Shown: piece by piece, positions 1-26,514 of the stretch | How the letters are laid out: each line of letters starts with the position of its first letter | How positions within the stretch are numbered: position 1 is the first letter of the stretch | Virus genome (UHGV): UHGV-0108392 | Length of the DNA: 26,514 nucleotides | Source: a virus | Direction: 5' to 3' (one strand) | Made by a program: the position numbers and the translations under genes | The notes under the pieces: model-generated | Database searches by the model: none | What the model saw: only the letters and a program-made list of their open reading frames with translations | Told to the model about the DNA's origin: nothing

Positions 1-782
1 GTCGGGCAACAGCAGTACAGGCCAGGGAGATCATCAGCAGCGTATACCGTCACGCCAATGACCGTGGTCATGGTTTGTTTAATCCTGCGGCTGACATTAA
101 ACCTTCGTCTATCGCCATATTTAAACCACGAGAGCGAACACTGACACCAGAAGAAATTGGCCTGTTCTTCCGCACGCTGGATGCCATTGGTGCTATGGGC
201 ACTATGAAAATGGCTTTAAAGCTGGTGCTTATCACTATGGTTCGTAAAGGCGAATTCACCAACGCAACGTGGGATGAAATAGATTTTAAAAAATGGACAT
301 GGACAATTCCTTCAGACCGCATGAAGGGAAGCCGGGCGCACGTTATTTACCTGCCTAAACAGGCACAGGATATATTGGTCGGGCTGCAGATGTGCGCTGG
401 TGGAAGTGAATATCTGGTTCCTGGTCGTTACAACTTCCGGAAGCCATTATCTAATGCCGCGCTGAACTCTCTGATCGACAGAACGGTGAAAATAATAAAT
501 GAAAATGGTGAGCATATTCAGGACTTCACCGTACACGATATGCGCCGTACAGCCAGTACGTTATTGCATGAGGCTGGTTATCCTTCAGACTGGATTGAAA
601 AGGCTCTGGCACATGAGCAGAAAGGTGTGCGCGCCGTATATAACAAAGCGGAATACGCCAGACAGCGCGCCTACATGTTGCAGCAGTGGGCCGATATGAT
701 TGATTCCTGGATTGACGGGGAGCATACGGATCTGATTCCGTTCTCCCCGTCGAAGTTTGAGAAATGGATGGCGGGGGAATAA
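1..782 (+). CDS. int: Tyrosine recombinase (phage integrase), C-terminal portion; 5' end lies outside the window
   Basis: Frame is open from position 3 to the stop at 780-782 with no upstream stop. C-terminal region (VHDMRRTASTLL...GVRAVYNKAEYARQRAYMLQQWADMI) has the His/Arg/Tyr arrangement typical of P4/CP4-57-type integrases. Confidence 0.85.
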   Translation, partial: RATAVQAREIISSVYRHANDRGHGLFNPAADIKPSSIAIFKPRERTLTPEEIGLFFRTLDAIGAMGTMKMALKLVLITMVRKGEFTNATWDEIDFKKWTWTIPSDRMKGSRAHVIYLPKQAQDILVGLQMCAGGSEYLVPGRYNFRKPLSNAALNSLIDRTVKIINENGEHIQDFTVHDMRRTASTLLHEAGYPSDWIEKALAHEQKGVRAVYNKAEYARQRAYMLQQWADMIDSWIDGEHTDLIPFSPSKFEKWMAGE

Positions 783-785
783 CGT

Positions 786-980
786 TTAATTATTCTGCTG
801 ATTTTCTTCCATCTCGGCTTCTGCTGCCAGTGATTCAATTTTATCTGCGAATATTGCTGACAGTGTTGCAAATTCAGCATCAGTGACAGCGGGAATTGGA
901 ACAAACCTGATCCCGCTGTGTGCAAGCATGTTTGCAGTTTCAAGGCATTTCCTTAAATCTGCTGGTGATGCCCTGTTCAT
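786..980 (-). CDS. Hypothetical small protein (64 aa), last gene of the leftward operon
   Basis: ORF whose ATG overlaps the upstream methyltransferase stop (ATGA); convergent with int. No recognisable motif. Confidence 0.3.
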   Translation of the reverse strand: MNRASPADLRKCLETANMLAHSGIRFVPIPAVTDAEFATLSAIFADKIESLAAEAEMEENQQNN

Positions 981-1627
981 GCTGCACGCTCCCGCCCCTG
1001 GTTGTCTGTTGGTGACAGCGGAGAATTGCTGAATGCATTTGTTAATCCGCCAATATCCAACGCGTATCCGGGGTGTAGTTGCACTGCCGGGTCTTCACAC
1101 TGATTACCCCAAACATCGAAGCCATGAGACGTCTGGCGGGCGAACAGTTCAATGCGAGAAACATCGCCTAACAATTGCACAAGTTTTTCACGAACGATAT
1201 CTGGTTTTCTTGAGTGCTCAAGCCGCGGTGCGGTAAATGACTGAACGATCCCTGCATTAATGCGCGTAGGTAGTTTTCCCTTTACTGCAAACAGGCAATC
1301 TTCACTATTGGCGCGAGTCATGTGTCCCATACCCATAACCAGTTTATCTGGTTGTCGACTACCACATTTTATCCACGTGAAGCCCTTCATGGTCATCAGA
1401 CGGAATCCCCAGGCTTCAACAACTTTTAGTGCTTCGAGTGGTTGTGTTGGCACCCACCACATGGCCAACAGACAGTTTTCATCGGCCAAATCCCACACAG
1501 GAAGGCGGCAGATATCCAGCACACTCATAACCGGATATTTAAAACCGGCACCGCGATTACCATCTGCGGCTTTGTCCCGGTATACCCAGGGTGGATCTGC
1601 ATAGATTAGTGTGTATTTCTTAGTCAT
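977..1627 (-). CDS. DNA N6-adenine methyltransferase (MT-A70-like, orphan)
   Basis: N-terminal KYTLIYADPPW motif (DPPW catalytic signature of MT-A70/Dam-like adenine methyltransferases). Start could be 1627 or 1639. No adjacent restriction endonuclease. Confidence 0.7.
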   Translation of the reverse strand: MTKKYTLIYADPPWVYRDKAADGNRGAGFKYPVMSVLDICRLPVWDLADENCLLAMWWVPTQPLEALKVVEAWGFRLMTMKGFTWIKCGSRQPDKLVMGMGHMTRANSEDCLFAVKGKLPTRINAGIVQSFTAPRLEHSRKPDIVREKLVQLLGDVSRIELFARQTSHGFDVWGNQCEDPAVQLHPGYALDIGGLTNAFSNSPLSPTDNQGRERAA

Positions 1628-1919
1628 AAACCACCCCACAACATCCTATGCCGCTATAGTCGCCACGGCGAAGGCCGTTACCTTTTGTGATACATTGGTC
1701 CCTGCGAACCGCGATCCTTGCACGCTCAACATCACCAGAAGCAACATCCATACACTGAAGCCAAAGGTGAGCGGCAATGCGGAACTGCCCTTTTTTCTCT
1801 CTTTCAATCGCGCGTTTTTCGATCTCTATCGCCGCAGGAGTAACGGCGACAATCTTTGACGGACTGCGCATTGAAACCTTGTTCATGTGATATTTTTCAA
1901 GTCGGCTTAACTTTCTCAC
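1620..1919 (-). CDS. Hypothetical protein
   Basis: ORF in the leftward operon, overlapping the methyltransferase start by a few codons. No recognisable domain. Confidence 0.35.
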   Translation of the reverse strand: MRKLSRLEKYHMNKVSMRSPSKIVAVTPAAIEIEKRAIEREKKGQFRIAAHLWLQCMDVASGDVERARIAVRRDQCITKGNGLRRGDYSGIGCCGVVYD

Positions 1920-2028
1920 TTAATCCAACCCTCTCTGAAAATTAATGCCAGCAGATAAAGCCATGCTGAAACAGAGGCCAGGAATAAGTACCATCCTGAC
2001 CATTTGCTCCAGTGCCTTAGAAGCACAC

Positions 2029-2277
2029 TCATGCAGCGTTGCTCACAGGACGATATACACGTTGCTGAACCGGAGGCTTTTTACCCTGGAACTCTGCCGG
2101 GCTTGCTGCCTGACGTTCATCAAGCCAACGCTCAACTTCGTCACGGTTCCATGCGCAGCGTTTGTCAGTGATATACCAGCGTTTAGGAAATTCACCTGCG
2201 CGCTCCATACGGTCGATAGTGCTCCATGACAGTGGCACCACCGCCAGGAGTTCCTTCTTACCTAATGCACCTTTCAT
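2029..2277 (-). CDS. AlpA-family phage regulatory protein / excisionase-like
   Basis: Small HTH protein (LLAVVPLSWSTIDRMERAGEFPKRWYI...WNRDEVERWLDE) typical of AlpA/Xis-type prophage excisionase regulators; sits between integrase and recombination genes. Confidence 0.65.
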   Translation of the reverse strand: MKGALGKKELLAVVPLSWSTIDRMERAGEFPKRWYITDKRCAWNRDEVERWLDERQAASPAEFQGKKPPVQQRVYRPVSNAA

Positions 2278-2326
2278 AAATACCTCTCTTGGTTGCAGTG
2301 CGGCGCGCGTGGCGCCGCGGTGGTGG

Positions 2327-3208
2327 TTACATAGATGTTTCGTTTAATTCTTCCCGACGAACGCTGTAAACGTCGGTGGCTTTTGCCAGCAGTTCGTCAT
2401 CATCTGAAAGTTTTTGTGCAATGTATTTGTAAGCCTTATCCAGTTCGGAGACAGTGCTGTAATTCATCGCTGCGCTGGTAAAGGCCATCAGCATTTCTTC
2501 TGGATCACGGCTATCCGCTTTACGCGTTTGCTCATCAGGCTTTTTCACTGGTTTAGCGTTGATCAGACTGTTCATTCCCGCAGCAGTAGTTGTTTGCGGA
2601 GTAATGTCTCGCTCAACGCGCGGTGCCGTTTCCTGTAATTCGTCAGGGGTGTAAACACCAAGAAGTACATCAGGAGCGTGCAGGCGAGCCCATCGTTTCG
2701 TGCAAAGATAGGCAAGTTGCTGGCGCGGATCCTGTTCCCACAATGGAGAGTTACGCACTCCGGCTTGCGCCATACTGATGGTAAGCTCACGTGGTTCTAC
2801 TTCTCCTTTAAGAACTGCTGACACAGTTACCGTCAGATTCGGTGATTTATCTGTTTTGCCGTTAACATTCGACCAGTCACCGCTCCAGCGATAATTAAGG
2901 CGTGTCGCTAGCAGGCTGGAAGAGGATACGACCGCGTTTACCAACTGTGCTTCGTAGCCTAACGTTCCGTTTACCACATGCGTTTTCTGCGCCACGGCGA
3001 AAGGGTTCATTCCCCACTGTGCCGCCTGCATGGTCACCGCCAGGCAATCGGCAGGTTTGCCTTCAAGATGTTTCGGTACAGTCGCTTTGCTTTGTGACAT
3101 CAACTCCGCGAAACGCACCAGTTGATTCATGCCCTCGGGGCTGAAGATTGCCGCAGCAGTGCCTACAGTTGCGCCTGGTTGTGATGTGATTGCGATATCA
3201 TTGCTCAT
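2327..3208 (-). CDS. Single-strand annealing protein (RecT/Redbeta family recombinase)
   Basis: 293-aa protein with a C-terminal segment (PRVERDITP...) recalling lambda Bet (PERDITPV). Its ATG overlaps the exonuclease stop (ATGA coupling), the classic exo/SSAP pair. Confidence 0.7.
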   Translation of the reverse strand: MSNDIAITSQPGATVGTAAAIFSPEGMNQLVRFAELMSQSKATVPKHLEGKPADCLAVTMQAAQWGMNPFAVAQKTHVVNGTLGYEAQLVNAVVSSSSLLATRLNYRWSGDWSNVNGKTDKSPNLTVTVSAVLKGEVEPRELTISMAQAGVRNSPLWEQDPRQQLAYLCTKRWARLHAPDVLLGVYTPDELQETAPRVERDITPQTTTAAGMNSLINAKPVKKPDEQTRKADSRDPEEMLMAFTSAAMNYSTVSELDKAYKYIAQKLSDDDELLAKATDVYSVRREELNETSM

Positions 3209-4026
3209 ACGTACATATCCTGTTTACGTGCCCAGTCAGGGCGTTTAATAATTTCCACTCCGCCCCATTCATCGTTGATGCGGCATTCGTGATAGGTATT
3301 CAGATCCCGGCGGAACAGAGCGTGCCCGGCATCGACATCTGGCGCATCCAGCTCGAACACGCGTACCGGATACCGACCACAATCAATGCTTTCGCTCACG
3401 GCAAGAAAGAAAAAACCATGCGGCTGACCAGTAACCCTCATTGCGCCTTCGCGGTACATTGCGTCCTGCACGTGGTAGCGGAATTCCTCGATGTGGCGTG
3501 CAAAACGGTCCATATCTGCAACCTTTTTCACGTCGACGATCACGTTGTGCTCGTTCAGCCATTTGTCTGGACGAATTCGGCACAACTCACCCGTCTCTTC
3601 ATCGTTCCAGTACATTGATGCTTCGCAGTAACCAGGTGCTTCCAACATCCAGCGTGCCGCCGGATGAGCCATTGCGCTATCACGCATCAGCTCCAGTTTT
3701 CGCCACTGCTCGACATCAAGTACCGTAATACCCATATCCGCCACATCACGAAGAAATGCTTCTTCGTCAGCTTTACCTTGTTTTGTCCGACGATCGAATT
3801 TCGGTGAAACGATGAAGCGTTTGTCGAATTCTCCAGGTTCCAGAAGCAGGCAGTGCAATGCGGTTCCCATATCCAGTGCAGACTTTTTCTCTTCGTCTTC
3901 TGGTGCTGCCTGAACCCATTTAAGAAGCGCCGGATTCTTGGCAACCATGTCCAGTTGCGACTTACTCACGCCGTCACCTGCGTGGTAGTCTTCGTTGCTG
4001 ATGTCGAAATAAATTCCCGGTTTCAT
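3205..4026 (-). CDS. PD-(D/E)XK exonuclease (RecE/exonuclease VIII C-terminal-domain-like), partner of the annealing protein
   Basis: 273-aa protein with a D...(D/E)xK-type motif (NVIVDVKKVADMD), translationally coupled to the downstream RecT-like gene. Confidence 0.7.
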   Translation of the reverse strand: MKPGIYFDISNEDYHAGDGVSKSQLDMVAKNPALLKWVQAAPEDEEKKSALDMGTALHCLLLEPGEFDKRFIVSPKFDRRTKQGKADEEAFLRDVADMGITVLDVEQWRKLELMRDSAMAHPAARWMLEAPGYCEASMYWNDEETGELCRIRPDKWLNEHNVIVDVKKVADMDRFARHIEEFRYHVQDAMYREGAMRVTGQPHGFFFLAVSESIDCGRYPVRVFELDAPDVDAGHALFRRDLNTYHECRINDEWGGVEIIKRPDWARKQDMYV

Positions 4027-4322
4027 GCCGCGTCCCTCTGCCCATCAAGCTGATCCGCCAGATCCCAGCGCGCTATAATTGCCATTGCCTCGCGCCGGTA
4101 GGCATCCATCAGTTCTTCGAACTCAGGGCTGTCTTTAGCAGCCTCCAGCACTTCCTGACGAACGCCTTTGCCTGTTACAACGTCGAAAGTTGAGGACAGT
4201 TGATGAAGTCGGATGCTCTCAATCAGTTCAACTTGTCGGTCATATAGCTGTTCTGACAGGCGGTAGTCCTTGTCGAATGCCAGCATGATTTTTTGAAGAT
4301 TTTTCTGCTGATTAACGTTCAT
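4023..4322 (-). CDS. Hypothetical protein (about 99 aa)
   Basis: ORF in the leftward early operon; likely start is the MNVNQQ methionine at 4322, which sits 2 nt after the stop of the upstream small ORF. Confidence 0.4.
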   Translation of the reverse strand: MNVNQQKNLQKIMLAFDKDYRLSEQLYDRQVELIESIRLHQLSSTFDVVTGKGVRQEVLEAAKDSPEFEELMDAYRREAMAIIARWDLADQLDGQRDAA

Positions 4323-4324
4323 TA

Positions 4325-4477
4325 TCAGCCCTCCCATATCTCGTTATCGTTGGCCACATCGCGAGCTTCTTTGCTGACGAAAGCCCACTTAATGCCTTCC
4401 TGTAAGGTGCGAAACTTCCAACTCATGAATCCGCATGCAGTAACGCAGTACCAACCGTTGATGATTTTCCACTGCAT
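4325..4477 (-). CDS. Small ORF (49 aa), first gene after the leftward early promoter; not in the supplied ORF track
   Basis: Hand translation of the minus strand gives MQWKIINGWYCVTACGFMSWKFRTLQEGIKWAFVSKEARDVANDNEIWEG with GAGGT 8 nt upstream of the ATG. It occupies the position lambda N would hold, but is not arginine-rich. Confidence 0.25.
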   Translation of the reverse strand: MQWKIINGWYCVTACGFMSWKFRTLQEGIKWAFVSKEARDVANDNEIWEG

Positions 4478-4482
4478 AACTT

Positions 4483-4573
4483 GTTACCTCGGTCTGTTAC
4501 CGTTGAGGTAATAATTATGCGTATTTGGTTTGATGTCAATAGATATGAGTTAAGAAAATTACCTATTAGGTAA
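4483..4573 (-). promoter_or_regulatory. Leftward early promoter region (pL-like) with flanking operator palindromes
   Basis: Minus strand carries a perfect TTGACA -35 followed by an AT-rich -10 region (CATAATTAT). It is flanked by the perfect palindrome TTACCTATTAGGTAA (4559-4573) and by inverted arms TTACCTC...GAGGTAA (4483-4510) overlapping the RBS of the first ORF. Confidence 0.45.
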
Positions 4574-4590
4574 CAGTATAGGCAATAAAA

Positions 4591-4610
4591 AAGCCGCCAG
4601 AAGGCGGCTT
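4591..4610 (-). terminator. Rho-independent terminator downstream of the repressor gene
   Basis: Hairpin AAGCCGCC-AGAA-GGCGGCTT, followed on the minus strand by a T-rich run (TTTTTTATTG). Confidence 0.5.
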
Positions 4611-4630
4611 ACTTACTGAAAAGTATGATT

Positions 4631-5215
4631 TTATTGTTTGTTTTTTTCGTTCTGGTTGATGACAAATTCAATGTAACTTTCGATCTTTGCTTTCTCGGTT
4701 TCGGGTAACAATGCGTAGCGCGAGCGGTCATAGTTGATGGTCGCAGGGTCGTGCGGGTGAATCAGTAATTCATAGCCGTGACGCCCGAATGCGGATGCAA
4801 CATTCTCCAGGGTGGAAATGGAAACGCTGACCTCATTGTTTAACAGGCGGCTGATTGTCACCTGGGCGACGCCGGATGCGCGGTGAAGTTTTCCCTGAGT
4901 TGAAAGGTCGCGGCTTTCGCTCATCCAGCGTTCCAGGTTGTGAGCCGCCAGCTGACCAATGTCGCTTGGGCCGACAGGCTGAAAACCTTCCTGAGAAAGC
5001 GAGCGATCGATATCAAGCCAGTTACGTGGTTTATTGGCGGCAGCTTCAATTTTTCGCGCAACCTGGTCGCCGATAACCTTCTTGCCAAGAGCCCAGCGGT
5101 TTACCAGATTTGCCTGAGTTCCAAGTTTTTCTGCCATCCGCGTCTGAACACCATTGAATTCACGGTCGATCAAGTCGTTGAGATTTTGCCTGCGGACGTC
5201 CTGGATACTTTTCAT
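4631..5215 (-). CDS. Prophage repressor, two HTH-like segments (XRE/CI type), no S24 peptidase domain
   Basis: N-terminal segment (QTRMAEKLGTQANLVNRWALGKKVIGDQVARKIEAAANKPRNWLD) matches the CI-repressor HTH pattern; a second HTH-like segment lies in the C-terminal half. Divergent from a cro-like gene across an operator-rich intergenic region. Confidence 0.6.
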   Translation of the reverse strand: MKSIQDVRRQNLNDLIDREFNGVQTRMAEKLGTQANLVNRWALGKKVIGDQVARKIEAAANKPRNWLDIDRSLSQEGFQPVGPSDIGQLAAHNLERWMSESRDLSTQGKLHRASGVAQVTISRLLNNEVSVSISTLENVASAFGRHGYELLIHPHDPATINYDRSRYALLPETEKAKIESYIEFVINQNEKNKQ

Positions 5216-5369
5216 TTTCTGGAAAATCGCCTCATATATGAATCAGTAGATGATTCAATTTAAAGCAATATTACCCAACAGGTAAATGCACCTCATGGGT
5301 AACTATCCTTGATTTTTGTTACCTTATGGGTGAATATTTATTATCTGAAATAAATATCAGGCAATAGCT
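5216..5369. promoter_or_regulatory. Divergent promoter/operator switch region between repressor and cro-like gene
   Basis: Three operator-like sites related to TTACCT-N3-AGGTAA at 5271-5285, 5288-5302 and 5319-5333. A rightward promoter candidate (TTGATT at 5309-5314, -10 near 5332-5338) has the third operator inside its spacer. Confidence 0.55.
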
Positions 5370-5600
5370 ATGAGCGATAACGGACATTTCGATTTCAAAA
5401 AGCACTGGCTTGCACTTACTCCGGATGAGCGTGAAGCCTTCGCACAGGAAGCCGGAACGACGAGTCACTATATCCAGACTCACTTAACAGGTAAGCGCAA
5501 AATGCCAGGTAATGTATTGATGGATGGGCTTTTTAAAGCCTGTAAATCAAGACAATGGCTGCGCTCAAAAGCAGAACTGGCATACTTCTTCTACTCATGA
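5370..5600 (+). CDS. Cro-like small HTH regulator
   Basis: 76-aa protein with an HTH-like segment (EAGTTSHYIQTHLTGKRKMP); first gene of the rightward operon, opposite the repressor. Confidence 0.5.
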   Translation: MSDNGHFDFKKHWLALTPDEREAFAQEAGTTSHYIQTHLTGKRKMPGNVLMDGLFKACKSRQWLRSKAELAYFFYS

Positions 5601-5750
5601 TATCCAGCCACAACCCTCTGTAGACCGCCATCCGGCGGTCTTTTCATATCTATTCGTACCTCAAAGGTAATAAAAAACCAAATATGGTTGATCTTTTTTT
5701 TGTGTCAGCACAAAATAACCGTAATCCCAATACTAATAACAGGGCTTACC

Positions 5751-5951
5751 ATGGAAATCATTACACGTATTGATGCCGCAAAGCGCGGACTTAAACGCTA
5801 CTACACCGGAAAACCATGTAAGCACGGACATGACAGTGAACGCTGGGTTTACAACGGACACTGTGTTGAGTGCACCATGGAATCAAACCGTCGCATCAGG
5901 GCAGAGATTAAGCAGATCATGATTAATTCCTCCCCACAACACTCAAGCTGA
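5751..5951 (+). CDS. Small Cys/His-rich (zinc-ribbon-like) protein in the cII position
   Basis: MEIITRIDAAKRGLKRYYTGKPCKHGHDSERWVYNGHCVECT with a C-x-H-x-H...H-C-x2-C arrangement. Start is uncertain: the track begins at a TTG at 5688, which would add a hydrophobic N-terminus. Confidence 0.4.
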   Translation: MEIITRIDAAKRGLKRYYTGKPCKHGHDSERWVYNGHCVECTMESNRRIRAEIKQIMINSSPQHSS

Positions 5952-5966
5952 TAGCGGAGATTAATC

Positions 5967-6782
5967 ATGAGCAGACATGCAACAGATTGGGCCTGGGAGA
6001 CAGATCCAGGTAGCTCATCATTAAAGCTCATACTGCTCTCGATGGCTGACAGAGCCGATGAATATAACCTCTGCTACCCCAGCATAGAACGCCTCGTTAA
6101 AGACACTTGCCTGAATAAAAAAACCGTGCAGGCCGGGCTTATATCGCTCATGAAAATGGGGCTTATTTCAGATACCGGAGAGAGAAAGGGAGCGACAAAA
6201 AGAGTGCGGGTTTTCTCTCTTAATATAACCAAAAACGGGAACATTAAAGGCAACCGGGAAGGGGGTAATGAACCCGAAAACGGTAATTTTACCGAAAACG
6301 GGAATATACCCAAAAACGGGATGTTGAATGATCCCAAAAACGGGATGTTGAATGATCCCAAAAACGGGATCCAGAACCAGTCATATAACCAGTCATTTAA
6401 CCAAGAGAGGGAGAGCAGGACAAAAAACGGGGATTCTGTGTCTCATGACCCCGGCGCAAACAACGCCGTGATGAATAACTTTGTTCCTCCTGGTGGGCCA
6501 GGGCAATTAGGCAAATTTGTCATGCATGAACAATGGCAACCATCAGATGACTTTCTTCGGAAAAGCTCATTGCAGGGGATCTACCTGGACAGTCTGCCAA
6601 CGGCACAGGAACTTGCAGAGTTCAGAATTTACTGGATGGCTGAGGGTAAGGCATACCATCAGGCACAGTGGGAGCAGAAGCTGGCAAGGAGGCTGCAGAT
6701 TAGCAGACAGAAGCAATCAACATTACCTGATAACAACGTTCCGCACTGGAACAGCCCTGAAGCATGGGAGGATTTCTTGTGA
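5967..6782 (+). CDS. Replication initiator (O-like; N-terminal HTH, C-terminal DnaT-like region) containing the origin iterons
   Basis: N-terminus (DWAWETD...LKLILLSMADRADEYNLCYPSIERLVKDTCLNKKTVQAGLISLMKMGLI) fits phage replication-initiator HTH proteins. A central repetitive linker is encoded by the iterons. Immediately upstream of the P-like gene. Confidence 0.7.
   Translation: MSRHATDWAWETDPGSSSLKLILLSMADRADEYNLCYPSIERLVKDTCLNKKTVQAGLISLMKMGLISDTGERKGATKRVRVFSLNITKNGNIKGNREGGNEPENGNFTENGNIPKNGMLNDPKNGMLNDPKNGIQNQSYNQSFNQERESRTKNGDSVSHDPGANNAVMNNFVPPGGPGQLGKFVMHEQWQPSDDFLRKSSLQGIYLDSLPTAQELAEFRIYWMAEGKAYHQAQWEQKLARRLQISRQKQSTLPDNNVPHWNSPEAWEDFL
6229..6434 (+). repeat. Iteron array (putative origin of replication) inside the initiator gene
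   Basis: Eight or more direct copies of CC(A/C/G)AAAACGG(G), including two perfect tandem 24-mers CCCAAAAACGGGATGTTGAATGAT (6309-6332 and 6333-6356); these encode the repeated P(K/E)NG peptide. Confidence 0.65.
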
Positions 6783-7564
6783 ACAACGTTTTTACCGCGA
6801 TACAAAACCGTGACGGAGAAGCCCTTTCTCGCATGTCAGGTTATGAGCATCAGTACACCAACAATGACAACGTGGTGAACATGTCAGCAGAGAGGCTTGT
6901 TGATGCCCTTTTCAAACAGCTGAAACAACTGTTTCCGGCGGCAGTGGTAACCAACCTGAAGACGCCAGAGCAGGAAGTTGCTGCAAAACAGCAGTGGATT
7001 GCTGCGTTTGCCGAAGGGGGGATCCGAACCCGTGAACAGGTTTCTGCTGGTATGCGCCACGCCCGCGCCAGTGAGTCTCCGTTCTGGCCGTCGCCAGGGC
7101 AATTCATCAAGTGGTGTAAAGACAGCAAGATGGTTCTTGGCGTCACCATTGACGATGTGATGGCGGAGTTTCACCGGTACAGCAAGGAAAAAAGTTTATA
7201 TCCTGGTGGTCCCGAAAGATTCCCGTGGCGACATCCGGTTATGTACTGGGTCGTATGTGATACCCGCCGTGCAATGTATCAGCGCCAGCTTAGCGAGATT
7301 GAGGTTGAGAAACACGCGCGCAGGCTGCTCGATGATTGGGCGAAAAAGGTAGCTTCCGGACAGCAGATACCCGATCCGGTGATCAGCATACAGGCAAAGC
7401 GAGAGCCCATGAGTACACCTCCGGACACAGGGAGAGACGTTTACCATCCACCAGGGCGAAGTTTCGGGTGCATGCCTAACGCCGCCACCCTTGGGGGAAT
7501 AACACCGGCGCAGTGGCTGATGGAGGAATACAGGCGGGGAAAGGCGGCAGGATTTATCAAGTAA
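6779..7564 (+). CDS. Replication protein P-like (DnaB helicase loader)
   Basis: Clear similarity to lambda P as recalled (REQVSAGMRHARASESPFWPSPGQFIKWCKDS versus lambda MEQVNAGMRVARRQNRPFLPSPGQFVAWCREE). A GTG at 6779 has a GGGAGG RBS and overlaps the O-like stop; an alternative ATG lies at 6764. Confidence 0.8.
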   Translation: MNNVFTAIQNRDGEALSRMSGYEHQYTNNDNVVNMSAERLVDALFKQLKQLFPAAVVTNLKTPEQEVAAKQQWIAAFAEGGIRTREQVSAGMRHARASESPFWPSPGQFIKWCKDSKMVLGVTIDDVMAEFHRYSKEKSLYPGGPERFPWRHPVMYWVVCDTRRAMYQRQLSEIEVEKHARRLLDDWAKKVASGQQIPDPVISIQAKREPMSTPPDTGRDVYHPPGRSFGCMPNAATLGGITPAQWLMEEYRRGKAAGFIK

Positions 7565-7602
7565 TACCAGCGCGATAGCGCATTTTTTTACGCCTCAATG
7601 AT

Positions 7603-7678
7603 TACCTATCAGGTAACAAAATATTCTAAACTCTATTGATTTCGTGTCTTATGTGGTTTTTAATTACCTAAGAGGTAA
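7603..7678 (+). promoter_or_regulatory. Promoter with two operator palindromes upstream of the nin-like gene cluster
   Basis: TTGATT (7636-7641), 17-bp spacer, TTTAAT (7659-7664). Perfect palindromes TTACCTATCAGGTAA (7603-7617) and TTACCTAAGAGGTAA (7664-7678) flank and overlap the -10/RBS. Confidence 0.5.
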
Positions 7679-7681
7679 ATC

Positions 7682-8026
7682 ATGAGAAAACAGATACAGG
7701 CTCTTGGTCGACTCAAAACAGGCCAGATGAACAAAACAGAATCTGCGTATTGCCAGCACCTTGAGCTGCGTAAACGTGCAGGAGAAATCGTCTGGTATCG
7801 ATTTGAGGGTATCAAGCTGCGGTTAGCTGACAACACGTTCTATACGCCCGATTTTGCTGTGATGCTCGCCACCGGCGAGATGGAACTGCACGAAGTGAAA
7901 GGTTTCTGGACCGACGACGCCAGGGTGAAAACCAAAGTCGCCGCAGATCAGTATCCGTTCCGAATCATCGGGGTAACGGTTAAACCAAAGAAAGCAGGTG
8001 GTGGCTGGAACATCGAAGAGTTCTGA
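7682..8026 (+). CDS. DUF1064-family protein (putative PD-(D/E)XK-like nuclease)
   Basis: 114-aa protein with the YTPDF...HEVKG motif pattern recalled for DUF1064 phage proteins. Confidence 0.55.
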   Translation: MRKQIQALGRLKTGQMNKTESAYCQHLELRKRAGEIVWYRFEGIKLRLADNTFYTPDFAVMLATGEMELHEVKGFWTDDARVKTKVAADQYPFRIIGVTVKPKKAGGGWNIEEF

Positions 8027-8087
8027 ATCGACGATCTTTTTAGTTATCAATGTAATCAATAAGTTATGTGGATAAGCGAGGGTAAAG

Positions 8088-8588
8088 ATGGAAAGTAATA
8101 TCAAAGGGTTAGTTTCCGCCGGGCATGAGATGGCTTCGGAACTGAAAGCAGAATGTGGTGCCGTTGATATGCGCAGTGTGGCAAAGCTGATCAGCGATTT
8201 GGCAACGCAACTGGAAGTGCAACTGGTGCGTGCTAATGCGCTGGCCGAAGACCACCAGAAAGCGATTGAGTCAATTAAGCAGGCTGATTCGGCTGTTAAG
8301 TTGGCACACGAGAAGTTTTCAGCGCTGGCGGCGGAGAATGCTGGGCTGAAACATGCAATGGCTGTAACTCTTGAGCATGTGTCGGTCACGGATGCAGGGC
8401 AGGCTGGTGTTGCTGCAATGATTATCAACGATGCCCTACACCACAGCGAAACTCCAGCCACCGATGCTTTTCTGGCTGAAGTACGTGCGCAGGGCGTGGA
8501 GATGTTTGCGGAGTGTGCATACACACTTGAACATCATGATCACGCAGTAGCTTTTGCCGCCGAGCTACGTGAAGGAGGCAACAAGTGA
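8088..8588 (+). CDS. Hypothetical coiled-coil phage protein
   Basis: 166-aa Ala/Glu-rich ORF with RBS; no confident family assignment. Confidence 0.5.
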   Translation: MESNIKGLVSAGHEMASELKAECGAVDMRSVAKLISDLATQLEVQLVRANALAEDHQKAIESIKQADSAVKLAHEKFSALAAENAGLKHAMAVTLEHVSVTDAGQAGVAAMIINDALHHSETPATDAFLAEVRAQGVEMFAECAYTLEHHDHAVAFAAELREGGNK

Positions 8589-8884
8589 CTGTATGTCTTA
8601 TTGATAAACGTCGACGTGGGCAACAAATACCATCTGTTGAAATGCCGAATCACACATGGTTTTGCGTACTTGATATCGATGGTATGGATACGTTGATCGA
8701 CACTCGTCATTACTGCGATACCGCAACAGCTACTCCTGCAAAAGCAAAGAAAATGGCTGCTCTGATAGAAAACTGGACTCCACCTGATGGTTGGTGCAAT
8801 GGGAATGATCGAGATTGGCACGAAAAAATGAAGGGCTATATCTGCGATTTTTTACGTAAATGCAACGGATTCAGGGTGATGTGA
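8585..8884 (+). CDS. Hypothetical protein
   Basis: GTG start overlapping the upstream stop (GTGA); Cys/His/Trp-containing 99-aa product. Confidence 0.4.
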   Translation: MTVCLIDKRRRGQQIPSVEMPNHTWFCVLDIDGMDTLIDTRHYCDTATATPAKAKKMAALIENWTPPDGWCNGNDRDWHEKMKGYICDFLRKCNGFRVM

Positions 8885-8885
8885 T

Positions 8886-9284
8886 ATGACCAAAATTAAC
8901 TATCAGGCACTGCGTGAGGCGGCAGAGCGTGCAATTCCGGCAATGGAACGCCTGTTAATGTTGCCAGTTGATGATGATCTGATAAGCGAGCAGGAACTTA
9001 AAGATAGCGGTGTTGATATTGATGCGCTCAATGCCTTCAAAATTCTGGCCGGACCAGAAAGCGTGCTGGCGCTACTGGATGAACTAGAAGCTAAAAACAA
9101 ACGCATTACAGAACTGGAAGCGAGGGAAGTTCAATTACCGACTCGCTACGACCTTCGATATGGGCACCCAATAAATGCTAATAAGCGGCATGTCATGATA
9201 CCTAAAGAAAATGGCAGTTGGCTTTGCCTGATTGACTTAGAACACGCACTACGCGTCGCTGGCATTCGCATCAAAGGAGAGTGA
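8886..9284 (+). CDS. Ead/Ea22-like protein
   Basis: N-terminal INYQALREAAERA... and coiled-coil LLDELEAKNKRITELEA pattern typical of lambdoid Ea22-like proteins. Confidence 0.5.
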   Translation: MTKINYQALREAAERAIPAMERLLMLPVDDDLISEQELKDSGVDIDALNAFKILAGPESVLALLDELEAKNKRITELEAREVQLPTRYDLRYGHPINANKRHVMIPKENGSWLCLIDLEHALRVAGIRIKGE

Positions 9285-9285
9285 T

Positions 9286-9651
9286 ATGGCACTGACGAAA
9301 AAACAACGTGCAGAGCTGCGCATGAAGTTCGGCGGTCGCTGTGCTTATTGCGGCTGCGAACTTGGCGAAAAGTGGCATGCAGACCATGTAAAACCGGTCA
9401 TTCGTTTTGCTGGAAATATGCTTCACCAGGAACGTGACGATATATCCAACATGGTTCCGGCATGCCACCCATGCAATCTGCACAAGCATTGCAGCAGCCT
9501 GGAAGATTATCGGCGAATTATCAGTGATGGTCGTCGTGAATTCCTTGCGTCCGGGAAAGGCAAAGCGCTGGTTCGTATGGGATTGGTTGAAATGAAATCT
9601 GACCCGATTGTGTTCTGGTTTGAAAAATATCAAGAAGGGGCTACGGCATGA
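9286..9651 (+). CDS. HNH endonuclease
   Basis: CAYCGCEL...HADHVKP...PACHPCNLHK: HNH motif with paired Cys zinc ligands. Confidence 0.75.
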   Translation: MALTKKQRAELRMKFGGRCAYCGCELGEKWHADHVKPVIRFAGNMLHQERDDISNMVPACHPCNLHKHCSSLEDYRRIISDGRREFLASGKGKALVRMGLVEMKSDPIVFWFEKYQEGATA

Positions 9652-10037
9652 CCACTATTACCAGAGAAAACGCGGAAATTAAATCATTCATCACTGGTTT
9701 CCTGAGCGACCCGGCGCACGATAACCAATCTTCAAACAGCCTGCTTGCCAATGTGTTTCGTATTGCACTGGTATCGCTGGAAGCAAAACCAATAGGTGCA
9801 TTTCACATTGCAGAACAGCAAGTTGACGGCACAAGTGACTACATCAAGGATGGGGAGTGGCCTATTGATAATGGAATTATTGAGGTCTACGCCGCTCCAC
9901 CCGTTCCAGTAGTACCGGAAGAAAAACCAATGCCTAATCCTCTTAGCATGTACGCGGTTGATGCTGTTGCTGCTATTGCAGAGGTGAGAGGCTGGAACGC
10001 CTGCCGTGCCGCTATGCTTCAGGGAAAAGGAGAGTGA
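9648..10037 (+). CDS. Hypothetical protein; N-terminus paralogous to the next gene
   Basis: Starts MTTITRENAEIK; the next gene starts MTTITDKKQYP, and both are preceded by an identical 16-nt initiation cassette. Confidence 0.45.
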   Translation: MTTITRENAEIKSFITGFLSDPAHDNQSSNSLLANVFRIALVSLEAKPIGAFHIAEQQVDGTSDYIKDGEWPIDNGIIEVYAAPPVPVVPEEKPMPNPLSMYAVDAVAAIAEVRGWNACRAAMLQGKGE

Positions 10038-10038
10038 T

Positions 10039-10611
10039 ATGACCACTATAACCGATAAGAAACAGTATCCCAGCGATCAATATCTTAATGAGCTGATCAC
10101 CAACATGGAGTTTGCTGCAAGGGCACCAGTTGAAGTCGTGAGAGTGATGGCAGCAGAGCTACAGAAGCGGCGCGAAGCTGATAGTGCAGAACCTGTAAGC
10201 CAAACTTACAACTTGCCACAAACGCACTTTGAACAGGTTGCTGACCTTTACGAAATGCAATTTGAGGATGGACGCACTTGTGCCTTTCATACTGATGCGA
10301 AAAAGGCTGCGCAATGGCTTCAGTCATGTGACGGAAACAGGGTTCAGGAATATGTGAAGCTGGAGCGGTTGCAGAACGCGCTGTCTGGCAACTCTCCGGT
10401 AACTCAGGATGGCTGGATAAGCTGTAGTGAGCGAATGCCAAACGAAGAAGATGTTTTGGTTTATTGCTCAGACACAAAAGAGCAGATGGTAGGGTTTCAC
10501 AAAGGTAAAGGGTTATTTCAATTCTTTTACATGAATGGTGTTGAGGGGGTATGTGAGCCGTCACACTGGATGCCACTACCAGAACCGCCGCAGGAGGTTA
10601 ACCGTGGCTAA
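10039..10611 (+). CDS. DUF551-like phage protein
   Basis: C-terminal DGWISCSERMPNEEDVLVY...HWMPLPEPP pattern recalled for the DUF551 phage domain; AAGGAGAG RBS before the ATG at 10039. Confidence 0.5.
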   Translation: MTTITDKKQYPSDQYLNELITNMEFAARAPVEVVRVMAAELQKRREADSAEPVSQTYNLPQTHFEQVADLYEMQFEDGRTCAFHTDAKKAAQWLQSCDGNRVQEYVKLERLQNALSGNSPVTQDGWISCSERMPNEEDVLVYCSDTKEQMVGFHKGKGLFQFFYMNGVEGVCEPSHWMPLPEPPQEVNRG

Positions 10612-10885
10612 CCTGCAACTTGCCGTCAAAGGTGAATATTTCGACCAGATGAAGTCAGGCGAGAAAACGGAAGAGTATCGCCTGTGTAATGACTACTGGA
10701 ATAAGCGAATTATGTTCCGGGAGTATGACCGCCTGATTATCACAAAGGGATATCCGAAGCGCGACGATTCCTGCCGCAGAATTGACGTCCCGTATGACGG
10801 ATATGAAATCAAGACAATCACACATCCGCACTTCGGTGATAAACCGGTAAAGGTGTTCGCGATAAAGGTAAATATTGATGGCTAA
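10604..10885 (+). CDS. ASCH/DUF3850-like small protein
   Basis: GEYFDQMKSGEKTEEYRLCND...REYD pattern resembling ASCH-fold proteins; GTG start at 10604 preceded by CAGGAGG. Confidence 0.45.
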   Translation: MANLQLAVKGEYFDQMKSGEKTEEYRLCNDYWNKRIMFREYDRLIITKGYPKRDDSCRRIDVPYDGYEIKTITHPHFGDKPVKVFAIKVNIDG

Positions 10886-11216
10886 ATCAGCAGCAGAGCG
10901 CAAAGCCGCTCAGAGAGCCAGACAAGCTGCATCTGGTGTGCGTAAGCTGGAGATTGTGCTTGATGCTCAGGAAATTGAAATGCTGGAGCGTAACTGTGCC
11001 ACACGTCGCCCCGGGCGTGCGCCTTACGAATTTGGTGAGTATATAGCGTTACTGATCTGCCAGGATGATGCACGCGTGCGCGGGCGTATAAAATCGATCA
11101 GCAGAAAACGTTGCGGTAAGTGCGGCGAGAGAGTTCCTGTGAATTCATGCCCGTGTAATGGTGACTCGCAATGCTGGGTGACTAAAGGCTGGCATGAAAC
11201 GAAATTAATAGTGTGA
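10878..11216 (+). CDS. Hypothetical Cys-rich protein (CGKCG...CPCNGDSQC)
   Basis: ORF overlapping the upstream stop; basic N-terminus and a Cys cluster suggest a zinc-binding, possibly DNA-binding protein. Sits where a late regulator might be expected, but there is no direct evidence for that role. Confidence 0.45.
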   Translation: MAKSAAERKAAQRARQAASGVRKLEIVLDAQEIEMLERNCATRRPGRAPYEFGEYIALLICQDDARVRGRIKSISRKRCGKCGERVPVNSCPCNGDSQCWVTKGWHETKLIV

Positions 11217-11233
11217 CATGTCACGAAGGTGTT

Positions 11234-11446
11234 ATGCCAAAAATACGCTACGACCTTGAAGATATGAGAGATAACTCAGCAAATTTTCCGAAAGAGGTTA
11301 AATTTCTCATGCATAAGTATGGTTGCGCCAGGAGGGATATAGTTATCGACAGTCAGCACCCTTGCGGCGAGGATGTAATTTTCATTCGCGGTAAATGGGA
11401 AGGGTATCTTGACGAGAGTTTTTACGATGAATTTGATGGACTTTGA
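11234..11446 (+). CDS. Hypothetical small protein
   Basis: ATG at 11234 with AAGGTG RBS; the track's 11213 start lies inside the GTGACATGTCAC palindrome. Confidence 0.4.
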   Translation: MPKIRYDLEDMRDNSANFPKEVKFLMHKYGCARRDIVIDSQHPCGEDVIFIRGKWEGYLDESFYDEFDGL

Positions 11447-11520
11447 ATACTGCCGCCAACTATGGCGGCTTTATTTTGCATGGTACTATTACCACAACGG
11501 TAACTATTACCAAGGTGGTT

Positions 11521-12117
11521 ATGATGCCTGCTGAACCTAAAACCTATAAACGCAAATCAACGCAATTTAAGCCACTAACAGCAATGCAGGAGGCTTATTG
11601 CCAGTCATACATCAAAACGCCTGAAAACCAGACTCAGGCAGCGATTAACGCAGGATTCTCCCCAAATACAGCGGCAGTTAAAGCCAGTGTCATGATGCGC
11701 GATGAACGCATTCAAAAACGGATTGCCGAGTTGATGGAGGAGCGCAACAAACGAATGCGCGTCAGTGCTGATTACGTTCTCATGCGCCTGGTGGAGATCG
11801 ACCAGATGGACGTGATCGACATCCTCAACGACGATGGGAGCCTTAAACCAATCCGTGAGTGGCCGAAAATCTGGCGCACTACGCTTAGTGGCTTTGATCT
11901 GTCATCGACCATCATGAACATGAACGAGGATTCGATAGAGACAATCCTCAAAAAAATTAAATGGCCTGACAAGGTGAAGAACCTTGAGCTGATTGGTAAG
12001 CATGTTGATGTCAACGCGTTCAAAGAACGTCTGGATGTTAATGTGAATGTGACAATTGCTGATCGCATAGCAGCAGCCAGGAAGCGACTCAAAGAACGTC
12101 AGGATGGTAATCAGTGA
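11521..12117 (+). CDS. Terminase small subunit
   Basis: Immediately upstream of, and overlapping (GTGA), the large terminase gene; N-terminal region (QEAYCQSYIKTPENQTQAAINAGFSPNTAAVKASVMMRDERIQKRI) resembles terminase small-subunit HTH domains. The true start is probably ATG 11521 (AAGGTGG RBS) rather than the track's 11443. Confidence 0.6.
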   Translation: MMPAEPKTYKRKSTQFKPLTAMQEAYCQSYIKTPENQTQAAINAGFSPNTAAVKASVMMRDERIQKRIAELMEERNKRMRVSADYVLMRLVEIDQMDVIDILNDDGSLKPIREWPKIWRTTLSGFDLSSTIMNMNEDSIETILKKIKWPDKVKNLELIGKHVDVNAFKERLDVNVNVTIADRIAAARKRLKERQDGNQ

Positions 12118-13589
12118 CAGATACAGCGTTATCTCCTGAAGAGCAGTTGATCGAGGATATTGCAGGGTTCACTCACGATCCGCTTGGTTATGCCCTCTAT
12201 GCGTTCCCGTGGGGGGAAGAGGGGACTGAACTGGCACATGCCACCGGTCCACGTCAGTGGCAGGCCGATGCGTTCCGAGAGATACGTGATCACCTGCAGA
12301 ATCCAGAGACGCGCTATCAGCCGCTTATGCTGGCACGCGCTTCTGGTCACGGTATTGGTAAATCCGCATTCATCTCAATGCTGATCAACTGGGGCATGTC
12401 CACTTGCGAGGATTGTAAGGTCGTGGTGACCGCCAACACCGACAACCAGCTACGAACGAAGACTTGGCCGGAAATTATCAAGTGGTCGAACCTTGCTATC
12501 ACGAAAGACTGGTTTACCTGTACCGCTACCGCGATGTACAGCAATGATCCTGGGCACGACAAGCGGTGGCGAGCTGACGCAATCCCCTGGTCTGAGCACA
12601 ACACTGAGGCATTCGCCGGACTACACAACGAGCGCAAACGCATCATCGTGGTATTCGATGAAGCGTCGAACATTGCGGATCTGGTGTGGGAAGTTGCCGA
12701 GGGTGCGCTAACGGACGAAGACACTGAGATTATCTGGGTGGCGTTCGGAAACCCGACGCGTAATACCGGACGTTTCCGCGAATGTTTCCGCAAATATAAA
12801 CACCGCTGGAAAACTGCGCAGATTGACAGCCGGACGGTGGAAGGCACTAACAAACAGCAGTTGCAGAAATGGGTTGATGACTACGGGGAAGACAGCGACT
12901 TCGTTAAAATCCGTGTGCGCGGCATATTCCCGGATGCATCTGAATTGCAGTTTATCCCTACCGGACTTACTGACGAGGCAATGAAACGGGTGGTCACCGC
13001 TGCGCAGGTTGCACATGCTCCGGTGATAATCGGCGTTGACCCGGCATACTCAGGCGTTGATGATGCGGTGATATACCTGCGGCAGGGGCTGCACAGTAAG
13101 GTGCTGTGGACCGGCAACAAGACCACTGACGATCTGATTATGGCAAAGCGTATCGCTGACTTTGAAGACCAGTATCAGGCTGACGCGGTGTTCATCGACT
13201 TCGGTTACGGAACTGGTCTGAAGTCAATCGGTGACGGCTGGGGTCGTACATGGCAACTTGTTCCGTTCGGTGGCGCGTCTACTGACCCGCAGATGCTCAA
13301 TAAGCGCGGGGAGATGTTCAACTCATGCAAGACGTGGCTGAGGCTGGGCGGCATGCTTGATGACCAGGAAACAGCGGACGACCTGTCGGCGGCAGAGTAC
13401 AAAGTTCGAGTGGACGGTAAAATCGTTATCGAACCGAAGGAAGATATCAAGGAGCGGCTTGGGCGTTCTCCTGGTAAAGGCGATGCGCTACTGCTGACGT
13501 TTGCGTTCCCTGTGTCGAAGCGTCTGCGAATTCCCGGGCAGCAGAACCAGCAAGGCAAGGCCATCACAGATTACGATCCATATGCTTAA
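12114..13589 (+). CDS. Terminase large subunit
   Basis: Walker A-like ARASGHGIGKS, Walker B-like VVFDEASN, C-terminal nuclease-type region; 491 aa. Confidence 0.85.
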   Translation: MTDTALSPEEQLIEDIAGFTHDPLGYALYAFPWGEEGTELAHATGPRQWQADAFREIRDHLQNPETRYQPLMLARASGHGIGKSAFISMLINWGMSTCEDCKVVVTANTDNQLRTKTWPEIIKWSNLAITKDWFTCTATAMYSNDPGHDKRWRADAIPWSEHNTEAFAGLHNERKRIIVVFDEASNIADLVWEVAEGALTDEDTEIIWVAFGNPTRNTGRFRECFRKYKHRWKTAQIDSRTVEGTNKQQLQKWVDDYGEDSDFVKIRVRGIFPDASELQFIPTGLTDEAMKRVVTAAQVAHAPVIIGVDPAYSGVDDAVIYLRQGLHSKVLWTGNKTTDDLIMAKRIADFEDQYQADAVFIDFGYGTGLKSIGDGWGRTWQLVPFGGASTDPQMLNKRGEMFNSCKTWLRLGGMLDDQETADDLSAAEYKVRVDGKIVIEPKEDIKERLGRSPGKGDALLLTFAFPVSKRLRIPGQQNQQGKAITDYDPYA

Positions 13590-13639
13590 TCCGCTGGTGG
13601 GGATAATGTCGTTGATATCCTCTGATGAGGATAAAACAA

Positions 13640-13659
13640 AGCCAGCTCATCGGCTGGCT
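13640..13659. terminator. Putative bidirectional terminator hairpin between large terminase and the convergent moron gene
   Basis: AGCCAGC-TCATCG-GCTGGCT hairpin with A/T-rich flanks on both sides. Confidence 0.4.
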
Positions 13660-13679
13660 GTTTGTGACATGTCACGGTG

Positions 13680-14099
13680 TTACTTAATGGCATTAAATCC
13701 AGCGTTGATGGCTTCCGCAATATTGATGGCACTTGTTTTATCGAAGTGCCCATTCTGAATAAGCGCCGCATGCAGGCATTGTAACTTCATGTTGTATAAG
13801 TGTTCGCTCATGTAATCATGATCACTTTTTGCTTTAGCGTAAACAGCGCGAGAAATATCAAACATATCGCCTTTTTCCATTTCAGAACGTTGTGCTGTTA
13901 TCCAGTCATGGAACGTAACGCTAGTACCATGGTCTTCGCTAAGAGTTAACCCGGCCAGTCCCTCACTCTGAATTACTTCGTAATGCATTTCATTACCAGC
14001 AAAAACGCCATAAAAAACGCAGTCTTCAGCCTGAACGATACGAGAATATTTTAATGGCCATTCATTTAGATACTTAGCCAACATATCAATTGTCTTCAT
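13680..14099 (-). CDS. Hypothetical protein (139 aa), opposite-strand moron gene downstream of the tRNA
   Basis: Good RBS (AAGGTGAG), opposite orientation to the flanking packaging and structural genes, no recognisable domain. Confidence 0.5.
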   Translation of the reverse strand: MKTIDMLAKYLNEWPLKYSRIVQAEDCVFYGVFAGNEMHYEVIQSEGLAGLTLSEDHGTSVTFHDWITAQRSEMEKGDMFDISRAVYAKAKSDHDYMSEHLYNMKLQCLHAALIQNGHFDKTSAINIAEAINAGFNAIK

Positions 14100-14298
14100 A
14101 ATCTCACCTTAAAAAAATGCCCGGACGAACCGGGCGAACTGGAAGCAATGAGTTCTGCCTTCCGTGGCTGTACTGGTTTACAGCATGAAGTCATCGCAAT
14201 GGCGTCCTGCTGTAAAAAGGGCGGTGATAGTCCTTCAAGGGAAACCATCACCGCCAAGCACCTGGAACTTCTGGCATCACGGTCCTTAGGCGTGATTC

Positions 14299-14375
14299 TG
14301 GCGTGGCATGCAGGATTCGAACCTGCGACCAACCGCTTAGAAGGCGGTTGCTCTGTCCAACTGAGCTAATGCCAC
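14299..14375 (-). tRNA. tRNA-Arg (anticodon UCU), phage-encoded, CCA encoded
   Basis: Reverse complement folds by hand as a 77-nt cloverleaf: acceptor GTGGCAT/ATGCCAC, D-stem GCTC/GAGC, anticodon stem ACCGC/GCGGT with loop CTTCTAA, T-stem GCAGG/CCTGC with loop TTCGAAT, then G-CCA. Stem sequences differ from E. coli argU as recalled. Confidence 0.9.
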
Positions 14376-14697
14376 AACGCTGAGAGCACTTAGCCTGTTA
14401 AGGCGCCACACTTTGTCGCGGCTCCATAAATGCTCTCATCGTTGTACCCTCGTCTCTTCCGAGGCGTCACACCGAATCGCCGGGATGGTGAATCCCCGTG
14501 CGCGGAATAAAACCGCTCGACTTGCACATTCCGGCTACCTGGTTCGTTTGCCCGAGCAAGGGAGGGTGCCCCTTAAACGTATCCAGACCGCTATCGGCGC
14601 ATGTGCCATACGCCGTACTGCTCAAAATAAAAGCTCACTCCACCTGTTCAATTTAACGACAAGCCAGTCATGTTAGTAACCGGAATGAACTCTTTGG

Positions 14698-14712
14698 TTA
14701 CCTCAAAGGTAA
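14698..14712. promoter_or_regulatory. Perfect operator palindrome TTACCTCAAAGGTAA upstream of the structural-gene module
   Basis: Same 15-bp palindrome as at the early promoters; a perfect TTGACA lies on the minus strand at 14734-14729 next to it. Confidence 0.4.
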
Positions 14713-14802
14713 TAATTCGCGCATTAAATGTCAACTGCCTACGATAAATAAATCATATGTGGTTAAATTGGTAATAATTTAATTGCGTACGGAGTCATTG
14801 AT

Positions 14803-15009
14803 ATGTGCATGGGTAGCTCACCATCAGTGCCTGCAACACCAGAAGTTCAGGCAGCACCACAGGAGCAGGATGCCGCCGTTGTTGATGCCCGCGACGAAGA
14901 AACTCGTCGCCGTCGCGCTGCTGCTAGTCGTAGTTCTACGCTGCTTACCGGTTCTCAGGGCGACACATCAACCGCTAAGACCAGCGGTAAAACGCTGCTT
15001 GGTCAGTAA
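14803..15009 (+). CDS. Hypothetical small Ala/Arg-rich protein preceding the portal gene
   Basis: ATG with a GGAG RBS; its initiation region CGGAGTCATTGA-ATG is near-identical to that of the portal gene. Confidence 0.4.
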   Translation: MCMGSSPSVPATPEVQAAPQEQDAAVVDARDEETRRRRAAASRSSTLLTGSQGDTSTAKTSGKTLLGQ

Positions 15010-15023
15010 CCGGAGTCATTGAA

Positions 15024-16703
15024 ATGGCGGAAACAACTAAAGAGCGATTGAACAAACAGTTCGCACAACTTGAAAGCGAGCGTCAGTCGTTCGAGCCGCA
15101 CTGGCGCGAGTTGAGTGATTACATCAACCCACGTGGTTCCCGCTTTCTGACTTCTGAGGTCAACCGTAACGATCGACGCAATACACGCATTATTGATTCG
15201 ACCGGGACTATGGCGGCGCGCACTCTCGCCAGCGGCATGATGTCAGGCATCACAAGCCCCGCGCGTCCGTGGTTTCGCCTGGCTACGCCAGATCCTGAAA
15301 TGATGGATTATGGCCCTGTTAAGTTGTGGCTTGAGGCGGTGCAGAACCGCATGAACGATATGTTCAATAAGTCGAATCTCTACCAGTCTCTTCCGCAGTT
15401 ATACGGAAGCCTCGGCACATACAGCACCGGTGCAATGGCGGTACTGGAGGATGACGAGGACATCATTCGCACAATGCCATTCCCGATAGGCAGTTACTAC
15501 CTGGCTAACTCACCTCGTGGCAGTGTGGACACCTGTTTTCGCAAGTTCTCTATGACCGTTCGTCAGCTTGTTCAGGAGTTCGGGCTAAATAACGTCAGCG
15601 AATCCGTAAAAAGCATGTGGGAAAGCGGCACCTACGAGAAGTGGATTGAAGTGATGCATTCGGTTTACCCGAACATTGACCGCGATACATCGAAGCTGGA
15701 TAGCAAGAACAAGCCATTCAAATCGGTTTATTACGAGGTTGGCGGTGATAACGACAAGTTGTTGCGTGAGTCCGGATTCGATGAGTTTCCAATTATGGCT
15801 CCGCGCTGGGAAGTTAATGGCGAAGATGTTTATGGATCATCATGCCCGGGTATGCTGGCGCTTGGACCTGTTAAGGCATTGCAGCTTCTCCAGAAGCGCA
15901 AGTCGCAGTTGATTGATAAAGCCACCAATCCGCCGATGGTTGCTCCGACTTCCCTCAAGAATCAGCGCGCCTCCCTTCTTCCTGGCGACATCACGTATAT
16001 CGATCAGATTACTGGTCAGGATGGATTCAGGCCTGCTTATCTGGTTAACCCCAGTACAGCAGATTTGGTGGCAGACATTCAGGACACTCGTCAAATCATT
16101 AACAGCGCCTACTTTGTCGATCTGTTCATGATGTTGCAGAACATCAATACCCGCTCGATGCCTGTTGAAGCGGTGATCGAAATGAAAGAAGAAAAACTTC
16201 TGATGTTGGGGCCGGTTCTGGAGCGTCTGAACGACGAATGTCTTAATCCTCTCATTGACCGCGCTTTCTCGATGATGGTGCGTAAAAACATGCTGCCGCC
16301 ACCGCCTGACGCGATGGAAGGCATGCCCCTGAAGGTCGAATACATTTCCGTCATGGCTCAGGCGCAGAAGTCTATCGGCCTGTCCAGTCTGGCGTCCACG
16401 GTTAACTTCATTGGTCAACTTGCGCAAGCGAAACCAGAAGCTCTCGACAAACTCAACGTTGATCAGGCGATCGATGCATTCGCTGATATGTCCGGAGTGT
16501 CTCCAACCGTCATTGTTCCGCAGGAACAGGTTGAGCAGGCTCGCCAGCAACGGGCACAGCAGCAACAGCAGCAACAAATGATGGCGATGGGGATGGCGGC
16601 GGCACAGGGTGTCAAGACGCTAAGTGAAGCTAAAACTTCGGATCCGAGTGTGTTGTCAGCTATGGCGAATGCAGTTAGTGGTCAGGGTGGGCAATCACAA
16701 TGA
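15024..16703 (+). CDS. Portal / head-to-tail connector protein (T7 gp8-like)
   Basis: 559 aa; Gln-rich C-terminus (QQQQQQMMAMGMAAAQG) resembles the T7 gp8 C-terminus as recalled; positioned after terminase and before scaffold and capsid. Confidence 0.75.
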   Translation: MAETTKERLNKQFAQLESERQSFEPHWRELSDYINPRGSRFLTSEVNRNDRRNTRIIDSTGTMAARTLASGMMSGITSPARPWFRLATPDPEMMDYGPVKLWLEAVQNRMNDMFNKSNLYQSLPQLYGSLGTYSTGAMAVLEDDEDIIRTMPFPIGSYYLANSPRGSVDTCFRKFSMTVRQLVQEFGLNNVSESVKSMWESGTYEKWIEVMHSVYPNIDRDTSKLDSKNKPFKSVYYEVGGDNDKLLRESGFDEFPIMAPRWEVNGEDVYGSSCPGMLALGPVKALQLLQKRKSQLIDKATNPPMVAPTSLKNQRASLLPGDITYIDQITGQDGFRPAYLVNPSTADLVADIQDTRQIINSAYFVDLFMMLQNINTRSMPVEAVIEMKEEKLLMLGPVLERLNDECLNPLIDRAFSMMVRKNMLPPPPDAMEGMPLKVEYISVMAQAQKSIGLSSLASTVNFIGQLAQAKPEALDKLNVDQAIDAFADMSGVSPTVIVPQEQVEQARQQRAQQQQQQQMMAMGMAAAQGVKTLSEAKTSDPSVLSAMANAVSGQGGQSQ

Positions 16704-16996
16704 CAGATTACGAAGACGATCAACTGAAAGAAGAAAACGCCCGTAAGCAACGTGACATGGCACAGCGTGAAATTGATGACATTCGCTTTGTCATGAGCAG
16801 TGAACAGGGGCGTCGCGTTGTCTGGTCGGTGCTGGAGAAAGGCCGTGTGTTTTCCGCTATCTCTCCGATGGATGCTATGGCAATGGCATTTAATGAGGGG
16901 CAACGCAATCTGGCGCTGGAACTGTTTCAGCGCGTTATGGCGCATTGCCCTGAACAGTATTTGAAGATGGCCAAAGAGGCCAGTGAACAGGAGTGA
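16700..16996 (+). CDS. Hypothetical protein (98 aa)
   Basis: ATG overlapping the portal stop (ATGA); acidic; no known motif. Confidence 0.45.
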   Translation: MTDYEDDQLKEENARKQRDMAQREIDDIRFVMSSEQGRRVVWSVLEKGRVFSAISPMDAMAMAFNEGQRNLALELFQRVMAHCPEQYLKMAKEASEQE

Positions 16997-16998
16997 TC

Positions 16999-17694
16999 AT
17001 GAATTTATTTGAGCGTTTGCTGTATCGCCGTCTTTGCAATGAGCAGCCAGTCGATGGTGGAGCAGCTCCGGCTGCGTCAGAACCGTCAGCGCCTGCAGGT
17101 GATACCCCTGCTCCAGTTGGTGATCCATCACAACAGGAAGGTGATAAGCCACAACCTGTTGCTGATGGCGATAAACCTGCTGATGACAAAAAGCCTGAAA
17201 ACGATAAGCAGGATGAAAAAAAGGGTGGCGATAAACCAGAGGGTGCGCCTGAGAAGTACGAGTTTCAGGCTGCCGAAGGCGTAGAGCTGGATACAGAAGC
17301 GTTGAAGGAATTCGAGCCGGTGGCGCGAGAACTTAACCTGACCAACGAGCAAGCGCAAAAGCTGGTTGATGCTTATCCGAAGATTCTGGCAGGTGTTCAG
17401 CAGCGCCAGGCAGAAGCCTGGCAGAAAACAACCGAGCAGTGGGCTGCGGATGTAAAAGCTGACAAAGAAATCGGTGGCGACAAGTTGATTTCTAACCTTA
17501 GCGCCGCACAGCGTGCGCTTGACCAGTTCGGGACACCTGAACTCAAAGAATATCTGAACACCACCGGGCTGGGTAATCACCCTGATCTGGTCAAAACGTT
17601 CGTGAAAATCGGAAAGGCGATGTCTGAAGATGGCATGGTCACCGGTGGTAATGAAGGCCAGCGTAGTGCGGCCGAAGTGCTCTATGGCAAATAA
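16999..17694 (+). CDS. Putative scaffolding protein
   Basis: Between portal and capsid; acidic, Pro/Ala/Asp-rich low-complexity N-terminus followed by a helical region. Assigned by position and composition only. Confidence 0.55.
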   Translation: MNLFERLLYRRLCNEQPVDGGAAPAASEPSAPAGDTPAPVGDPSQQEGDKPQPVADGDKPADDKKPENDKQDEKKGGDKPEGAPEKYEFQAAEGVELDTEALKEFEPVARELNLTNEQAQKLVDAYPKILAGVQQRQAEAWQKTTEQWAADVKADKEIGGDKLISNLSAAQRALDQFGTPELKEYLNTTGLGNHPDLVKTFVKIGKAMSEDGMVTGGNEGQRSAAEVLYGK

Positions 17695-17702
17695 GAGAGG
17701 AA

Positions 17703-18695
17703 ATGACAATGTCTGTTAAAGGCTTAACTGCGCTAACGCTGGCTGACTGGGGTAAGCGCGTCGATCCAAACGGGAAAGTCGATAAGATTATCGAGCTTCT
17801 CGGTCAAACTAACCCGATCCTTCAGGATATGCCTTTTGTCGAAGGGAACCTTCCTACCGGACACCGAACCACCATTCGTTCTGGTTTACCTTCAGCTACC
17901 TGGCGTTTGCTGAACTATGGCGTACAGCCAAGCAAATCAACCACAGTGCAGGTAACCGATTCCGTTGGCATGCTGGAAACCTATGCGGAAGTCGATAAGT
18001 CACTGGCTGATCTGAACGGCAATACCGCCGAATTCCGCCTGTCTGAAGACCGCGCATTTATTGAAGCGATGAATCAGCAGATGGCGCAGACGCTGTTTTA
18101 TGGTGATTCCAGCGTTAACCCTCAGCAGTTTATGGGACTGTCCTCCCGCTATTCCAGCCTGTCTGCGGGTAATGCTCAGAACATCATTGATGCTGGTGGC
18201 ACGGGTACAGATAACACCTCAATCTGGTTAGTGGTGTGGGGCGAAAACACCGTGCATGGCATCTTCCCGAAAGGGCAGAAGGCTGGCATCCAGATGGAAG
18301 ATAAAGGCCAGGTGACACTGGAAGATGCTAATGGCGGCAAGTACGAAGGCTATCGCACCCATTACAAATGGGATAACGGACTTGCTCTGCGTGACTGGCG
18401 TTATGTTGTTCGCATTGCAAACATCGATGTCAGCAATCTTTCAGAACCTTCCTCTGCCGCAAATATTGCGAAGTTGATGGTTAAAGCACTGCATCGCATT
18501 CCAAACCGTGGCATGGGCCGCCCGGTGTTCTACATGAACCGCACTGTAGGCCAGGCTCTTGATCTGCAGTCTCTGGAGAAAACATCTCTGGCGATTAGCG
18601 TAAAAGAGACTGAAGGCGAGTGGTGGACGTCATTCCGTGGTGTACCAATCCGTGAAACTGATGCGCTTCTGGAAACAGAAGCCCGCGTGGTGTAA
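17703..18695 (+). CDS. Major capsid protein
   Basis: 330 aa, strong RBS (AGAGAGGAA), immediately after the scaffold gene and followed downstream by a strong terminator. Assigned by synteny and size. Confidence 0.65.
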   Translation: MTMSVKGLTALTLADWGKRVDPNGKVDKIIELLGQTNPILQDMPFVEGNLPTGHRTTIRSGLPSATWRLLNYGVQPSKSTTVQVTDSVGMLETYAEVDKSLADLNGNTAEFRLSEDRAFIEAMNQQMAQTLFYGDSSVNPQQFMGLSSRYSSLSAGNAQNIIDAGGTGTDNTSIWLVVWGENTVHGIFPKGQKAGIQMEDKGQVTLEDANGGKYEGYRTHYKWDNGLALRDWRYVVRIANIDVSNLSEPSSAANIAKLMVKALHRIPNRGMGRPVFYMNRTVGQALDLQSLEKTSLAISVKETEGEWWTSFRGVPIRETDALLETEARVV

Positions 18696-18746
18696 CGCCT
18701 GTTATTAACCTGTGGGTCGTAACAGACCCACTAATGGAGAAAGAAG

Positions 18747-19184
18747 ATGATCACCGACAAACTGTTGATGTTCTCCGAAGCTCAGGCGGTTACGAATACC
18801 GCGGCTTCTACTGACGTAATCGATCTCGGTCCAATTGACGGAAAACGTCGTGATATCGGCGTGGGTTACCCGCTTGAGTTTTGGGCGCTGGTTAACACAG
18901 CCGCCGCGGCAAGCGGTGATGCAACTGTAAACATCCAGTTGCAGACGAGTGAGAATAACAGCTCATGGACCACTATTTATGATAGTGGCGCACTGGCAAA
19001 GACCGCCCTGACAGCAGGTAAACGAGTTGTTTCTGCAAAGGTGCCTGCCGGTGTTCAGCGATATCTGCGTGTTAACTACTCCGTCGCAACTGGCCCACTA
19101 ACGGCTGGCGAATTCACTGCTGGTATCAGTCTTGATGTTGATGCCAATACGCCGTATCCGATCCGCTCAAAAGTAACTGGTTAA
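18747..19184 (+). CDS. Hypothetical virion protein (possibly head decoration)
   Basis: 145 aa, Ala/Thr/Gly-rich, in the head module. Assigned by position only. Confidence 0.4.
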   Translation: MITDKLLMFSEAQAVTNTAASTDVIDLGPIDGKRRDIGVGYPLEFWALVNTAAAASGDATVNIQLQTSENNSSWTTIYDSGALAKTALTAGKRVVSAKVPAGVQRYLRVNYSVATGPLTAGEFTAGISLDVDANTPYPIRSKVTG

Positions 19185-19194
19185 GGTGATATCG

Positions 19195-19530
19195 ATGTCA
19201 GGTGAGAAACCAAGATACCGCGTTCTGCGCCTCTCTCATATCCATAACACACTGTGGCCGGAGGGGGCAGAAATCGAATACGAAGGTGAGCCTGGTAGCG
19301 CACTGGAACCTGTTAACGATGCAGCCAGACAGGCAAAAGCAAAAGTTGCAGGAAAGGTGTCAATGGCAGCAACCAGCACCAAAATCATCAACGATGTGTC
19401 AGATGATGGTGAACTGGATAAGCTCCGTGAAGAGTACGAATTGCTCTTTAACGAGAAGCCACACCATAACGCCAAAGCTGAAACGCTCCGCGAGAAGATC
19501 GCAGATAAGCGTAAAGAACTGGGCGTGTAA
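19195..19530 (+). CDS. Hypothetical protein
   Basis: ATG at 19195 with AAGGTG RBS; charged helical product; followed by a terminator. Confidence 0.4.
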   Translation: MSGEKPRYRVLRLSHIHNTLWPEGAEIEYEGEPGSALEPVNDAARQAKAKVAGKVSMAATSTKIINDVSDDGELDKLREEYELLFNEKPHHNAKAETLREKIADKRKELGV

Positions 19531-19547
19531 GCCTCGCGAATCAGACA

Positions 19548-19568
19548 AGGGGCTTCGGCCCCTTTATT
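19548..19568 (+). terminator. Rho-independent terminator after the head-gene cluster
   Basis: AGGGGC-TTCG-GCCCCT hairpin followed by TTATT. Confidence 0.6.
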
Positions 19569-19580
19569 GCAGGAGTGTAT

Positions 19581-19904
19581 ATGGAACTCGTAAACCTCAA
19601 AACCGGCACTGACAGCTACCAGGATGAGAGCGGAGAAACCAGAACTCGCGATGAATACCCGTGGGGGCTGTGCATCACGCTGAATAACGACACATTGAAT
19701 AAGCTGAAGGCGCAACCTCAGGGCGTCGGAACAGAAGTGATGATAACTGCGAAGGCTGTTATTCGAGGCCTGTCTGCCAGAGAAACTGACGATGGTGTTA
19801 ATCGCAGCGCCGATCTGCAGATCACTGATATGGCAATCGCTCCTGTTTCCGGTGATGTAGAAAAATCAGCGGCTGAAACCCTCTACGGTAACGGGGGTGA
19901 GTGA
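19581..19904 (+). CDS. Hypothetical protein
   Basis: ATG at 19581 with GCAGGAG RBS; no recognisable motif. Confidence 0.4.
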   Translation: MELVNLKTGTDSYQDESGETRTRDEYPWGLCITLNNDTLNKLKAQPQGVGTEVMITAKAVIRGLSARETDDGVNRSADLQITDMAIAPVSGDVEKSAAETLYGNGGE

Positions 19905-20509
19905 TGGCCTCTGTAGTAGAGATCTGTAATCGTGCGCTGTCCAATATTGGCAACAGCCGCAGCATTAACAGCCTGACGGAAGCCAGCAAGGAAGCGGGGG
20001 AATGTTCGCTGCATTTTGAGGCCTGTCGTGATGCTGTGCTTTCTGATTTTGACTGGAACTTTGCTACAAAACGCGTGGCGCTTGCAGATACGAGCAATCC
20101 ACCGCCTGACTGGGAATATGCGTACCAGTACCCTTCCGATTGTCTGCGCATTACTGAAATTATGCTTCCTGGTGTACGCAATCCAACAGCAGCAATGCGT
20201 GTTCAGTACGAAGTTGGTGCAGACACCAACGGAACAGGAAAATTGATCTACACAGACCAGCCGCAGGCATGGCTTAAGTATGTCTCTCGCGTTACAGATG
20301 TGAACATGTTTGATGCCATTTTTATGGAGGCGCTGGCCTGGCGTCTTGCGGCAGCTATTAACATGGCGCTGACTGGGAATGCAGACCTCGGTACGTTTGC
20401 CCTCAATATGTACAATCGCGTGATTCTTAGTGCTGGCTCGCATAGCCAGAATGAATCACAGGAACCACAGCCACCGGTTGATGAGTTTACCATTGCGAGG
20501 TTGTCCTGA
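19904..20509 (+). CDS. Tail tubular protein A-like (T7 gp11-like adaptor), tentative
   Basis: About 200 aa, same size class and position as T7 gp11; weak N-terminal pattern similarity (ALSNIGNSRSINSLTE versus T7 ILASIGEPPVSTLE as recalled). Confidence 0.45.
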   Translation: MASVVEICNRALSNIGNSRSINSLTEASKEAGECSLHFEACRDAVLSDFDWNFATKRVALADTSNPPPDWEYAYQYPSDCLRITEIMLPGVRNPTAAMRVQYEVGADTNGTGKLIYTDQPQAWLKYVSRVTDVNMFDAIFMEALAWRLAAAINMALTGNADLGTFALNMYNRVILSAGSHSQNESQEPQPPVDEFTIARLS

Positions 20510-22560
20510 TGGCTATCAGTTGGATCCAGCCCAGCTTTGCCGGTGGTGAGATTGGACCGTCGTTGTACGGTCGTATCGACATGGCGAAGTACCAGGTGGC
20601 ATTGCGCAAGTGCGATAACTTTATCGTGCGGCAGTATGGCGGCGTTGAGAATCGACCTGGTACGCGTTTTGTCGGTGCCGCCAAATACCCAAATCGGAAA
20701 TGCCGCCTGATCCCGTTCCAGTTCTCGACGGTTCAGACCTATGCTCTGGAGTTCGGGCACCAGTACATGCGCGTTATCAAAGATGGTGCGTTGGTGCTGA
20801 ACAGCAGCAATGTTATTTATGAAATTGCCACGCCATATACTGAAGCCGATCTGTTCCGAATTAAATTTACGCAAAGCGCCGACGTGCTTACGCTGGTTCA
20901 CCCGGCATACCCGCCGAAAGAGTTGCGCCGCTATGCGCATGACAACTGGCAACTGGTTGATGTGGTAACGAAGAACGGGCCATTTGAAGATATCAATATT
21001 GACGAGTCAGTGACGGTTTATGCCAGCGCCAGCACCGGGACAATTACGTTAACAGCAAGCGCCTCTATTTTTGGCGCGGAGCAGGTAGGCAAATTGTTCT
21101 ATCTGGAACAGCCTGCAGTGGATTCAGTGCCGGTATGGGAAACCAGTAAGAGTACGTCGATTGGCGATATTCGCCGTGCAGACAGTAACTACTATCGCGC
21201 CGTTACAGCAGGCAAAACAGGCACTTTGCGCCCTTCGCATACAGAAGGCACATCATGGGATGGCTGGGGCGGATCCGGTGATGATGATACTGGCATTGAG
21301 TGGGAATATCTGCACAGTGGTTTTGGCATTGCCCGTATCACTGCTGCAAATGGAACTACTGCAACTGCCGAGGTGATTTCCTATATCCCTTCGCAGGTCG
21401 TTGGCGAGGATAATGCCAGCTATAAATGGGCTAAATATGCCTGGAACAGTGTTAATGGTTATCCTGGCACTGTTGTTTATTATCAACAACGTCTTTACTT
21501 CGCCGCATCGACTGCGTTCCCTCAGACTATCTGGGCCAGCCGTACCGGGGATTATAAGGATTTTGGCAAAAGCAATCCTACGCAGGATGACGACAGAATT
21601 ATCTACACCTATGCCGGGCGTCAGGTTAATGAGATCCGCCACCTGATTGATGTCGGTTCGCTGGTGGCACTGACTTCCGGAGGTGAGTACGTCATCACCG
21701 GCGACCAGAACAAAGTGTTAACCCCATCATCATTTGCATTCAGCTCTCAGGGATCAAATGGCTCGAGCAATGTCCCACCAATTGCTGTGGCGAATATTGC
21801 TCTGTTCGTCCAGGAGAAAGGCAGCGTTGTCCGTGATCTGGCCTACTCATTCGATGTTGACGGCTATCAGGGGAACGACCTGACCATCCTTGCCAATCAT
21901 CTTTTTCAGAAGCACAGCATTGTTGACTGGTGCTTCTCGATTGTCCCTTACTCCAGCGCCTTCTGCATTCGTGATGACGGTAAATTACTGGTGATGACCT
22001 ATTTGCGTGATCAGCAGGTTTTTGCATGGGCACCACAGTCCAGTACCGGAAAATATGAAAGCACATGCAGTATCAGCGAAGGCAATGAAGATGCGGTGTA
22101 TTTCGTCGTTAACCGAACCGTTAACGGGCAAGCAGTGAGATACATCGAGAGACTGTCCAGCCGTTTATTTACCAGCGATGAAGACGCTTTCTTTGTTGAT
22201 TCTGGCCTTAGCTATGATGGAAGAAATACGTCTGACAGAACGATGATCATCACTGGTGGTTCTGGTGAATGGGATTACCGCGCGGAATATACAATCAGTG
22301 TTTCTGGTGGTGCGTACTTCACCAGTAGTGATGTCGGTGCGCAACTACAGTTCCCTTATGCCGGAACTGATCCTGATACTGGCGATGAAGTGTCAAAAGA
22401 ATTACGTTGCGACATTATTTCTGTAACCAGCAATACCGCTGTAGTGGTTCGTCCTAACAGGAACGTCCCGCCATCCCTCAGGAATGTGGCCACCACGAAC
22501 TGGCAGATGGCGCGCCGGGCATTTGGCGGCTTGTCTCATCTTGAAGGTCAGACCGTAAAC
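20509..22560 (+). CDS. Tail protein (tail tubular B / nozzle-like by synteny); phage-derived N-terminal ~684 codons of an ORF that runs in frame into foreign DNA
   Basis: Enterobacterial-type composition and codon usage up to about 22560; the same ORF (track 20509..24012) then continues in frame into lower-GC sequence, so the native 3' end is missing. Functional call is by gene order only. Confidence 0.45.
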
Positions 22561-22599
22561 ATGGATGAAGTCAATTTCTTTGCCAAGAGGATGAAAAGC

Positions 22600-24012
22600 A
22601 TGACGGAATATGAAAGAAAAGTTCTGTCAGCGTATGCTGAGGATTATGGTGTGGCTACCATGCAGGATTTAATCAATCTGACATTCAGCATGAAAGGTCT
22701 TTCATTGCTTACAGATTTTTCAGATGCCAGACAGGTCGGGGAACGTCTTTACTTGGATGAATTCTTGGGAATATCAGAAGAAGAAAAAGCGCAGACCAAC
22801 TTTATTGAGTTTGCGGAAAAAACCTTAAAGGAGAGCCGGGTGGAAGTCCTGCCCTATGGAGTTTTTGTAGAGCATGGCTTTGAAATGCAGGAAGTGTACA
22901 ATGGAAAAACATTTCCGTCTTTCGTTGCATCGGATGAGACTGTGGCAATTGTCGAGTTACAGAACAAAGCCGGAGATACAGAGTATCTGTACCTGCCAAC
23001 GGATATCAGTTCCATGAACAAGGTAAAGGAGCGGTTGCAGGTGCAGGATTATTGGGAGATGGAAGTAACCGGAATTGAAAACCTTCGTTTACCGGATATC
23101 CTTGTACCGATGCCGGAAAACATTGATTGTGTGGAAGCACTGACATTATTTAATGAGACATGTCAGGCGGTAAAACGTTTTGATGAAGTGCAGATGACGC
23201 AGCTTGCGATGGTGGTAGAATTTACCGGATTTAGTAGTTCTACTGAGGTGACAAGTATTGCAAGACTGCTTGGGGAATTTGAAGTGAATCCTTTCGTACA
23301 CAATGATGAAGAGTATGGAAAGTACATGGTGGAAGAGTCCGGGTTATTTGATGTGGATGAGTTATTGCTCCCTCATATTAATTATGCAGCCTTTGCAGCG
23401 GATAAGAGACAGGGAACACTTGTGCAAAGTGGTTATGTAGAAAATGGTTTTGTGGGAGCCACCAGAGAACTTTCAGAGTACCAGCAGTATAATGGAGAGT
23501 TTGCTGATCCGTTAGAAATTGATGAAGACTGCTATGAAACATTTAAACTTTATAGTCCGCTGACAGGAAATTTATTTGAAGGTGGCTGTGAGCGGGGAAA
23601 CTTATATCGTAGCGATCTGACACCGTATGCGGAGGAAATTGCAGAAACCATTGAAAATGAATATTGTGTCGGGGAAGAGCCAAGAGGTCTCATGCATTAC
23701 TTTGATAGAAGTCTGGTGGTGGCGGCGAAAGTAATGTCTGCATATCCCAAGGTAGAGATTGTGGATGGCGAAGTTTATGGTGTGCTGGAATGTAAAGTCA
23801 GTGAAGCATTAACAGAGCATGATATTGAAGTGTTAAAGGAATATTGGACCGGACAGATGAGTGACGGATGGGGTGAAGGCTTTGAACAGCATCCAATTTT
23901 AGTAGAGGACGGAGAAATCTATGTCAGTTTTTGGAACAGCGAGAATTTCTGGAATGTTATGACCGAGGAGGAACTGATGGGAGGACAGGTTCAGGGAATG
24001 GATATGTGCTAA
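22600..24012 (+). CDS. Hypothetical acidic protein, Firmicutes-type (about 470 aa if it starts at ATG 22600)
   Basis: AAGAGG RBS 9 nt before ATG 22600; Glu/Asp/Tyr/Phe-rich; GAA/GGA/AAG-heavy codon usage unlike the upstream phage genes. The true N-terminus may lie upstream of the junction. Confidence 0.4.
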   Translation: MTEYERKVLSAYAEDYGVATMQDLINLTFSMKGLSLLTDFSDARQVGERLYLDEFLGISEEEKAQTNFIEFAEKTLKESRVEVLPYGVFVEHGFEMQEVYNGKTFPSFVASDETVAIVELQNKAGDTEYLYLPTDISSMNKVKERLQVQDYWEMEVTGIENLRLPDILVPMPENIDCVEALTLFNETCQAVKRFDEVQMTQLAMVVEFTGFSSSTEVTSIARLLGEFEVNPFVHNDEEYGKYMVEESGLFDVDELLLPHINYAAFAADKRQGTLVQSGYVENGFVGATRELSEYQQYNGEFADPLEIDEDCYETFKLYSPLTGNLFEGGCERGNLYRSDLTPYAEEIAETIENEYCVGEEPRGLMHYFDRSLVVAAKVMSAYPKVEIVDGEVYGVLECKVSEALTEHDIEVLKEYWTGQMSDGWGEGFEQHPILVEDGEIYVSFWNSENFWNVMTEEELMGGQVQGMDMC

Positions 24013-24068
24013 TAAATATATTGAATCCGCCTAAAGAAAAGAATCAAGGAGATTGAGGAAGGAGAATC

Positions 24069-24815
24069 ATGTTAAGAAGAGAAGAAGTAGAACGCATTAA
24101 GGAACAGTACCCGAAAGGTACGCCCATTCGTCTTTACAGCATGGAAGGGGAGCAGACAGTGCCGCCGGGGAGCCGGGGAGTTGTAGACCATGTGGATGAC
24201 ATCGGGCAAATCCATATGAAGTGGGAGAACGGAAGCTCCCTTGCATTAAATGTGGAAGAAGACCGCTTCGATATCATCACACAGCAGGATGAATTATGTG
24301 AAAAGAAAGAGCAGGAGTTTATTGACAAGATAAATGAAATCTTGGACAAGACAGATTTCCTGCTCTTAAATACGTCCTGTAATACGGAGAATACATCCTA
24401 TGCTGCCGAGAAGCTCCTTGCCATGCATCAGGCATTCGAGGAAGTGTATGGAGAAGGGTATGTGGATGAAAGCTATGGTATGATTATGGTGCCTGCGGTG
24501 GTAAGAGGAAGGGAATCCGGCATACAGACCCTTGCGTTGGTAACACTGGACTTGGAATCATCCGGTGAGCATTGGGGTACTACATTCCTTACACCGGGAG
24601 GACCATTGGTGCAGGGACATGCAGAGCTTACGGAGGAGCAGAAGCGTGCCATCAGGGAATACTATATTCCCTACGATTATTGGTACACACCACTCGTTGA
24701 ACGTGACCACCATGTGAACTTTACGGATATGCCGGAGACAGTTGCAGACATCCGCAGGCTGGTGGATGAATCCTTGGTGACAGGACAGGCACAGCAGATG
24801 GAGGGACCGAAATAA
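24069..24815 (+). CDS. Hypothetical protein, Firmicutes mobile-element type (possibly DUF4314-like N-terminus)
   Basis: GGAGGAAGGAG RBS; N-terminus (IKEQYPKGTPIRLYSMEGEQTVPPGSRGVVDHVDDIGQIHMKWENGSSLAL) resembles a small domain I recall from Firmicutes conjugative-element proteins. Family assignment is from memory and uncertain. Confidence 0.45.
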   Translation: MLRREEVERIKEQYPKGTPIRLYSMEGEQTVPPGSRGVVDHVDDIGQIHMKWENGSSLALNVEEDRFDIITQQDELCEKKEQEFIDKINEILDKTDFLLLNTSCNTENTSYAAEKLLAMHQAFEEVYGEGYVDESYGMIMVPAVVRGRESGIQTLALVTLDLESSGEHWGTTFLTPGGPLVQGHAELTEEQKRAIREYYIPYDYWYTPLVERDHHVNFTDMPETVADIRRLVDESLVTGQAQQMEGPK

Positions 24816-24832
24816 AGGAGAGGAGGACATAA

Positions 24833-25834
24833 TTGAATAGCATTATCAGTTGGGTAGGCGGTAAGAAGGCACTCCGTGACCTGATATACCTGAGAATGCC
24901 GGGGCACTATGACCGCTACATAGAAGTATTTGGCGGAGGCGGATGGGTTTTATTTGGAAAGCCGCCTGATAAATGTATGGAGGTTTACAATGATTTCAAT
25001 TCGAATCTTGCAAACCTCTTTTATTGTGTCAAGGAAAGACCGATGGCACTGCTTCGGGAATTGTCTTTCCTGCCGCTTAACTCCAGGGATGAGTTTGTGA
25101 CACTCAGGAAATTCCTTACGATGGAAGAATTCAAAAGTGAGCATCTGGCAGAGGAACTGGAGATAGCAACTCATTTTCTGAAAGAGCCGGAGGCAGCGGA
25201 AATTTGTGACATCCTTATGGAACGAGCAGTAGTCGGGGATGTGAAAAGGGCGGCGGCCTTTTATAAGATTATCCGCTACAGCTATGGAAGTGGCTGTACC
25301 TCTTATGGGTGCCAGCCATTTGACATAAGGAAGACCTTTACTATTCTCTGGGAGGCAAACCGGAGGTTAAAAGATACCGTGATTGAAAATAAAGATTTTG
25401 AGGCACTCATCCGTCAGTATGACAGACCGAATGCCTTTTTTTATTGCGATCCACCGTATTTTGAAACCGAAGGGCATTATGAAGTGGTGTTCCGTAAAGA
25501 AGACCATGTAAGACTTAGGGATACGCTGGCAGGCATCGAGGGAAAATTCATGGTCTCCTACAATGACTGTGAGTACATCAGGGAATTGTATCAGGACTTT
25601 CAGATTGAAGCGGTAACACGAATCAACAATCTAGCACAGCGCTATGATAACGGAAGTGAGTTTCCGGAGGTGCTGATTGCCAACTATGACATGGAAGAAA
25701 GAAGAAAGAGCCTGCCGATGCAGATGAATCTGTTTGAAATGTTTGATGAGCAGAAGACTTCTGTGTGGCATGGCAGTAGCAGGAAGGAGGACGAAGATGG
25801 TTCAGTTAGTCGAGATAACAGGAGTGCTGAATGA
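24833..25834 (+). CDS. Dam-type (D12 class) N6-adenine DNA methyltransferase
   Basis: N-terminal SWVGGKK motif and DPPY catalytic motif (FFYCDPPYFE); TTG start with AGGAGG RBS. Confidence 0.8.
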   Translation: MNSIISWVGGKKALRDLIYLRMPGHYDRYIEVFGGGGWVLFGKPPDKCMEVYNDFNSNLANLFYCVKERPMALLRELSFLPLNSRDEFVTLRKFLTMEEFKSEHLAEELEIATHFLKEPEAAEICDILMERAVVGDVKRAAAFYKIIRYSYGSGCTSYGCQPFDIRKTFTILWEANRRLKDTVIENKDFEALIRQYDRPNAFFYCDPPYFETEGHYEVVFRKEDHVRLRDTLAGIEGKFMVSYNDCEYIRELYQDFQIEAVTRINNLAQRYDNGSEFPEVLIANYDMEERRKSLPMQMNLFEMFDEQKTSVWHGSSRKEDEDGSVSRDNRSAE

Positions 25835-26246
25835 AAAAGGCTGTATTGAAATTCCCATTGTATTGCTTGCACAGACAGGCATCTGTATCGGGGAGGAGGT
25901 AAATCTGATTTATCTTGCCGCAGGGGAGAAGGATTACCGTAATGAATCAAGGGAATTCATGTTGAAAAGAGCCGGGGAAAATCCATTGGAGGAGCTGCAG
26001 AGTGGGGAAACGGAGTTGAAACTGCCGCCACAGTTGCTTGCAGATGCACACATTCCCTTGGATGCAGACCTGGACATTGTCTGCTTGGATAGAAAAATTG
26101 TGATTCTGCCTACGGAGGATGTGGAGTCAGAGGATGTACCCAAAGAACTTCTGGATATCTGTGCAGAGCTTGGCATCCCCAGAGAAAAAGTAAACATTGT
26201 TTTGCGTATGACCGAGGAGGGGAGCGATGAAAAAGCCGGTGTATAA
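25797..26246 (+). CDS. Protein with two AbrB/SpoVT-like (swapped-hairpin) segments
   Basis: ATG at 25797 with GGAGGA RBS, overlapping the methyltransferase 3' end; two segments (IEIPIVLLAQTGICIGEEVNL and ELKLPPQLLADAHIPLDADLDIVCLDRKIVILP) resemble AbrB/MazE-type DNA-binding hairpins. Confidence 0.45.
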   Translation: MVQLVEITGVLNEKGCIEIPIVLLAQTGICIGEEVNLIYLAAGEKDYRNESREFMLKRAGENPLEELQSGETELKLPPQLLADAHIPLDADLDIVCLDRKIVILPTEDVESEDVPKELLDICAELGIPREKVNIVLRMTEEGSDEKAGV

Positions 26247-26514
26247 GCTGTTAGATGAAAAGGGCAGGGTACTGATACCTTTGGAAATGCGACAAAAAGC
26301 GGAGATGGAGAAAGGGGATATCTTAAAGGTTTCCATAAACTCCGGGAAGATTGTTATATCCAAGGTAGACATTTTAGAGGTAGGAAAGCAGGATGCAGAA
26401 GCTGTGGAGGCTTATGTCCATGCAGCCGTAAAGACCATGAGCCATGAAAAGCAGGTGGCACTTGCCGCGAGGATTTTGAAACTTGCACAGCAGGAGGGAG
26501 GAGCGGATTGCTAA
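26227..26514 (+). CDS. AbrB/SpoVT/MazE-family small DNA-binding protein
   Basis: VYKLLDEKGRVLIPLEMRQKAEMEKGDILKVSINSGKIVISKV matches the AbrB-type swapped-hairpin pattern; overlaps the upstream gene by 20 nt; its stop codon is the last 3 nt of the window. Confidence 0.5.
   Translation: MKKPVYKLLDEKGRVLIPLEMRQKAEMEKGDILKVSINSGKIVISKVDILEVGKQDAEAVEAYVHAAVKTMSHEKQVALAARILKLAQQEGGADC

Follow-up and report, generated by a model that had tools for sequence, protein, structure and literature searches.

A chimeric contig very probably carrying the left part of an ordinary Escherichia coli Uetakevirus prophage, with a late region that is T7-like only in part

The window, by which we mean the whole 26,514-nt stretch of UHGV virus genome UHGV-0108392, comes from a SPAdes contig (ERZ1303912 NODE_105, coverage 2.55). 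The contig begins within an integrase gene, and the features located from there to a junction at 22.5 kb were as follows:

3..782 (+): tyrosine integrase, C-terminal 259 aa only (PF00589, E 5.4e-20)
786..2277 (-): accessory genes for DUF1382, an MT-A70 adenine methyltransferase, a PerC-like activator and an AlpA-like excisionase/regulator (PF07131, PF05063, PF06069, PF05930; phrog_868, phrog_66)
2327..4337 (-): recombination module of RecT (2327-3208; PF03837, 2.6e-31), PDDEXK RecE-type exonuclease (3205-4026; PF12684, 1.7e-21) and a 104-aa protein
4497..4573: two operator-like palindromes upstream of the leftward early operon
4631..5215 (-): prophage repressor, HTH_3 (PF01381, 1.2e-9)
5271..5333: two putative operators in the repressor/cro intergenic region
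5370..5600 (+): Cro-like repressor, divergent from the HTH repressor (phrog_35, 3.5e-12)
5622..5670 (+): intrinsic terminator after cro (5622-5641; fold -15 kcal/mol, z -5.3), then a putative operator (5656-5670)
5967..6782 (+): replication initiator with HTH_36 N-terminus and DnaT C-terminus (PF17948 1.1e-15, PF13730 1.8e-10)
6764..7564 (+): predicted lambda P-type helicase loader (PF06992, 1.5e-56)
7602..7678: two putative operators ahead of the accessory-gene operon, syntenic in TL-2011b and PAS61
7682..11446 (+): variable accessory genes (DUF1064, DUF7739, Ea22-like, HNH, DUF551, ASCH-like, 113-aa putative regulator, 77-aa protein)
10875..11216 (+): the 113-aa putative transcriptional regulator (phrog_536, 1.3e-53)
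11452..11521 (+): intrinsic terminator (11452-11469; fold -15.8 kcal/mol, z -4.4), then putative operators at 11489-11503 and 11507-11521
11521..13589 (+): terminase small and large subunits (PF03592 1.4e-29; phrog_51, phrog_2)
13680..14375 (-): island of a 139-aa gene (function not assigned) and tRNA-Arg(UCU) (14299-14375, minus strand; ARAGORN; Rfam tRNA, 73 bits)
14698..14712: putative operator ahead of the gp3-like/portal operon
14803..16996 (+): gp3-like 68-aa gene, portal and Bbp19-like protein (PF12236, PF25181); portal at 15024-16703 (PF12236 Head-tail_con, 1.5e-187; PDB 8ck0 portal, 2e-178)
16993..17694 (+): scaffold-position protein, labelled 'protease' in databases (phrog_458)
17703..19904 (+): capsid cassette of major capsid protein (17703-18695; PF20911), Bbp16-like cement protein, 114-aa protein and Gp10-like capsid protein (PF20911, PF21190, PF21628)
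19901..20509 (+): tail adaptor, 202 aa, T7 gp11 / tail tubular protein A fold (model pLDDT 84.7)
20509..22562 (+): tail nozzle, T7 gp12 fold, first 684 of 824 codons (PDB 8ck1_A, 2.7e-182)
22541..22562: chimeric junction, a 22-mer (TTGAAGGTCAGACCGTAAACAT) that occurs both in the nozzle gene of the phage and in a Lachnospiraceae element

Pfam and phrog matches placed the integrase, RecT/exonuclease, repressor/cro and replication genes where the initial annotation had put them. The integrase was 98-99% identical in amino acids to those of TL-2011b, phiV10 and PAS61, and the repressor 100% identical to that of PAS61. In Pfam the repressor matched HTH families only; no S24 peptidase domain was found. 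A sigma-70-like promoter (5316-5344) overlapped the second operator of the repressor/cro intergenic region. Judging by gene content, immunity would be set by the HTH repressor opposite the Cro-like gene, integration and excision would depend on the tyrosine integrase and the AlpA-like excisionase, and recombination on the RecT/PDDEXK-nuclease pair. Replication would likewise start from the iteron-bearing initiator with the lambda P-type helicase loader. These two replication genes had been called O/P-like, which holds for the second, by its PF06992 match a true lambda P homologue; the initiator, with tandem repeats of 18 bp and 24 bp at 6264-6403 inside its gene, resembles O in organisation without being homologous to lambda O. 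The lambda P-like, RecT and PDDEXK genes had no tblastn match in epsilon15, so the recombination module varies within the genus.

In the accessory block, patches within 8240-10887 shared 90-97% nucleotide identity with Stx-converting, HK022, 933W and P22-like phages; DNA in common with lambdoid phages was limited to such accessory genes. The next-to-last gene ahead of the late region, encoding the 113-aa phrog_536 protein, is conserved in epsilon15 (77%) and also occurs in N15 (gene 46) and ZF40. The tRNA-Arg(UCU) was found in TL-2011b and PAS61 as well.

The palindrome TTACC-N5-GGTAA occurred 10 times in the window, always between genes, against 0.35 expected, a count reached in 0 of 100 shuffles. 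Its sites were syntenic in TL-2011b, PAS61, phiV10 and epsilon15, while T7 and Firmicutes loci had none. One pair stands with a terminator directly before the likely terS start at 11521 (the reading frame is open from 11443), an arrangement conserved in TL-2011b, PAS61, phiV10 and epsilon15; the site at 14698-14712 is kept in epsilon15 despite a diverged upstream flank. The epsilon15 record (AY150271.2) marks this motif as repressor sites, and from that annotation we infer that the window repressor is the putative ligand. The motif appears to stand ahead of every rightward unit, terS-terL and the portal-head-tail operon among them, and it also fills the immunity region. Most likely, then, the prophage repressor would shut each late promoter directly, and terminators would insulate the units from read-through, the terS unit also lying behind a strong intrinsic terminator. 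A dedicated late activator, should there be one, might be the PerC-like or the 113-aa phrog_536 protein. In the scan of predicted proteins from 5370 to 11446, no match to a Q, N, holin, endolysin or spanin family appeared. The initial annotation was therefore right that neither Q nor a lysis cassette separates replication from packaging and that late control is of a non-lambda kind, with no lambda-style Q-dependent control. The cassette is missing from this place because it stands elsewhere in this genus: complete relatives encode internal virion proteins, the tailspike and then the lysis genes behind the nozzle, and the cassette closes the late region and adjoins int. The contig covers the prophage in part; the att sites, tailspike and lysis genes fall beyond its ends.

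The late genes would form rightward operons for terminase, a T7-gp8-family portal, scaffold, capsid and cement proteins of epsilon15/BPP-1 type, adaptor and nozzle. For the protein at 16993-17694 neither a Pfam domain (peptidase or other) nor a PDB match was found; its position and composition suggest a scaffold role. Foldseek matched the adaptor model to Carin-1 8ck1_E (7e-17) and to T7 gp11 (7box_M, 2e-6, TM 0.59), and the nozzle model (pLDDT 85.4) to T7 gp12 (6r21_a, 1.6e-15), which hhalign also aligned with the nozzle (E 1.2e-4). A terminator had been proposed after the capsid gene. The hairpin right behind that gene (18712-18731, -13.6 kcal/mol) has no U-run, and a better terminator-like hairpin stands three genes further downstream, at 19547-19564, with a UUCG loop and UUUAUUG behind it.

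Positions 1-22562 were collinear with the Uetakevirus phages PAS61, phiv142-3, TL-2011b and phiV10 at about 98% identity. Nucleotide identity to PAS61, phiv142-3, HEMP4, ZX5 and TL-2011b was 97.5-98.2% across 72-80% of the query, and all structural genes were 97-100% identical in amino acids to those of close relatives. At least 80% of the stretch was present in 423 of 5426 complete E. coli genomes; top coverage was 92% among E. coli prophages as compared to 80% among phage records. We conclude, with a probability of roughly 0.93, that positions 1-22562 belong to an ordinary Uetakevirus prophage of E. coli and make up its left 22.5 kb, from the middle of the integrase gene to the middle of the nozzle gene. 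By sequence, the phage is of the phiV10 / TL-2011b / PAS61 type and is kin to Salmonella phage epsilon15. It is common and already described, temperate and short-tailed, in agreement with the temperate podovirus first proposed: relatives at about 98% identity bear vB_EcoP names, which denote podoviruses, and a short tail is reported for phage ZX5 (PMC9782041). The view that the mosaic is new or noteworthy did not survive, the entire 22.5 kb being collinear with an established genus.

The DNA to the right of 22562 is not phage. Over 3952 nt it was 100% identical to elements in Lachnospiraceae contexts; genomes of Suilimivivens, Waltera, Ruminococcus and Lachnospiraceae carry the element with SpoVG, YodL and Tad-pilus genes on its flanks. 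Both GC content and GC skew shift at about 22.5 kb, and the contig is a chimera, a de Bruijn-graph misassembly of the phage onto a gut Lachnospiraceae mobile element; the 22-mer at the joint is exact both in natural prophage alleles and in the element. The first description of the mosaic stopped at 22560 because the contig is chimeric, and that coordinate marks an assembly junction, not a biological boundary. Very improbably, the 26.5-kb window could instead be one real element, in which the nozzle gene truly carries a fused ArdA-like antirestriction domain and has methyltransferase and AbrB-like genes behind it. The frame does stay open across the junction, giving an ORF of 1167 aa, but the chance of an open frame at a random joint is one in three and we regard the ORF as false. 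The contig is also indexed under two samples, which would weaken the chimera reading if the read sets were independent. Against a fusion, both genes are cut mid-ORF (the nozzle lacks its last 140 codons, the ArdA-like gene its first ~59), the right part is identical to the Lachnospiraceae-context element, and the two sequences meet at an exact 22-mer in a contig of coverage 2.55. Moreover, searches of E. coli genomes and of phage and plasmid records did not find the joint, and the continuation past 22562 was in 0 of 5426 E. coli genomes.

How far the late region deserves the name T7-like bears on a second alternative, that the phage is a new, recent hybrid of lambdoid early genes and T7-like structural genes, which is less probable still. 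A lambda P homologue is present, the accessory patches share 90-97% nucleotide identity with Stx, HK022 and 933W phages, the portal belongs to the family of T7 gp8 (itself 2.8e-113 on the PF12236 model), as first suggested, and the folds of gp11 and gp12 recur in adaptor and nozzle. These three proteins are distant relatives of T7 gp8, gp11 and gp12, not of siphovirus or myovirus families. Their deep relation to T7 was already published in 2016 (PMC4819975), and in the epsilon15 record gp11 is noted as similar to T7 tail tubular protein A by HHpred. However, structural alignments to T7 gp11 and gp12 gave 12-14% identity, so the split is ancient. BLASTP and tblastn of the window proteins against T7 gave nothing significant (tblastn E<=1e-3), and capsid, scaffold and terminase fall outside T7 families. 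The sharing of DNA with lambdoid phages in accessory genes alone, and the ~98% collinearity with a described genus and hundreds of E. coli prophages, also speak against recent joining. Because similarity to Autographiviridae is lacking at both nucleotide and BLAST level, recent lambdoid/T7 hybridisation is refuted; the combination of lambdoid and T7 features is this phage group's ancestral design. 'T7-like' is valid for part of the late region only. Portal, adaptor and nozzle earn it; capsid, decoration, scaffold and terminase do not, and only the portal matched any of nine T7 Pfam families (gp8, 9, 10, 11, 12, 13, 14, 18, 19). HMM searches thus bore out Head-tail_con for the portal; the gp11 and gp12 families went unmatched, and that relation was seen by fold and profile. 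The predicted capsid and decoration proteins are of epsilon15/BPP-1 type (PF20911, PF21190, PF21628), not T7 type. In sum, the initial annotation's observation was confirmed and its interpretation partly supported. Equally remote is a P22-like module unrelated to T7: terminase genes precede the portal as in P22, Ea22/Ead-like accessory genes are common to P22-like phages and P22 gp10 is among the nozzle fold matches (E 1.2e-7, TMq 0.31), but the portal is of the T7 gp8 family, T7-group adaptors and nozzles score far above P22 gp10, and the PF20911 capsid comes with BPP-1-type cement proteins.

The Uetakevirus prophage of the window resembles lambdoid phages (lambda, HK022, 933W/Stx phages, Rac) in its divergent repressor/cro pair with operators, its initiator gene, which contains iterons and precedes a lambda P homologue, and its RecET-type recombination. 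Unlike them, it has no N, Q or lambda O homologue, no S24 autocleavage domain was found in its repressor, no lysis cassette lies behind the replication and accessory region, and putative operators also stand at the late operons; the integrase, whose phiV10 counterpart is annotated as P4-type in the phiV10 record, is another difference.

With T7 (Autographiviridae) it shares the order portal-scaffold-capsid-adaptor-nozzle, as had been noted, and in its relatives, as in T7, internal virion proteins and a fibre or spike follow the nozzle. The T7 order does not extend to the terminase, which lies upstream of the portal and is not among T7 terminase families, or to the three small genes (Bbp16-like, 114-aa, Gp10-like) between capsid and adaptor. 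Unlike T7, the phage is temperate rather than lytic, has no phage RNA polymerase and carries extra cement and staple proteins; its capsid, scaffold, adaptor and nozzle fall short of T7 Pfam models.

Closer are BPP-1 (Bordetella), BcepC6B (Burkholderia) and the marine Carin-1, an epsilon15-like structural group with other hosts. The BPP-1 capsid protein is the best match of the window's (3j4u, 9e-129), homologues of Bbp16 and Bbp19 are present, and among solved structures those of the Carin-1 portal, adaptor and nozzle come nearest; the likeness is at protein level only (33-45% for Carin-1 tail proteins). Epsilon15, the type of the group (cryo-EM structures 3J40, 3C5B), has the same architecture, with amino acid identities of 94% (TerL), 80% (portal), 85% (adaptor) and 87% (nozzle), and it shares both the operator palindrome, at corresponding places, and the terminator ahead of terS. 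Its capsid cassette is merely 36-43% identical, as compared to 66-95% for flanking genes, its repressor 42%, and its replication and recombination genes are different ones. The Uetakevirus phages of E. coli differ in the accessory block at 8.1-11.4 kb, where the DUF7739, HNH, 129-aa and 77-aa genes are missing from four compared relatives and match lambdoid phages instead. Otherwise the repressor, operator motif, tRNA-Arg and pre-terS terminator are the same, and in PAS61, phiv142-3, TL-2011b, vB_EcoP_ZX5 and phiV10 the gene order from int to nozzle is identical to that of the window.

A megablast search of 50,697 phage records matched the phage part of the contig (1-22562) to PAS61, phiv142-3, HEMP4, vB_EcoP_ZX5, and TL-2011b at 97.5-98.2% identity and 72-80% query coverage; the match to phiV10 in the same search begins at position 11426 and continues rightward. 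Coverage was best for PAS61, a named Uetakevirus species (80% at 97.8% identity, over the available 22.5 kb); the remaining ~17 kb of the phage genome lies off the contig. The ICTV threshold for a genus is a nucleotide similarity of at least ~70%, genome-wide, to a member, and the 22.5 kb on the contig reaches this level for Uetakevirus, the species of which include phiV10, epsilon15, SPN1S, and PAS61. The matched phages are members of this genus or cluster with it. Prophages covering at least 80% of 1-22562 were present in 423 of 5426 complete E. coli genomes (roughly 8%), the best, in E. coli MINF_2E (NZ_LR890651), at 92% coverage and 98.1% identity. Based on this frequency and the ~98% match to named phages, the phage is of a common temperate type, already described and widespread.

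The order of int, recombination, repressor/cro, replication, terminase, portal, capsid, adaptor, and nozzle genes is collinear with the maps of TL-2011b, PAS61, phiV10, and epsilon15. Signature families of Uetakevirus are present: PF20911 (GP7 capsid, 2e-149), PF21628 (Gp10-like staple, 1e-51), and PF12236 (Head-tail_con portal, 1.5e-187). The gene for the tailspike, which is O-antigen-specific in this genus, lies beyond the junction described below, off the contig. Short-tailed morphology is known only from relatives (vB_EcoP names; PMC9782041). Two public records appear to contain annotation irregularities, three in all. In that of PAS61 (OQ921333), RecT and the exonuclease are both labelled 'RecT' (3560-5259) and the portal CDS is over-long (15937-18144); in the TL-2011b RefSeq record a CDS is annotated antisense over the tRNA-Arg gene (14239-14490), and no tRNA is listed.

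The contig itself is a de Bruijn-graph assembly chimera. Contig ERZ1303912 NODE_105 in ENA is 31728 nt long at coverage 2.55, and the window covers its first 26.5 kb. Every E. coli and phage match ends at 22562. The DNA from 22541 onward matches, at 100% identity, an element that recurs in many gut metagenomes with SpoVG, YodL, HipA, and Tad-pilus genes as neighbors and that is also present in the genomes of Suilimivivens aceti and Waltera hominis, in a Ruminococcus MAG, and in a MAG of Lachnospiraceae. Phage and element overlap by an exact 22-mer, TTGAAGGTCAGACCGTAAACAT (22541-22562), found exactly in natural E. coli prophage alleles and in the element. The smallest default SPAdes k is 21, and in a complex metagenome two sources can be expected to share a 21- or 22-mer by chance. 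At the junction GC content drops and GC skew jumps, the nozzle gene is cut short by 140 codons at its 3' end, and a 542-aa ArdA-like gene lacks its first ~59; the frames agree by chance, creating a false 1167-aa 'nozzle-ArdA-like' ORF (20509-24012). Because the contig is chimeric, this 'tail-ArdA fusion' and any whole-contig host assignment would be wrong.

The remainder of the window (22563-26514) belongs to a mobile element of gut Lachnospiraceae that encodes ArdA-like, DUF4314, D12-class adenine methyltransferase, and AbrB/MazE-like proteins and continues past the window with SpoVG, YodL, HipA, and Tad/Flp pilus genes. In other contigs the element is inserted beside a tRNA-U5 methyltransferase-family gene. 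Its DUF4314 protein recurs unchanged in 1090 index blocks.

The initial annotation had described the phage part as a lambdoid early region joined to a T7-like structural module (1-22560); the right limit of that description reflects the assembly junction. Gene calls were checked by Pfam, PHROG, and NCBIfam scans, and each of the early and late genes it named is present. The early features are:

3-782: tyrosine integrase, the window beginning within the gene
Leftward block, by family scans: DUF1382, MT-A70 methyltransferase, PerC-like activator, AlpA-like excisionase, RecT, nuclease, 104-aa gene
2327-3208: RecT, in the leftward block
3205-4026: PDDEXK RecE-type nuclease, in the leftward block
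4631-5215, minus strand: HTH repressor of 194 aa, divergent from cro
5370-5600, plus strand: Cro-like gene
5967-6782: initiator, with an HTH_36 N-terminus and a DnaT DNA-binding C-terminus
6764-7564: lambda P homologue (PF06992, 1.5e-56)

Of the replication genes described as O/P-like, the P homologue is clear. The initiator gene has an O-like layout, yet the HTH_36/DnaT protein matches no lambda O family and does not appear to be a lambda O homologue. Iterons within this gene at 6264-6403 (18 bp in 3 copies, 24 bp in 2.6, and 12 bp in 2.4) are probably the origin of replication; the same DNA codes for an Asn/Gly-rich repeat of the initiator protein. The RecT, exonuclease, and lambda P-like genes had no tblastn match in epsilon15.

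DNA shared with Stx-converting phages, HK022, 933W, and P22-like phages (90-97% identity) occurs in short patches confined to accessory genes at 8240-10887; marked by these lambdoid-shared patches, the interval appears to be an active exchange zone. The accessory genes (DUF7739, Ea22-like, HNH, 129-aa, DUF551, ASCH-like, 77-aa) are unlike those of the nearest Uetakeviruses, and the 77-aa gene (11213-11446) has no counterpart among the four relatives compared.

The late features, in order, are:

From 11521: TerS, then TerL, the first genes of the late region
Between TerL and the portal side, minus strand: an island of a 139-aa gene and tRNA-Arg(UCU)
Next: gp3-like gene, then the portal (PF12236)
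After the portal: Bbp19-like protein, then the 233-aa scaffold-position protein (16993-17694, public label 'protease')
17703-19904: capsid protein (PF20911), Bbp16-like cement protein, 114-aa protein, Gp10-like protein
19901-20509: 202-aa tail protein (the adaptor)
From 20509 to the end of the phage part: large tail protein (the nozzle, first 684 of 824 codons)

As a reference set, T7's own proteins were Pfam-scanned, giving nine families (gp8, PF12236; gp9, PF05396; gp10, PF21703; gp11, PF17212 [Tube]; gp12, PF25675; gp13, PF11090; gp14, PF24072; gp18, PF11123; gp19, PF22530). Only PF12236 is matched by window proteins: the portal is of the T7 gp8 type, scoring 624 bits on the same model that gives 379 bits for T7 gp8. 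The T7 scaffold, capsid, and terminase families (PF05396, PF21703, PF11123, PF22530) were unmatched, TerS of the window being PF03592 and the capsid protein PF20911. Neither the scaffold-position protein nor TerL matched a T7 family in Pfam, and Pfam, NCBIfam, and PDB sequence searches gave nothing informative for either; with no domain match, the 'protease' label is without domain support here. Pairwise BLASTP of the portal and nozzle against T7 gp8 and gp12 returned nothing significant; nor did any of the 36 window proteins have a significant tblastn match in T7 positions 19000-39937, the right half of that genome from gene 7 to its right end.

In the structural-protein HMM check proposed in the initial annotation, Head-tail_con was matched; no window protein matched the Pfam models of gp11 (PF17212) or gp12 (PF25675) at E<=0.01, although predicted folds do match. 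An AlphaFold model of the adaptor (pLDDT 84.7) matched the Carin-1 connector first (7e-17, TM 0.85) and then T7 gp11 (7box_M; 2e-6, TM 0.59), with tail tubular protein A of KP32 and further T7-group adaptors also among the matches. An adaptor profile of 23 sequences, too shallow at Neff 2.2, gave no match to the single T7 gp11 sequence (hhalign, E 0.9), a question that the fold comparison settled. For the nozzle, a model built from the 684 available residues (pLDDT 85.4) matched its Carin-1 counterpart best (1e-64), followed by T7 gp12 (6r21_a, 1.6e-15) and other T7-group nozzles, with P22 gp10 well behind these (1e-7). A nozzle profile of 24 sequences matched, in the PDB, tail tubular protein B of cyanophage A4 (6e-10) and aligned to residues 351-465 of T7 gp12 (hhalign, E 1.2e-4). 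A literature search returned no relevant paper for PDB codes 8CK0, 8CK1, and 8CJZ.

Judged by these predicted folds and profiles, the adaptor and nozzle appear to be distant homologues of gp11 and gp12, not members of those families at sequence level. The T7 relation is already published. Hardies et al. (PMC4819975) found significant similarity between epsilon15 gp12 and the central region of T7 gp12 (354-556 in their coordinates), the same region in which the present alignment lies; they also linked the tubular tail A and internal virion proteins of epsilon15 with their T7 counterparts, and grouped its capsid and terminase with siphoviruses. In GenBank, the epsilon15 entry likewise mentions HHpred similarity between gp11 and tail tubular protein A of T7. 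What stands of the T7-like module is the portal, the adaptor and nozzle folds, and the gene order, T7-related at great depth; no such relation holds for the terminase, scaffold, capsid, or cement proteins. T7-like phages (Autographiviridae) encode a single-subunit RNA polymerase and are strictly lytic; here an integrase and a repressor are present, no RNA polymerase family was matched among the window proteins Pfam-scanned, and the relative records examined, complete or near-complete, annotate none. A lambda-style lysogeny and replication region with a podovirus head-tail module is the known architecture of epsilon15, phiV10, and relatives, and the portal, adaptor, nozzle, and ejection proteins of epsilon15-type phages have already been described as distant T7 relatives.

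Within the structural module, the capsid cassette (17703-19904) is only 36-43% identical to epsilon15, as compared to 66-95% for the flanking late-region genes, among them 94% for TerL, 80% for the portal, 75% for the scaffold, 66% for the Bbp19-like protein, 85% for the adaptor, and 87% for the nozzle. The nearest solved relative of the capsid protein is that of BPP-1 (9e-129, as compared to 3.6e-85 for epsilon15 gp7). Together these observations point to a cassette exchange. The claim of a terminator directly 3' of the capsid gene, as T-phi in T7, was rejected, the hairpin there (18712-18731) being without a U-run. A better terminator-like hairpin (19547-19564; GC stem, UUCG loop, then UUUAUUG) lies between the 114-aa and Gp10-like genes, where terminators are annotated at the matching place in epsilon15; the analogy to T-phi is a loose one.

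The tRNA-Arg(UCU) gene (14299-14375, minus strand) sits in the interval separating TerL from the portal, runs counter to the late genes, and is kept in TL-2011b and PAS61. It alone accounts for 64 megablast hits to Synechococcus phages (S-RIM2-type phage tRNA-Arg, ~90% identity). Rfam detected only this tRNA in the whole window, and nothing credible emerged when 14100-14810 was scanned with permissive settings. The adjoining, non-coding-looking segment 14369-14616 is ~82-84% identical to unannotated DNA of phages mEp460 and 2H10, and has no Rfam or ARAGORN match. Its sub-segment 14454-14616 resembles P1 and P7, lying in P1 between ban and trnI; a phage tRNA gene adjoins the segment in both the window and P1.

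The palindrome TTACC-N5-GGTAA (at most one mismatch) occurs 10 times in the window, as compared to 0.35 expected and 0 of 100 shuffles reaching 10. All copies are intergenic, heading each operon, including the two late ones:

4497, 4559: left of the repressor gene
5271, 5319: repressor/cro gap
5656: 3' of the cro terminator
7602, 7664: ahead of the accessory operon
11489, 11507: immediately ahead of the terS ATG (11521)
14698: ahead of the gp3-like/portal operon

Exact copies stand at syntenic positions in TL-2011b, PAS61, phiV10, and epsilon15, and none in T7 or the Firmicutes loci searched. In the epsilon15 record these sequences are annotated as sites of repressor binding, among them the ones ahead of terS, gp3/portal, and the tailspike gene; no experimental test of them appeared in the literature searched. 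Ahead of the terS operators is a strong intrinsic terminator (11452-11469; -15.8 kcal/mol, z -4.4, then UUUAUUUU), and this arrangement is kept as far as epsilon15.

The absence of Q and of a lysis cassette between replication and packaging, noted initially, was confirmed: the predicted proteins scanned between cro and terS included no match to a Q, N, holin, endolysin, or spanin family. Complete relatives carry holin, endolysin, and Rz/Rz1 after the tailspike and an O-antigen-modifying gene, just before int, which places the lysis genes at the far late end, off the present contig. The initial reading of a temperate podovirus with non-lambda late control is judged right, as is, at the level of deep homology, its relation to T7.

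A candidate late activator is the 113-aa phrog_536 'transcriptional regulator' (10875-11216), encoded two genes upstream of the late region and kept in epsilon15; by tblastn it is also in N15 (gene 46), phiKO2, ZF40, and Yersinia phages, and it has no Pfam or NCBIfam match. Operator positions, terminator layout, and the epsilon15 annotation favor direct repression of each late operon. By this reading, to which we give a probability of roughly 0.4, the packaging, head, and tail operons of the group would have neither antiterminator nor late activator. The prophage repressor would bind the operators heading the terS-terL and portal operons, as at every rightward operon head, leaving the late genes silent, and intrinsic terminators would insulate the units from each other. 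The repressor matched only HTH families in Pfam, with no S24 (LexA-like) autocleavage domain seen, and relatives carry antirepressor genes (Ant, Bro-N) in the genome part missing from the contig; together these suggest antirepressor-mediated induction.

Lambdoid phages have N and Q antiterminators and a lysis cassette downstream of Q, and no such family was seen in the proteins scanned here; the divergent repressor/cro pair with multiple operators (4497, 4559, 5271, 5319) is shared with them. The operator and terminator layout kept at the late operons would provide a simple model of late-gene silencing in a Q-less temperate podovirus. As a genome-wide operator regulon, it would be loosely comparable to the stoperators of mycobacteriophage L5.

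Follow-up and report, generated by a model that had tools for sequence, protein, structure and literature searches.

The closest described system is the lysogeny repressor Rep of the Uetakevirus phages epsilon15 and SPC32H, whose operators have the form ATTACC-N5-GGTAAT. SPC32H Rep is described as a tetrameric repressor that is inactivated by an antirepressor, and its DNA-binding pairs contact palindromic sites (PMC9638917, PMC9986798). According to PMC9986798, only the N-terminal helix-turn-helix (HTH) domain binds DNA, the HTH_3 stretch is the dimerisation domain, the tetramerisation domain is of the looping type with a p53-like TetDloop fold, and the two dimerisation-domain pairs lie ∼100 Å apart. 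The GenBank record of epsilon15 (AY150271.2) labels seven sites homologous to those described below as "protein_bind repressor / lysogeny", including sites before terS, gp3 (head genes), and the tailspike gene; these labels may be purely bioinformatic. Because that annotation already places repressor sites before all three, such operators are known and are not a new idea.

We analysed a 26,514-nucleotide stretch of viral DNA (hereafter the window). Its virus is a Uetakevirus (epsilon15/phiV10-like podovirus) to which published phages are ∼98% identical, and its type of prophage immunity region occurs in 562 of 5,426 complete E. coli genomes. The initial annotation had noticed a 15-bp palindrome, TTACCT-N3-AGGTAA, reused at promoter regions. 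The copies are real: four are exact over the 12 specified bases (0.00 expected), at 4559-4573, 7602-7616 (previously listed as 7603-7617), 7664-7678, and 14698-14712, and ten are found with up to two mismatches (0.6 expected). The conserved unit is a 10-base core, TTACC-N5-GGTAA, with A/T flanks; T as the sixth base is a preference only, seen in 19 of 32 half-sites of the phiV10 type. Across epsilon15, SPC32H, phiV10, Tyrion, and the Klebsiella phage BUCT711, the half-sites are invariant, and the central 5 bp and the flanks are variable.

The window holds seven perfect and three one-mismatch cores (∼0 and ∼0.4 expected), and all ten lie in non-coding DNA, which makes up 1,797 bases (6.8%) of the window. 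Two-mismatch cores inside coding DNA number 14, the same order as the random background of ∼7; one such motif, at 5480-5494 within the cro-like gene, was counted as background. A 100-kb sample of the E. coli chromosome contained no perfect core and a single one-mismatch core. Cores with at most one mismatch are thus limited to intergenic DNA in the window, and a motif density in coding or sampled host DNA that matched the intergenic one, which would have spoken against the initial reading, was not seen. The palindrome is an operator-type site reused at operon starts, as initially proposed. Eleven operators stand within 10 kb at six operon boundaries, and the perfect palindromes among them match the operator consensus (A)TTACC-N5-GGTAA(T). 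The repeated palindrome is a real, ordinary, and known feature that sits at the start of nearly every operon.

Very probably, these palindromes are the operators of the prophage lysogeny repressor Rep (4631-5215), an HTH protein from the SPC32H/epsilon15 family that forms tetramers and is not cleavable. Beyond the initial observation, we find operator pairs spaced by 62 bp that bracket a sigma-70 promoter (134 distinct modules), terminators before four units, and a tandem operator pair before terS. These findings leave the current understanding of phage repressors unchanged.

Rep, the cro-like protein, and the array between their genes

The immunity region has the following features.

4591 to 4610, minus strand: intrinsic terminator 3' of rep, which parts the rep transcript from the leftward early promoter
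4631 to 5215, minus strand: Rep repressor, 194 aa, with N-terminal HTH DNA-binding, middle HTH-like dimerisation, and C-terminal tetramerisation domains
5271 to 5285: site 1 of the array between rep and the cro-like gene, TTACCCAACAGGTAA, overlapping a minus-strand −35-like TTTACC
5288 to 5302: array site 2, GCACCTCATGGGTAA, with two core mismatches, 17 bp from site 1
5319 to 5333: array site 3, TTACCTTATGGGTGA, within the core of the rightward early promoter
5370 to 5600, plus strand: cro-like HTH protein, 76 aa, divergent from rep

The product of 4631-5215 had been named as the most plausible binding protein, and its homology points the same way. A phmmer search against the PDB aligned residues 1-190 of its 194 with SPC32H Rep (PDB 5D50, chain 5d50_A; E = 4e-42). 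The homologous sites in epsilon15 carry the "repressor" label. Pfam reported HTH families alone, with HTH_3 at residues 106-147, and no S24 peptidase (autocleavage) domain. The earlier picture of a two-HTH repressor at a lambda-like switch consequently holds for the array and not for the protein, which is not of the lambda CI type and whose second "HTH" falls in the dimerisation stretch. The window Rep is of the phiV10 immunity type and is 42-43% identical to the Reps of epsilon15 and SPC32H. Its predicted recognition helix, NLVNRW, is invariant across four relatives with overall identity down to 43%, in agreement with the invariant operator half-site. Although repressor identity is only 42-78% in five relatives, their operators are placed identically. 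We infer binding by Rep from the sites, their statistics, positions, and conservation, together with this homology.

The three-site array between the divergent rep and cro-like genes was confirmed, and would constitute the switch region. Site 1 overlaps a TTTACC that probably belongs to a putative rep promoter. Site 2, previously called a degenerate copy, is weak in the window, yet its counterparts in epsilon15, SPC32H, and BUCT711 are perfect in the alignment. Site 3 overlaps the rightward early promoter, for which there are two options: TTGTTA-17-TATTAT at 5316-5344, as given by the promoter scan, or a promoter with the conserved TTGATT at 5309-5314.

The Rep protein of phage ZX5 is identical to that of the window, and its over-expression lowered holin and endolysin transcripts by >99.9% (PMC9782041), a drop that direct and indirect repression would produce alike and in which the two cannot be separated. 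Prophages of this family are induced through a small LexA-controlled antirepressor, Ant, which dissociates the Rep tetramer. A tblastn search found no Ant or phiV10p24 homologue within the window; in relatives, the antirepressor gene adjoins the tailspike gene, which lies outside the window's portion of the genome.

The cro-like protein may share Rep's operators. It is conceivable, but in our judgement rather unlikely, that this protein is the main or an additional reader of the sites, acting as a lytic-phase switch that shuts early promoters where sites overlap the core and might activate late promoters from a class-I-activator-like position ∼70-80 bp upstream of the putative start. It matches PHROG 35, "transcriptional repressor" (E = 3.5e-12), and late sites do lie upstream of a promoter-like block without a −35 (see below). 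Its identity across relatives is 58-83%, reaching 76-83% between immunity types whose Reps share only 43%, and its HTH, with the invariant segment AGTTSHYIQ.HLT, parallels the operator core and is even more conserved than that of Rep; the protein could be a reader or co-reader. However, nothing ties the protein to DNA of the operator sequence, the recognition helix of Rep is equally invariant, and Rep is the protein to which operator binding is attributed in both the GenBank record and the structural studies. Operators shared by the two proteins would, moreover, complement the explanation by Rep rather than replace it.

Operator pairs around two early promoters

Two early promoters are each accompanied by two operators.

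4497 to 4511: proximal operator of the leftward early promoter, TTACCGTTGAGGTAA, overlapping the final −10 base and covering the predicted start site
4511 to 4539, minus strand: leftward early (pL-like) promoter, with TTGACA at 4539-4534, a 17-bp spacer, and AATTAT at 4516-4511
4559 to 4573: distal operator, TTACCTATTAGGTAA, of the same promoter, spaced by exactly 62 bp from its proximal partner
7602 to 7616: distal operator of the nin-like operon promoter, TTACCTATCAGGTAA, downstream of a conserved hairpin + T7 at 7570-7590
7636 to 7664, plus strand: nin-like operon promoter, with TTGATT, a 17-bp spacer, and TTTAAT
7664 to 7678: proximal operator, TTACCTAAGAGGTAA, of the same promoter, spaced by 62 bp from its distal partner and beginning at the final −10 base

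The pL-like promoter scored 10 of 12 matches in the promoter scan, and its CTATTGAC is invariant across six genomes, as are the half-sites of the 4497-4511 operator in the same six-genome alignment. What had been described as inverted arms at 4483-4510 is better explained as this full operator plus a separate GAGGTAA (4484-4490), the Shine-Dalgarno sequence of the minus-strand gene at 4325-4477. The right half of the 7664-7678 operator likewise doubles as a Shine-Dalgarno sequence, for the ATG at 7682.

Both pairs bracket a sigma-70 promoter at a spacing of exactly 62 bp, and this spacing was kept in every genome compared. Across 120 viral contigs, the pair spacing was 62 bp in 141 cases, 63 bp in 22, and 61 bp in one. 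TTGA occurred at +34 in 132 of 134 distinct modules, so the −35 and −10 are fixed between the operators. A paired pattern also turned up in unrelated bacteria without Rep; the promoter geometry was absent there, and we rejected these matches as chance or something unrelated. Neither the 62-bp phasing nor the late module discussed below was described in the accessible literature, which excludes the primary epsilon15/SPC32H papers, and a full-text search with the motif string and for Uetakevirus transcriptomics returned nothing relevant.

We propose that each N-terminal domain pair of Rep would read a single palindrome of the form TTACC-N5-GGTAA. The leftward early and nin-like promoters, the two strongest early ones, each have an operator that is centred near +1 and abuts the −10; the second, exactly 62 bp upstream, is about six helical turns away and thus on the same DNA face. 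One Rep tetramer, or two interacting ones, could therefore clamp and shut the promoter. A loop of 62 bp would be tight, and straight DNA of this length spans ∼210 Å, against the ∼100 Å between dimerisation-domain pairs. The conserved pair provides a concrete DNA target for the unusual "trans" binding mode proposed for the SPC32H Rep tetramer.

Could the palindromes instead act as RNA hairpins, either boxB/nut-like or as processing sites? A 5-bp stem with a 5-nt loop, 15 nt in all, resembles the geometry of lambdoid boxB. Every site can fold (−3.3 to −5.9 kcal/mol), and terminators lie close to the sites. Yet the arms show no covariation, being base-for-base invariant in ∼47 perfect sites, and one-mismatch sites are mostly uncompensated (e.g., GTACC..GGTAA, TCACC..GGTAA, and TTACC..GGTTA). 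The loop is not conserved, conservation runs symmetrically into the A/T flanks, and the sites are placed after terminators rather than before them. A transcript would include just half of a proximal site, because these sites span the predicted start, and Rfam gave no match apart from tRNA. With arms invariant, mismatches uncompensated, loops variable, and hairpins weak, we rejected the RNA reading as highly improbable.

Operators before the replication, terminase, and structural units

Further operators head units outside the early control region.

5656 to 5670: single operator, GTACCTCAAAGGTAA, directly after a terminator at 5622-5641 and ahead of the replication genes
11489 to 11521: two operators in tandem ahead of terS, TTACCACAACGGTAA and TTACCAAGGTGGTTA, spaced by 18 bp
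14698 to 14712: operator ahead of the head/structural operon, TTACCTCAAAGGTAA, homologous to the annotated epsilon15 repressor site at 2931-2947
14728 to 14802, plus strand: block before the first structural gene, 75 bp, nearly invariant across six genomes

The first of these had been placed at 5657-5670; the site is present, and its proper span is 5656-5670. It also occurs in phiV10 and Tyrion, with a one-mismatch version in BUCT711. The tandem pair before the small terminase gene, which the initial annotation had overlooked, consists of 11489-11503, with a perfect core, and 11507-11521; the counterpart of the first site in epsilon15 is annotated as a repressor site (12-27). The pair is preceded by a terminator (11452-11469) and, at 11481-11489, by TGGTACTAT, which resembles an extended −10. 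The ATG at 11524 is the likely start of terS; phiV10-type records appear to place this start too far upstream, by 81 bases (27 codons). These results have modest practical value: a correct map of operators and promoters aids annotation, such as that of the terS start, and the design of phiV10-based reporter phages.

In total, four operator-bearing units are preceded by intrinsic terminators. Single or tandem sites head the replication, terminase, and structural units, and in a lysogen each transcription unit would then be silenced independently, as opposed to control by one early promoter plus antitermination. With operator-bearing promoters mostly after an intrinsic terminator, this unit-by-unit layout contrasts clearly with lambda, where antitermination drives the cascade, and offers an alternative to it.

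The head-gene operator lies ∼70-80 bp upstream of the invariant block and putative start. We recognised no sigma-70 −35 in the 14728-14802 block, and the promoter scan found no canonical sigma-70 promoter at the late operator. A perfect minus-strand TTGACA at 14729-14734 was not called a promoter because its gap of only 11 bp to an AATTAT is too short for a normal one. The 14698 operator overlaps no recognisable core promoter and, standing upstream of a block without a −35, would not occlude one. The block itself might be an activator-dependent late promoter. Candidate late regulators in the window are the cro-like protein, a PerC-like activator, and a gp49-like protein whose gene immediately precedes terS. 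LexA-like boxes at 14168 and 18710 were near chance level (∼0.4 expected for 8 specified bases).

The gp49-like protein (10875-11216) is encoded by the last conserved early gene ahead of terS. It was assigned to PHROG 536 ("transcriptional regulator"), and its identity between genera is 71-88%. Its sequence and a low-confidence AlphaFold model (pLDDT 63) suggest a helix-helix core with a possible strand, perhaps ribbon-helix-helix-like, followed by an invariant Cys cluster. We found no Pfam, NCBIfam, or PDB sequence match for it, and Foldseek against the PDB gave nothing below E = 8. It stands as a candidate only for a hidden Q or late activator.

These observations bear on the claim that direct repressor control of late genes replaces a regulatory cascade, which is not established: the 14698 operator is upstream of a block without a −35, and candidate late regulators are present. 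Direct repression of late genes is plausible. It is conceivable, but in our judgement rather unlikely, that late genes escape direct control by Rep. The terS and head operators would then be secondary or vestigial, derived from duplication of a promoter-operator module, and timing would be set by an early-right activator, for example the gp49-like protein acting on 14728-14802. The position, PHROG assignment, low-confidence ribbon-helix-helix-like core, and Cys cluster of that protein are consistent with such a role, as are the near-invariance of the gp3 upstream block in six genomes despite its missing −35 and a CATATGTGGTT-N7-TAATAA-like motif common to the upstream regions of the head, tailspike, and lysis operons in phiV10. 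However, late operators have perfect cores and are conserved as well as the early ones, which argues against vestigial status, and for the gp49-like protein the model is poorly supported and neither a fold nor a Pfam match was obtained. A dedicated activator is also compatible with repression by Rep, as an activator-dependent promoter can carry a repressor site as well.

A half-operator, TGGTTAAATTGGTAA at 14760-14774, lies exactly 62 bp past the 14698 site, and raises a tentative reading that we would not favour at present. The 62-bp pair would be the docking geometry of the Rep tetramer, with heads at +1 and −62 and a six-turn micro-loop round the sigma-70 promoter. The late promoter of the head genes would have diverged from a copy of this module, keeping the distal operator and the +62 half-operator and losing the −35, so that it would be Rep-silenced and dependent on a phage activator together, possibly via the gp49-like protein. 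If true, this would give a temperate podovirus a gene-expression programme without any antitermination.

Comparison with described repressor systems

The agreement with epsilon15 and SPC32H is close. The repressor is homologous over its full length, and the half-sites and genomic positions are the same: pairs with 62-bp spacing, one at the leftward early promoter and the other ahead of the nin-like genes, a triple site between rep and the cro-like gene, and sites before terS and the head genes. Site lists and alignments confirmed the positions in epsilon15 for the leftward early promoter, OR, pre-nin, pre-terS, and pre-gp3 sites; the tailspike site falls outside the window. The window differs in that its sixth base is more often T and its centre less AT-rich, in missing the third epsilon15 site near the leftward early promoter (76 bp away), and in having an extra site 3' of the cro-like gene (5656) that epsilon15 lacks.

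With lambda CI/Cro, the window shares a repressor gene and a cro-type gene that diverge from an intergenic region with three operators (5271, 5288, and 5319), and another group of operators ∼0.7 kb away, at the leftward early promoter. As in lambda, the repressor is likely to oligomerise and to bind several sites cooperatively. Unlike lambda CI, the window Rep has no S24 autocleavage domain, and the window has no N or Q homologues. Matching the initial report that no Q homologue was recognised, Pfam, PHROG, and NCBIfam identified no N- or Q-type antiterminator among 25 early ORFs, and Rfam no nut/qut element (tRNA was its only match). The window operators are also found at the replication, nin-like, terminase, and structural units, and the paired ones are 62 bp apart and flank a promoter instead of being adjacent.

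Dispersed sites for one immunity repressor at several separate operons are familiar from P1 C1, with many operators round the genome, and from the stoperators of mycobacteriophage L5 gp71; in P1, they are combined with an antirepressor. The window likewise has many operators over several operons. In contrast to both, its operators are symmetric palindromes rather than asymmetric, and unlike L5 stoperators they are confined to intergenic operon starts. We detected no sequence homology of Rep to C1 or gp71, and the Pfam match was to generic HTH only.

Looping tetramers with two DNA-reading heads are represented by pLS20 Rco, which has operators 75 bp apart and a p53-like tetramerisation domain, and by the Lac and Gal repressors. 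Like them, the window has a promoter flanked by two helically phased operators, here at a distance of 62 bp that is shorter than in the classic cases and across which Rep might form a loop.

A conserved operator core confined to non-coding DNA

By megablast, the window belongs to the genus Uetakevirus, the epsilon15/phiV10-like temperate podoviruses, and positions 1-22562 are ~98% identical to PAS61, phiV10, phiv142-3, ZX5, and other phages. From the left, it carries the 3′ part of an integrase gene, a leftward early operon, rep on the minus strand (4631-5215, encoding the putative lysogeny repressor Rep), and a divergent cro-like gene (5370-5600, plus strand), followed by replication genes, a nin-like block, terS and terL, a minus-strand gene, tRNA-Arg, and head and tail genes. 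The immunity region (4400-5700; repressor, operators, and cro-like gene) was found in 562 of 5,426 complete E. coli genomes at 95-99% identity, nearly always as one copy per carrier chromosome. For the right end (22563-26514), neither the phage collection nor these 5,426 genomes yielded a close match. The tail protein at 20509-24012 (1,167 aa) matched its family only at residues 1-685; its C-terminal extension is foreign and gave a weak anti-restriction-like match at residues 872-975. 3′ of this gene lie a DNA methyltransferase gene (24833-25834) and then an antitoxin-like ORF (26227-26514), an unusual cargo within a virion-gene block.

The initial annotation held that one palindrome, TTACCT-N3-AGGTAA, is reused at promoters. 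The repeat is real: in the window, this exact 12-base pattern occurred four times against 0.00 expected, and ten times against 0.6 expected when up to two mismatches were allowed. Reading of the sequence and comparison with relatives showed that the conserved unit is a 10-base core, TTACC-N5-GGTAA, with A/T preferred on both flanks and in the centre; T at the sixth base is only a preference. The window has seven perfect and three one-mismatch cores, where first-order Markov sequences predict 0.00 and 0.41, respectively. All ten lie within 1,797 non-coding bases (6.8% of the window), a placement with a chance probability of ~0.068^10. Two-mismatch cores inside genes numbered 14, of the order of the random background (~7), and a 100-kb sample of one E. 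coli chromosome contained no perfect and one one-mismatch core. Motif density is thus low in coding DNA and in the host sample, the two places where a similar density would have counted against the initial annotation.

Several individual sites required revision. An operator placed at 7603-7617 is present but occupies 7602-7616; the "inverted arms" at 4483-4510 include a genuine operator at 4497-4511, while their GAGGTAA is the Shine-Dalgarno sequence of the gene at 4325-4477; and a tandem pair before terS (11489-11503 and 11507-11521) had been overlooked. The Shine-Dalgarno GAGGTAA of two genes (4484-4490 and 7672-7678) equals an operator right half-site, and operators 7664-7678 and 11507-11521 themselves provide a ribosome-binding site, the right half of the former serving the ATG at 7682. 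Because of this double use, we suggest that promoter-operator-RBS modules were duplicated as units.

A core scan showed that site positions recur in epsilon15, SPC32H, phiV10, Tyrion (Enterobacter), and BUCT711 (Klebsiella), five relatives whose repressors are only 42-78% identical to Rep. Alignment of five regulatory regions showed invariant half-sites with variable central five bases and flanking DNA, a classical footprint of base-specific protein recognition. A reading of the sites as boxB-like RNA hairpins fails: there is no covariation between the arms, most one-mismatch sites carry no compensating change, loops are variable, folding is weak at -3.3 to -5.9 kcal/mol, and the sites lie 3′ of terminators rather than 5′.

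Rep (194 aa), already proposed as the binding protein, remains the most likely candidate, with a full-length match to PDB 5D50, the repressor of Salmonella phage SPC32H (E = 4e-42). Pfam assigned residues 106-147 of Rep to HTH_3, gave a weaker HTH call around residues 21-61, and returned no S24 peptidase domain. In published work, SPC32H Rep is described as having three domains, for DNA binding at the N terminus, dimerisation in the middle, and p53-like tetramerisation ("TetDloop") at the C terminus; as binding palindromic DNA as a tetramer, with each DNA-reading pair drawn from different dimers; and as being inactivated by the tetrameric antirepressor Ant, not by cleavage (PMC9638917; PMC9986798; bioRxiv 2025.11.27.690993). 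The window contains no Ant homologue; in relatives, the Ant gene adjoins the tailspike gene. A helix in the N-terminal domain of Rep, NLVNRW, is invariant in all five aligned Reps, with overall identity down to 43%, which fits the invariance of the half-sites. In phage ZX5, whose Rep is identical, Rep over-expression blocked lytic growth and reduced holin and endolysin transcripts by >99.9% (PMC9782041).

Paired operators 62 bp apart

Two promoters in the window are flanked by operators in the same layout, exactly 62 bp apart.

Promoters flanked by paired operators
Leftward early promoter, minus strand: distal operator 4559-4573; TTGACA 4539-4534; 17-bp spacer; AATTAT 4516-4511; proximal operator 4511-4497
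Nin-like operon promoter, plus strand: distal operator 7602-7616; TTGATT 7636-7641; 17-bp spacer; TTTAAT 7659-7664; proximal operator 7664-7678

All five relatives keep this spacing at the two loci, apart from 63 bp at one BUCT711 locus. When viral contigs were scanned for two cores 61-63 bp apart, at least 120 contigs matched, and 83 of the 120 matching contigs listed encode a Rep homologue (40-100% identical) in their stored stretch. Among the matches listed, 62 bp separated the cores in 141 cases, 63 bp in 22, and 61 bp in one, and TTGA stood at +34 in 132 of 134 distinct modules. Module positions 35-40 are thereby set as the -35 and 58-63 as the -10, with the proximal operator on the start site and the distal operator centred near -62. 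In a species-level genome collection, Rep-linked pairs belonged to Enterobacteriaceae prophages and kept the geometry, whereas Rep-less pairs lacked it. The 63-bp class was the commonest among Rep-less genome pairs (29 versus 14 at 61 bp and 13 at 62 bp). Core pairs 63 bp apart recur at more than seven loci in Chitinophagaceae and other Bacteroidota; their stored stretches encode no Rep homologue, and the promoter geometry is missing.

Operators behind terminators and a model of repression

Three sites lie between rep and cro, at 5271, 5288, and 5319 (spacings of 17 and 31 bp), the last inside the rightward promoter. Downstream of this switch region, four operator-bearing units sit after an intrinsic terminator.

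Terminators and the operators that follow them
5622-5641: terminator, then operator 5656
7570-7590: conserved GCGC hairpin and T7, then operator pair 7602/7664
11452-11469: terminator, then extended -10-like TGGTACTAT, operator pair 11489/11507, and terS ATG 11524
13640-13659: terminator after terL, then a minus-strand gene and tRNA, then operator 14698

In phiV10 and PAS61, terS is annotated from a start (equivalent to TTG 11443) that would put the terminator and both operators inside the gene; judged by alignment with epsilon15, SPC32H, and Tyrion, ATG 11524 is the probable start. A 77-aa ORF (11213-11446; PHROG 1541, of unknown function), lying between the gp49-like gene and terS, is missing from that position in PAS61 and phiV10.

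We infer Rep binding, bridging, and repression as follows. In a lysogen, Rep tetramers most likely sit on these sites. At the paired promoters, heads at +1 and -62 would sit on one side of the helix (62 bp, ~5.9 turns) and could jointly clamp the promoter. As 62 bp of straight DNA measures ~210 Å and the dimerisation-domain pairs of SPC32H Rep are ~100 Å apart (PMC9986798), bridging would require strong bending or two interacting tetramers. The three graded rep/cro sites would act as a switch, and single or tandem sites at the remaining boundaries would silence each unit on its own, so that distal genes would neither need read-through or antitermination nor have any to prevent. The operators may also be shared with the cro-like protein; such use is likely enough to list and complements the Rep model rather than replacing it.

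Late-gene control and prior annotation

Direct repressor control of late genes, instead of a Q-type cascade, had also been proposed. Pfam, PHROGs, and NCBIfam searches of 25 early ORFs likewise returned no Q- or N-type family, and an Rfam search of the window returned tRNA only. Since the late units also bear conserved, perfect operators, direct control by Rep, implicit in the epsilon15 annotation, is plausible. Three features keep it from being more than plausible: an operator that may not occlude, a late-promoter-like signature, and candidate regulators. Upstream of the first head gene, block 14728-14802 is almost invariant in six Uetakevirus genomes, with far less conserved flanks. No sigma-70 -35 is recognisable within it, and a half-operator, TGGTTAAATTGGTAA, lies there exactly 62 bp 3′ of the 14698 operator. 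With TAATAA(T) at 14771 as the -10, the centre of the 14698 operator would fall near -78, where it would not block RNA polymerase. Regions upstream of the phiV10 head, tailspike, and lysis genes share CATATGTGGTT-N7-TA(A/T)A(A/T)N (variants TAATAA, TAATAG, and TATAAT), which looks like a dedicated late-promoter signature, and the block may be an activator-dependent late promoter.

A candidate late regulator is the gp49-like protein (10875-11216; 113 aa, or 112 aa from ATG), a homologue of epsilon15 gp49 encoded near the end of the early-right operon, with one small ORF (11213-11446) before terS. It falls into PHROG 536 ("transcriptional regulator"), with 71-88% identity between genera. On reading its sequence, the helix-helix core, possible strand, and invariant Cys cluster after the core (C79, C82, C91, C93, and C99) look ribbon-helix-helix-like; the AlphaFold model is of low confidence (pLDDT 63), and no fold or Pfam match was found. 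A PerC-like activator (1620-1919) is another candidate, as is the cro-like protein.

A 322-bp non-coding stretch (14376-14697) separates the tRNA-Arg(TCT) gene (14299-14375, minus strand) from the late operator. Its folding is better than that of shuffled sequence (z = -3.1 for the minus strand, -2.1 for the plus strand), and in epsilon15 an RNase III site is annotated in the equivalent region. A LexA-box-like CTGTACTGGTTTACAG at 14168-14183, flanked by two terminator-like hairpins, lies upstream of the minus-strand gene 13680-14099 (PHROG 4846, of unknown function); the window has two such boxes, near chance.

The accessible literature, with two primary papers outside that scope, contained no description of the 62-bp promoter-flanking geometry, of the terminator-then-operator layout of most units, or of the late module with its +62 half-site. 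In epsilon15 (AY150271.2), seven sites reading ATTACC-N5-GGTAAT are labelled "protein_bind / repressor / lysogeny" in GenBank.

Repressor sites annotated in epsilon15
Late sites: before terS; before gp3 (the first head gene); between the small gp19 gene and the tailspike gene
Other sites: three around the leftward early promoter; one before the RuvC/nin block

Except for the tailspike site, which falls beyond the window, these are counterparts of the window sites. The public annotation of the genus type phage therefore already contains the motif, assigns it to the repressor, and gives its positions, late-operon sites included. Given this annotation, a solved structure and a described induction mechanism for the repressor family, and ~98% identity of the window to published phages, the operator finding is already known.

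Follow-up and report, generated by a model that had tools for sequence, protein, structure and literature searches.

Six direct repeats of the form CC-N6-GG, located between positions 6225 and 6371 of the 26,514-nt stretch of DNA that was analysed (hereafter the window), can be regarded with good confidence, on the basis of sequence comparisons and of analogy with known systems, as the origin iterons of a phiV10-like prophage lying inside the gene of their predicted binding protein. The iterons are most likely the initiator-binding sites of the phage origin, both binding and origin activity being what we infer from this analogy. That the origin lies within the gene of its initiator is textbook knowledge for lambdoid phages. 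What is new here is the identification of these particular iterons, whereas the origin-in-initiator-gene principle and the HTH_36 + DnaT_C + P architecture (PMC5509034) were already known. A first-pass annotation of this DNA had proposed lambda-like ori iterons inside a replication initiator gene, which was backed by all computational tests that could be run, and had predicted that the repeats form the initiator binding site, a prediction in line with their conservation, the constraint on them at the DNA level, their linkage to the N-terminal domain, and the domain swap seen in Edwardsiella phage GF-2. A literature search found no paper on these iterons, with the epsilon15 (PMC2698709) and phiV10 genome papers and the review of Weigel and Seitz being outside its reach, and nothing on binding or origin activity for this initiator family; papers on the replication types of Stx phages do not mention these iterons. 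The concept of how such origins work is unchanged by the present case, which is an ordinary though well-supported example and would be unsurprising to specialists.

The initiator gene and its repeat array

The window corresponds to a phiV10-like (genus Uetakevirus) E. coli prophage. Its initiator gene shares 97-99% identity with genes in phages phiV10, phiv142-3, EC.W1-9, and PAS61, and was found in 424 of the 5,426 complete E. coli genomes (~8%). The encoded protein matches PHROG 1032 'replication initiation protein' (4e-108) and is composed of – from N- to C-terminus – a winged-helix domain, which is presumed to be the iteron-binding domain, a low-complexity linker encoded by the repeats, and a DnaT-like domain. 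The latter (aa 180-265) is related to residues 85-170 of E. coli DnaT (7e-21), which constitute the single-strand-DNA-binding part in the solved structures 9zbt, 6aep, and 4ou6. Current annotations label the gene merely as 'DnaT-like' or 'primosomal protein'. The next gene, which overlaps the 3' end of the initiator gene, belongs to the lambda P family (Pfam Phage_lambda_P, PF06992, 1.5e-56; 31% identity to lambda P, 8e-36), as expected from the P-like partner named at first reading. The region 5' of the initiator gene contains a cro-like gene and, on the minus strand, a repressor-like gene, and the gene order is that of a lambdoid early-right operon.

The 26.5-kb window contains six exact matches to the core sequence CCNAAAACGG, which share the + strand and fall within 140 bp, with the CC starting at 6229, 6274, 6292, 6310, 6334, and 6358 and the exact cores spanning 6229-6367. 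The chance expectation estimated from shuffles is 0.20 matches per window, and none of 100 shuffles gave six. When a weight matrix trained solely on homologous sites from other species was run on the window, the six sites scored 16-22 bits, compared with 9.1 bits for the best match elsewhere in the window. The array occupies nt 262-465 of the 816-nt ORF and is mid-gene, as first described, between the parts encoding the HTH_36 and DnaT-like domains; its copies encode the peptides TKNG, PENG, TENG, PKNG (three times), and TKNG, so that the P(K/E)NG linker reported initially can be restated as (P/T)(K/E)NG. The iterons are spaced by 18-24 bp inside two blocks, with 45 bp from iteron 1 to iteron 2. 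Tandem Repeats Finder recovered the perfect tandem 24-mers that had been noticed at first reading (CCCAAAAACGGGATGTTGAATGAT, 2.6 copies, 100% identity, 6309-6370) and, separately, a 12-mer (AACCAGTCATAT, 2.4 copies, 6375-6403). Long dyad arms (5-6 bp) are found solely in iterons 5 and 6, the other iterons having arms of 2-3 bp, and the three GATC sites in these two iterons form the densest GATC cluster of the window. Iteron 6 is identical in all 75 close relatives. The top strand of the 6221-6434 region contains 42% A and 15% T, an A-over-T strand asymmetry that is likewise seen in ori-lambda.

The number of copies is lower than the 'eight or more' given in the first-pass annotation. Six copies are exact; a seventh scores at background level relative to the best match elsewhere in the window and is polymorphic among 75 close relatives, in which its core reads AAAAAGCGG (33 cases), AAAAAACGG (25 cases), or AAAAACCGG (12 cases), and no eighth copy was found in the window. 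The seventh copy is probably non-functional. The first-pass description of the array is thus correct as to its nature and location, but with a count of six.

Table 1. Features of the initiator locus in the window.
Feature	Position	Strand	Sequence	Observations
Replication initiator gene	5967..6782	+		271 aa
Winged-helix (HTH_36) domain coding region	5967..6233	+		Pfam HTH_36, aa 18-67, 1.8e-10
Iteron 1	6225..6242	+	ATAACCAAAAACGGGAAC	Exact core; 19.1 bits; core unaltered in 73/75 close relatives
Iteron 2	6270..6287	+	GAACCCGAAAACGGTAAT	Exact core; 21.0 bits
Iteron 3	6288..6305	+	TTTACCGAAAACGGGAAT	Exact core; 16.1 bits
Iteron 4	6306..6323	+	ATACCCAAAAACGGGATG	Exact core; 22.4 bits; opens the 24-bp tandem (Tandem Repeats Finder)
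Iteron 5	6330..6347	+	GATCCCAAAAACGGGATG	Exact core; 22.2 bits; 5-bp dyad arms ATCCC/GGGAT; one GATC
Iteron 6	6354..6371	+	GATCCCAAAAACGGGATC	Exact core; 22.3 bits; 6-bp dyad arms GATCCC/GGGATC; two GATC
Three 12-nt repeats (candidate unwinding element)	6372..6407	+	(C)AGAACCAGTCAT / ATAACCAGTCAT / TTAACCAAGAGA	Tandem Repeats Finder 12-mer; directly 3' of iteron 6
Doubtful seventh copy	6417..6434	+	AGGACAAAAAACGGGGAT	Core CAAAAAACGG at 6421; one mismatch; 8.5 bits
DnaT-like C-terminal domain coding region	6516..6722	+		Pfam DnaT, aa 184-252, 1.1e-15
Lambda-P-type helicase loader gene	6764..7564	+		Start ATG 6764, or GTG 6779 according to the phiV10 annotation

A comparison of copy number across relatives, proposed as a check in the first-pass annotation, showed that whole 24-bp units are gained and lost among close relatives, the number of units ranging from 1 to about 7 and the proteins from 263 to 311 aa. 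Phage BP9 has one 24-mer fewer than the window and phiV10 one 12-mer more, and database proteins of 279, 287, 291, 292, and 311 aa contain duplicated blocks of several iterons or as many as seven MLNDPKNG units. Since the iterons sit in an ORF, their gain or loss alters the length of the linker. Several circular records bear on this gene family. One is an E. coli plasmid of 8,461 bp, on which a PPompW-type initiator and a P gene, accompanied by a repressor, cro, and ydaT, are the sole annotated replication genes, and two 41,027-bp records represent whole phiV10-like genomes. These records, among which assembly artefacts are possible, are suggestive only and hint at autonomous replication.

Conservation of the repeats as DNA

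The homologue set comprised four phages (PPompW, Edwardsiella GF-2, Vibrio H20, and Acinetobacter AP22) and 80 loci from a one-genome-per-species collection. The diversity was drawn from this collection; two scans of viral contigs gave near-identical E. coli prophages alone. Across the 80 species-level loci, which belong to Gamma-, Beta-, Alpha-, and Deltaproteobacteria, the N-terminal domain shows 40-87% identity. It had been reasoned beforehand that the absence of the repeats from homologous initiators would count against an origin; most N-domain homologues, from about 80 species and several phages, have a CC-(A-rich N6)-GG array directly 3' of the domain, often with 24-bp spacing, and the genera with an array at the same position include Escherichia, Edwardsiella, Vibrio, and Acinetobacter, in addition to some 80 other species. 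A few homologue loci, such as L197, are without an array.

In the 84 loci, the 360 bp located 3' of the domain (29.9 kb in total) contain 139 copies of the motif CCNAAAAYGG on the coding strand and one on the opposite strand, compared with 12 copies in the flanks, which amount to 481 kb of strand-sequence. All three reading frames are used, with 100, 28, and 11 sites, respectively; at least two frames are used in 24 loci and all three in 3 loci. For example, ACCCAAAAACGGGA is translated as TQKR in GF-2 and PPompW, whose remaining copies encode PK(N/I)G, and the variant GTyCCAACAAyGGrAC of Acinetobacter sp. ANC 3789 (L212) gives rise to PTTE, SQQW, and SNNG in a single gene. A high-GC Desulfovibrionaceae locus contains CCGCCGGAAACGG three times, in two frames. 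Within the PKNG frame, the Lys/Glu codon of the motif ends in A in 104 of 104 cases, compared with 69% elsewhere in those genes (p=1e-16), and Asn is encoded by AAC in 100 of the 104, compared with 46% elsewhere in those genes (p=5e-27). Together, the use of three frames and the fixation of synonymous positions indicate that the repeats are kept as a nucleotide sequence, on one strand, and that the peptide is a by-product. Judged by these comparisons, the repeats are DNA elements under strong conservation.

These data also bear on the notion that selection acts at the protein level alone, in which case the (P/T)(K/E)NG linker would change by slippage and the DNA would be functionless. Such a linker, regular and rich in Pro, Asn, and Gly, does join two folded domains and is polymorphic in length, and polymorphism of the cores within the population is not lowered. 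The last point derives from 67 near-identical alleles, in which 20% of sites are polymorphic in the iteron cores and 11-13% in the rest of the gene, a test that is uninformative given that the polymorphisms are mostly singletons or fall at degenerate positions and that repeat shuffling confounds the alignment. A protein-only origin of the pattern is nevertheless hard to reconcile with a single nucleotide motif that is read in three frames as unrelated peptides (PKNG, TQKR, PKTE; PTTE, SQQW, SNNG), with the fixed synonymous positions of the motif, or with the strand bias of 139 to 1. The frame and codon tests largely refute this explanation, which we consider extremely improbable.

The family consensus AAnAgTCCCAAAAACGGnACnnTT has a partial dyad symmetry extending past the core, which fits the predicted binding of a dimer. 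The domains that go with AAAAAC-type and with AACAAy-type iterons differ at positions 17, 19, 55, 57, 59, and 60 of the domain, but an assignment of specificity to these residues was set aside, as the AACAAy type represents one Acinetobacter clade and the signal is confounded by ancestry.

Linkage of the array to the N-terminal domain

The HTH_36 domain was matched in 77 of 77 full-length homologues. Their C-terminal halves vary, with matches to DnaT (8), Phg_2220_C (5), and DnaA_N (2) and most having no Pfam match. The downstream gene is of the lambda-P family in 15 of 65 homologue loci, and elsewhere encodes a DnaB-type helicase, a DnaC/IstB-like ATPase, a Toprim primase, or an unrelated product. 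Conversely, SPN1S and Tyrion, both of the genus Uetakevirus, and Stx phage TL-2011b carry the DnaT domain with a different N-terminus and have no such array. By sequence comparison, the array thus travels with the N-terminal domain, independently of the C-terminal domain and of the partner gene. A natural exchange is provided by gp62 of Edwardsiella phage GF-2, which consists of a window-type N-terminal domain and an array of CCCAAAATTGGG, followed by a lambda-O-type C-terminal domain (62% identity to lambda O aa 156-299, 2e-67) and then by a P gene. As judged from these alignments, the N-terminal domain and array of GF-2 occupy the exact place of the lambda O N-terminal domain and ori iterons.

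This linkage is relevant to the suggestion that the repeats are bound not by the initiator but by another protein, for example a nucleoid protein of the host, Dam/SeqA, or the phage repressor. The GATC cluster of iterons 5 and 6 would be in keeping with such a role, as would the A-tracts, which are typically targeted by bending proteins. However, the array strictly tracks one N-terminal domain from Acinetobacter to Desulfovibrio and is gone when this domain is replaced, GATC is absent from the family consensus, and the repressor-type palindrome of the window phage (TTACCT-N3-AGGTAA) is unlike the iteron sequence. Binding by a protein other than the initiator is therefore very unlikely to account for the array.

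Relation to known origins and proposed mechanism

The lambda origin contains four iterons (ATCCCTCAAAACGAGGGA and similar) at spacings of 20, 24, and 23 bp, with an A-rich tract behind them. These iterons fall in three reading frames, and the family described here is likewise frame-independent. The window sequence ATCCC-AAAAAC-GGGAT has the same arms as lambda ATCCC-TCAAAACGA-GGGAT, also around an A-rich centre, with the arms 3 bp closer in the window (CCC-N6-GGG as opposed to CCC-N9-GGG) and with a spacing of 18-24 bp within blocks as opposed to 20-24 bp in lambda. Both systems have direct repeats in the middle of the gene, with dyad symmetry that in the window is pronounced in the best copies, between the regions encoding the N- and C-terminal domains, and a P-family loader immediately downstream (PMC7466680). 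They differ in iteron number (six in the window, four in lambda), in the AT-rich tract, which is much weaker in the window, and in the initiator itself, the window protein having an HTH_36 N-terminal domain and a DnaT-like C-terminal domain unlike that of lambda O. The description of the initiator as 'O-like' accordingly holds for its architecture and probably for a remote homology, but not for membership of the Pfam lambda O family: Phage_rep_O (PF04492) gave no match to the window initiator at E<=10, compared with 8e-37 for lambda O itself, and no similarity to lambda O was detected by BLASTP. Alignment of a 45-sequence N-domain profile to lambda O with hhalign gave a weak probability of 13%, whereas PHROG profiles 678, 345, and 270 are shared, region for region, by the N-terminal domains of the window initiator and of lambda O, and Brezellec et al. 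(2017) linked lambda O and HTH_36 by HHpred (PMC5509034). Remote homology of the window N-terminal domain to lambda O is therefore likely at the level of sequence profiles.

Variation in iteron number has a parallel in Stx phages 933W and P27, whose lambda-type origins have six iterons, compared with four in lambda, and a correspondingly longer O protein; the extra iterons are still required for replication (PMC7466680). In these phages, as among the relatives of the window phage, the number of iterons is variable and alters how long the encoded linker is, but 933W and P27 encode genuine lambda O proteins and their iterons have the lambda sequence. An identical protein architecture is found in DopC-DopE, a pair of O/P-like genes that Brezellec et al. 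(2017) described as domesticated in Cellvibrionales and Oceanospirillales, and in which DopC combines an HTH_36 N-terminal domain with a DnaT C-terminal motif and is followed by a lambda-P-family protein (Fig. 3 of PMC5509034). DopC is chromosomal and vertically inherited, and no iterons were found in dopC by its authors (PMC5509034), whereas the window gene is carried by a phage (a phiV10-like prophage) and contains six iterons. The window gene looks like an undomesticated form of DopC, and would supply the missing phage-borne, iteron-bearing counterpart of this gene pair. E. coli DnaT, by comparison, has neither the winged-helix N-terminal domain nor iterons, and its role is not at an origin but in PriA-dependent restart. 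Iteron plasmids such as pPS10 (RepA), R6K (pi), and RK2 (TrfA) combine a winged-helix initiator with direct repeats beside an unwinding element (PMC4980987). The plasmid iterons lie outside the rep gene and are usually accompanied by DnaA boxes, whereas those of the window lie inside the gene and have no DnaA box nearby; the plasmid initiators are also of other families, Rep_3 having given no match to the window initiator in Pfam.

The array of three 12-nt repeats directly 3' of iteron 6 (6372-6407) is a candidate unwinding element. In 61 homologues the last iteron is followed by cAGAAyC...GAAyC...GAAyC, i.e. three repeats of ~12 nt, and then by an A-rich run; the Acinetobacter version of this element is AGAATCTACCAAAGAATCTACCAATAGAATCTAAAAATAAAAA. 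The post-iteron stretch is AT-richer than its own gene in 57 of the 61, by a mean of 9.8 points. That of the window exceeds its gene by 3 points, with 56-60% AT, which corresponds to the 75th-84th percentile of 40-bp windows, and no pronounced AT-rich tract that could serve for unwinding was found in the window. The 12-mer element is in one frame throughout the homologues, and conservation at the protein level may explain it. No DnaA box was found near the array, the sole DnaA box of the window being 1.7 kb away.

Plasmid iterons are generally known to serve in copy-number and incompatibility control (reviewed in PMC4980987). By extension, the repeats of the window could be initiator sites for autoregulation, copy-number control, or incompatibility through titration or handcuffing, with replication starting elsewhere, and the lack of a strong AT-rich tract beside the array and of nearby DnaA boxes in the window would agree with this. 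Yet the 26.5-kb window holds no further copy of the motif that would mark a second site, the 12-mer and A-rich element with its higher AT content adjoins the array in 57 of 61 homologues in a lambda-like manner, and in GF-2 the cassette stands precisely where lambda has the O N-terminal domain together with ori. A purely regulatory role is thus unlikely.

If the array functions as the phage origin, as we favour, the following sequence of events can be envisaged. Transcription from the early rightward promoter would yield the 271-aa initiator, a step taken as established, and the N-terminal winged-helix domain would bind each iteron. Binding as a dimer is made probable by the imperfect palindromes of the best copies (GATCCC-AAAAAC-GGGATC). 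On the model of lambda, the bound initiator array may bend and strain the DNA and open the adjoining 12-mer and A-rich stretch at ~6372-6410. The DnaT-like C-terminal domain could then engage the exposed single strand, the P-like protein, or both, after which the P-like protein would bring in the host DnaB helicase. The iterons at the same time serve as coding sequence for the flexible linker joining the two protein domains.

The assignment of the array would narrow the probable origin of phiV10/Uetakevirus-type prophages down to a defined site of 150 bp and provide a rule for finding origins, namely an HTH_36 initiator domain followed by CC-N6-GG repeats, which could be applied to many temperate phages that are as yet uncharacterised, such as those of Acinetobacter, Vibrio, and Edwardsiella. 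A broader and rather doubtful proposal is that the winged-helix domain, the CC-N6-GG iterons, and the 12-mer element make up a portable origin cassette, whose core is near-constant across phages of Gamma-, Beta-, Alpha-, and Deltaproteobacteria and has been recombined with at least four kinds of helicase-recruiting module. Were this proposal true, unrelated co-resident prophages would share initiator specificity and could cross-activate, titrate, or exclude each other's replication, and the versions with a DnaT-like domain may pass the opened origin to the loader via single-strand binding, a route that is unused by lambda. Such a hand-over could explain the domestication of DopC-DopE after iteron loss. 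In E. coli O157, phiV10-like and PPompW-like elements share CCCAAAAACGG.

Palindromes around the repressor and replication genes

The palindrome TTACCT-N3-AGGTAA, allowing up to two mismatches, occurs ten times in the window against 0.6 copies expected (table below). Two of them fall in the stretch that separates the divergent repressor-like and cro-like genes, and further copies occupy the intergenic gaps that flank the replication genes on both sides. These copies are likely operators of the phage repressor or Cro.

Short sequence features of the window
Feature	Position	Strand	Remark
TTACCT-N3-AGGTAA copies	4497, 4559, 5271, 5319, 5480, 5656, 7602, 7664, 11489, 14698		
Terminator-like match	6317-6336	minus	Terminator-type search
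Terminator-like match	6341-6360	minus	Terminator-type search
GATC cluster, iterons 5 and 6	6330-6371		Three sites

Iterons of the initiator gene and their variants

The GATC (Dam) sites of iterons 5 and 6 form the densest GATC cluster in the window and may be linked to Dam/SeqA control; such sites are also present in the iterons of Edwardsiella phage GF-2 and are absent from the family consensus. In the two terminator-like matches, the GGGAT/ATCCC arms of adjacent iterons simply pair over the 24-bp unit, and the complement of the motif supplies the T-run after them. Tandem iterons of this sequence could form hairpins when single-stranded.

In one Acinetobacter clade among loci L188-L246, CC-AAyAAy-GG replaces CC-rAAAAC-GG as the iteron, and positions 55, 57, 59 and 60 of the winged-helix domain (in the presumed recognition helix) change together with this switch, a signal confounded by shared ancestry. 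In the initiator homologue of a Sphingomonadales MAG (L247:1501-2877), about 110 aa are inserted in frame and separate the winged-helix domain from the iterons; the insertion contains a GIY-YIG-like motif, HYVYRLIHPETGQYYIGVRS, and may be of homing-endonuclease type.

Other DnaT-domain initiators and atypical records

Phages SPN1S (L249), Tyrion (L250) and TL-2011b (L251) encode DnaT-domain initiators that have unrelated N-terminal halves and lack both the HTH_36 domain and an internal repeat array; their origins must be organised otherwise or situated elsewhere. The E. coli plasmid pZ1323HEC0067-2 (L253, NZ_CP148379.1), a circular record of 8,461 bp, is made up of Qin/PPompW-type prophage genes, namely dicA-like, cro, ydaT, a DnaT-like initiator with CCCAAAAACGG sites, a short P, hokD and rem. 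Plasmid replicon typing of this record returned no type. The record may represent a natural lambda-dv-like mini-replicon; the alternative is an assembly artefact.

The phiV10-like module of repressor, initiator and P also lies at the end (133-138 kb) of the 138-kb Vequintavirus record of Escherichia phage BP9 (L002, PP488543.1), and the initiator gene is present in the unannotated 115-kb record of phage PH444 (PP350014.1). In both records this looks like the result of chimeric assembly or of contamination by prophage sequence.

Follow-up and report, generated by a model that had tools for sequence, protein, structure and literature searches.

Why do two gene boundaries in a run of small phage genes carry the same 16 nucleotides? 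The window, i.e., the whole stretch of 26,514 nucleotides analysed here, comes from the virus genome UHGV-0108392 and belongs to a phiV10/TL-2011b-like temperate phage. Ten genes of the + strand, packed stop to start, occupy positions 7682-11446, with a lambda-P-like replication gene (6764-7564) before them and the small terminase gene (11524-12117) after them; a DnaT-like gene also belongs to the flanks. The first-pass annotation had placed ten short genes between replication and packaging, and had pointed to an identical 16-mer at 9273-9288 and 10026-10041, each copy with a KGE stop and the next ATG, and to two consecutive genes starting with MTTIT. We confirmed these three observations, the MTTIT genes being g6 and g7 (Table 1).

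The region 7682-11446 is an accessory early operon with 'ea'-type genes at the position of lambda nin. It forms one operon: a search within it for internal promoters or terminators found none, and a terminator-like hairpin stands at 11452. The ten genes are probably translated by coupling. The cluster shares with nin its place between replication and late genes, as well as a close packing of small genes that look dispensable. The earlier label 'nin-like' nevertheless fits the position only. The genes are of lambda exo-xis and P22 ea families (Ea22/Ead/Eae/DUF551), whereas no nin family scored above threshold (g5 obtained 20.0 bits against NinG, for a Pfam cut-off of 25.4). There is no Q antiterminator downstream of the cluster, where the terminator and terS follow.

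Table 1. Features of the gene cluster, its junctions and the recombination genes of the window.
Feature	Position	Strand	Description
RecT-family single-strand annealing protein	2327..3208	-	PF03837, 2.6e-31; outside the cluster
PDDEXK exonuclease (DUF3799)	3205..4026	-	RecE/YqaJ-like partner of RecT
g1	7682..8026	+	DUF1064; PHROG 190 'Holliday junction resolvase'-type nuclease; first accessory operon gene
g2	8088..8588	+	Eae-like, PHROG 492
GGN[Q/K]-stop junction cassette	8574..8588	+	GGAGGCAACAAGTGA; SD GGAGG in g2 last codons
g3	8585..8884	+	DUF7739 (3.4e-21), GTG start
g4	8886..9284	+	Ead/Ea22-like (PF13935, 9e-19)
KGE-stop cassette, copy 1	9246..9288	+	tail ...RVAGIRIKGE into core AAAGGAGAGTGATATG 9273-9288
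g5	9286..9651	+	small HNH endonuclease; NinG/Rap similarity sub-threshold
EGATA-stop junction cassette	9635..9651	+	AAGGGGCTACGGCATGA; g5/g6 ATGA stop/start overlap
g6	9648..10037	+	uncharacterised protein, PHROG 5117/660
MTTIT head, copy 1	9648..9662	+	ATGACCACTATTACC, g6 start
Intragenic island	9759..9791	+	FRIALVSLEAKP; in many otherwise different genes; homology blocks begin here
KGE-stop cassette, copy 2	9990..10041	+	tail ...WNACRAAMLQGKGE into core 10026-10041, g7 ATG
g7	10039..10611	+	C-terminal DUF551 domain
MTTIT head, copy 2	10039..10053	+	ATGACCACTATAACC, g7 start
Intragenic island, DUF551 start	10395..10439	+	DGWISCSERMP; top-ranked context-diverse sequence
NRG-stop junction cassette	10591..10607	+	CAGGAGGTTAACCGTGG; SD AGGAGG in g7 tail
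g8	10604..10885	+	putative ASCH-like (PUA-like fold) protein; GTG start
g9	10881..11216	+	Cys-rich, PHROG 536 'transcriptional regulator'
g10	11234..11446	+	small protein, PHROG 1541
Terminator-like hairpin and T-run	11452..11479	+	closes the operon ahead of the small terminase gene

Six Uetakevirus relatives keep g1, the first gene, with 96-98% conservation, and g9 is conserved in all six; the body of g10 (11227-11425) is missing in six relatives, where only the head and the tail of the gene remain. Many mosaic breakpoints fall within genes, including those of g2 (~8245-8350), of which relatives keep the N-terminal part. The protein encoded by g4 is a member of the Ead/Ea22 family (68.8 bits against PF13935, cut-off 27) with the C-terminus GIRIKGE. 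Its coiled-coil N-terminal part (8886-9085) and its C-terminal part (9090-9284) assort independently in other phages, and the N- and C-terminal parts of g7 also assort independently. The relatives of g8 at 95% identity carry the NCBI name ASCH, and the best PDB matches of its AlphaFold (AF2) model (pLDDT 88.6) are the ASCH structures 3iuw, 5gus and 9kyh, with probabilities of up to 0.99, TM ~0.5-0.6 and a best E-value of 1.7e-2, none reaching E <= 0.001; the match to Pfam ASCH (PF04266) is below the cut-off (E = 0.068). The first-pass annotation had suggested that several uncharacterised small proteins could be anti-defence or host-takeover factors; PADLOC yielded only a generic similarity to HNH proteins.

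The chance expectation for the 16-mer is 0.01 copies, and two copies occurred in none of 100 shuffles. Allowing up to two mismatches, we found no copy in the window beyond the two. Each runs from the K-G-E codons into TGA, and a single spacer base separates this stop from the ATG of the next gene; in copy 1 the Shine-Dalgarno (SD) sequence AAGGAG lies within the K-G-E codons and is followed by TGA, T and the ATG of g5. Outside this 16-nt core the two copies have little in common. The cassette bridges the upstream stop and the downstream start in both copies and in all the related loci examined.

The same cassette is found in at least 120 viral contigs. A 37-nt form of it occurs in 375 phage records (Stx, lambda-like, P22-like, phiV10-like and P7 phages) and in 1617 of the 5426 complete E. 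coli genomes (30%). The cassette usually continues 12-30 nt upstream as a conserved tail, ...RAAGIRIKGE, and it terminates many unrelated accessory genes in temperate phages of E. coli and Salmonella. We found it at the end of lambda ea22, where the cassette is retained and the next ATG lost, at hkaG/hkaF of HK620 (one mismatch), and at upf88.3/upf89.0 of P7. The window has only islands of 30-58 nt in common with lambda, HK620 and P7, and the stretch 9246-9290 is among them.

The cassette is common to many phages, conserved at the nucleotide level and shuffled in its partners, and similarity breaks exactly there. The exact 16-mer lies at 116 junctions, whose upstream sides fall into 43 DNA clusters and whose downstream sides fall into 38, with 79 pairings; these context clusters are phylogenetically non-independent. 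At the protein level, 89 such junctions connect 10 upstream and 10 downstream families in 35 pairings. Among the 209 comparable pairs that shared the upstream cluster and differed in the downstream one, similarity stopped exactly at the ATG in 194. Loci picked by homology to g4 were selected without use of the 16-mer, hence with no ascertainment on it, and there ~18 different downstream genes follow, at the cassette, one and the same 48-nt gene end. Across genera, P7 and HK620 share 158 nt at 96% identity that end at the cassette, with no similarity past it. The repeats of the window predict two recombinants, and both were seen: the GIRIKGE tail and the 16-mer lead into the N-terminus of g7, without g5-g6, in two loci (L029 and L194), and g5 is followed by g7 via the shared head, without g6, in a third (L335). 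Hence, the check proposed by the first-pass annotation, i.e., whether different genes are joined at the same cassette, had a positive outcome. The cassette is neither unique to this genome nor flanked by invariant pairs, and the shuffling hypothesis therefore survives. The 16-mer is a standard joint reused between many gene pairs, and it marks the swap points of accessory genes.

By which process is the joint reused? We think it likely that the portable cassette is a homology patch for crossovers by phage recombinases, which shuffle the accessory genes. The three codons before the upstream stop, AAA GGA GAG (K-G-E), double as the SD of the next gene, AAGGAG, after which come TGA, a single base and ATG. 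The 16-mer is a portable junction cassette at which two genomes could cross over in register, with survival of both open reading frames and of the coupled start. Many co-circulating phages and prophages carry it in identical form, and it would therefore be usable as a short patch of homology for crossover. The likely catalysts would be phage single-strand-annealing recombinases, here RecT and its exonuclease. Repeated crossovers at the cassette, at the GGNQ-stop, NRG-stop and EGATA-stop junctions, at the MTTIT head and at the LASLEAEP/DUF551 islands would shuffle genes and gene segments. Efficient pairing needs at least 23-27 bp with Red-beta and 31-34 bp with RecA (PMC3945230). The 16-nt core is shorter than these published minima; the common extended form, identical over 28-48 nt, reaches them. 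Conserved boundary sequences for homologous recombination are an accepted model in some lambdoid phages (PMC3233612, PMC2327257). The earlier proposal that the junctions are homologous-recombination joints for module shuffling therefore stands as regards shuffling, given the family pairings and the exact breaks, whereas homologous recombination as the process is something we infer from its products, i.e., from the pattern in the sequences. Translation is presumably coupled across the cassette.

The cassette might instead be kept only as a translational-coupling signal, with untargeted recombination producing illegitimate random joints of which the in-register ones are selected. Illegitimate recombination is the prevalent model of phage mosaicism (PMC2327257, PMC3233612), and the other junction types follow the same logic. 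The cassette also seems to act as a ribosome-binding site in unrelated bacteria, where 22 of 24 chance occurrences of a 19-mer stand before an open frame. As a good ribosome-binding site, it is conserved in part for its function, and selection for exchange need not account for that part. Yet this function permits many sequences, whereas 67 of the 70 distinct K/RGE-stop ends are AAAGGAGAG-TGA-N-ATG/GTG (AAA-GGA-GAG codons). The 19-mer hardly exceeds its chance frequency outside enterobacterial phages (24 matches in 596 Gb, for an estimated ~9 expected). Moreover, random breaks would not recurrently give an identical joint of at least 16 nt, with 35 family pairings and edge-exact breaks. We regard a pure coupling signal as improbable.

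It is much less probable still that K/RGE serves as a C-terminal peptide motif, e.g., an interaction or stability signal of Ea22-like proteins, and that the DNA identity is a by-product of selection on the peptide. All Ea22 proteins end in K/RGE, a motif whose significance was left open (Dydecka et al. 2020, PMC7093339), and a loosely conserved W-x3-RAA segment precedes the tail. However, the K/RGE codons, the stop codon and the spacer are nearly devoid of synonymous variation: codon usage predicts AAA-GGA-GAG in ~6% of cases, and these codons are present in 14 of 17 independent contexts. The tail residues beside KGE do vary non-synonymously (GIRI, VICI, NIGI, MLQG, AAAG, HLRT), and the motif terminates at least 10 unrelated protein families. 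The published motif has the same three residues at the Ea22 end of lambda and Stx phages, and the cassette ends lambda ea22; but the former is a protein motif, whereas the cassette is a nucleotide-level element (SD, stop and start, linker) that also ends non-Ea22 proteins. The K/RGE motif of Ea22 is probably explained by an SD in the last codons together with a recombination linker.

An active site-directed mechanism, in which the HNH endonuclease g5 homes to the cassette or the junction is an integron- or PeSL-like structured site, could draw on the place of g5 directly after copy 1 and on its homologues, which keep 94-100% identity over the 80 best loci while occupying many contexts, as a spreading selfish gene would, but it is scarcely credible given that most g5 homologues come after another junction, AAGGAAAGCTGATATG (they follow at least eight upstream junction contexts, mostly not the KGE cassette), that most cassettes lack an HNH neighbour (an HNH gene follows only 2 of 116 cassette junctions), that no integron-type integrase is associated, and that the two cassettes gave no sign of RNA or DNA structure (folding z-scores of -0.11 and +0.16), no promoter-like site on the + strand and no Rfam match. 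Integrons resemble the cluster in that small exchangeable genes are arrayed and parted by recurrent junction elements. Unlike attC sites, the cassettes have no hairpin-forming imperfect inverted repeat and no integron integrase, and their exchange presumably occurs by general or phage homologous recombination, not by a site-specific one. The PeSL cassettes of T4-type phages (Arbiol et al. 2010, PMC2839356), in which an intergenic early promoter with a stem-loop lets each ORF be transcribed on its own, are likewise short and conserved regulatory elements; they border small accessory ORFs and were proposed to mediate modular shuffling. In contrast, our cassettes have neither promoter nor structure, are in-frame within an operon and would act on translation.

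The cassette is present at only ~10 of the 56 distinct 5' junctions of DUF551 genes, and many junctions of the same gene families lack it. Three further junctions of the window and the MTTIT head are elements common across the pool. At the g2/g3 junction, which is of the GGN[Q/K]-stop type, g3 starts with a GTG that overlaps the TGA of g2. Among loci selected by protein, the GGNQ variant occurs in 20 x 11 distinct contexts, and GNQ is the second commonest C-terminal tripeptide. The EGATA-stop end is joined to at least eight different downstream bodies. At the g7/g8 junction, g8 starts at a GTG within the g7 tail. The MTTIT heads of g6 and g7 are identical at 14 of 15 nt, and the head has 126 distinct occurrences, with 19 body clusters and 33 upstream clusters. 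The two genes had been thought to have paralogous N-termini. BLASTP between g6 and g7 found no significant similarity past the five-residue head, and we replace paralogy by a shared 15-nt head on at least 19 gene bodies. The gene g6 is built from this head, an internal RIALASLEAEP-type island and the ...WNACRAAMLQGKGE tail.

The idea of linkers is old. Linker sequences and the modular theory of phage evolution reportedly go back to Susskind and Botstein 1978 and Botstein 1980, and the conserved boundary sequences of HK620 are said to have been described by Clark et al. 2001. Like these linkers, the cassette is a short sequence at gene boundaries, conserved amid the dissimilar flanks of lambdoid genomes, with different, reassorted modules on each side and a proposed role in homologous exchange, and HK620 itself has one. 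It differs from them in being defined to the base, in lying within coding sequence (the last codons) and in doubling as the next SD, and we counted its partner genes in hundreds of genomes from several phage genera. The cassette is thus a new, well-resolved, unusually clean and testable example of Botstein/Clark linkers. A bolder reading, which we put forward tentatively and with some doubt, is that the KGE-stop, GGNQ-stop, NRG-stop and EGATA-stop ends and the MTTIT head make up a pool-wide 'splice grammar' of in-frame, translation-competent linkers in at least five phage genera, kept because RecT/Red-type recombinases can swap any accessory gene in register. If so, this would be second-order selection for evolvability, the K/RGE motif of Ea22 would be explained, and the 45-year-old linker hypothesis of Botstein would become directly testable on a defined element of 16-48 nt.

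The DNA belongs to an E. coli podophage of the phiV10/TL-2011b/PAS61 kind (Uetakevirus), and vB_EcoP_PAS61 matches it with 97.8% identity across about 80% of 25 kb. Ten accessory genes, g1 to g10, separate its replication genes from the small terminase (Table). Comparison of the available genomes marks this accessory region as a hot spot of mosaicism. Any single phage record covers at most 37% of it. In six Uetakevirus relatives the flanks are 96-98% identical (on the left into g2, on the right from g9 on), and the set of genes between them differs in each relative. We found a 100% match to each of g4, g5 and g7 in one IMG/VR contig.

The cluster had been called nin-like, which holds for its position only: the gene families are of the type found in the lambda exo-xis and P22 ea regions, and in relatives they carry the annotations Ea22, Eae and EaA. 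The protein labels DUF1064, Ead_Ea22 (g4), HNH (g5), DUF551 (g7) and Cys-rich (g9) stand. The ASCH-like label of g8 stands at the level of the fold only: the match to Pfam ASCH has E = 0.068, relatives are named ASCH, and the best PDB matches of the AF2 model (pLDDT 88.6) are ASCH structures, with modest E-values (best 1.7e-2). NCBIfam names gave nothing useful, the g4 sequence had no significant match in the PDB, and the search for defence-system membership of the ten proteins returned only a generic HNH similarity to PtuB.

Positions of features in the window.
Feature	Position	Strand	Remark
MT-A70 family adenine methyltransferase gene	977-1639	-	leftward early region
RecT	2327-3208	-	
PDDEXK exonuclease	3205-4026	-	
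HTH repressor-like gene	4631-5215	-	
Palindrome TTACCT-N3-AGGTAA	4497-4511, 4559-4573, 5271-5285, 5319-5333, 5480-5494, 5656-5670, 7602-7616, 7664-7678, 11489-11503, 14698-14712		
DnaT-like gene	5967-6782		flank of accessory genes
Lambda-P-like replication gene	6764-7564		flank of accessory genes
Short GC hairpin and T run	7571-7590		GCGC-GATA-GCGC
Candidate promoter	7636-7664		-35 TTGATT, -10 TTTAAT
Accessory genes g1-g10	7682-11446	+	
KGE cassette, two copies	from 9273 and from 10026		top-ranked element, 13 x 17 contexts
g5 (HNH)	9286-9651	+	
LASLEA island	9759-9791		top-ranked element, within g6
NRG-stop junction, AACCGCCGCAGGAG	g7/g8		top-ranked element
GGNQ-stop junction, GGAGGCAACCAGTGA	g2/g3 (K variant)		top-ranked element
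DUF551 island	10395-10439		top-ranked element
g9 (Cys-rich)	10881-11216	+	
g10 body	11227-11425	+	
Strongest terminator-like hairpin	11452-11469		after g1-g10
Small terminase	11524-12117		Pfam Terminase_2, other flank
Distal region	22563-26514		past phiV10-like similarity

Our scan of the plus strand from 7400 to 12200 detected no promoter-like site, and no terminator-like hairpin before 11360. A short hairpin seen by eye directly after the P-like gene falls below the criteria of the terminator scan; it may be a weak terminator between the replication genes and the accessory operon. A candidate promoter lies in the same interval. The window contains 10 copies of a palindrome (at most two mismatches) where 0.6 are expected, a number matched in 0 of 100 shuffles. 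They cluster around the HTH repressor-like gene, and two perfect copies stand just 5' of g1 with the 62-bp spacing of the 4497/4559 pair. The palindromes resemble operator sites, in which case the g1-g10 operon may own a repressor-controlled promoter. Only g10 intervenes between g9 and the terminator and packaging/late genes. The g9 protein belongs to PHROG 536 (transcriptional regulator) and is 83-98% conserved in the six relatives. As the window lacks a Q antiterminator, g9 is a candidate for the control of late genes. Elsewhere in the genome, the distal region matches only eight phage records (best 14% coverage at 83% identity) and is probably a new module for the tail or for host range. 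Among the matches that a megablast of positions 1-25000 against phages listed were 64 Synechococcus phage records, a surprise for a phage of E. coli; the stretch responsible lies outside 22500-26514.

Two gene boundaries share the identical 16-mer AAAGGAGAGTGATATG, as the first-pass annotation had stated. Both copies of this KGE cassette comprise the K-G-E codons, the stop, a T and the next ATG. Two copies occurred in 0 of 100 shuffles, which rules out a chance repeat, and the window holds no further copy at up to two mismatches. We scanned IMG/VR for the exact 16-mer. At least 120 contigs carry it with varying partners, so it is neither unique to this genome nor tied to invariant gene pairs. 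Among the matches listed, 116 complete junctions formed 43 DNA clusters upstream and 38 downstream, in 79 pairings, and 95 of these junctions formed a single connected network (24 upstream clusters, 20 downstream clusters, 60 pairings). At the protein level, with the last 12 and first 8 residues removed before clustering, 89 junctions among the matches listed linked 10 upstream to 10 downstream families in 35 pairings.

A second set of loci was gathered by protein homology, to avoid ascertainment on the 16-mer. Nearly all g4 homologues end in the cassette or a one-base variant (TGAGATG or TGATGTG), and one identical 48-nt gene end leads into about 18 different next genes. The cassette occupies about 10 of the 56 distinct 5' junctions of g7 homologues, the rest being of other types. 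Of 209 pairs that shared the upstream cluster and differed in the downstream one, 194 lost similarity precisely at the ATG. Upstream, similarity ran on for a median of 5 nt and often for 8-12 nt, corresponding to the GGCATTCGCATC tail. Illegitimate joining followed by selection is an unlikely origin for such boundaries, as it fails to account for nucleotide-identical joints between 35 family pairings.

The proteins upstream of the cassette end in tails such as ...RAAGIRIKGE, ...RAAMLQGKGE, ...RAAAAGKGE and ...NHLRTKGE. Among 5770 distinct ORF ends of the protein-selected loci KGE was the commonest C-terminal tripeptide, and with GNQ and NRG it makes up the three commonest. The string AAAGGAGAG-TGA-N-ATG/GTG was exact at 67 of 70 K/RGE-stop ends, and the same codons were used in 14 of 17 independent contexts, against 6% predicted from codon usage. 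The constraint is therefore on the nucleotides and not on the peptide. A peptide function of K/RGE is very improbable, since synonymous variation is lacking and the carrier proteins are unrelated. The cassette contains AAGGAG six bases ahead of the ATG. Scanning one genome per bacterial species with the 19-mer ATCAAAGGAGAGTGAKATG gave 28 matches, only four of which were the phage element (two in Escherichia, one in Shimwellia, one in a probably mis-binned MAG). The other 24 were chance RBS-like sequences, which excludes a wide taxonomic spread. With an open frame after 22 of these 24, the sequence acts as a ribosome-binding site would. A homing or structured-site mechanism is the least credible explanation and is not supported: folding z-scores at the cassettes were about 0, ruling out structured RNA or DNA, Rfam gave no family at E <= 1, and the junction contexts of g5 homologues do not favour homing of the HNH gene to the cassette.

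The element is widespread among enterobacterial phages. Its 37-nt form CGCGCCGCTGGCATTCGCATCAAAGGAGAGTGATATG occurs in 375 phage records, of Stx, lambda-like, P22-like and phiV10-like phages and P7, and in 1617 of 5426 complete E. coli genomes (about 30%), at up to five places per genome and with 194 places on plasmids. Lambda ea22 ends in ...DAGIRIKGE with AAAGGAGAGTGAGATC, the next ATG being lost. In lambda (positions 1045-1080 of the locus 28800-32100) this codon is ATC and the next 190 nt or so hold no gene; in three IMG/VR contigs (L022, L057 and L102) an intact ATG opens the 7-codon frame MSRNTGL before the same downstream sequence. A one-base variant lies at HK620 hkaG/hkaF and the exact cassette at P7 upf88.3/upf89.0. 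P7 and HK620 are 96% identical over the 158 nt up to the cassette and show no similarity past it. The only stretches that the window has in common with lambda, HK620 and P7 are islands of 30-58 nt, located at the elements treated here.

When 14-mers of the protein-selected loci were ranked by context diversity, without preselected candidates, the cassette came out near the top together with other elements (Table). The window has five junctions of this sort, in four types. The head MTTIT begins both g6 and g7, encoded by ATGACCACTAT[T/A]ACC. These N-termini had been taken for paralogous, a claim we could not sustain, the BLASTP similarity of the two proteins being not significant. With up to two mismatches the head has 126 distinct occurrences, followed by 19 body clusters and preceded by 33 upstream clusters. 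Among the best 80 of 469 IMG/VR loci, g5 homologues are 94-100% identical, have at least eight upstream junctions (invariably TGA-N-ATG), and invariably end in EGATA with an ATGA overlap before at least eight different MTT[I/F]T-headed genes. Such high identity between varying neighbours is as expected for a recently spreading, possibly selfish gene; g5 also has a sub-threshold similarity to NinG/Rap.

Some loci have the structures of recombinants. L029 and L194 join the GIRIKGE tail and the 16-mer straight to the g7 N-terminus, lacking g5-g6, the product expected if the two KGE copies crossed over. In L335, g5 is joined straight to g7 by the shared head, without g6. In the same locus an HNH gene with 97% identity to g5 is followed immediately by a chimera (1483-2243) of the g7 N-terminal segment (window 10039-10196) and the g6 C-terminal segment (9877-10022). 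The chimera shows that segments are permuted within genes and not just between them. At least 25 combinations of the segments g4N, g4C, g5, g6, g7N, g7C and g8 are seen, and the complete arrangement of the window only in the one contig that matches it. The g10 body is missing in all six Uetakevirus relatives, which keep its first bases and last codons fused as the 8-codon mini-ORF MHDEFDGF; by this comparison g10 is another gene-sized indel flanked by a retained head and tail.

The origin of phage mosaics is still debated between homologous exchange at short conserved linkers and random illegitimate joining with selection. In the study of De Paepe et al. 2014, about 70% of the mosaics have no explanation. 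Two papers (PMC3233612, PMC2327257) credit the model of homologous recombination at short conserved boundary sequences to Susskind and Botstein, and also to Clark et al. 2001 for HK620. The best-supported reading of our results, which we consider probable, is that the cassette is a dual-purpose junction, a translational-coupling signal set inside the last codons that would also serve as an in-register crossover point, its sequence being the same throughout the gene pool. Phage-encoded annealing recombinases would carry out the crossover, a step we infer; the central idea of the first-pass annotation, that conserved junctions are sites of module shuffling, was right. Phage Rad52-like recombinases recombine short, diverged sequences, and minimal efficient pairing takes 23-27 bp for Red-beta and 31-34 bp for RecA (PMC3945230). 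The 16-nt core is shorter, so extended tail and head homeology probably matter.

The cassette represents a known kind of system, seen here at sharp resolution, and not a new kind. Being a defined element of 16-48 nt, present in lambda and about 30% of complete E. coli genomes in dozens of pairings, it is an easy substrate for direct experiment. It also allows a simple interpretation of the K/RGE end of Ea22 proteins, a "motif of unknown significance" (Dydecka et al., PMC7093339): our data suggest that these residues are what the junction cassette leaves behind when it is translated. In the annotation of ea-region proteins, a C-terminal tail or an N-terminal head should hence not be counted as evidence of protein homology.

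Follow-up and report, generated by a model that had tools for sequence, protein, structure and literature searches.

The window, a 26,514-nucleotide stretch of viral DNA (UHGV-0108392), carries two identical 14-bp palindromes (TGTGACATGTCACG) on either side of its terminase genes. The original prediction had considered regulator binding sites, packaging-recognition elements and recombination points at the borders of an exchangeable packaging module. We find that the window belongs to an epsilon15/phiV10-like podophage, and comparison with related and unrelated phages suggests that the 14-bp dyad is probably the cognate double-stranded DNA operator of a gp49-like protein, placed where transcription blocks have their 3' ends.

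A 14-bp palindrome occupies conserved block ends

Site (a) lies exactly where it had been predicted; the second copy, site (b), is present and identical, but starts one base before the predicted 13664-13677 (Table 1). The core GTGACATGTCAC is a perfect 12-bp palindrome, found at 11213-11224 and 13664-13675. Site (a) precedes the terS ATG (11521) by 296 bp and site (b) follows the terL stop by 74 bp, in agreement with the ~300 bp and ~75 bp given before. Site (a) overlaps the TGA stop codon (11214-11216) of a gp49-family gene, with the RBS of the next ORF directly 3', and site (b) is flanked by a terminator hairpin (at 3 nt) and by the stop codon of a minus-strand ORF (at 4 nt). An exact 12-mer is expected ~0.0016 times per 26.5 kb (by arithmetic). 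Allowing up to two mismatches, the window contains five matches to GTGACATGTCAC versus 1.3 expected, a number reached in 0 of 100 shuffles. The palindrome element is far beyond chance. A copy with one mismatch is located at 16752 within a coding region; as it is shared with close relatives only and is absent from epsilon15, we treat it as a chance occurrence.

Table 1. Features of the palindrome-flanked terminase region (window coordinates)
Feature	Coordinates	Strand	Description
gp49 / N15 gp46 family gene (phrog_536)	10878..11216	+	112 aa, candidate binding protein
Site (a)	11212..11225	.	14-bp dyad T-GTGAC-AT-GTCAC-G
70-aa ORF	11234..11446	+	phrog_1541, unknown function; variable cassette starting right after site (a)
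Intrinsic terminator	11452..11477	+	GCCGCC-aact-atGGCGGC then TTTATTTT; between early-right operon and terS
Two tandem repressor operators	11488..11522 (11488-11504, 11506-11522)	.	ATTACCACAACGGTAAC, ATTACCAAGGTGGTTAT
terS (Terminase_2) and terL	11521..13589	+	conserved block between sites (a) and (b)
Post-terL terminator hairpin	13640..13660	.	good minus-strand T-tract (TTTGTTTTAT), poor plus-strand one
Site (b)	13663..13676	.	same 14-bp dyad as site (a)
139-aa ORF	13680..14099	-	phrog_4846, unknown function; variable moron-like cassette

The genomes of PAS61, epsilon15 and Tyrion each contain GTGACATGTCAC three times at matching places: at the stop of the gp49-like gene, beside the post-terL terminator, and before the terminator that ends the structural operon. 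This third copy falls beyond the window and is ~17 kb from the terminase genes in the relatives. phiV10 has two exact copies and a third with one mismatch, the latter at the position of site (a). The positions of the 12-mer are kept in epsilon15 despite flanks of only ~80% identity. Site (a) is exact in ~82 of 86 anchored epsilon15-like loci; the position of site (b), +2.2 to +3.2 kb from the gp49-family gene in epsilon15-like genomes, is kept in phiV10, PAS61, epsilon15 and Tyrion and in epsilon15-like prophages of Citrobacter, Klebsiella, Scandinavium and others. Dozens of further phages and prophages also contain the 12-mer. The divergent early-left gene phrog_2479 has an exact internal copy in five prophages, fixing every synonymous position of the peptide C-D-M-S, which argues for selection on the 12-mer at the DNA level.

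The 9-bp direct repeat CTATTACCA, correctly placed at 11486-11494 and 11504-11512, had been noted as a separate element. It is made up of the left-hand half-sites of a tandem pair of ATTACC-N5-GGTAAT repressor operators and is not an independent feature. The second operator overlaps both the RBS and the start codon of terS. Dyads of this form with up to two mismatches number nine in the window (0.62 expected) and lie at operon starts, and the epsilon15 record lists 'protein_bind repressor' sites of the same form, one of them at 12-27 just before terS. Repressor operators of the epsilon15/SPC32H prophage type account for the CTATTACCA repeat and are distinct from the GTGAC palindrome. Both terminators in Table 1, with hairpins at 11452-11469 and 13640-13660, have the GC-rich stem and T-run of intrinsic terminators, and relatives have the same hairpins; the epsilon15 record contains a stem-loop at 39646-39672 equivalent to the one preceding terS. 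In epsilon15-like phages, transcription blocks start with repressor operators, and each copy of the palindrome lies where such a block ends, between stop codon and intrinsic terminator: the operators mark block 5' ends, and the GTGAC palindrome marks block 3' ends.

The dyad accompanies the gp49 / N15 gp46 family

We took a census of 38 prophage loci from different species that carry a phrog_536 gene (710 kb). GTGAC-NN-GTCAC occurs 58 times in 37 of the 38 loci, with ~0.7 sites expected; the other 1023 possible 5-N2-5 palindromes have a mean of 0.8 sites, and the runner-up has 11. The spacer is strictly 2 bp (58/58 sites), with zero sites in 710 kb for spacers of 0, 1, 3, 4 or 5 bp. The flanks are symmetric as well (pyrimidine at -1 and purine at +12, each in 70 of 71 sites), yielding the 14-bp consensus dyad Y-GTGAC-NN-GTCAC-R. 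In 18 loci the phrog_536 gene has a site overlapping its stop codon, and in four more a site follows the stop within 12 nt (22/38 in total). We found no site at the gene's own stop in the census loci from Serratia, Symbiopectobacterium and Proteus prophages or in the P2-like Yersinia loci; GC-type loci from Yersinia do have one.

The association extends to very different phages. Myovirus ZF40, whose protein is 65% identical, has three exact copies, one of them 3 nt past the stop of the gene. N15 and phiKO2 (proteins ~34-36% identical) each carry three sites of the form GTGAC-TG/CA-GTCAC, which occupy orthologous positions and include one on the TGA stop of the family gene, and gene and motif are paired in P2-like Yersinia phages as well. 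One site is found on the phage gene's own stop codon over a range of 34-98% protein identity. The controls lambda and P2 have neither gene nor motif (zero sites), which adds little because the background rate of sites is low. Among partial viral stretches with the 14-mer TGTGACATGTCACA, the gene is present in only 31 of 120, a test of low power because the stretches are short. A full-text literature search for the 12-mer and its variants returned no relevant paper; the ZX5 paper treats only repressor, anti-repressor and integrase.

The center of the dyad varies with the strand motif of the protein: x-K-x-E is found with AT (or CT), TTRRDW with TG (all nine sites in four loci) and INEIR with GC (five loci). 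Gene-distant sites carry the same center as the gene-adjacent site. Loci with the N15-type TG center come from Escherichia, Klebsiella, Pseudocitrobacter and an alphaproteobacterial contig. No more than three or four independent clades underlie the co-variation of center and strand motif, which is confounded by phylogeny, and two Pantoea loci with a CT center and an AT-type strand count against it.

A small protein with a predicted ribbon-helix-helix core

The gp49-like protein has an N-terminal basic helix, a predicted ribbon-helix-helix (RHH)-like core and a Cys4 cluster (C80, C83, C92 and C100 in window numbering); the Cys4 module is conserved in the family. A monomer model of medium confidence (113 aa) predicts an RHH-like core together with one N-terminal helix, a Cys4 loop and a short helix at the C terminus; it replaced an earlier AF2 model from 19 sequences (pLDDT 65). 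Foldseek searches with the model returned nothing from the PDB and only a fragment of the same family from BFVD, and a family-profile sequence search of the PDB gave chance matches only. The protein matches no Pfam RHH model, and Pfam, NCBIfam and PADLOC scans of it and of the two cassette ORFs gave no matches. The phrog_536 family comprises 225 clusters at 50% identity and is without a Pfam or NCBIfam model.

The symmetric Y/R flanks and the co-variation of strand motif and center are indirect indications that an RHH dimer may place its β-ribbon in the major groove of the dyad. We envision binding by such a dimer with a C-terminal Cys4 zinc module, the predicted target duplex being YGTGACATGTCACR. 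On sequence grounds, we regard the pairing of the gp49-like protein with the dyad as rather probable; it is supported by conserved position and sequence, co-occurrence of site and gene, stop-codon placement, strict spacing with symmetric flanks, and a center that varies among the protein subfamilies. The earlier regulator-site proposal is thereby supported as a candidate and made specific: the motif accompanies one family of small, putative RHH/Cys4 proteins, whose gene ends on the motif, across very different phages. RHH repressors such as P22 Arc and Mnt, CopG, ParG, omega and the RHH antitoxins differ from this family, which adds the conserved Cys4 module and the N-terminal basic helix and has its sites at its own stop codon and at terminator-side gene 3' ends, not upstream of its own promoter.

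Site contexts and a possible function in RNA

Gene 3' ends hold 50 of 76 sites. Contexts nevertheless vary: besides intergenic 3' ends, they include the interior of a CII-like gene, the interior of repA and the vicinity of a moron promoter. A sigma-70 promoter scan found no promoter at site (a) or site (b), and inspection by hand for -10/-35 elements beside the sites revealed nothing consistent and no promoter-like element regularly associated with them. The various contexts do not obviously share any one transcriptional mechanism.

The preference for 3' ends would also be expected if the site acted in RNA, as a 3'-UTR element just upstream of terminator hairpins that folds into a short hairpin itself or is bound as RNA by a protein, perhaps by the Cys4 module, and affects termination, antitermination or mRNA 3'-end stability. 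Wherever a terminator-like hairpin adjoins a site, the site lies 5' of it in the direction of transcription, with stop codon, site, hairpin and T-tract following one another, an arrangement that also speaks for the operator reading. We consider this reading unlikely, and found no support for the idea of an RNA hairpin at the site.

Variable cassettes abut the palindromes

Homology among relatives ends precisely at the palindromes, with breaks at 11226 (54 loci) and 13682 (39 loci), as predicted for module boundaries, but the module is not the one proposed: terS-terL, which 90 of 93 relatives have kept, is not exchanged as a unit. The variable parts are instead the small accessory ORFs abutting the palindromes. 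Of the 93 relatives, 26 have the 70-aa ORF, where homology breaks at 11226 and 11426, and 16-19 have the 139-aa ORF, where it breaks at 13682 and ~14095; the slot beside site (b) is filled by different ORFs in phiV10, PAS61, epsilon15 and Tyrion.

These breaks, and the joining of different ORFs at a fixed distance from site (b), could indicate that the palindromes are recombination hot-spots or crossover points for accessory cassettes, by short homology or site-specific cutting, with the protein as accessory factor or nuclease. We think this improbable, as the far cassette ends (11426 and ~14095) are without any site, many of the coincident breakpoints reflect few shared ancestral events, and some sites are found inside conserved genes (repA, the CII-like gene and phrog_2479). 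Domain scans revealed no recombinase or nuclease motif in the gp49-like protein. An in-frame remnant of the 70-aa ORF (MHDEFDGL) is retained in phiV10 and PAS61, which suggests its simple deletion. An integron-like site-specific recombination cassette was rejected, as there is no site at the far boundaries and no recombinase domain in the adjacent protein.

Comparison with MatP/matS and SlmA

The half-sites of the phage dyad are identical to those of matS, the 13-bp MatP site of the E. coli Ter macrodomain (GTGAC-RNY-GTCAC; PMC3603311), from which the 12-bp phage core differs by its 2-bp spacer. We rejected MatP homology of the gp49-like family at the sequence level: hhalign of A3 against E. 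coli MatP gave a probability of 0.1% (E 0.44), and phmmer with MatP, whose sequence was confirmed against 4d8j, had a best E of 0.21 among 298 family proteins. As Dupaigne and colleagues are said to have described in 2012, MatP has an N-terminal four-helix bundle and a C-terminal coiled coil. The phage protein, at ~112 aa, appears to have neither and possesses a Cys4 cluster, so that only the RHH part would be common to both; it is also phage-encoded, by a gene that ends on a site. SlmA, a TetR-family host protein, binds GTGAGTACTCAC, likewise a 12-bp palindrome with outer GTGA...TCAC, which differs in its inner four bases (CATG versus GTAC).

MatP or another GTGA-reading host protein might then bind the dyad as a host-factor site or matS mimic, the phage gene being merely linked. 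This is very unlikely: matS-like sites with a 3-bp spacer are among the spacings missing from the census, the 13-bp matS is in none of the complete genomes examined, the center dinucleotide follows the phage protein subfamily and not the host, and a site stays on the phage gene's own stop even in distant homologs.

A packaging role for the palindrome is unlikely

Pac sites, such as those of P22, SPP1 and P1, are single loci that are usually inside or beside terS, and epsilon15 DNA is reportedly circularly permuted, which would make the phage a headful packager; the starts of the phiV10 and epsilon15 records are depositor conventions. That the palindrome is a pac signal read by the small terminase, as its copy close upstream of terS and the bracketing of the terminase genes could suggest, is highly unlikely, given that the copies are dispersed, three to a genome and one of them far from the terminase genes, that the identical motif is located in the early region of ZF40, 9-19 kb from its terminase gene, that the cos phages N15 and phiKO2 have a variant of it and P2-like Yersinia phages, also of cos type, the motif itself, and that it tracks the gp49-family gene and not terminase type. 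The palindromes are most likely binding sites of the neighboring protein and not packaging signals, because the conserved site travels with that gene across unrelated phages.

Discussion

We propose that the gp49-like protein is a DNA-binding protein whose operator is the 14-bp dyad; both its binding and the effect of binding are inferred. In the mechanism that we prefer, the bound protein would control transcription across block boundaries, either as a roadblock or insulator or by modulating termination and read-through, be it into the next block or into the antisense strand of convergent accessory genes. Control of transcription at block boundaries as the specific role of the protein-site pair is a tentative assignment, less probable than the pairing itself. 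More speculative, and in our estimate doubtful, is that protein and sites constitute an undescribed phage system: a MatP-like RHH/zinc family with matS-like sites one bp shorter (YGTGAC-N2-GTCACR), set on the gene's own stop and at block 3' ends, which act as protein-dependent insulators or roadblocks, or as DNA-bridging genome anchors, with mosaic junctions clustering there and perhaps with an ability to interact with, or evade, host MatP/Ter.

For annotation, our comparison corrects two tempting misreadings, of the palindromes as a pac site and of the terminase genes as a swappable module. It gives a testable target to a widespread, unannotated phage protein family and defines a 14-bp element that marks transcription-block 3' ends in epsilon15-like phages, a group with several members in use or under study for E. 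coli O157 and Salmonella. It is unusual for regulator sites to lie on the stop codon of the regulator gene itself and beside terminators, and such sites could show that phage transcription has protein-dependent boundaries or insulators. Half-sites identical to host matS, at another spacing, offer an entry to how RHH proteins set half-site spacing, and raise the question of whether phages avoid or imitate the chromosome-organizing sites of their hosts.

A repeated palindrome at constant positions in epsilon15-like phages

The window represents an epsilon15/phiV10-like temperate podophage (Uetakevirus) and is, by megablast, 95-98% identical to PAS61, HEMP4, ZX5, phiV10 and TL-2011b and ~80% identical to Salmonella phage epsilon15 and Enterobacter phage Tyrion. 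Its early-right operon leads into a gp49-like gene, a terminator, terS and terL, followed by a reverse-strand accessory ORF, a tRNA-Arg and the portal and structural genes. ORFs listed across the tRNA (14096-14332, minus; 14148-14369, plus) are probably spurious.

The palindrome TGTGACATGTCACG is present twice, as originally noted, the first copy (a) exactly where it had been placed and the second (b) one base lower; its core GTGACATGTCAC is a perfect palindrome in the window sequence. By arithmetic, the exact 12-mer is expected ~0.0016 times in 26.5 kb, and five matches with up to two mismatches compare with 1.3 expected. The two palindromes are real and highly non-random. The ribosome binding site and ATG of a 70-aa ORF come directly after copy (a).

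Features of the window and of the palindrome positions conserved in its relatives
Feature	Coordinates	Strand	Context
Copy (a)	11212-11225		overlaps TGA stop (11214-11216) of 112-aa ORF; in relatives, stop codon of gp49-like gene
Copy (b)	13663-13676		between terminator hairpin (13640-13660) and stop of minus-strand ORF 13680-14099; in relatives, adjoins terminator after terL
Copy (c)			in relatives, directly before terminator closing long structural operon
Repressor gene	4631-5215	minus	flanked by operator-like dyads
Operator-like dyad	4496-4512
Operator-like dyad	4558-4574
Operator-like dyad	5270-5286
Operator-like dyad	5655-5671
Operator-like dyad	7601-7617
Operator-like dyad	7663-7679
Operator-like dyad	11488-11504		before terS
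Operator-like dyad	11506-11522		before terS
Operator-like dyad	14697-14713		before portal block
HNH endonuclease ORF	9286-9651		early-right accessory region; Pfam HNH, weak NinG
DUF551 ORF	10006-10611		upstream of gp49-like gene
phrog_625 ORF	10535-10885		upstream of gp49-like gene
tRNA-Arg (anticodon TCT)	14299-14375	minus	between terminase and portal blocks

The palindrome is a conserved element with three copies per genome, the third of which would lie outside the window: the 12-mer occurs exactly three times in PAS61, epsilon15 and Tyrion, and phiV10 has two exact copies and one with a single mismatch, all at constant positions. The predicted distance from (b) to the downstream copy (c) is ~17 kb. 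Of 93 epsilon15-like loci, 86 could be anchored for copy (a), and ~82 of these carry it exactly; copy (b) is exact in ~50 loci, with a few single-base variants.

A one-mismatch copy, GTGACATGGCAC (16752-16763, within ORF 16700-16996), is the same in phiV10 and PAS61; since epsilon15 lacks it, it is probably a chance or decayed site. The lysis block of epsilon15 ends with an Rz-like spanin gene whose TGA stop is overlapped by a two-mismatch copy, GTGACATGGCAT (26618-26629), which may be a degenerate fourth site. GGTGTTA follows copy (a) (11226-11232, with a 2-nt AA indel) and copy (b) (13677-13682) and could, as RNA, pair with the palindrome's left half; its TTA at copy (b) is a reverse-strand stop codon. 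phiV10 and PAS61 lack this heptamer behind copy (a), so it is probably not functional.

The motif travels with the gp49/N15 gp46 family

The 112-aa ORF whose stop overlaps copy (a) matches no Pfam or NCBIfam model and belongs to phrog_536, labelled 'transcriptional regulator', with homologues also outside Uetakevirus. Pectobacterium myovirus ZF40 (protein 65% identical) has three exact motif copies, one 3 nt past the gene's stop and the others within an early-left gene and a CII-like gene. In both N15 (34% identical) and phiKO2, three GTGAC-TG/CA-GTCAC copies occupy orthologous places (the gp46 stop, inside repA, and upstream of the anti-repressor operon). A survey of 38 loci from different species (710 kb), among them Citrobacter, Proteus, Yersinia and an alphaproteobacterium, yielded 58 occurrences of GTGAC-NN-GTCAC, and 37 of the loci have at least one; for the other 1023 possible 5-N2-5 palindromes the mean is 0.8, with a runner-up of 11, and the same half-sites spaced by 0, 1, 3, 4 or 5 bp are never found there. 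Overlap with the gene's TGA stop is seen in 18 of the 38 loci, and in 4 more a site lies within 12 nt downstream. The lambda and P2 controls have neither gene nor motif. Among the functions originally proposed, a regulator binding site is best supported, as the motif travels with the phrog_536 gene and often sits on its stop codon. We found no paper on the motif or on the function of the gp49-family protein.

In three Serratia/Symbiopectobacterium prophages (L099, ~10349-10368; same position in L101 and L102), no palindrome follows the gp49-family gene, and a LexA-box-like TACTGT-N8-ACAGTA is found instead. P2-like Yersinia phages carry a paired site, GTGACATGGCAC-N21-GTGACATGTCAC (L006, 11675-11719; L115, ~12636; L116, ~14864), upstream of membrane-protein moron genes and, in L115, ~20 nt before TATAAT, a promoter-proximal context unlike that in epsilon15-like phages. 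One site in N15 (28550-28561) and phiKO2 (31182-31193) lies in the leader of the anti-repressor (icd/antA/antB) operon, where the transcribed strand has a TAAAAT 4 nt away, and copy (c) of epsilon15-like phages lies at the 3' end of a convergent anti-repressor/Bro gene; a link of the motif to anti-repressor control is possible.

A 14-bp dyad and its candidate binding protein

Of 71 distinct sites, 70 have a pyrimidine at position -1 and 70 a purine at +12, a symmetry that extends the element to a 14-bp dyad. Five very divergent prophages carry the 12-mer within a homologous gene, phrog_2479, where it encodes C-D-M-S with all synonymous positions fixed, which points to selection at the DNA level. 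As RNA, the palindrome alone forms no significant hairpin and its pairing partners vary with context, and the asymmetric centre in N15 and phiKO2 has no constant orientation relative to transcription. These features fit duplex-DNA recognition by a symmetric dimer.

With 225 clusters at 50% identity among 1.84 billion representatives, the gp49 family is compact; its members, mostly of 105-135 aa, conserve two N-terminal arginines, R43, Y50 and E54, then four cysteines. From one subfamily to another, residues of the predicted DNA-reading strand change together with the site centre: x-K-x-E accompanies AT in many loci (CT in two Pantoea loci), TTRRDW accompanies TG at all 9 sites of 4 loci, and INEIR accompanies GC in 5 loci. 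Sites distant from the gene carry the same centre as the gene-adjacent one. This co-variation, across few independent clades, is suggestive.

The half-sites are those of matS (GTGAC-RNY-GTCAC, 13 bp), the site of the E. coli Ter macrodomain organizer MatP; matS has been reported missing from prophages (PMC3603311). The phage spacer is strictly 2 bp, unlike that of matS, the gp49-family protein has no sequence homology to MatP, and its predicted domain architecture differs. The candidate protein-site pair is RHH (ribbon-helix-helix)-operator-like and resembles MatP-matS from outside that family. We consider it probable that the palindrome is the cognate operator of the adjacent, previously uncharacterised RHH/Cys4 (four-cysteine cluster) protein family, its putative binder; this explanation has the best support.

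Repressor operators, mosaic junctions and packaging

The direct repeat CTATTACCA exists at 11486-11494 and 11504-11512, as noted, but is not a separate feature: it consists of the left half-sites of a tandem operator pair upstream of terS. In the epsilon15 record, dyads of the form ATTACC-N4/5-GGTAAT are marked as 'repressor' binding sites, one immediately 5' of terS, and the window has nine such dyads (N5-like, up to two mismatches) versus 0.62 expected. Several are grouped around the repressor gene, and others, single or paired, precede terS and the portal block, in agreement with the epsilon15 record. Apparently, every late block carries its own repressor-operator-like site.

Could the palindromes delimit an exchangeable terminase module? 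When window 10400-14899 was compared by blastn with the 93 epsilon15-like loci, homology stopped at 11226 in 54 and restarted at 11426 in 56, the intervening 70-aa ORF being present in only 26; it stopped at 13682 in 39 and restarted near 14095 in 38, the 139-aa ORF between being present in 16-19. Junctions of the mosaic do fall at the palindromes, yet the terminase block itself is not what is exchanged, since 90 of the 93 loci have terS-terL. The cassettes' far ends (11426, ~14095) bear no palindrome, and in phiV10 and PAS61 the peptide MHDEFDGL survives from the 70-aa ORF, indicating deletion, not a cassette swap. A packaging (pac) function is argued against by the three dispersed copies, the presence of the motif in cos phages and the distance of the ZF40 copies from terminase genes.

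Placement at transcription-block boundaries

Of 76 sites, 50 fall between -15 and +60 nt relative to a gene's stop codon; those clearly internal to a long ORF number only 7. Next to terminator-like hairpins, the elements run stop codon, site, hairpin, T-tract; copies (b) and (c) are on the hairpin side without the T-tract, facing convergent transcription. Contexts in ZF40, N15 and P2-like phages are heterogeneous. Blocks of epsilon15-like phages have repressor operators at their start and the palindrome with a terminator at their end. From this placement, we tentatively propose that the palindrome might act at transcription-block boundaries, where the bound site would be a roadblock or insulator or, alternatively, would modulate termination and read-through.

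Follow-up and report, generated by a model that had tools for sequence, protein, structure and literature searches.

A conserved structured RNA lies upstream of tRNA-Arg(UCU) and a swappable accessory gene in a minus-strand unit of a phiV10-like phage

The window analyzed here, a 26,514-nucleotide stretch of DNA (UHGV virus genome UHGV-0108392), comes from a phiV10/epsilon15-like phage (Uetakevirus). A first-pass annotation had reported a 1.4-kb opposite-strand insert between its large terminase (TerL) and portal genes, with a tRNA-Arg(UCU) followed by a gene for a 139-amino-acid (139-aa) protein and a bidirectional terminator. We found that a minus-strand tRNA/ORF unit does occupy this position, but that the end of the interval next to the portal gene belongs elsewhere: the 68-aa ORF found there is part of the plus-strand structural operon and not of the insert, although it lies inside the coordinates first reported. 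The unit itself very probably consists of a promoter/operator, a noncoding RNA of ~325 nt, tRNA-Arg(UCU), two terminators (T1 and T2), a Shine-Dalgarno (SD) sequence, a swappable ORF, and a bidirectional terminator, in that order (Table 1). The terminator at the end of the unit is bidirectional as first described: its hairpin is well folded in the transcript of either strand (-13.0 and -14.3 kcal/mol, z -3.8 and -4.2). The earlier annotation lacked the most extensive conserved element of the insert, the structured RNA upstream of the tRNA, and also T1, T2, and the 68-aa plus-strand ORF.

TABLE 1 Positions of the features of the insert and of its flanking genes in the window
Feature	Position	Strand	Basis or remarks
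TerL gene	12114-13589	+	Flanks the insert
Bidirectional intrinsic-terminator hairpin	13640-13659	Both	Terminator scan; fold; kept in phiV10; flanked by the TerL (13589) and ORF stop codons
139-aa orphan accessory ORF (phrog_4846)	13680-14099	-	ORF list; variable N-terminal part, conserved C-terminal helical hairpin module
Shine-Dalgarno sequence AAGGTGAG, strong	14103-14110	-	Sequence; directly after the T2 U-tract
Terminator T2, 6-bp all-GC stem then U7	14111-14135 (hairpin 14119-14135)	-	Scan; -13.1 kcal/mol, z -3.2
Terminator T1, 14-bp stem then CUUUUUAC	14212-14255 (hairpin 14220-14255)	-	Scan; -23.8 kcal/mol
tRNA-Arg(UCU), CCA end encoded	14299-14375	-	ARAGORN; Rfam; annotated tRNA-Arg in related records
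3' extension module	14376-14444	-	Fold -31.6 kcal/mol, z -4.95
RNA core: helices H1, H2, H5, H6, pseudoknot CACC:GGUG	14445-14615	-	Covariance model R1; covariation
Invariant segment GGUAGCCGGAAUGUGCAAG of core, 19 nt, single-stranded	14521-14539	-	Conservation
5' hairpin A, three-way junction	14629-14694	-	Fold -22.6 kcal/mol, z -3.2
Operator-like palindrome TTACCTCAAAGGTAA (TTACC-N5-GGTAA)	14698-14712		Overlaps the -10 hexamer and predicted transcription start
Candidate leftward sigma-70 promoter TTGACA-17 nt-TACCTT	14706-14734	-	Read from the sequence
68-aa ORF, epsilon15 gp3 homologue	14803-15009	+	ORF list; phrog_831; annotated in phiV10 and epsilon15
Portal gene	15024-16703	+	PF12236; flanks the insert

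The 139-aa ORF is present as first annotated, with a strong SD, and matches PHROG 4846 (E = 3e-88), a family without function annotation. This protein has no Pfam, PADLOC, NCBIfam, or PDB profile match, its AF2 model is weak (pLDDT 63.7) and returns only a homologue with Foldseek, and an exhaustive HMM search found its homologues to be scarce (32 representatives at 50% identity among 1.8 billion), so that none of these sources, PHROGs included, gives a functional lead. The suggestion that it might be an exclusion or defense factor drew no signal from PADLOC or from the family, homology, and fold searches. Its proposed nature as accessory cargo is supported: in phiV10, an unrelated gene replaces the cassette exactly at the ORF boundaries, while the SD and T2 are common to both phages despite the different ORFs. 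The cargo thus differs among relatives: phiV10 and epsilon15 carry a PF13876 gene, and the window carries phrog_4846. In relatives with the same ORF, the structured RNA is always there, and for the ORF homologues in Leclercia, Cronobacter, and Salmonella, the RNA lies upstream in all (140 to 155 bits) and the tRNA in none.

ARAGORN found a single tRNA in the whole window, a tRNA-Arg with the anticodon tct at position 35, and its Rfam tRNA (RF00005) score of 73.3 bits lies well above the gathering score of 29. The minus-strand tRNA-Arg(UCU) is thereby confirmed, and its stems do differ from those of the host argU, as first described. Compared to Escherichia coli K-12 argU, 13 of 77 positions differ (83% identity), spread over both halves of the molecule, and 10 of these 13 differences compensate each other in five base pairs of the acceptor and anticodon stems. 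In the phiV10-like group, attP adjoins the integrase gene and attB is at guaA (PMC9782041). We therefore rejected an argU attachment-site remnant, on the grounds of differences across both halves, flanks that are phage sequence, and an attP located beside the integrase, and we agree that the tRNA is phage-borne. It is optional among relatives, being present in some and not in others, and tRNA-less relatives have an acceptor-like helix (GUUGUGGUG...CACCACAAC) and a T-arm-like hairpin in its place. As for the proposal that the tRNA supports late-gene translation, AGA and AGG are enriched in the ORFs of the window (5.6 and 5.4 per 1,000 codons, respectively), yet they are concentrated in three regions (5967-6782, 20509-24012, and 24833-25834) and absent from the portal and capsid genes, so a role in codon supply is plausible but partial. 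Taken alone, a tRNA with an orphan gene is routine in phiV10-like phages.

Upstream of the tRNA, the whole stretch from 14376 to 14700 (~325 nt) is conserved and structured. The covariance model R1 scores 135.9 bits on the window (E = 2e-41). In the covariation analysis of the core, 97% pairing was found, with 12 pairs changed on both sides; none of 500 shuffles was as good, and sliding the pairing partners lowered pairing to 28 to 51%. The conserved G-U pairs fit the minus strand only, and all 46 adjacent tRNAs share the strand of the element. Core lengths vary between 145 and 177 nt across loci, without 3-nt periodicity, and the 14376-14700 stretch was judged to be noncoding, given lengths not divisible by 3 and a constraint that falls on base pairing. 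In the 3' extension, a closing stem (CAAC-GAUGAGAGCA...UGCUCUC-AGC-GUUG) surrounds a variable two-hairpin insert, and its final base abuts tRNA position +1; the module recurs, with unrelated inserts, in 88 of 119 unique loci. Hairpin A, which follows the predicted transcription start and precedes the core, is of the same module type and shares a GUCGUUAAAU...GGAGUG(A/C)GCU motif with the extension modules of other loci, while the loop of T1 shares a UUCCCUUGA motif with the H3 loop of the core. The H1 loop region, GGCACAU, could also pair with the invariant AUGUGC, a pairing without covariation; for a second pseudoknot of the H1 loop (GCAC) with the invariant segment (GUGC), we found only single-base variants. 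Two other readings of the core were rejected. The window breaks the DNA palindrome that GGCACATGTGCC might represent and keeps the H1 pair 5:17 (G-C/A-U covariation), and T-box-like codon display by the AGA in the H6 loop (GAAGAGA) was discarded because the identical loop lies next to tRNA-Ile2 in P1.

At gathering thresholds, Rfam 15 recognized only the tRNA in the whole window, and a scan of 13590-15030 at E ≤ 10 added only weak chance matches; the tRNA-less leader L163 gave none. The invariant 15-mer was not found in either orientation in the full-text literature, and literature searches on put-like and prophage RNAs turned up nothing matching the element, with the Pas sRNA preprint describing other RNAs. 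The core thus belongs to a widespread RNA family, carried by temperate phages of enterobacteria, that is missing from both Rfam 15 and RefSeq annotation. We found the element in 1,840 of 5,426 complete E. coli genomes (approximately one-third) and in P1, P7, and Stx2- and cdt-converting phages, with one copy per phage and ~80% sequence conservation across P1, lambdoid phages, and Uetakevirus phages. Its range is confined to phages of Enterobacteriaceae; hits to contigs of Bacteroides, Oscillospiraceae, Dysgonomonadaceae, and Azonexus were dismissed as chance 18-mers in coding sequence.

The position of the element varies among these phages. In P1, it follows trnI and lies just before ban, with P1-type cores beginning 15 nt past the trnI CCA, and in SopranoGao it comes after the lysis genes. 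In cdtI and Stx2 lambdoids, it lies directly after pL, which is the nutL/putL position. The order in cdtI is the cI stop, a terminator, a TTGACA-17-CATAAT promoter with an oR-like operator, and the element ~45 nt past the transcription start, with no ORF between pL and the terminator downstream of the element. Placement in a pL leader was also seen in Stx2a_1447, which has no annotated N gene, and in a Stenotrophomonas phage. The unit from core to T1 is kept in both lambdoid and Uetakevirus contexts, and in epsilon15 most of the core is deleted while T2 and the cargo gene are retained. Some loci have a canonical boxA (UGCUCUUUAACAA) after the core, which suggests that an ordinary Nus-dependent system is also present there. 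Downstream genes are heterogeneous, and no partner gene consistently co-occurs with the element.

A promoter-like site was found within 200 nt upstream of the element in 62 of 120 contexts compared to 0 of 120 controls, and the median distance from element to -10 hexamer is 75 nt, which places the RNA near the transcript 5' end. The window candidate has a weak -10 hexamer (TACCTT) and was not listed by a stricter consensus scan; the arrangement of TTGACA-N17-TACCTT with an operator recurs upstream of the RNA in other loci. The palindrome that overlaps it, TTACC-N5-GGTAA, occurs 10 times in the window compared to 0.35 copies expected, with the copies at 5271 and 5319 adjoining the HTH_3 repressor gene, and the epsilon15 record labels the homologous site "repressor." We infer that the palindrome is a repressor operator, and control of the unit by the phage repressor appears reasonably likely from these sequence features. 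Since the phage operator palindrome overlaps the only promoter candidate, the unit is probably silent in the lysogen, in which case it would not be a classical moron; the earlier idea of lysogenic conversion is doubtful for the same reason.

Cotranscription of the tRNA and the ORF, which had also been assumed, is likewise doubtful because two strong intrinsic terminators, T1 and T2, intervene and no promoter-like site was found between the tRNA and the ORF. T2 is also present in the relatives L160, L161, and L163, and a T1-homologous hairpin precedes the first ORF in cdtI-type lambdoids. Terminators lie between the element and the first ORF in all 30 Uetakevirus-type loci (two or more in 27) and in 31 of 55 lambdoid loci, whereas the element is followed by no such intrinsic terminator in any of the 11 P1-type loci or in the other 24 lambdoid loci.

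To account for this arrangement, we tentatively propose that the 1.1-kb minus-strand stretch forms one unit transcribed leftward, probably under the phage repressor, in which the RNA permits passage of the terminators. Upon infection or induction, transcription would start from ~14699, and the nascent core would fold and act in cis on the RNA polymerase that is transcribing it, as a processive antiterminator made of RNA alone, so that only transcripts from the unit's own promoter would pass T1 and T2 into the cargo ORF. A cut by RNase P at tRNA +1 would free the tRNA and give the leader RNA its 3' end, the freed tRNA would supplement AGA decoding in the AGA-enriched phage genes, and the 139-aa protein would act as an early lytic-phase accessory factor. 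A cis-acting leader that lets RNA polymerase pass downstream terminators, comparable to HK022 put, is suggested by position and architecture, and we regard it as a possible but doubtful function. Antitermination is favored by the pL-leader position, the promoter upstream, the terminators before the first ORF, and the constant link to cargo homologues; it is disfavored by the lack of similarity to put, the single copy per phage versus putL and putR in HK022, the P1-type and lambdoid loci without a terminator, the P1 and SopranoGao positions, the canonical boxA of some loci, and the loss of most of the core in epsilon15. The support for the RNA family and its strand, the operator palindrome, the cassette swap with T2 and SD kept, and the AGA codon usage speak for the explanation as a whole, and the weak, unlisted promoter and an operator role that we infer speak against it.

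About as likely as an antitermination leader, and thus equally tentative, is a stable RNA that acts in trans. Such an RNA, independent and processed, would be made first on induction and serve, for instance, as a decoy, as a sponge, or as the RNA subunit or the target of a protein from either host or phage. Like RNAs C and D of T4, it would be excised together with the tRNA, here by RNase P, RNase III, and RNase E; T1 would be its terminator, and the ORF would be expressed by leakage. Contact with tRNAs would fix its ends, in that tRNA-Arg +1 marks the end of the extension in the window, as in 29 other loci, and the P1-type core begins 15 nt after the trnI CCA, and the long closing stems that enclose variable inserts (z -4.95) look like processing stems. 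The unrelated operon positions (P1 ban, SopranoGao, pL leaders, and the Uetakevirus slot) and the conservation of the core-to-T1 unit between lambdoid and Uetakevirus contexts also fit a stable RNA, and the invariant 19-nt single-stranded segment and compact pseudoknotted fold would suit a binding partner. However, no consistently co-occurring partner gene was found, and promoterless ORFs downstream of the RNA's own terminator would be left unexplained. A passive leader, whose 5' structure would shield early transcripts from RNase E and offer RNase III and RNase P sites, seems improbable. Its location near the transcript 5' end, the presence of stable stems, and the label "RNaseIII, mRNA processing" on the neighboring stretch of the epsilon15 record agree with this role, but the invariant segment, the covarying pseudoknot, and the ~80% conservation amount to far more constraint than protection needs.

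A role of the core as a ligand-sensing riboswitch or self-cleaving ribozyme in early phage leaders appears quite improbable. A ~150-nt RNA with a multihelix junction, a pseudoknot, and invariant unpaired nucleotides in a 5' leader followed by terminators would be appropriate for either, and the H1 loop offers a potential alternative pairing. Against this, the terminators are 150 to 300 nt away from the core behind variable inserts, which leaves no conventional expression platform; the genes downstream are heterogeneous; no Rfam riboswitch or ribozyme matched even at E ≤ 10; and the alternative pairing is without covariation because its columns are invariant. The classical moron of the first-pass annotation, in which the tRNA and a lysogenic-conversion or exclusion gene would be cotranscribed from the prophage, is similarly unlikely. 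The opposite-strand location in a late operon, a promoter candidate and terminator of its own, cargo that varies among relatives (the PF13876 gene or phrog_4846), and a variably present tRNA are all moron-like. This reading is opposed by the operator palindrome that overlaps the -10 hexamer and transcription start, the two terminators between tRNA and ORF, the absence of matches for the ORF in PADLOC, fold, and family searches, and a ZX5 lysogen that had no phenotype in the reported assays (PMC9782041), and it ignores the conserved RNA. Overall, the earlier interpretation of the insert is partly supported.

The RNA family occurs in model and medically relevant phages, and it comes first in early transcripts under repressor control. 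Should the RNA modify RNA polymerase, it would explain the expression of early-left operons in lambdoid phages without an N gene and provide a new portable antitermination part; should it be a stable trans-acting RNA, it would be among the first products on induction of many pathogenic E. coli prophages. It is conceivable, though rather unlikely, that the core represents a third class of processive antiterminator made of RNA alone, unrelated in structure to HK022 put and to Bacillus EAR, which would govern the early-left operons of cdtI and Stx2 phages, the Uetakevirus accessory slot, and P1 ban and would have gone unnoticed in about one-third of E. coli genomes.

Several known systems share parts of this architecture. 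Lambdoid morons are independent promoter-gene-terminator units in a late operon, and the insert resembles them as an opposite-strand unit between terL and portal, with a promoter candidate, a terminator, and variable cargo; in contrast, its candidate promoter bears the probable phage operator, so that the unit is probably off in the lysogen, and 0.6 to 0.9 kb of structured noncoding leader with terminators precedes the cargo. Compared with other phage tRNA-Arg(UCU) genes (those of the phiV10 group, argN/argO of Stx phages, and the T4 cluster), the window tRNA is not new in itself: it has a canonical cloverleaf, the UCU anticodon, and an encoded CCA, and its carrier is a temperate enterobacterial phage whose genes use AGA more than the host. 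It differs in its setting, as a structured RNA leads directly into it. Stable phage RNAs with a link to tRNAs include RNAs C and D of T4, GOLLD, ROOL, the RNase P-processed C4 RNA of P1 and P7, and the CI RNA of P4. The window RNA resembles these in being structured, phage-encoded, and joined to tRNA genes, with ends plausibly set by tRNA-processing enzymes; it has no match to the families of this group represented in Rfam, is smaller than GOLLD and ROOL, and is confined to Enterobacteriaceae phages.

Lambda nut and rrn boxA occupy the same leader location, and the 3' strand of the extension (UGCUCUC, UGCUCUUUCC, or UGCUCUUAUC) is boxA-like, but in the window this UGCUCUC is paired inside a covarying stem. 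The lambda-type nut components, namely, a single-stranded boxA (CGCUCUUA), a boxB hairpin, and a cognate N, were not found in the window beyond this UGCUCUC, and neither was an arginine-rich N-like ORF downstream or nearby. The putL and putR sites of HK022 are RNA-only processive antiterminators of ~74 nt with two stems that keep their activity when untethered from the transcript (PMC9378689), so RNase P cleavage at the tRNA would be compatible with put-like activity. Homology to put was rejected, as R1 has no match in HK022 at 25.5 to 30.5 kb or 32 to 38 kb at E ≤ 10. The likeness is one of position, just downstream of a repressor-controlled early promoter: in the lambdoid relatives, the element directly follows pL and lies before terminators, with no coding gene between, and this placement is borne out by the pL leaders of cdtI and Stx2a_1447, the promoter/operator of the window, and the terminator statistics. 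Unlike the two-stem put, the RNA described here is 154 nt long (171 nt for the core in the window), forms four nested helices and a pseudoknot, and occurs once per phage.

The tRNA and the 68-aa ORF are separated by 425 bp that is not spacer but a structured RNA region. A distant BLAST search with 14376-14720 matched very different phages, and most of the rows had no annotated feature under the match. The valuable result of this analysis is an unannotated, widespread, covariation-supported RNA family that heads the unit, the minus-strand stretch that also carries the tRNA and the 139-aa ORF. An invariant 19-mer of this RNA (GGUAGCCGGAAUGUGCAAG) occurs in at least 120 IMG/VR contigs, with 42 clusters at 90% identity among the IMG/VR matches listed. 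The RNA is also present in 1840 of 5426 complete E. coli genomes, and 554 of the places are on plasmids, which are taken to be mostly P1-like. Annotation was "none" in all 40 sampled E. coli rows, no Rfam family matches the RNA, and a full-text literature search with the invariant sequence found no paper. Real matches among species representatives came from Enterobacteriaceae and Erwinia; hits in Bacteroides, Oscillospiraceae, and Azonexus lay inside coding sequence and were rejected as chance.

Features of the unit and its surroundings
Feature	Position	Strand	Details
HTH_3 Cro/C1-type repressor gene	4631-5215	-	
Bidirectional terminator hairpin	13640-13659	both	stable on both strands, U-runs both sides
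139-aa ORF	13680-14099	-	Shine-Dalgarno AAGGTGAG
T2, terminator-like hairpin	14119-14135		between tRNA and ORF; stem of six G-C pairs (-13.1 kcal/mol) followed by U7
T1, terminator-like hairpin	14220-14255		between tRNA and ORF; 14 bp, -23.8 kcal/mol, then CUUUUUAC
tRNA-Arg(UCU)	14299-14375	-	Rfam tRNA, 73.3 bits
Extension module	14376-14444		-31.6 kcal/mol, z -4.95
RNA core	14615-14445	-	model R1, 135.9 bits, E 2e-41
Hairpin A, same module type, before core	14629-14694		z -3.2
Palindrome TTACC-N5-GGTAA	14698-14712		covers -10 hexamer and expected transcription start
Candidate promoter, upstream of RNA	TTGACA 14734-14729, 17 nt, TACCTT 14711-14706	-	
68-aa ORF, epsilon15 gp3 homologue	14803-15009	+	
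TerS (PF03592), TerL, portal (PF12236)		+	

The RNA lies directly downstream of cI in cdtI, mEp460, and Stx2c/Stx2a converting lambdoid phages, between trnI and ban in P1, P7, D6, SJ46, and RCS47, after the lysis genes in Klebsiella phage SopranoGao, and downstream of an HTH repressor in a Stenotrophomonas phage. Neighboring genes are in every context on the strand equivalent to the window minus strand. The P1 core (L004 2492-2668, 130.5 bits) begins 15 nt past the CCA of tRNA-Ile2 and ends ~60 nt ahead of a mini-ORF of 14 codons overlapping the start codon of ban; NC_005856 has no annotation at this place between trnI and ban.

The core structure was drawn from two alignments, A2 and A4. It consists of helix H1 (CGGCGUAU-GGCAC-AUGCGCCG), H2 (AGCGGUCYGG with CCRGGUAGCC), which encloses variable hairpin H3, an invariant single-stranded segment between H2 and variable hairpin H4, H5 (GGGA-UUCACCA-UCCC), a pseudoknot of the CACC in the H5 loop with a downstream GGUG, and H6 (CCUCG-GAAGAGA-CGAGG). 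In A4, 97.1% of cells are paired, 12 of 27 pairs are changed on both sides, and the observed values are reached by 0 of 500 shuffles, while sliding the partners lowers pairing to 29 to 49% (A2 is similar). The pseudoknot also covaries, with CACC:GGUG versus AACC:GGUU in A4 rows of otherwise different sequence types. Conserved U-G pairs are compatible with the minus strand only, and the cores, 145 to 177 nt long, have no codon periodicity. R1, a covariance model of the core, matched the window once and picked up a remnant of 32 bits, left by a deletion, in epsilon15; at E<=10 it had no match in HK022 regions 25.5-30.5 kb and 32-38 kb. Several 3' domains alternate within the family: H6 is swapped for CAGCCCAGACGAUAUCUGAGUGGCU then GGGAGCCGGUGGAAUCCCGGC in a subfamily from IMG/VR and Kosakonia (L013, L014, L037, L117, L139), and another conserved 3' module, GAAAUCAGCCAUUCACGCUAAGCAUC...GGACAGUGGCG, is common to L132, L134, L035, L036, L074, and L097.

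Downstream of the core, 88 of 119 unique loci have a long closing stem (CAAC-N-GAGAGCA ... UGCUCUC-N-GUUG), the extension module of the window, around inserts of 40 to 100 nt that are unrelated to one another. The extension terminates as GUUG followed by UGG, and in the window and 29 other loci tRNA-Arg(UCU) takes its first four bases from the GUGG at this end; in P1-type loci, tRNA-Ile2(CAU) ends 15 nt ahead of H1. All 46 adjacent tRNAs share the strand of the RNA element. Since Leclercia, Cronobacter, and Salmonella relatives with the same cargo protein keep the RNA (140 to 155 bits) and have no tRNA, the RNA is the constant part of this unit, and the tRNA, dispensable in the close relatives from which it is absent, is an optional passenger. 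There, a helix (GUUGUGGUG...CACCACAAC) preceded by a T-arm-like hairpin replaces the tRNA, the same T1 and T2 follow, and ARAGORN makes no tRNA call on the helix. The replacement helix is acceptor-like, with the T-arm-like hairpin just ahead of CACCA (L160 3700-3790; L161 3720-3810; L163 3580-3800; L006 2390-2500 minus), and could be a degenerate or specialized tRNA-like domain. Some lambdoid loci (L032, L045, L088, L168) have no extension module; in these, a short hairpin and then a canonical boxA (UGCUCUUUAACAA or AGCUCUUUAAUAA) follow ~40 to 60 nt past the core, which therefore precedes a nut-like or rrn-like site.

The first-pass annotation had described a phage-borne tRNA-Arg(UCU) with stems unlike those of host argU, an unknown 139-aa gene after it, and a bidirectional terminator, all of which we recovered. 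ARAGORN accepts the fold, calling a tRNA-Arg(TCT) as the sole tRNA in the window, and 64 of its 77 positions are identical to K-12 argU, with 10 of the 13 differences forming five compensatory pairs in the acceptor and anticodon stems. Because most of these differences are compensatory and the attP of the phage group lies beside the integrase, with integration at guaA (PMC9782041), an attachment-site remnant and a misassembly were excluded. A tRNA-Arg is already annotated in several records of the group, and the tRNA and the 139-aa ORF, taken alone, are already known features of it. In 28 window ORFs, the frequencies of AGA and AGG are 5.6 and 5.4 per 1,000 codons, about two- to fourfold the average for E. 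coli. These codons are concentrated in 5967-6782, 20509-24012, and 24833-25834, and the portal gene, the capsid-region genes, and the 139-aa ORF have none; supply of AGA decoding for a subset of genes is plausible.

The region is 92 to 98% identical to Escherichia phages HEMP4, vB_EcoP_PAS61, phiV10, O157 typing phages 9 and 10, ZX5, and other members of the genus Uetakevirus. The 68-aa ORF belongs to the structural operon; its product (phrog_831) starts MCMGSSPS, has an Arg-rich center (RRRRAAASR), and is kept immediately upstream of the portal gene across the whole group. Homology to phiV10 breaks off at 14101 and returns at 13682, the exact boundaries of the 139-aa ORF, while both phages have T2, the Shine-Dalgarno sequence, and the terminator after the ORF in common. 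This slot holds a PF13876 (N4 gp49/Sf6 gp66) gene in phiV10 and epsilon15 and phrog_4846 in the window, HEMP4, and PAS61.

Homology and structure searches placed the 139-aa protein in phrog_4846 without a functional match: it has no relatives in Pfam, NCBIfam, PADLOC, or PDB, and Foldseek with its weak AF2 model (pLDDT 63.7), in which only a C-terminal helical hairpin fares better, returned only a homologue. The family is restricted to Enterobacteriaceae and counts just 32 representatives at 50% identity in a set of 1.8 billion. In variants from Cronobacter and E. coli that occupy the same slot, the C-terminal ~50 residues (DYxxEHLYNMKLQCLHAALIQ...NIAEAINAGFDAIK) are joined to an N-terminal domain that is unrelated. 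Comparison of P0092, P0095-P0100, and P0103 shows these residues as a mobile module with at least two unrelated domains as N-terminal fusion partners; the module is N-terminal in P0103, 201-aa variants have an additional C-terminal domain, and the Uetakevirus slot holds all tested variants.

Cotranscription of the tRNA and the ORF, as first proposed, is not assured in any simple form, because T1 and T2 intervene and a promoter/terminator scan found no promoter-like site between them. The U-tract of T2 leads directly into the Shine-Dalgarno sequence of the ORF. The loops of T1 (14225-14245) and H3 (14560-14580) have a common motif, UUCCCUUGA(UGCU), and the 5' half of T1 (GGCGGU...) is similar to that of H2. 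The epsilon15-type deletion joins exactly these T1/H3-H2 repeats, removing the tRNA along with the bulk of the core (L173; L005 2447-2534).

The palindrome upstream of the RNA has 10 copies in the window (4497, 4559, 5271, 5319, 5656, 7602, 7664, 11489, 11507, and 14698) versus 0.35 expected. Two (5271, 5319) are in the divergent region adjoining the repressor gene, two (11489, 11507) are just ahead of terS, and others follow a cro-like gene; the equivalent site is labeled "repressor, lysogeny" in the epsilon15 record. The palindromes appear to mark the whole operator set of the phage, which suggests that the repressor directly controls several promoters, including one in the packaging region. 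The promoter-operator-RNA order recurs in other loci. In cdtI, the RNA begins ~45 nt past a TTGACA-17-CATAAT promoter, which we identify as pL because an operator of the oR type overlaps it and the cI terminator immediately precedes it. Of 120 unique contexts, 62 have a strong promoter-like site on the same strand no more than 200 nt upstream, compared to 0 in two controls, with a median of 75 nt from the -10 hexamer to H1. Given this promoter-operator evidence, the unit appears to be an early transcript under repressor control rather than a moron expressed from the prophage, so the earlier moron or lysogenic-conversion reading finds little support.

One possibility, which we hold tentatively, is that the RNA would act in cis as a processive antiterminator. 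Terminator-like hairpins lie between the core and the first ORF in all 30 Uetakevirus-type loci (at least two in 27), cdtI-type phages have no coding sequence between pL and the following terminator, and none of the first downstream ORFs checked is N-like. Our caution reflects the absence of such hairpins from P1-type (0 of 11) and many lambdoid loci (present in 31 of 55), the canonical boxA that sometimes follows, the single copy of the RNA, its lack of any relationship to HK022 put, and epsilon15, where most of the core is lost and T2 and the cargo gene are kept. The main rival, of similar weight, is a processed, stable RNA acting in trans, whose ends tRNA-processing enzymes would generate. 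Less likely are a riboswitch or ribozyme and a passive stabilizer.

The RNA is unrelated to putL and putR of phage HK022; like putL, it is placed in cdtI-type phages after pL and ahead of a terminator. The putL RNA is active without protein factors and does not need tethering to the transcript (PMC9378689). It is this match to putL in position and design that leads us to favor cis-acting antitermination.

Follow-up and report, generated by a model that had tools for sequence, protein, structure and literature searches.

A widely distributed family of structured RNAs at the early promoters of phages, adjoining tRNA-Arg in a phiV10/epsilon15-like genome and proposed as a put-like antiterminator leader

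The minus strand of positions 14616–14376 of the window (the whole 26,514-nucleotide stretch of UHGV virus genome UHGV-0108392 analyzed here) specifies a structured RNA which abuts a tRNA-Arg gene and belongs to a new, widespread RNA family located at phage early promoters. We observe this family, with a common fold, strand and genomic slot, in phages of very different kinds, and the element is shared by hundreds of temperate phages with no relationship to one another. Its function is a matter of proposal only. The proposal which we favor, with a probability of roughly 0.4, is that it acts as a put-like cis-acting leader, antiterminator or anti-Rho, which would allow RNA polymerase to pass the two terminators that follow the tRNA.

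The window phage is of the phiV10/epsilon15 type, with 98% identity to Escherichia phage phiV10 and related Uetakevirus over 14100–14810. The local gene order includes, on the plus strand, the large terminase subunit (12114–13589), a gp3-like ORF of 68 aa (14803–15009) and the portal gene (15024–16703). On the minus strand are tRNA-Arg(UCU) (14299–14375; ARAGORN, Rfam 73.3 bits), co-oriented and contiguous with the element, and a 139-aa ORF (13680–14099; phrog_4846, function unknown), which is the sole protein gene 3' of the tRNA on this strand. A reading made from the sequence alone had described 14376–14802 as GC-rich, non-coding DNA upstream of a tRNA. The interval is indeed intergenic, and both ARAGORN and Rfam place the tRNA on the minus strand; GC-rich is correct for 14376–14640 (55.8%) but not for the interval as a whole (48% versus 49% in the window). 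The remainder, 14641–14802, is AT-rich (35% GC) and is the control region, with an operator and a predicted minus-strand promoter. It is the minus strand of 14376–14616, rather than all of 14376–14802, which is conserved and structured.

Structure and strand of the element

The RNA is ~170–240 nt in size, with a core of ~170 nt (14616–14445) composed of five helices and at least one pseudoknot, and with an additional hairpin, P6, at its 3' end. The structure was read from an alignment (A3) of 42 members having a mutual identity of at most ~88%, and was then scored. Pairing is possible in 96.0% of the pairing cells across the 42 members, compared with 29–43% when the 3' partners are slid by 1–3 columns. 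Changes on both sides were found at 12 pairs (94 cells), and none of 500 shuffles reached the observed values. The possibility that a conserved structure would be revealed by covariation, raised by the sequence-only reading, is therefore realized, with compensatory changes at 12 pairs in the 42 members. Its suggestion of an unrecognised structured RNA also held: at E≤10 a search of Rfam 15 with window positions 13900–15100 returned nothing credible besides the tRNA, and the mEp460 version (2150–2950) likewise had no credible match.

Helix P1 (14595–14615; CGGCGU-AUGGCACAU-GCGCCG, family form CGGCRU/RYGYCG) includes a pair, 9–21, at which 23 members have GC, 17 have AU and two have GU. Two pairs are almost always of the U-G type, namely U10–G20 in P1 (40 of 42 members) and U33–G100 (41 of 42). 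Helix P2 (14532–14590) is formed by CGGU and CUGG with CCAG, a GUA bulge and GCCG (family form CGGU+CYRN...NYRG, GUA bulge, GCCG), and carries a variable apical domain with a YCCUUG loop motif; its closing pairs covary in the alignment (CG/UA 28/13 at pair 35–95, and GC/AU 38/4). The most conserved stretch of the element is a nearly invariant 19-mer, GGUAGCCGGAAUGUGCAAG (14521–14539, minus strand; GGTAGCCGGAATGTGCAAG as DNA). Next is a variable hairpin, P3 (14502–14516; GCGG-UUUUAUU-CCGC), in which neither sequence nor length is conserved and whose recurrence was judged by eye.

Helix P4 (14470–14496; GGGA/UCCC with the loop UUCACCA, YUCACCA in the family) shows both-side changes in three of its four pairs, pair 150–158 being AU in 28 members, UG in nine and CG in five. 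The loop CACC of P4 forms an H-type pseudoknot with GGUG at 14473–14470; all of the pseudoknot cells (100%) pair, and at pair 153–173 CG (38 members) alternates with AU (four members). Hairpin P5 (14448–14464; CCUCG-GAAGAGA-CGAGG) has both-side changes in three of five pairs, with a 29/9 division at each of pairs 181–194 and 182–193. The long hairpin P6 (14376–14443; AACGAUGAGAGCA...UGCUCUCAGCGUU), with a minimum free energy of -31.6 kcal/mol, ends on the base that abuts the first base of the tRNA, and its stem is preserved in the Klebsiella and mEp460 homologues despite their different interiors.

About 11% of the paired cells are G-U, which the opposite strand would read as A-C mismatches. 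It follows that the functional strand is the minus strand of the window, and the element is more likely to act as RNA than as a DNA structure. Folding of the single sequence did not discriminate between the strands (z = -2.2 for minus and -2.5 for plus). A covariance model of the 5' half recognizes the window copy with 80 bits (E = 2e-23) and found no second copy within the window.

RNAalifold independently finds P2, P4 and P5. It also pairs the invariant GCACAU of the P1 loop with AUGUGC of the 19-mer, a pairing that we propose as an additional pseudoknot, since it may coexist with the lower stem of P1; every column concerned is invariant, so that covariation is uninformative here. Visual inspection also suggested likenesses to the ERIC repeat, the 3' end of 16S rRNA with its anti-Shine-Dalgarno sequence (GCGGU...CACCUCCUU) and the hammerhead motif CUGAUGA. 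We regard these as coincidence; for the CCUUG loop of P2, pairing with the CAAG stretch of the 19-mer is more plausible.

Some members depart from this plan downstream of the core. Extra copies of a P5-like hairpin, followed by ACAACAUGA(G/A)AGCGCA, occur in mEp390 (L010, ~1780–1810) and in locus L039 (~6850–6950), and in one subclass, the "alt" members L017, L042 and L050, an extra segment separates the pseudoknot from P5. The impression is of a modular 3' half whose parts have been reshuffled.

Distribution, promoter and genomic slot

The 19-mer occurs exactly at least 120 times in IMG/VR, and over all fetched loci it is unchanged in 153 of 155 instances, a count which includes 23 loci found through a pattern that did not contain the 19-mer. 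Those 23 loci (Enterobacteriaceae, Erwinia and one Acidovorax assembly) came from a search of GTDB genomes in which the pattern combined P1 with the first part of P2. When 14376–14616 was used as query, that is, without the tRNA, it matched unrelated phages at ~80–83% identity. These include the lambdoid phages mEp460, cdtI and 2H10 and Stx2c and Stx2a phages; P1, P7, D6, SJ46 and RCS47; and phages of Klebsiella, Enterobacter, Salmonella and Stenotrophomonas. A 181-nt core query has matches in 1840 of 5426 complete Escherichia coli genomes, about a third, and none of 60 sampled E. coli RefSeq rows carries an annotated feature under the match. We found no description of the element in the literature on put-like RNAs, on the P1 ban leader or on the phiV10/epsilon15 promoters. 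Neither this wide occurrence of the family nor its independence from the tRNA had been anticipated in the sequence-only reading.

Locus L030 has two tandem copies on the minus strand (4803–4961 and 3996–4156), ~800 nt apart and both 3' of a single repressor gene. In the second copy a variant 19-mer, GGAAGCUGGAAUGUGCAAG, is accompanied by a matching change of CGGU to CGGC in P2, so that the proposed CGGN/GCYG helix is still paired. Phage epsilon15 retains only P1 and the start of P2, as a deletion extends from the P2 loop to the terminator loop. Compared with 14214–14570 of the window, epsilon15 (L001, ~1600–1700) has lost the greater part of the element together with the tRNA and one half of the first terminator, and the deletion fuses the P2 loop (GGGTTCCCTTGATGCT) to a similar sequence in the loop of that terminator. 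The "RNaseIII" site annotated in epsilon15 covers this stump of the element. The element is absent from CPS-53 of E. coli K-12, because the immunity region is deleted there, which makes K-12 transcriptomes uninformative about it.

Two control signals cited in the sequence-only reading are present upstream of the element. The operator palindrome TTACCTCAAAGGTAA (14698–14712) is real and non-random: TTACCN5GGTAA, with one mismatch or fewer, is found ten times in the window against 0.35 expected, copies flank a repressor-like ORF (4631–5215) on both sides, and the homologous site in epsilon15 (AY150271) carries the annotation "repressor." A TTGACA hexamer lies on the minus strand at 14734–14729, as had been read, and this -35 sequence is kept in epsilon15 and in locus L078. 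The candidate -10, TACCTT (14706–14711), falls within the operator, 17 nt past the -35; it fits the consensus weakly, and a consensus promoter scan did not report it. Based upon these sequences we predict a repressor-controlled minus-strand promoter, with the operator over its -10, whose leader would run into tRNA-Arg. From the predicted start to P1 (14617–14700) this leader has a length which varies from ~5 to 85 nt among relatives.

The canonical early-left operators of the window are at 4497–4573, and the element follows another operator-controlled promoter. The ten operator copies are at 4497, 4559, 5271, 5319, 5656, 7602, 7664, 11489, 11507 and 14698. One pair is located upstream of the ORF at 7682 and another (11489, 11507) within the small-terminase ORF; the prophage repressor may therefore control several operons, one of them adjoining structural genes.

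Between 141 and 146 distinct contexts were examined. An upstream ORF is present in 108 of them, and in most of these 108 it encodes a CI-like HTH or HTH+S24 repressor, is on the same strand and ends ~85–185 nt upstream. The order in mEp460 is cI stop, terminator, two OR-type TTGCN7GCAA operators, promoter, ~45 nt and element. In mEp390 the 14-bp operator GTAGGATATCTTAC occurs at OR and again, over a TTGACA promoter, just 5' of the element, and in several lineages the promoter -10 is merely ~10–15 nt from P1. As operators and promoter stand directly 5' of the element, we take it, on sequence grounds, to be the first RNA made from PL in the lambdoid relatives. It lies there between OL/PL and a conserved terminator, in phages for which no N gene is annotated, and is present in one copy per genome with no putR equivalent. 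In phage mEp460, for example, a Q-like gene is present, no N gene is annotated and the early-left operon measures ~7 kb; a leader of ~620 nt, with two terminator-like hairpins, precedes this operon.

The element is found in other positions as well. Some members have it after the lysis genes. In phage P1 it is part of the C1-controlled ban operon, 15 nt past tRNA-Ile(CAU) and ~100 nt before ban, with no terminator between element and ban. The P1 locus has, in the interval from the element to ban (L004, 2397–2450, minus strand), a 14-codon ORF with a good ribosome-binding site; its stop codon overlaps the ban start (UAAUG), which suggests that ban may be translationally coupled to a leader peptide.

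The interval had originally been read as either the promoter and leader of the tRNA transcript or an unrecognised structured RNA. Both readings find support, as descriptions of one and the same object, the promoter being a prediction. In the window the element has the attributes of a tRNA-precursor leader: it is contiguous and co-oriented with the tRNA, and has a predicted promoter upstream and a terminator downstream. One might suppose, therefore, that the element exists to serve the adjacent tRNA or tRNA-like RNA, shielding the precursor from Rho and RNases or presenting it to RNase P. The exact abutment to tRNA-Arg speaks for this, as does the lambdoid phage RNA sRNA-17 (see below), a cloverleaf with an acceptor-like stem whose 5' end is within 3 nt of the homologous junction, and so does the position of the P1 element 15 nt past tRNA-Ile. 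We nevertheless consider this explanation unlikely. Among 141 contexts, 27 have tRNA-Arg downstream, 14 have the P1 tRNA upstream instead of downstream and 97 have no detectable tRNA, which rules out an obligatory tRNA link; because of these 97, status as a tRNA leader does not explain the conservation of the element. Furthermore, RNase P has no need of an elaborate leader, and the core is conserved far better than any cargo.

Terminators, sRNA-17 and the proposed mechanism

Two terminators follow the tRNA on the minus strand of the window. T1 (14214–14255; GGCGGUGAUGG...CUAUCACCGCC CUUUUU) is of a type conserved with the family, and T2 (14112–14135; GCCCGGUUCGUCCGGGC AUUUUUUU) is ~10 nt ahead of the ribosome-binding site of ORF 14099–13680. 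Since T1 and T2 precede this ORF, its expression from the upstream promoter would, as read from the sequence, be possible solely by read-through of both. A weak Rfam match to RyhB (E = 0.64, 14111–14162) is due to chance and corresponds to T2. A further terminator is situated just past the ORF, at 13640–13659 of the same strand.

Terminators were counted in the relatives as GC-rich hairpins with a 7-bp stem and a T-run within 700 nt of the element. Among 52 distinct downstream contexts, 41 have such a hairpin; of 1000 random windows drawn from these loci, 103 have one. The distance from element to terminator is ~130 to 580 nt. The commonest type, GGCGGUN...NACCGCC C(C)UUUU, is found after the element in most lineages, often with a second terminator next, GUUCGCCC...GGGC AUUUUUU, of which T2 is the window version. 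The 5' strand of T1 begins with GCGGU, resembling helix P2 (14220–14255 of the window and homologues), and the T1-type loop contains CCUU, as does the P2 loop, in 29 of 46 distinct versions. Judged by sequence, the conserved terminator looks like a mimic or duplicate of P2.

On the strength of these resemblances one could see in the element a ribozyme that cleaves itself, or a riboregulator responding to a ligand or factor, which controls the conserved terminator by adopting two folds. The CCUU motif common to the terminator and P2 loops would suit such a switch; so would the pseudoknotted core with its many invariant unpaired bases, and the preference of RNAalifold for the GCACAU/AUGUGC pairing, which competes with part of P1. 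It is nonetheless a rather improbable explanation, given that there is no match to a ribozyme or riboswitch family, that the alternative pairing, with all its columns invariant, is without covariation, and that the variable terminator distance is unlike that of an expression platform.

Evidence on transcripts comes from the lambdoid relatives. Song et al. (PMC7719688) described, by 5'/3' RACE and Northern blotting, a 193-nt RNA, sRNA-17, from an mEp460-like prophage of E. coli K1 RS218. According to their supplementary alignment it corresponds to 2507–2315 of mEp460 (L002), on the strand and in the transcription unit of the element. Its 5' end is 3 nt before GUGGUGA, the position homologous to the 5' end of tRNA-Arg in the window, and its 3' end, as mapped by 3' RACE in a lysogen, is in the U-run of the conserved terminator. 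sRNA-17 folds into a cloverleaf-like four-way junction followed by the terminator; it has an acceptor-like stem (GUGGUGA/UCACCAC, 7–9 bp), D-like and T-like hairpins and a variable long arm, features which are also seen in locus L039 (~7000–7110). It is the downstream neighbor of the element, whereas in the window that place is taken by a true tRNA-Arg. There is no homology between the element and sRNA-17, and the match of the window to mEp460 stops at the tRNA border.

In the lambdoid version, then, the strand of the element is transcribed, termination at T1 happens, at least in lysogens, and a processing site exists at the junction of element and cargo. RNase P is plausibly the enzyme responsible, and sRNA-17 is probably the 3' product of a PL transcript, freed by this enzyme.

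The 392 bp upstream of sRNA-17 were called its promoter region by Song et al. (PMC7719688). By sequence comparison, this region can be read as cI terminator, OL/PL and element. The designation raises the question of whether the stretch is mere promoter DNA, for instance an ArcA-regulated promoter for sRNA-17, or else protein-coding, through ORF 14413–14676 or through the ORFs of other records. In favor one can cite, besides the published promoter region, a GTTA-N13-GTTA repeat in P2 of mEp460 and the ORFs annotated over the element in mEp460 (mEp460_037) and mEp390. We regard either possibility as very improbable. The annotated ORFs vary in frame and extent among records. That ORF 14413–14676 (87 aa) is no gene, as already surmised from the sequence, is confirmed by its homologues, in which the frame is not kept: core lengths modulo 3 are spread 17/13/12, so that indels break the frame, and substitutions in the helices are compensatory, which rules out the coding reading. 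The abundant G-U pairs argue in the same direction, and with the OL/PL operators upstream of it the element would be transcribed rather than lie within a promoter.

The main rival to the antiterminator proposal sees the whole unit (promoter, element, a cargo that is a tRNA or resembles one, and conserved terminator) as a discrete early gene for non-coding RNA, in which the element is the 5' part and from which processed, stable products act in trans. They might, for example, bind or titrate a conserved host protein or RNA, for takeover of the cell or counter-defence, and read-through would be incidental. The whole unit, including the sequence-conserved terminator GGCGGU..ACCGCC CUUUU, moves together; its 3' part accumulates as the stable 193-nt sRNA-17 with defined ends; the unit in the window holds almost only RNA genes; and a compact fold with multiple pseudoknots and invariant nucleotides is nearer to RNP and ribozyme RNAs than to the 70-nt put. 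We find this explanation doubtful all the same. There is no conserved gene for a protein partner nearby, the reported stable RNAs do not cover the element itself, the P1 element lies within the ban operon without a terminator of its own, and the passage of transcription into the 7-kb operon of lambdoid phages lacking N would be left unexplained.

Under the antiterminator proposal, we infer transcription, polymerase binding and antitermination in the window phage in the following manner. Transcription would begin at the repressor-controlled promoter (operator 14698–14712) and proceed onward into tRNA-Arg. The folded core with its invariant 19-mer would bind host RNA polymerase, or another elongation factor, and the bound complex would resist both intrinsic and Rho-dependent termination; transcription could then cross the untranslated tRNA segment, T1 and T2 to reach the downstream gene. 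An RNase P cut at the 5' end of the tRNA would free the element. In the lambdoid relatives the same mechanism would take transcription through the whole early-left operon.

Antitermination is favored by the genomic slot, by the genomes without N, by the terminators downstream and by the invariant unpaired nucleotides in hosts which share RNA polymerase; invariance of single-stranded and junction nucleotides across phage types would fit binding to a conserved host machine. Against it stand the absence of homology to put and the termination at T1 observed for sRNA-17 (3' RACE, lysogen). The sequence-conserved terminator, with its P2-like loop, is a hint that one is dealing with a specific RNA unit and not with a generic obstacle. 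Moreover, the unit in the window includes just one small ORF, P1 has no terminator before ban, and a putR equivalent is missing.

Significance and comparison with known systems

In phages, the processive antitermination known to depend on RNA alone is essentially confined to one small family, put. The element is a concrete, abundant and easily tested candidate for antitermination in phages without N, and in P1 it is placed upstream of ban. A bolder form of the proposal, which we put forward tentatively, is that it might be a third RNA-only early antitermination device, unrelated to put in sequence and more than twice its size, which would reprogram RNA polymerase (or Rho/Nus factors) through the 19-nt core and the pseudoknots in P1, epsilon15-like phages and N-less lambdoids, with a tRNA or tRNA-like module to detach the RNA. 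Two published annotations are re-interpreted in any case, the "promoter region" of the virulence-linked sRNA-17 as a structured RNA and the "RNase III site" of epsilon15 as a stump of the element. Even if antitermination should prove wrong, a 170-nt pseudoknotted RNA which is absent from Rfam and has an invariant core of 19 nt is worth structural and functional study. What the sequence-only reading had noticed is real, and more interesting than it was first rated.

Like the nutL/N leader of lambda, the element heads an early, operator-controlled transcript; in epsilon15 (AY150271) the homologous intergenic region bears annotations of three sites, for an operator, for IHF and for RNA processing ("RNaseIII"). 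No N-like gene is annotated alongside the element, and an unsystematic look for boxB found none. A resemblance to boxA is seen in UGCUCUC, within the 3' strand of P6; this sequence is base-paired and is not universal.

Species 1 and 2 RNAs of phage T4 are structured non-coding RNAs which adjoin tRNA genes and are presumably freed by tRNA-processing enzymes. They belong to the tRNA cluster of a lytic phage, whereas the element is at a repressor-controlled early promoter.

The put RNAs bind the zinc-binding domain of the RNA polymerase beta' subunit and suppress pausing and termination in cis. They are ~70 nt in length with two stems, the order being GUCGAACGGCGCGAC..UAAACCAUGCGUCGG, helix, GGCGGG, hairpin, CGGCAAU, helix. 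Structural work by cryo-EM in 2022 reportedly used ten put sequences. The put core motif AAACCATGCGTCGG has at least 120 matches in IMG/VR (L160–L279), 71 of them with the full put stem I, and judging from these matches put-type RNAs would therefore be far commoner than those ten sequences.

The element differs from put in several respects. Its core is ~170 nt, with five helices and at least one pseudoknot, and the P6 hairpin is added to this; it is present in a single copy per genome, and its function is proposed only. Its carriers include P1 and podoviruses of the epsilon15 type, and some members follow lysis genes. The covariance model of its 5' half, run with filters off, gave no match to HK022 putL or putR or to HK639 putL (annotated in its record as "putL-like antiterminator RNA") at E≤10, and we therefore do not assign the element to the put family. 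The likeness in sequence is therefore limited to short collinear motifs shared with HK022 putL and HK639 putL (ACGGCG...CAUGCGUCG, GCGG and CGG(C)AAUG), and these could be due to chance.

Nevertheless, both are cis-encoded structured RNAs just 3' of repressor-controlled early promoters, with terminators further on, and both are found in phages without an N protein (none is annotated in mEp460 in the case of the element). The two never occur together in 71 put loci (0.89 Mb) and 156 element loci (1.39 Mb). In one set of relatives one stands in the place of the other: locus L252 has an HK022-type put, L039 and L068 have the element, and their repressors are 88.6% identical. DNA homology between L252 and L039/L068 (72% over 915 bp) covers cI, the terminator and OL/PL and stops at the transcription start region. 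Early-operon antitermination in the many lambdoid phages without N was raised as a question again in 2025 by Casjens and colleagues (PMC12315714), who suggested put-type antitermination for an N-less phage with a CI closest to that of mEp460_4F5 and did not identify the RNA responsible. A functional analogy between put and the element, by which the latter might be such an RNA, is supported by its position.

Follow-up and report, generated by a model that had tools for sequence, protein, structure and literature searches.

A metagenome contig joining an E. coli phiV10-like prophage to a Lachnospiraceae island is very probably an inter-species misassembly

The phages phiV10 and TL-2011b belong to a group of epsilon15-like temperate podoviruses, and many E. 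coli prophages are of the same kind. Downstream of the tail gene these phages carry a hypothetical gene, the gene of a T7 gp14-family core protein and further virion genes. A very common conjugative-element-like island of Lachnospiraceae contains ArdA-like, DUF4314, D12 methyltransferase, YodL, SpoVG and Tad-type pilus genes, and is integrated beside a gene of the tRNA (uracil-5)-methyltransferase family. Short-read de Bruijn assembly of metagenomes can join unrelated genomes at an exact shared word of k to k+1 nucleotides. Inter-species translocation is reported as the commonest kind of misassembly in assemblies of the CAMI benchmark (metaMIC preprint, doi 10.1101/2021.06.22.449514). For path extension, metaSPAdes resorts to coverage-based rules where read pairs give no information (PMC5411777).

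The stretch of DNA analysed here (the window, 26,514 nt) combines parts of the phage and of the island. It is the first 26.5 kb of contig NODE_105_length_31728_cov_2.553942 from ENA ERZ1303912, whose name has the SPAdes-style format and gives a k-mer coverage of 2.55, which is very low. We consider it very probable that the window is the start of a low-coverage short-read metagenome contig produced by inter-species misassembly, and not a cross-phylum gene fusion.

The left part (1-22540, plus strand) is a segment of a phiV10/TL-2011b-like podoviral E. coli prophage with early/recombination, terminase, portal, major capsid, cement, staple and connector genes and the 5' part of a tail gene; the gene names were taken from the RefSeq locus (L001) and from Pfam labels on L004. 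These 22.5 kb, including tail codons 1-684, are 98% identical to the phiV10/TL-2011b group, and positions 1-22562 share 98-99% identity with more than 500 E. coli genomes. E. coli chromosomes cover 90-92% of this interval at about 98% identity, and 423 genomes cover at least 80% of it. The end of the segment (20000-22562) matches 528 E. coli records and 16 phages, phiV10 and TL-2011b among them, at 98.0-98.6% identity, and among the matches listed all tail-region matches end at query position 2563, which is window position 22562. The sequence past this position is covered by none of the 5,426 complete E. coli genomes searched, and no part of 22563-26514 is present in any of them.

The tail gene thus stops short. 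Its native form has 2472 nt and encodes 823 residues (translated from L001 3510-5981), of which the window holds the 5' 2054 nt, codons 1-684 plus 2 nt (20509-22562, plus strand). The last 139 codons are absent, in agreement with the proposal of the first-pass annotation that the gene had lost its native 3' end, and compared with the phiV10/TL-2011b group the window also lacks all the virion genes downstream. In E. coli the native sequence past the join is ATCCTCTCTGATGCG, and the native continuation is GTAAACATCCTCTCTGATGCG (also GACCGTAAACATCCTCTCTGATGCG). A protein of 685 residues from the tail-protein cluster (P0134) was considered as an independent truncation at the same point and rejected; from about residue 618 on, its sequence departs from the tail protein and follows an unrelated frame.

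The right part has a different parent. Positions 22541-26514 are 100.000% identical to a human-gut Lachnospiraceae MAG (L005) and 99.95% identical to three further loci (L002, L003 and L006), the last of which is an isolate genome with the matching region on a 318-kb contig. The 22 GTDB loci that contain this DNA are all from Lachnospiraceae or other Clostridia, and the gene order is common to the 11 native copies compared. Separate homology searches with the two sides, as the first-pass annotation had proposed, thus lead to different organisms. Compared with the native island, the copy in the window begins 157 nt into the ArdA-like gene and lacks the left end of the island together with the upstream 202-aa gene.

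The first gene of the island part is the 3' portion of the ArdA-like gene (22563-24012, plus strand; residues 60-542), without the native start and the first 52-59 codons. The right half of the open frame is 100% identical over 482 aa to a protein of 542 aa (P0001). This protein has 642 homologues, of which the close ones are 542-544 aa long, and the ArdA-like protein has 542 aa in 11 of 11 native copies. In the parent the start codon lies 177 nt upstream of the join, outside the window. An ATG at 22600 preceded by AAGAGG, which had been put forward as a plausible Firmicutes start, is therefore discarded: it encodes the internal Met73 of the 542-aa protein, and in every native copy the start precedes the join. 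The Pfam ArdA profile (PF07275) scores 30.2 bits on full-length P0001 and 25.6 bits on the fusion frame, against a cutoff of 27. The domain spans only about 150 of the 542 residues of the native protein, and we therefore use the name ArdA-like for a putative function assigned from sequence.

Three-way alignment of the window with the E. coli (L001) and Lachnospiraceae (L002) loci places the join within 22541-22562 (plus strand), an exact 22-nt word, TTGAAGGTCAGACCGTAAACAT, that is common to both parents and found once in the window. The limits of the BLAST matches (17000-22562 against L001; 22541-26514 against L002, L003, L005 and L006) show that the two parental homologies overlap by exactly these 22 nt. 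Each parent continues differently past the join; in Lachnospiraceae the native sequence upstream of it is CTGCACAAAT, and the native continuation is CTGCACAAATTTGAAGGTC (also CTGCACAAATTTGAAGGTCAGACC). Both genes are cut in mid-body, the tail gene before its C-terminal end and the ArdA-like gene after its N-terminus. Both genes have the word in one and the same reading frame, as (L/F)EGQTVN (...LEGQTVNI... in the tail protein, ...FEGQTVNM... in the ArdA-like protein), and because of this shared frame the tail frame runs on across the boundary, as first annotated, into an open reading frame of 1167 aa (20509-24012). Given two genes on the same strand, a common frame has a chance of about 1 in 3, here aided by the shared peptide EGQTVN.

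A word of this length can be shared by chance. There are 4^22 = 1.8e13 possible 22-mers, and simple arithmetic for a 5-Mb genome against both strands of a 3-Mb genome gives about 1.7 common 22-mers, and hundreds across a whole gut community.

Composition changes as sharply as homology, and both do so within the open frame 20509-24012, at 22541-22562, with E. coli prophage identity stopping at 22562 and Lachnospiraceae identity starting at 22541. The GC fraction falls from 0.497 (1-22540) to 0.451 (22563-26514), purines on the plus strand go up from a fraction of 0.52 to one of 0.59, and the GC skew, about 0.05 before the boundary, leaps to 0.2-0.4. In strand-symmetric tetranucleotide usage the right block lies at a distance of 0.0305 from the left reference (z about 13), compared with 0.0117 +/- 0.0014 and a maximum of 0.0152 for left blocks of the same size, so that composition is not uniform across the boundary. 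The abrupt compositional boundary noticed in the first-pass annotation is thus real, and sharper than could be seen there.

The contig contains a second join, 8.8 kb past the first and again in mid-gene. At contig position 31401 an AAA_31/CpaE-like gene of the island passes into an antisense metA gene (PF04204, E = 4e-55) from a third, Clostridia-like source, after which the contig ends. Two native variants of the island (L029 and L036) match the contig up to 31401 and then diverge, and the island copy of the full contig thus also ends abruptly, within the AAA_31 gene. The foreign block, first estimated at 4 kb, is 8.9 kb or longer when the full contig is considered. The exact metA parent of this join was not found, the best relatives having 91-93% amino acid identity, and the shared word there is for that reason inferred, at no more than 21 nt.

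In the collections scanned, the junction occurs on this contig only. Among about 15 billion proteins, one contig carries the fusion protein, and scans for the junction in IMG/VR (with a 54-mer), in JGI metagenomes (41-mer) and in the 5,426 complete E. coli genomes found no copy. The entry of the contig reads 'samples_with_this_contig 2', against the one contig in the search with the fusion protein. The second sample would more simply be a re-deposit of the same assembly, given that at 2.5x coverage the whole 31.7-kb contig would have to be identical in both.

A chimeric assembly or artificial join, which the first-pass annotation had regarded as the likeliest explanation, is supported by observations of several kinds: both parents are found intact elsewhere, at 98-100% identity, and are identified directly, as are the exact shared word, the truncation of both genes, the singleton status of the junction and the second mid-gene join, and the coverage is 2.55. 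SPAdes and metaSPAdes use 21 as their smallest default k, and the graph then has 21-mers as vertices and 22-mers as edges. The 22-nt overlap corresponds to one (k+1)-mer at k=21. With the assembler and its k values taken from the format of the contig name and from these defaults, we infer that the likeliest cause is an inter-species misassembly in the de Bruijn graph at k=21.

We propose that an E. coli phiV10-like prophage occurred in the sample together with a Lachnospiraceae island, and that the tail gene of the one and the ArdA-like gene of the other share TTGAAGGTCAGACCGTAAACAT by chance. In a de Bruijn graph at k=21 both genomes would merge at TTGAAGGTCAGACCGTAAACAT. At a k-mer coverage of about 2.5x, the correct continuations of the two genomes had probably been absent, removed as tips or impossible to tell apart by read pairs, and the assembly path could have passed from phage to island, with the join kept in the final contig. 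The in-frame 'fusion protein' of 1167 aa would then be a by-product. The contig resembles known inter-species translocation misassemblies in its low coverage, in the genes cut on both sides, in the abrupt switch of composition and taxonomy, in the singleton junction and in the presence of a second such join, and no departure from them was observed. Its sole unusual feature is that the shared word stands in the same frame of both genes, giving a long artefactual fusion frame.

We consider it improbable that the join arose in vitro, by template switching at the 22-nt microhomology during library PCR or whole-genome amplification, with the assembler then reproducing the chimeric molecule faithfully. 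The microhomology at the join fits such an event, and at a coverage of 2.55 one chimeric read could decide the path. However, the second mid-gene join at a word of similar length would call for two rare molecular events, independent of each other, on a single path, whereas a single graph-level cause accounts for both joins. Moreover, the overlap equals the edge length at k=21, to which a molecular event is not bound. An in-vitro chimera would still be an artefact, and the practical verdict is unchanged.

Least probable of all, and highly unlikely, is a real recombinant, in which illegitimate recombination at a microhomology would have brought 8.9 kb or more of a Lachnospiraceae conjugative island into an E. 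coli phiV10-like prophage, with replacement of the tail 3' end and creation of a tail/ArdA-like fusion frame. The join agrees with such an event, which is known to leave microhomology; the open frame is unbroken, and two samples are listed for the contig, of which an independent second read set would favour a real junction. Against this, any transfer would have to be extremely recent, since a Lachnospiraceae genome matches the foreign DNA at 100% identity; within 9.2 kb the contig does not return to E. coli DNA but enters an antisense metA gene, which comes from a third, Clostridia-like source; the right-hand DNA stands beside the phage in 0 of 5,426 complete E. coli genomes, 0 of 50,697 phage records and 0 of 72,556 plasmids; the fusion protein is a singleton; and the phage would be left without its tail C-terminus and, as far as the contig goes, without all downstream virion genes. 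In the contig and the E. coli genomes, recipient DNA was not seen on both sides of the foreign block, nor was the junction seen in an isolate or an independent sample. If this reading were true, a metagenome would here have captured a very recent transfer from Firmicutes to Proteobacteria in a gut E. coli. A phage or plasmid as vehicle is likewise unsupported, because the right-hand DNA has no match in the 72,556 plasmids (megablast) and only three partial ones in the 50,697 phage records (blastn), all to uncultured human-faecal 'Bacteriophage sp.' at 63-82% identity and at most 25% coverage.

With inter-species misassembly as the preferred explanation, the fusion is most likely an artefact and has no importance as biology. 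It is instructive as a case for quality control, in that a public ENA contig and a predicted protein of 1167 aa mix an E. coli phage, a Lachnospiraceae island and a third genome. Contigs of this kind may give rise to erroneous claims of cross-phylum transfer, to wrong host ranges for phages, to contaminated bins, and to antirestriction or methyltransferase genes falsely taken as 'phage-encoded'. A reusable screen would look for an overlap of parental homologies of about k nucleotides, genes cut on both sides, very low coverage and more than one join per contig.

The remaining genes of the window, all on the plus strand, are those of the native island. A DUF4314 protein gene (24069-24815; PF14192, E = 3.4e-27), in the gene order of L002 and L027-L036, is followed by a predicted D12-class N6-adenine DNA methyltransferase gene (24833-25834; PF02086, E = 1.5e-27), whose exact protein is indexed in 4034 collection blocks and has the island context in 10 of the 10 places shown. 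A hypothetical gene of 149 aa (25797-26246; gene call L004 15289-15738) is present in all native copies, and Pfam gave no match for the longer frame of 170 aa at this position. The last gene (26227-26514), also in all native copies, encodes a 95-aa AbrB/MazE-like protein of the putative SpoVT/AbrB fold, with a weak PF04014 match (E = 2e-4) under the cutoff. The strong ribosome-binding sites first annotated in the right part are confirmed as GGAGG-type motifs upstream of the starts at 24069, 24833 and 26227. The window ends with the stop codon of the AbrB/MazE-like gene, and the contig runs on beyond it.

The fusion of a phage tail gene to an ArdA-like gene in this genome is almost certainly not a real biological feature. 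The window corresponds to bases 1-26514 of ENA ERZ1303912 NODE_105_length_31728_cov_2.553942, the only record encoding the fusion protein (1 contig among ~15 billion proteins); its name has the SPAdes/metaSPAdes format, and the coverage value of 2.55 is very low. No junction-spanning words were found in IMG/VR or in JGI metagenomes. The source contig is listed with ‘samples_with_this_contig 2’ versus ‘contigs 1’ for the fusion protein, which, given an identical 31.7-kb contig at 2.55 coverage, is most simply explained by re-deposition of one assembly.

The compositional boundary claimed in the first-pass annotation is real and is seen in both sliding-window GC and tetranucleotide analyses. In 500-nt windows, GC drops at 22500 from ~0.50 to 0.43-0.45, and GC skew changes from ~0.05 to 0.2-0.4. 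Block GC is 0.497 for 1-22540 versus 0.451 for 22563-26514, with purine contents of the plus strand of 0.52 and 0.59, respectively, and in its strand-symmetric tetranucleotide profile the right block falls 13 standard deviations outside the spread among left blocks of the same size. A single ORF (20509-24012, 1167 aa) indeed crosses the boundary in frame, and a GGAGG-type ribosome-binding site stands before each of the right-hand genes at 24069, 24833 and 26227.

Homology identifies the left side as a prophage of E. coli, from a temperate podovirus of the phiV10/TL-2011b-like type. With 20000-22562 as query, 528 E. coli and 16 phage records gave matches of 95-99% identity (among the matches listed, 98.4-98.6% and 97.7-98.2%, respectively), and all matches listed stop at query base 2563, window position 22562. 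E. coli chromosomes cover 90-92% of 1-22562 at ~98% identity. In the E. coli RefSeq prophage locus L001, the ORF from 20509 is annotated as a ‘phage tail protein’ (2472 nt, 823 aa), with more virion genes after it. In the tail-protein cluster, assemblies of many E. coli isolates end inside the tail gene (20509-22562), and partial proteins of 628-633 aa are listed (P0122, P0123, P0128, P0129). These endings point to a repeat or variable boundary around 22390-22410 at which short-read assemblies break, so that problems with coverage or with the graph may often arise at the tail gene's 3' end.

The right side is assigned to Lachnospiraceae by its near-perfect matches: 22541-26514 agrees with a Lachnospiraceae MAG (L005) at 100.000% identity, and at 99.95% with an isolate genome (L006, 318-kb contig) and with two ENA contigs (L002, L003). 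The 22 related loci among 100,044 species genomes all belong to Lachnospiraceae or other Clostridia, and no part of 22563-26514 was found in any complete E. coli genome (5,426) or plasmid. The block carries the 3' part of the ArdA-like gene (to 24012; native protein 542 aa) and genes for a DUF4314 protein (from 24069), a D12 adenine methyltransferase (24833-25834), a 149-aa hypothetical protein (25797-26246) and an AbrB/MazE-like protein (from 26227), after which YodL, SpoVG and Tad-type pilus genes follow in the full element. This is a very common element: its exact methyltransferase protein has index entries in 4034 of the collection's blocks, and the inspected native copies always have the intact ArdA-like gene, with a 202-aa gene upstream.

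Homology to the one parent and homology to the other coincide over exactly 22 nt (22541-22562, TTGAAGGTCAGACCGTAAACAT). This word encodes ...L-EGQTVN-I... in the tail gene and ...F-EGQTVN-M... in the ArdA-like gene, and because it is read in the same frame in both, the artefactual ORF stays open. Past the word, the native E. coli sequence continues ...ACATCCTCTCTGATGCG; the native Lachnospiraceae sequence leads into it with ...CTGCACAAATTTGAAGG. The join truncates both genes within their coding sequence. The tail gene has lost its native 3' end, as first proposed, lacking codons 685-823 of the 823-aa protein in L001, and the ArdA-like gene lacks its start and first 52 codons, with residues 53-59 lying within the shared word. 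ATG 22600, earlier taken for a Firmicutes start, is internal Met73 of the native ArdA-like protein.

A second join lies beyond the window. Island homology reaches contig position 31401 (20893 in L004, the source-contig locus) and stops inside an AAA_31/CpaE-like gene, and the opposite strand of the final 327 nt encodes the N-terminal portion of MetA, a homoserine O-acyltransferase (PF04204, E = 4e-55). This antisense metA part (contig 31381-31728, L004 20873-21220) is from another Clostridia-like genome. Up to L004 20893 the contig is identical to the native island variants L029 and L036, which then go on with CTTGC...; native copies likewise continue past this point in 11 of 11 cases, each in its own variant. 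Since the MetA reading (…WSKSHVHSTLHIC) reaches back to ~L004 20873, we infer that a word no longer than 21 nt (GCAGATGTGCAGGGTGGAGTG) is shared; this length is an estimate, as a search for the exact metA parent gave only relatives, the best of them with 91-93% protein identity. The contig thus appears to be a three-part chimera, joined twice within genes at common words of ~21-22 nt. An artefactual ORF of 169 aa reads through the second join.

The fusion is almost certainly an artefact of assembly or in-vitro origin, and graph misassembly specifically is very probable; the 22-nt overlap, the singleton status and the second join support the chimeric assembly preferred in the first-pass annotation. 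SPAdes and metaSPAdes start by default at k = 21, with k-mers as vertices and (k+1)-mers as edges of the graph, and the 22-nt identity would be exactly one common edge at this k. Sharing of 22-mers by chance is expected: with 4^22 = 1.8e13, ~1.7 would be common to a 5-Mb genome and a 3-Mb one taken on both strands, and hundreds would be shared in a whole gut community. At a k-mer coverage of ~2.5x, many true continuations would be missing at larger k, and paths made at small k, or picked by coverage-based rules, could then persist. metaSPAdes uses coverage-based rules to choose paths where read pairs are uninformative (PMC5411777), and among misassemblies in CAMI benchmark assemblies, inter-species translocations are reported to be the commonest class (doi 10.1101/2021.06.22.449514). 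A chimera from template switching in vitro, which would likewise be artefactual, does not account for a single contig having two joins whose overlaps are k-like. A real microhomology-mediated recombinant is highly improbable, as the foreign block is 100% identical to a Lachnospiraceae genome and is not found in the 5,426 E. coli genomes, the fusion is a singleton, and the contig never returns to E. coli DNA and jumps to a third source.

Most inspected native copies have the island next to a tRNA (uracil-5)-methyltransferase-family gene, with many different surroundings on the chromosome. In most copies (L027-L036, ~5200-7600 of each; L002, 7553-10011) the island follows immediately downstream of this gene, and the chromosomal contexts differ, numbering at least 9; this arrangement suggests that integration is site-specific and takes place at the gene's 3' end. 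L027 is an exception, with upstream DrmE_C, helicase and MZB genes that look like a DISARM defence system. The methyltransferase gene (24833-25834) overlaps the next called gene (25797-26246), and the mechanical TTG ORF from 25734 has 170 aa, against 149 aa for the gene as called in every native copy. Two other public proteins join the same ArdA-like protein to sequence unrelated to it: P0004 (671 aa, from a 27,072-nt ENA contig) changes to another protein at ~residue 497, and P0037 (623 aa, PF00145) has a C5-methyltransferase domain; these may be further chimeric joins or island deletion variants.
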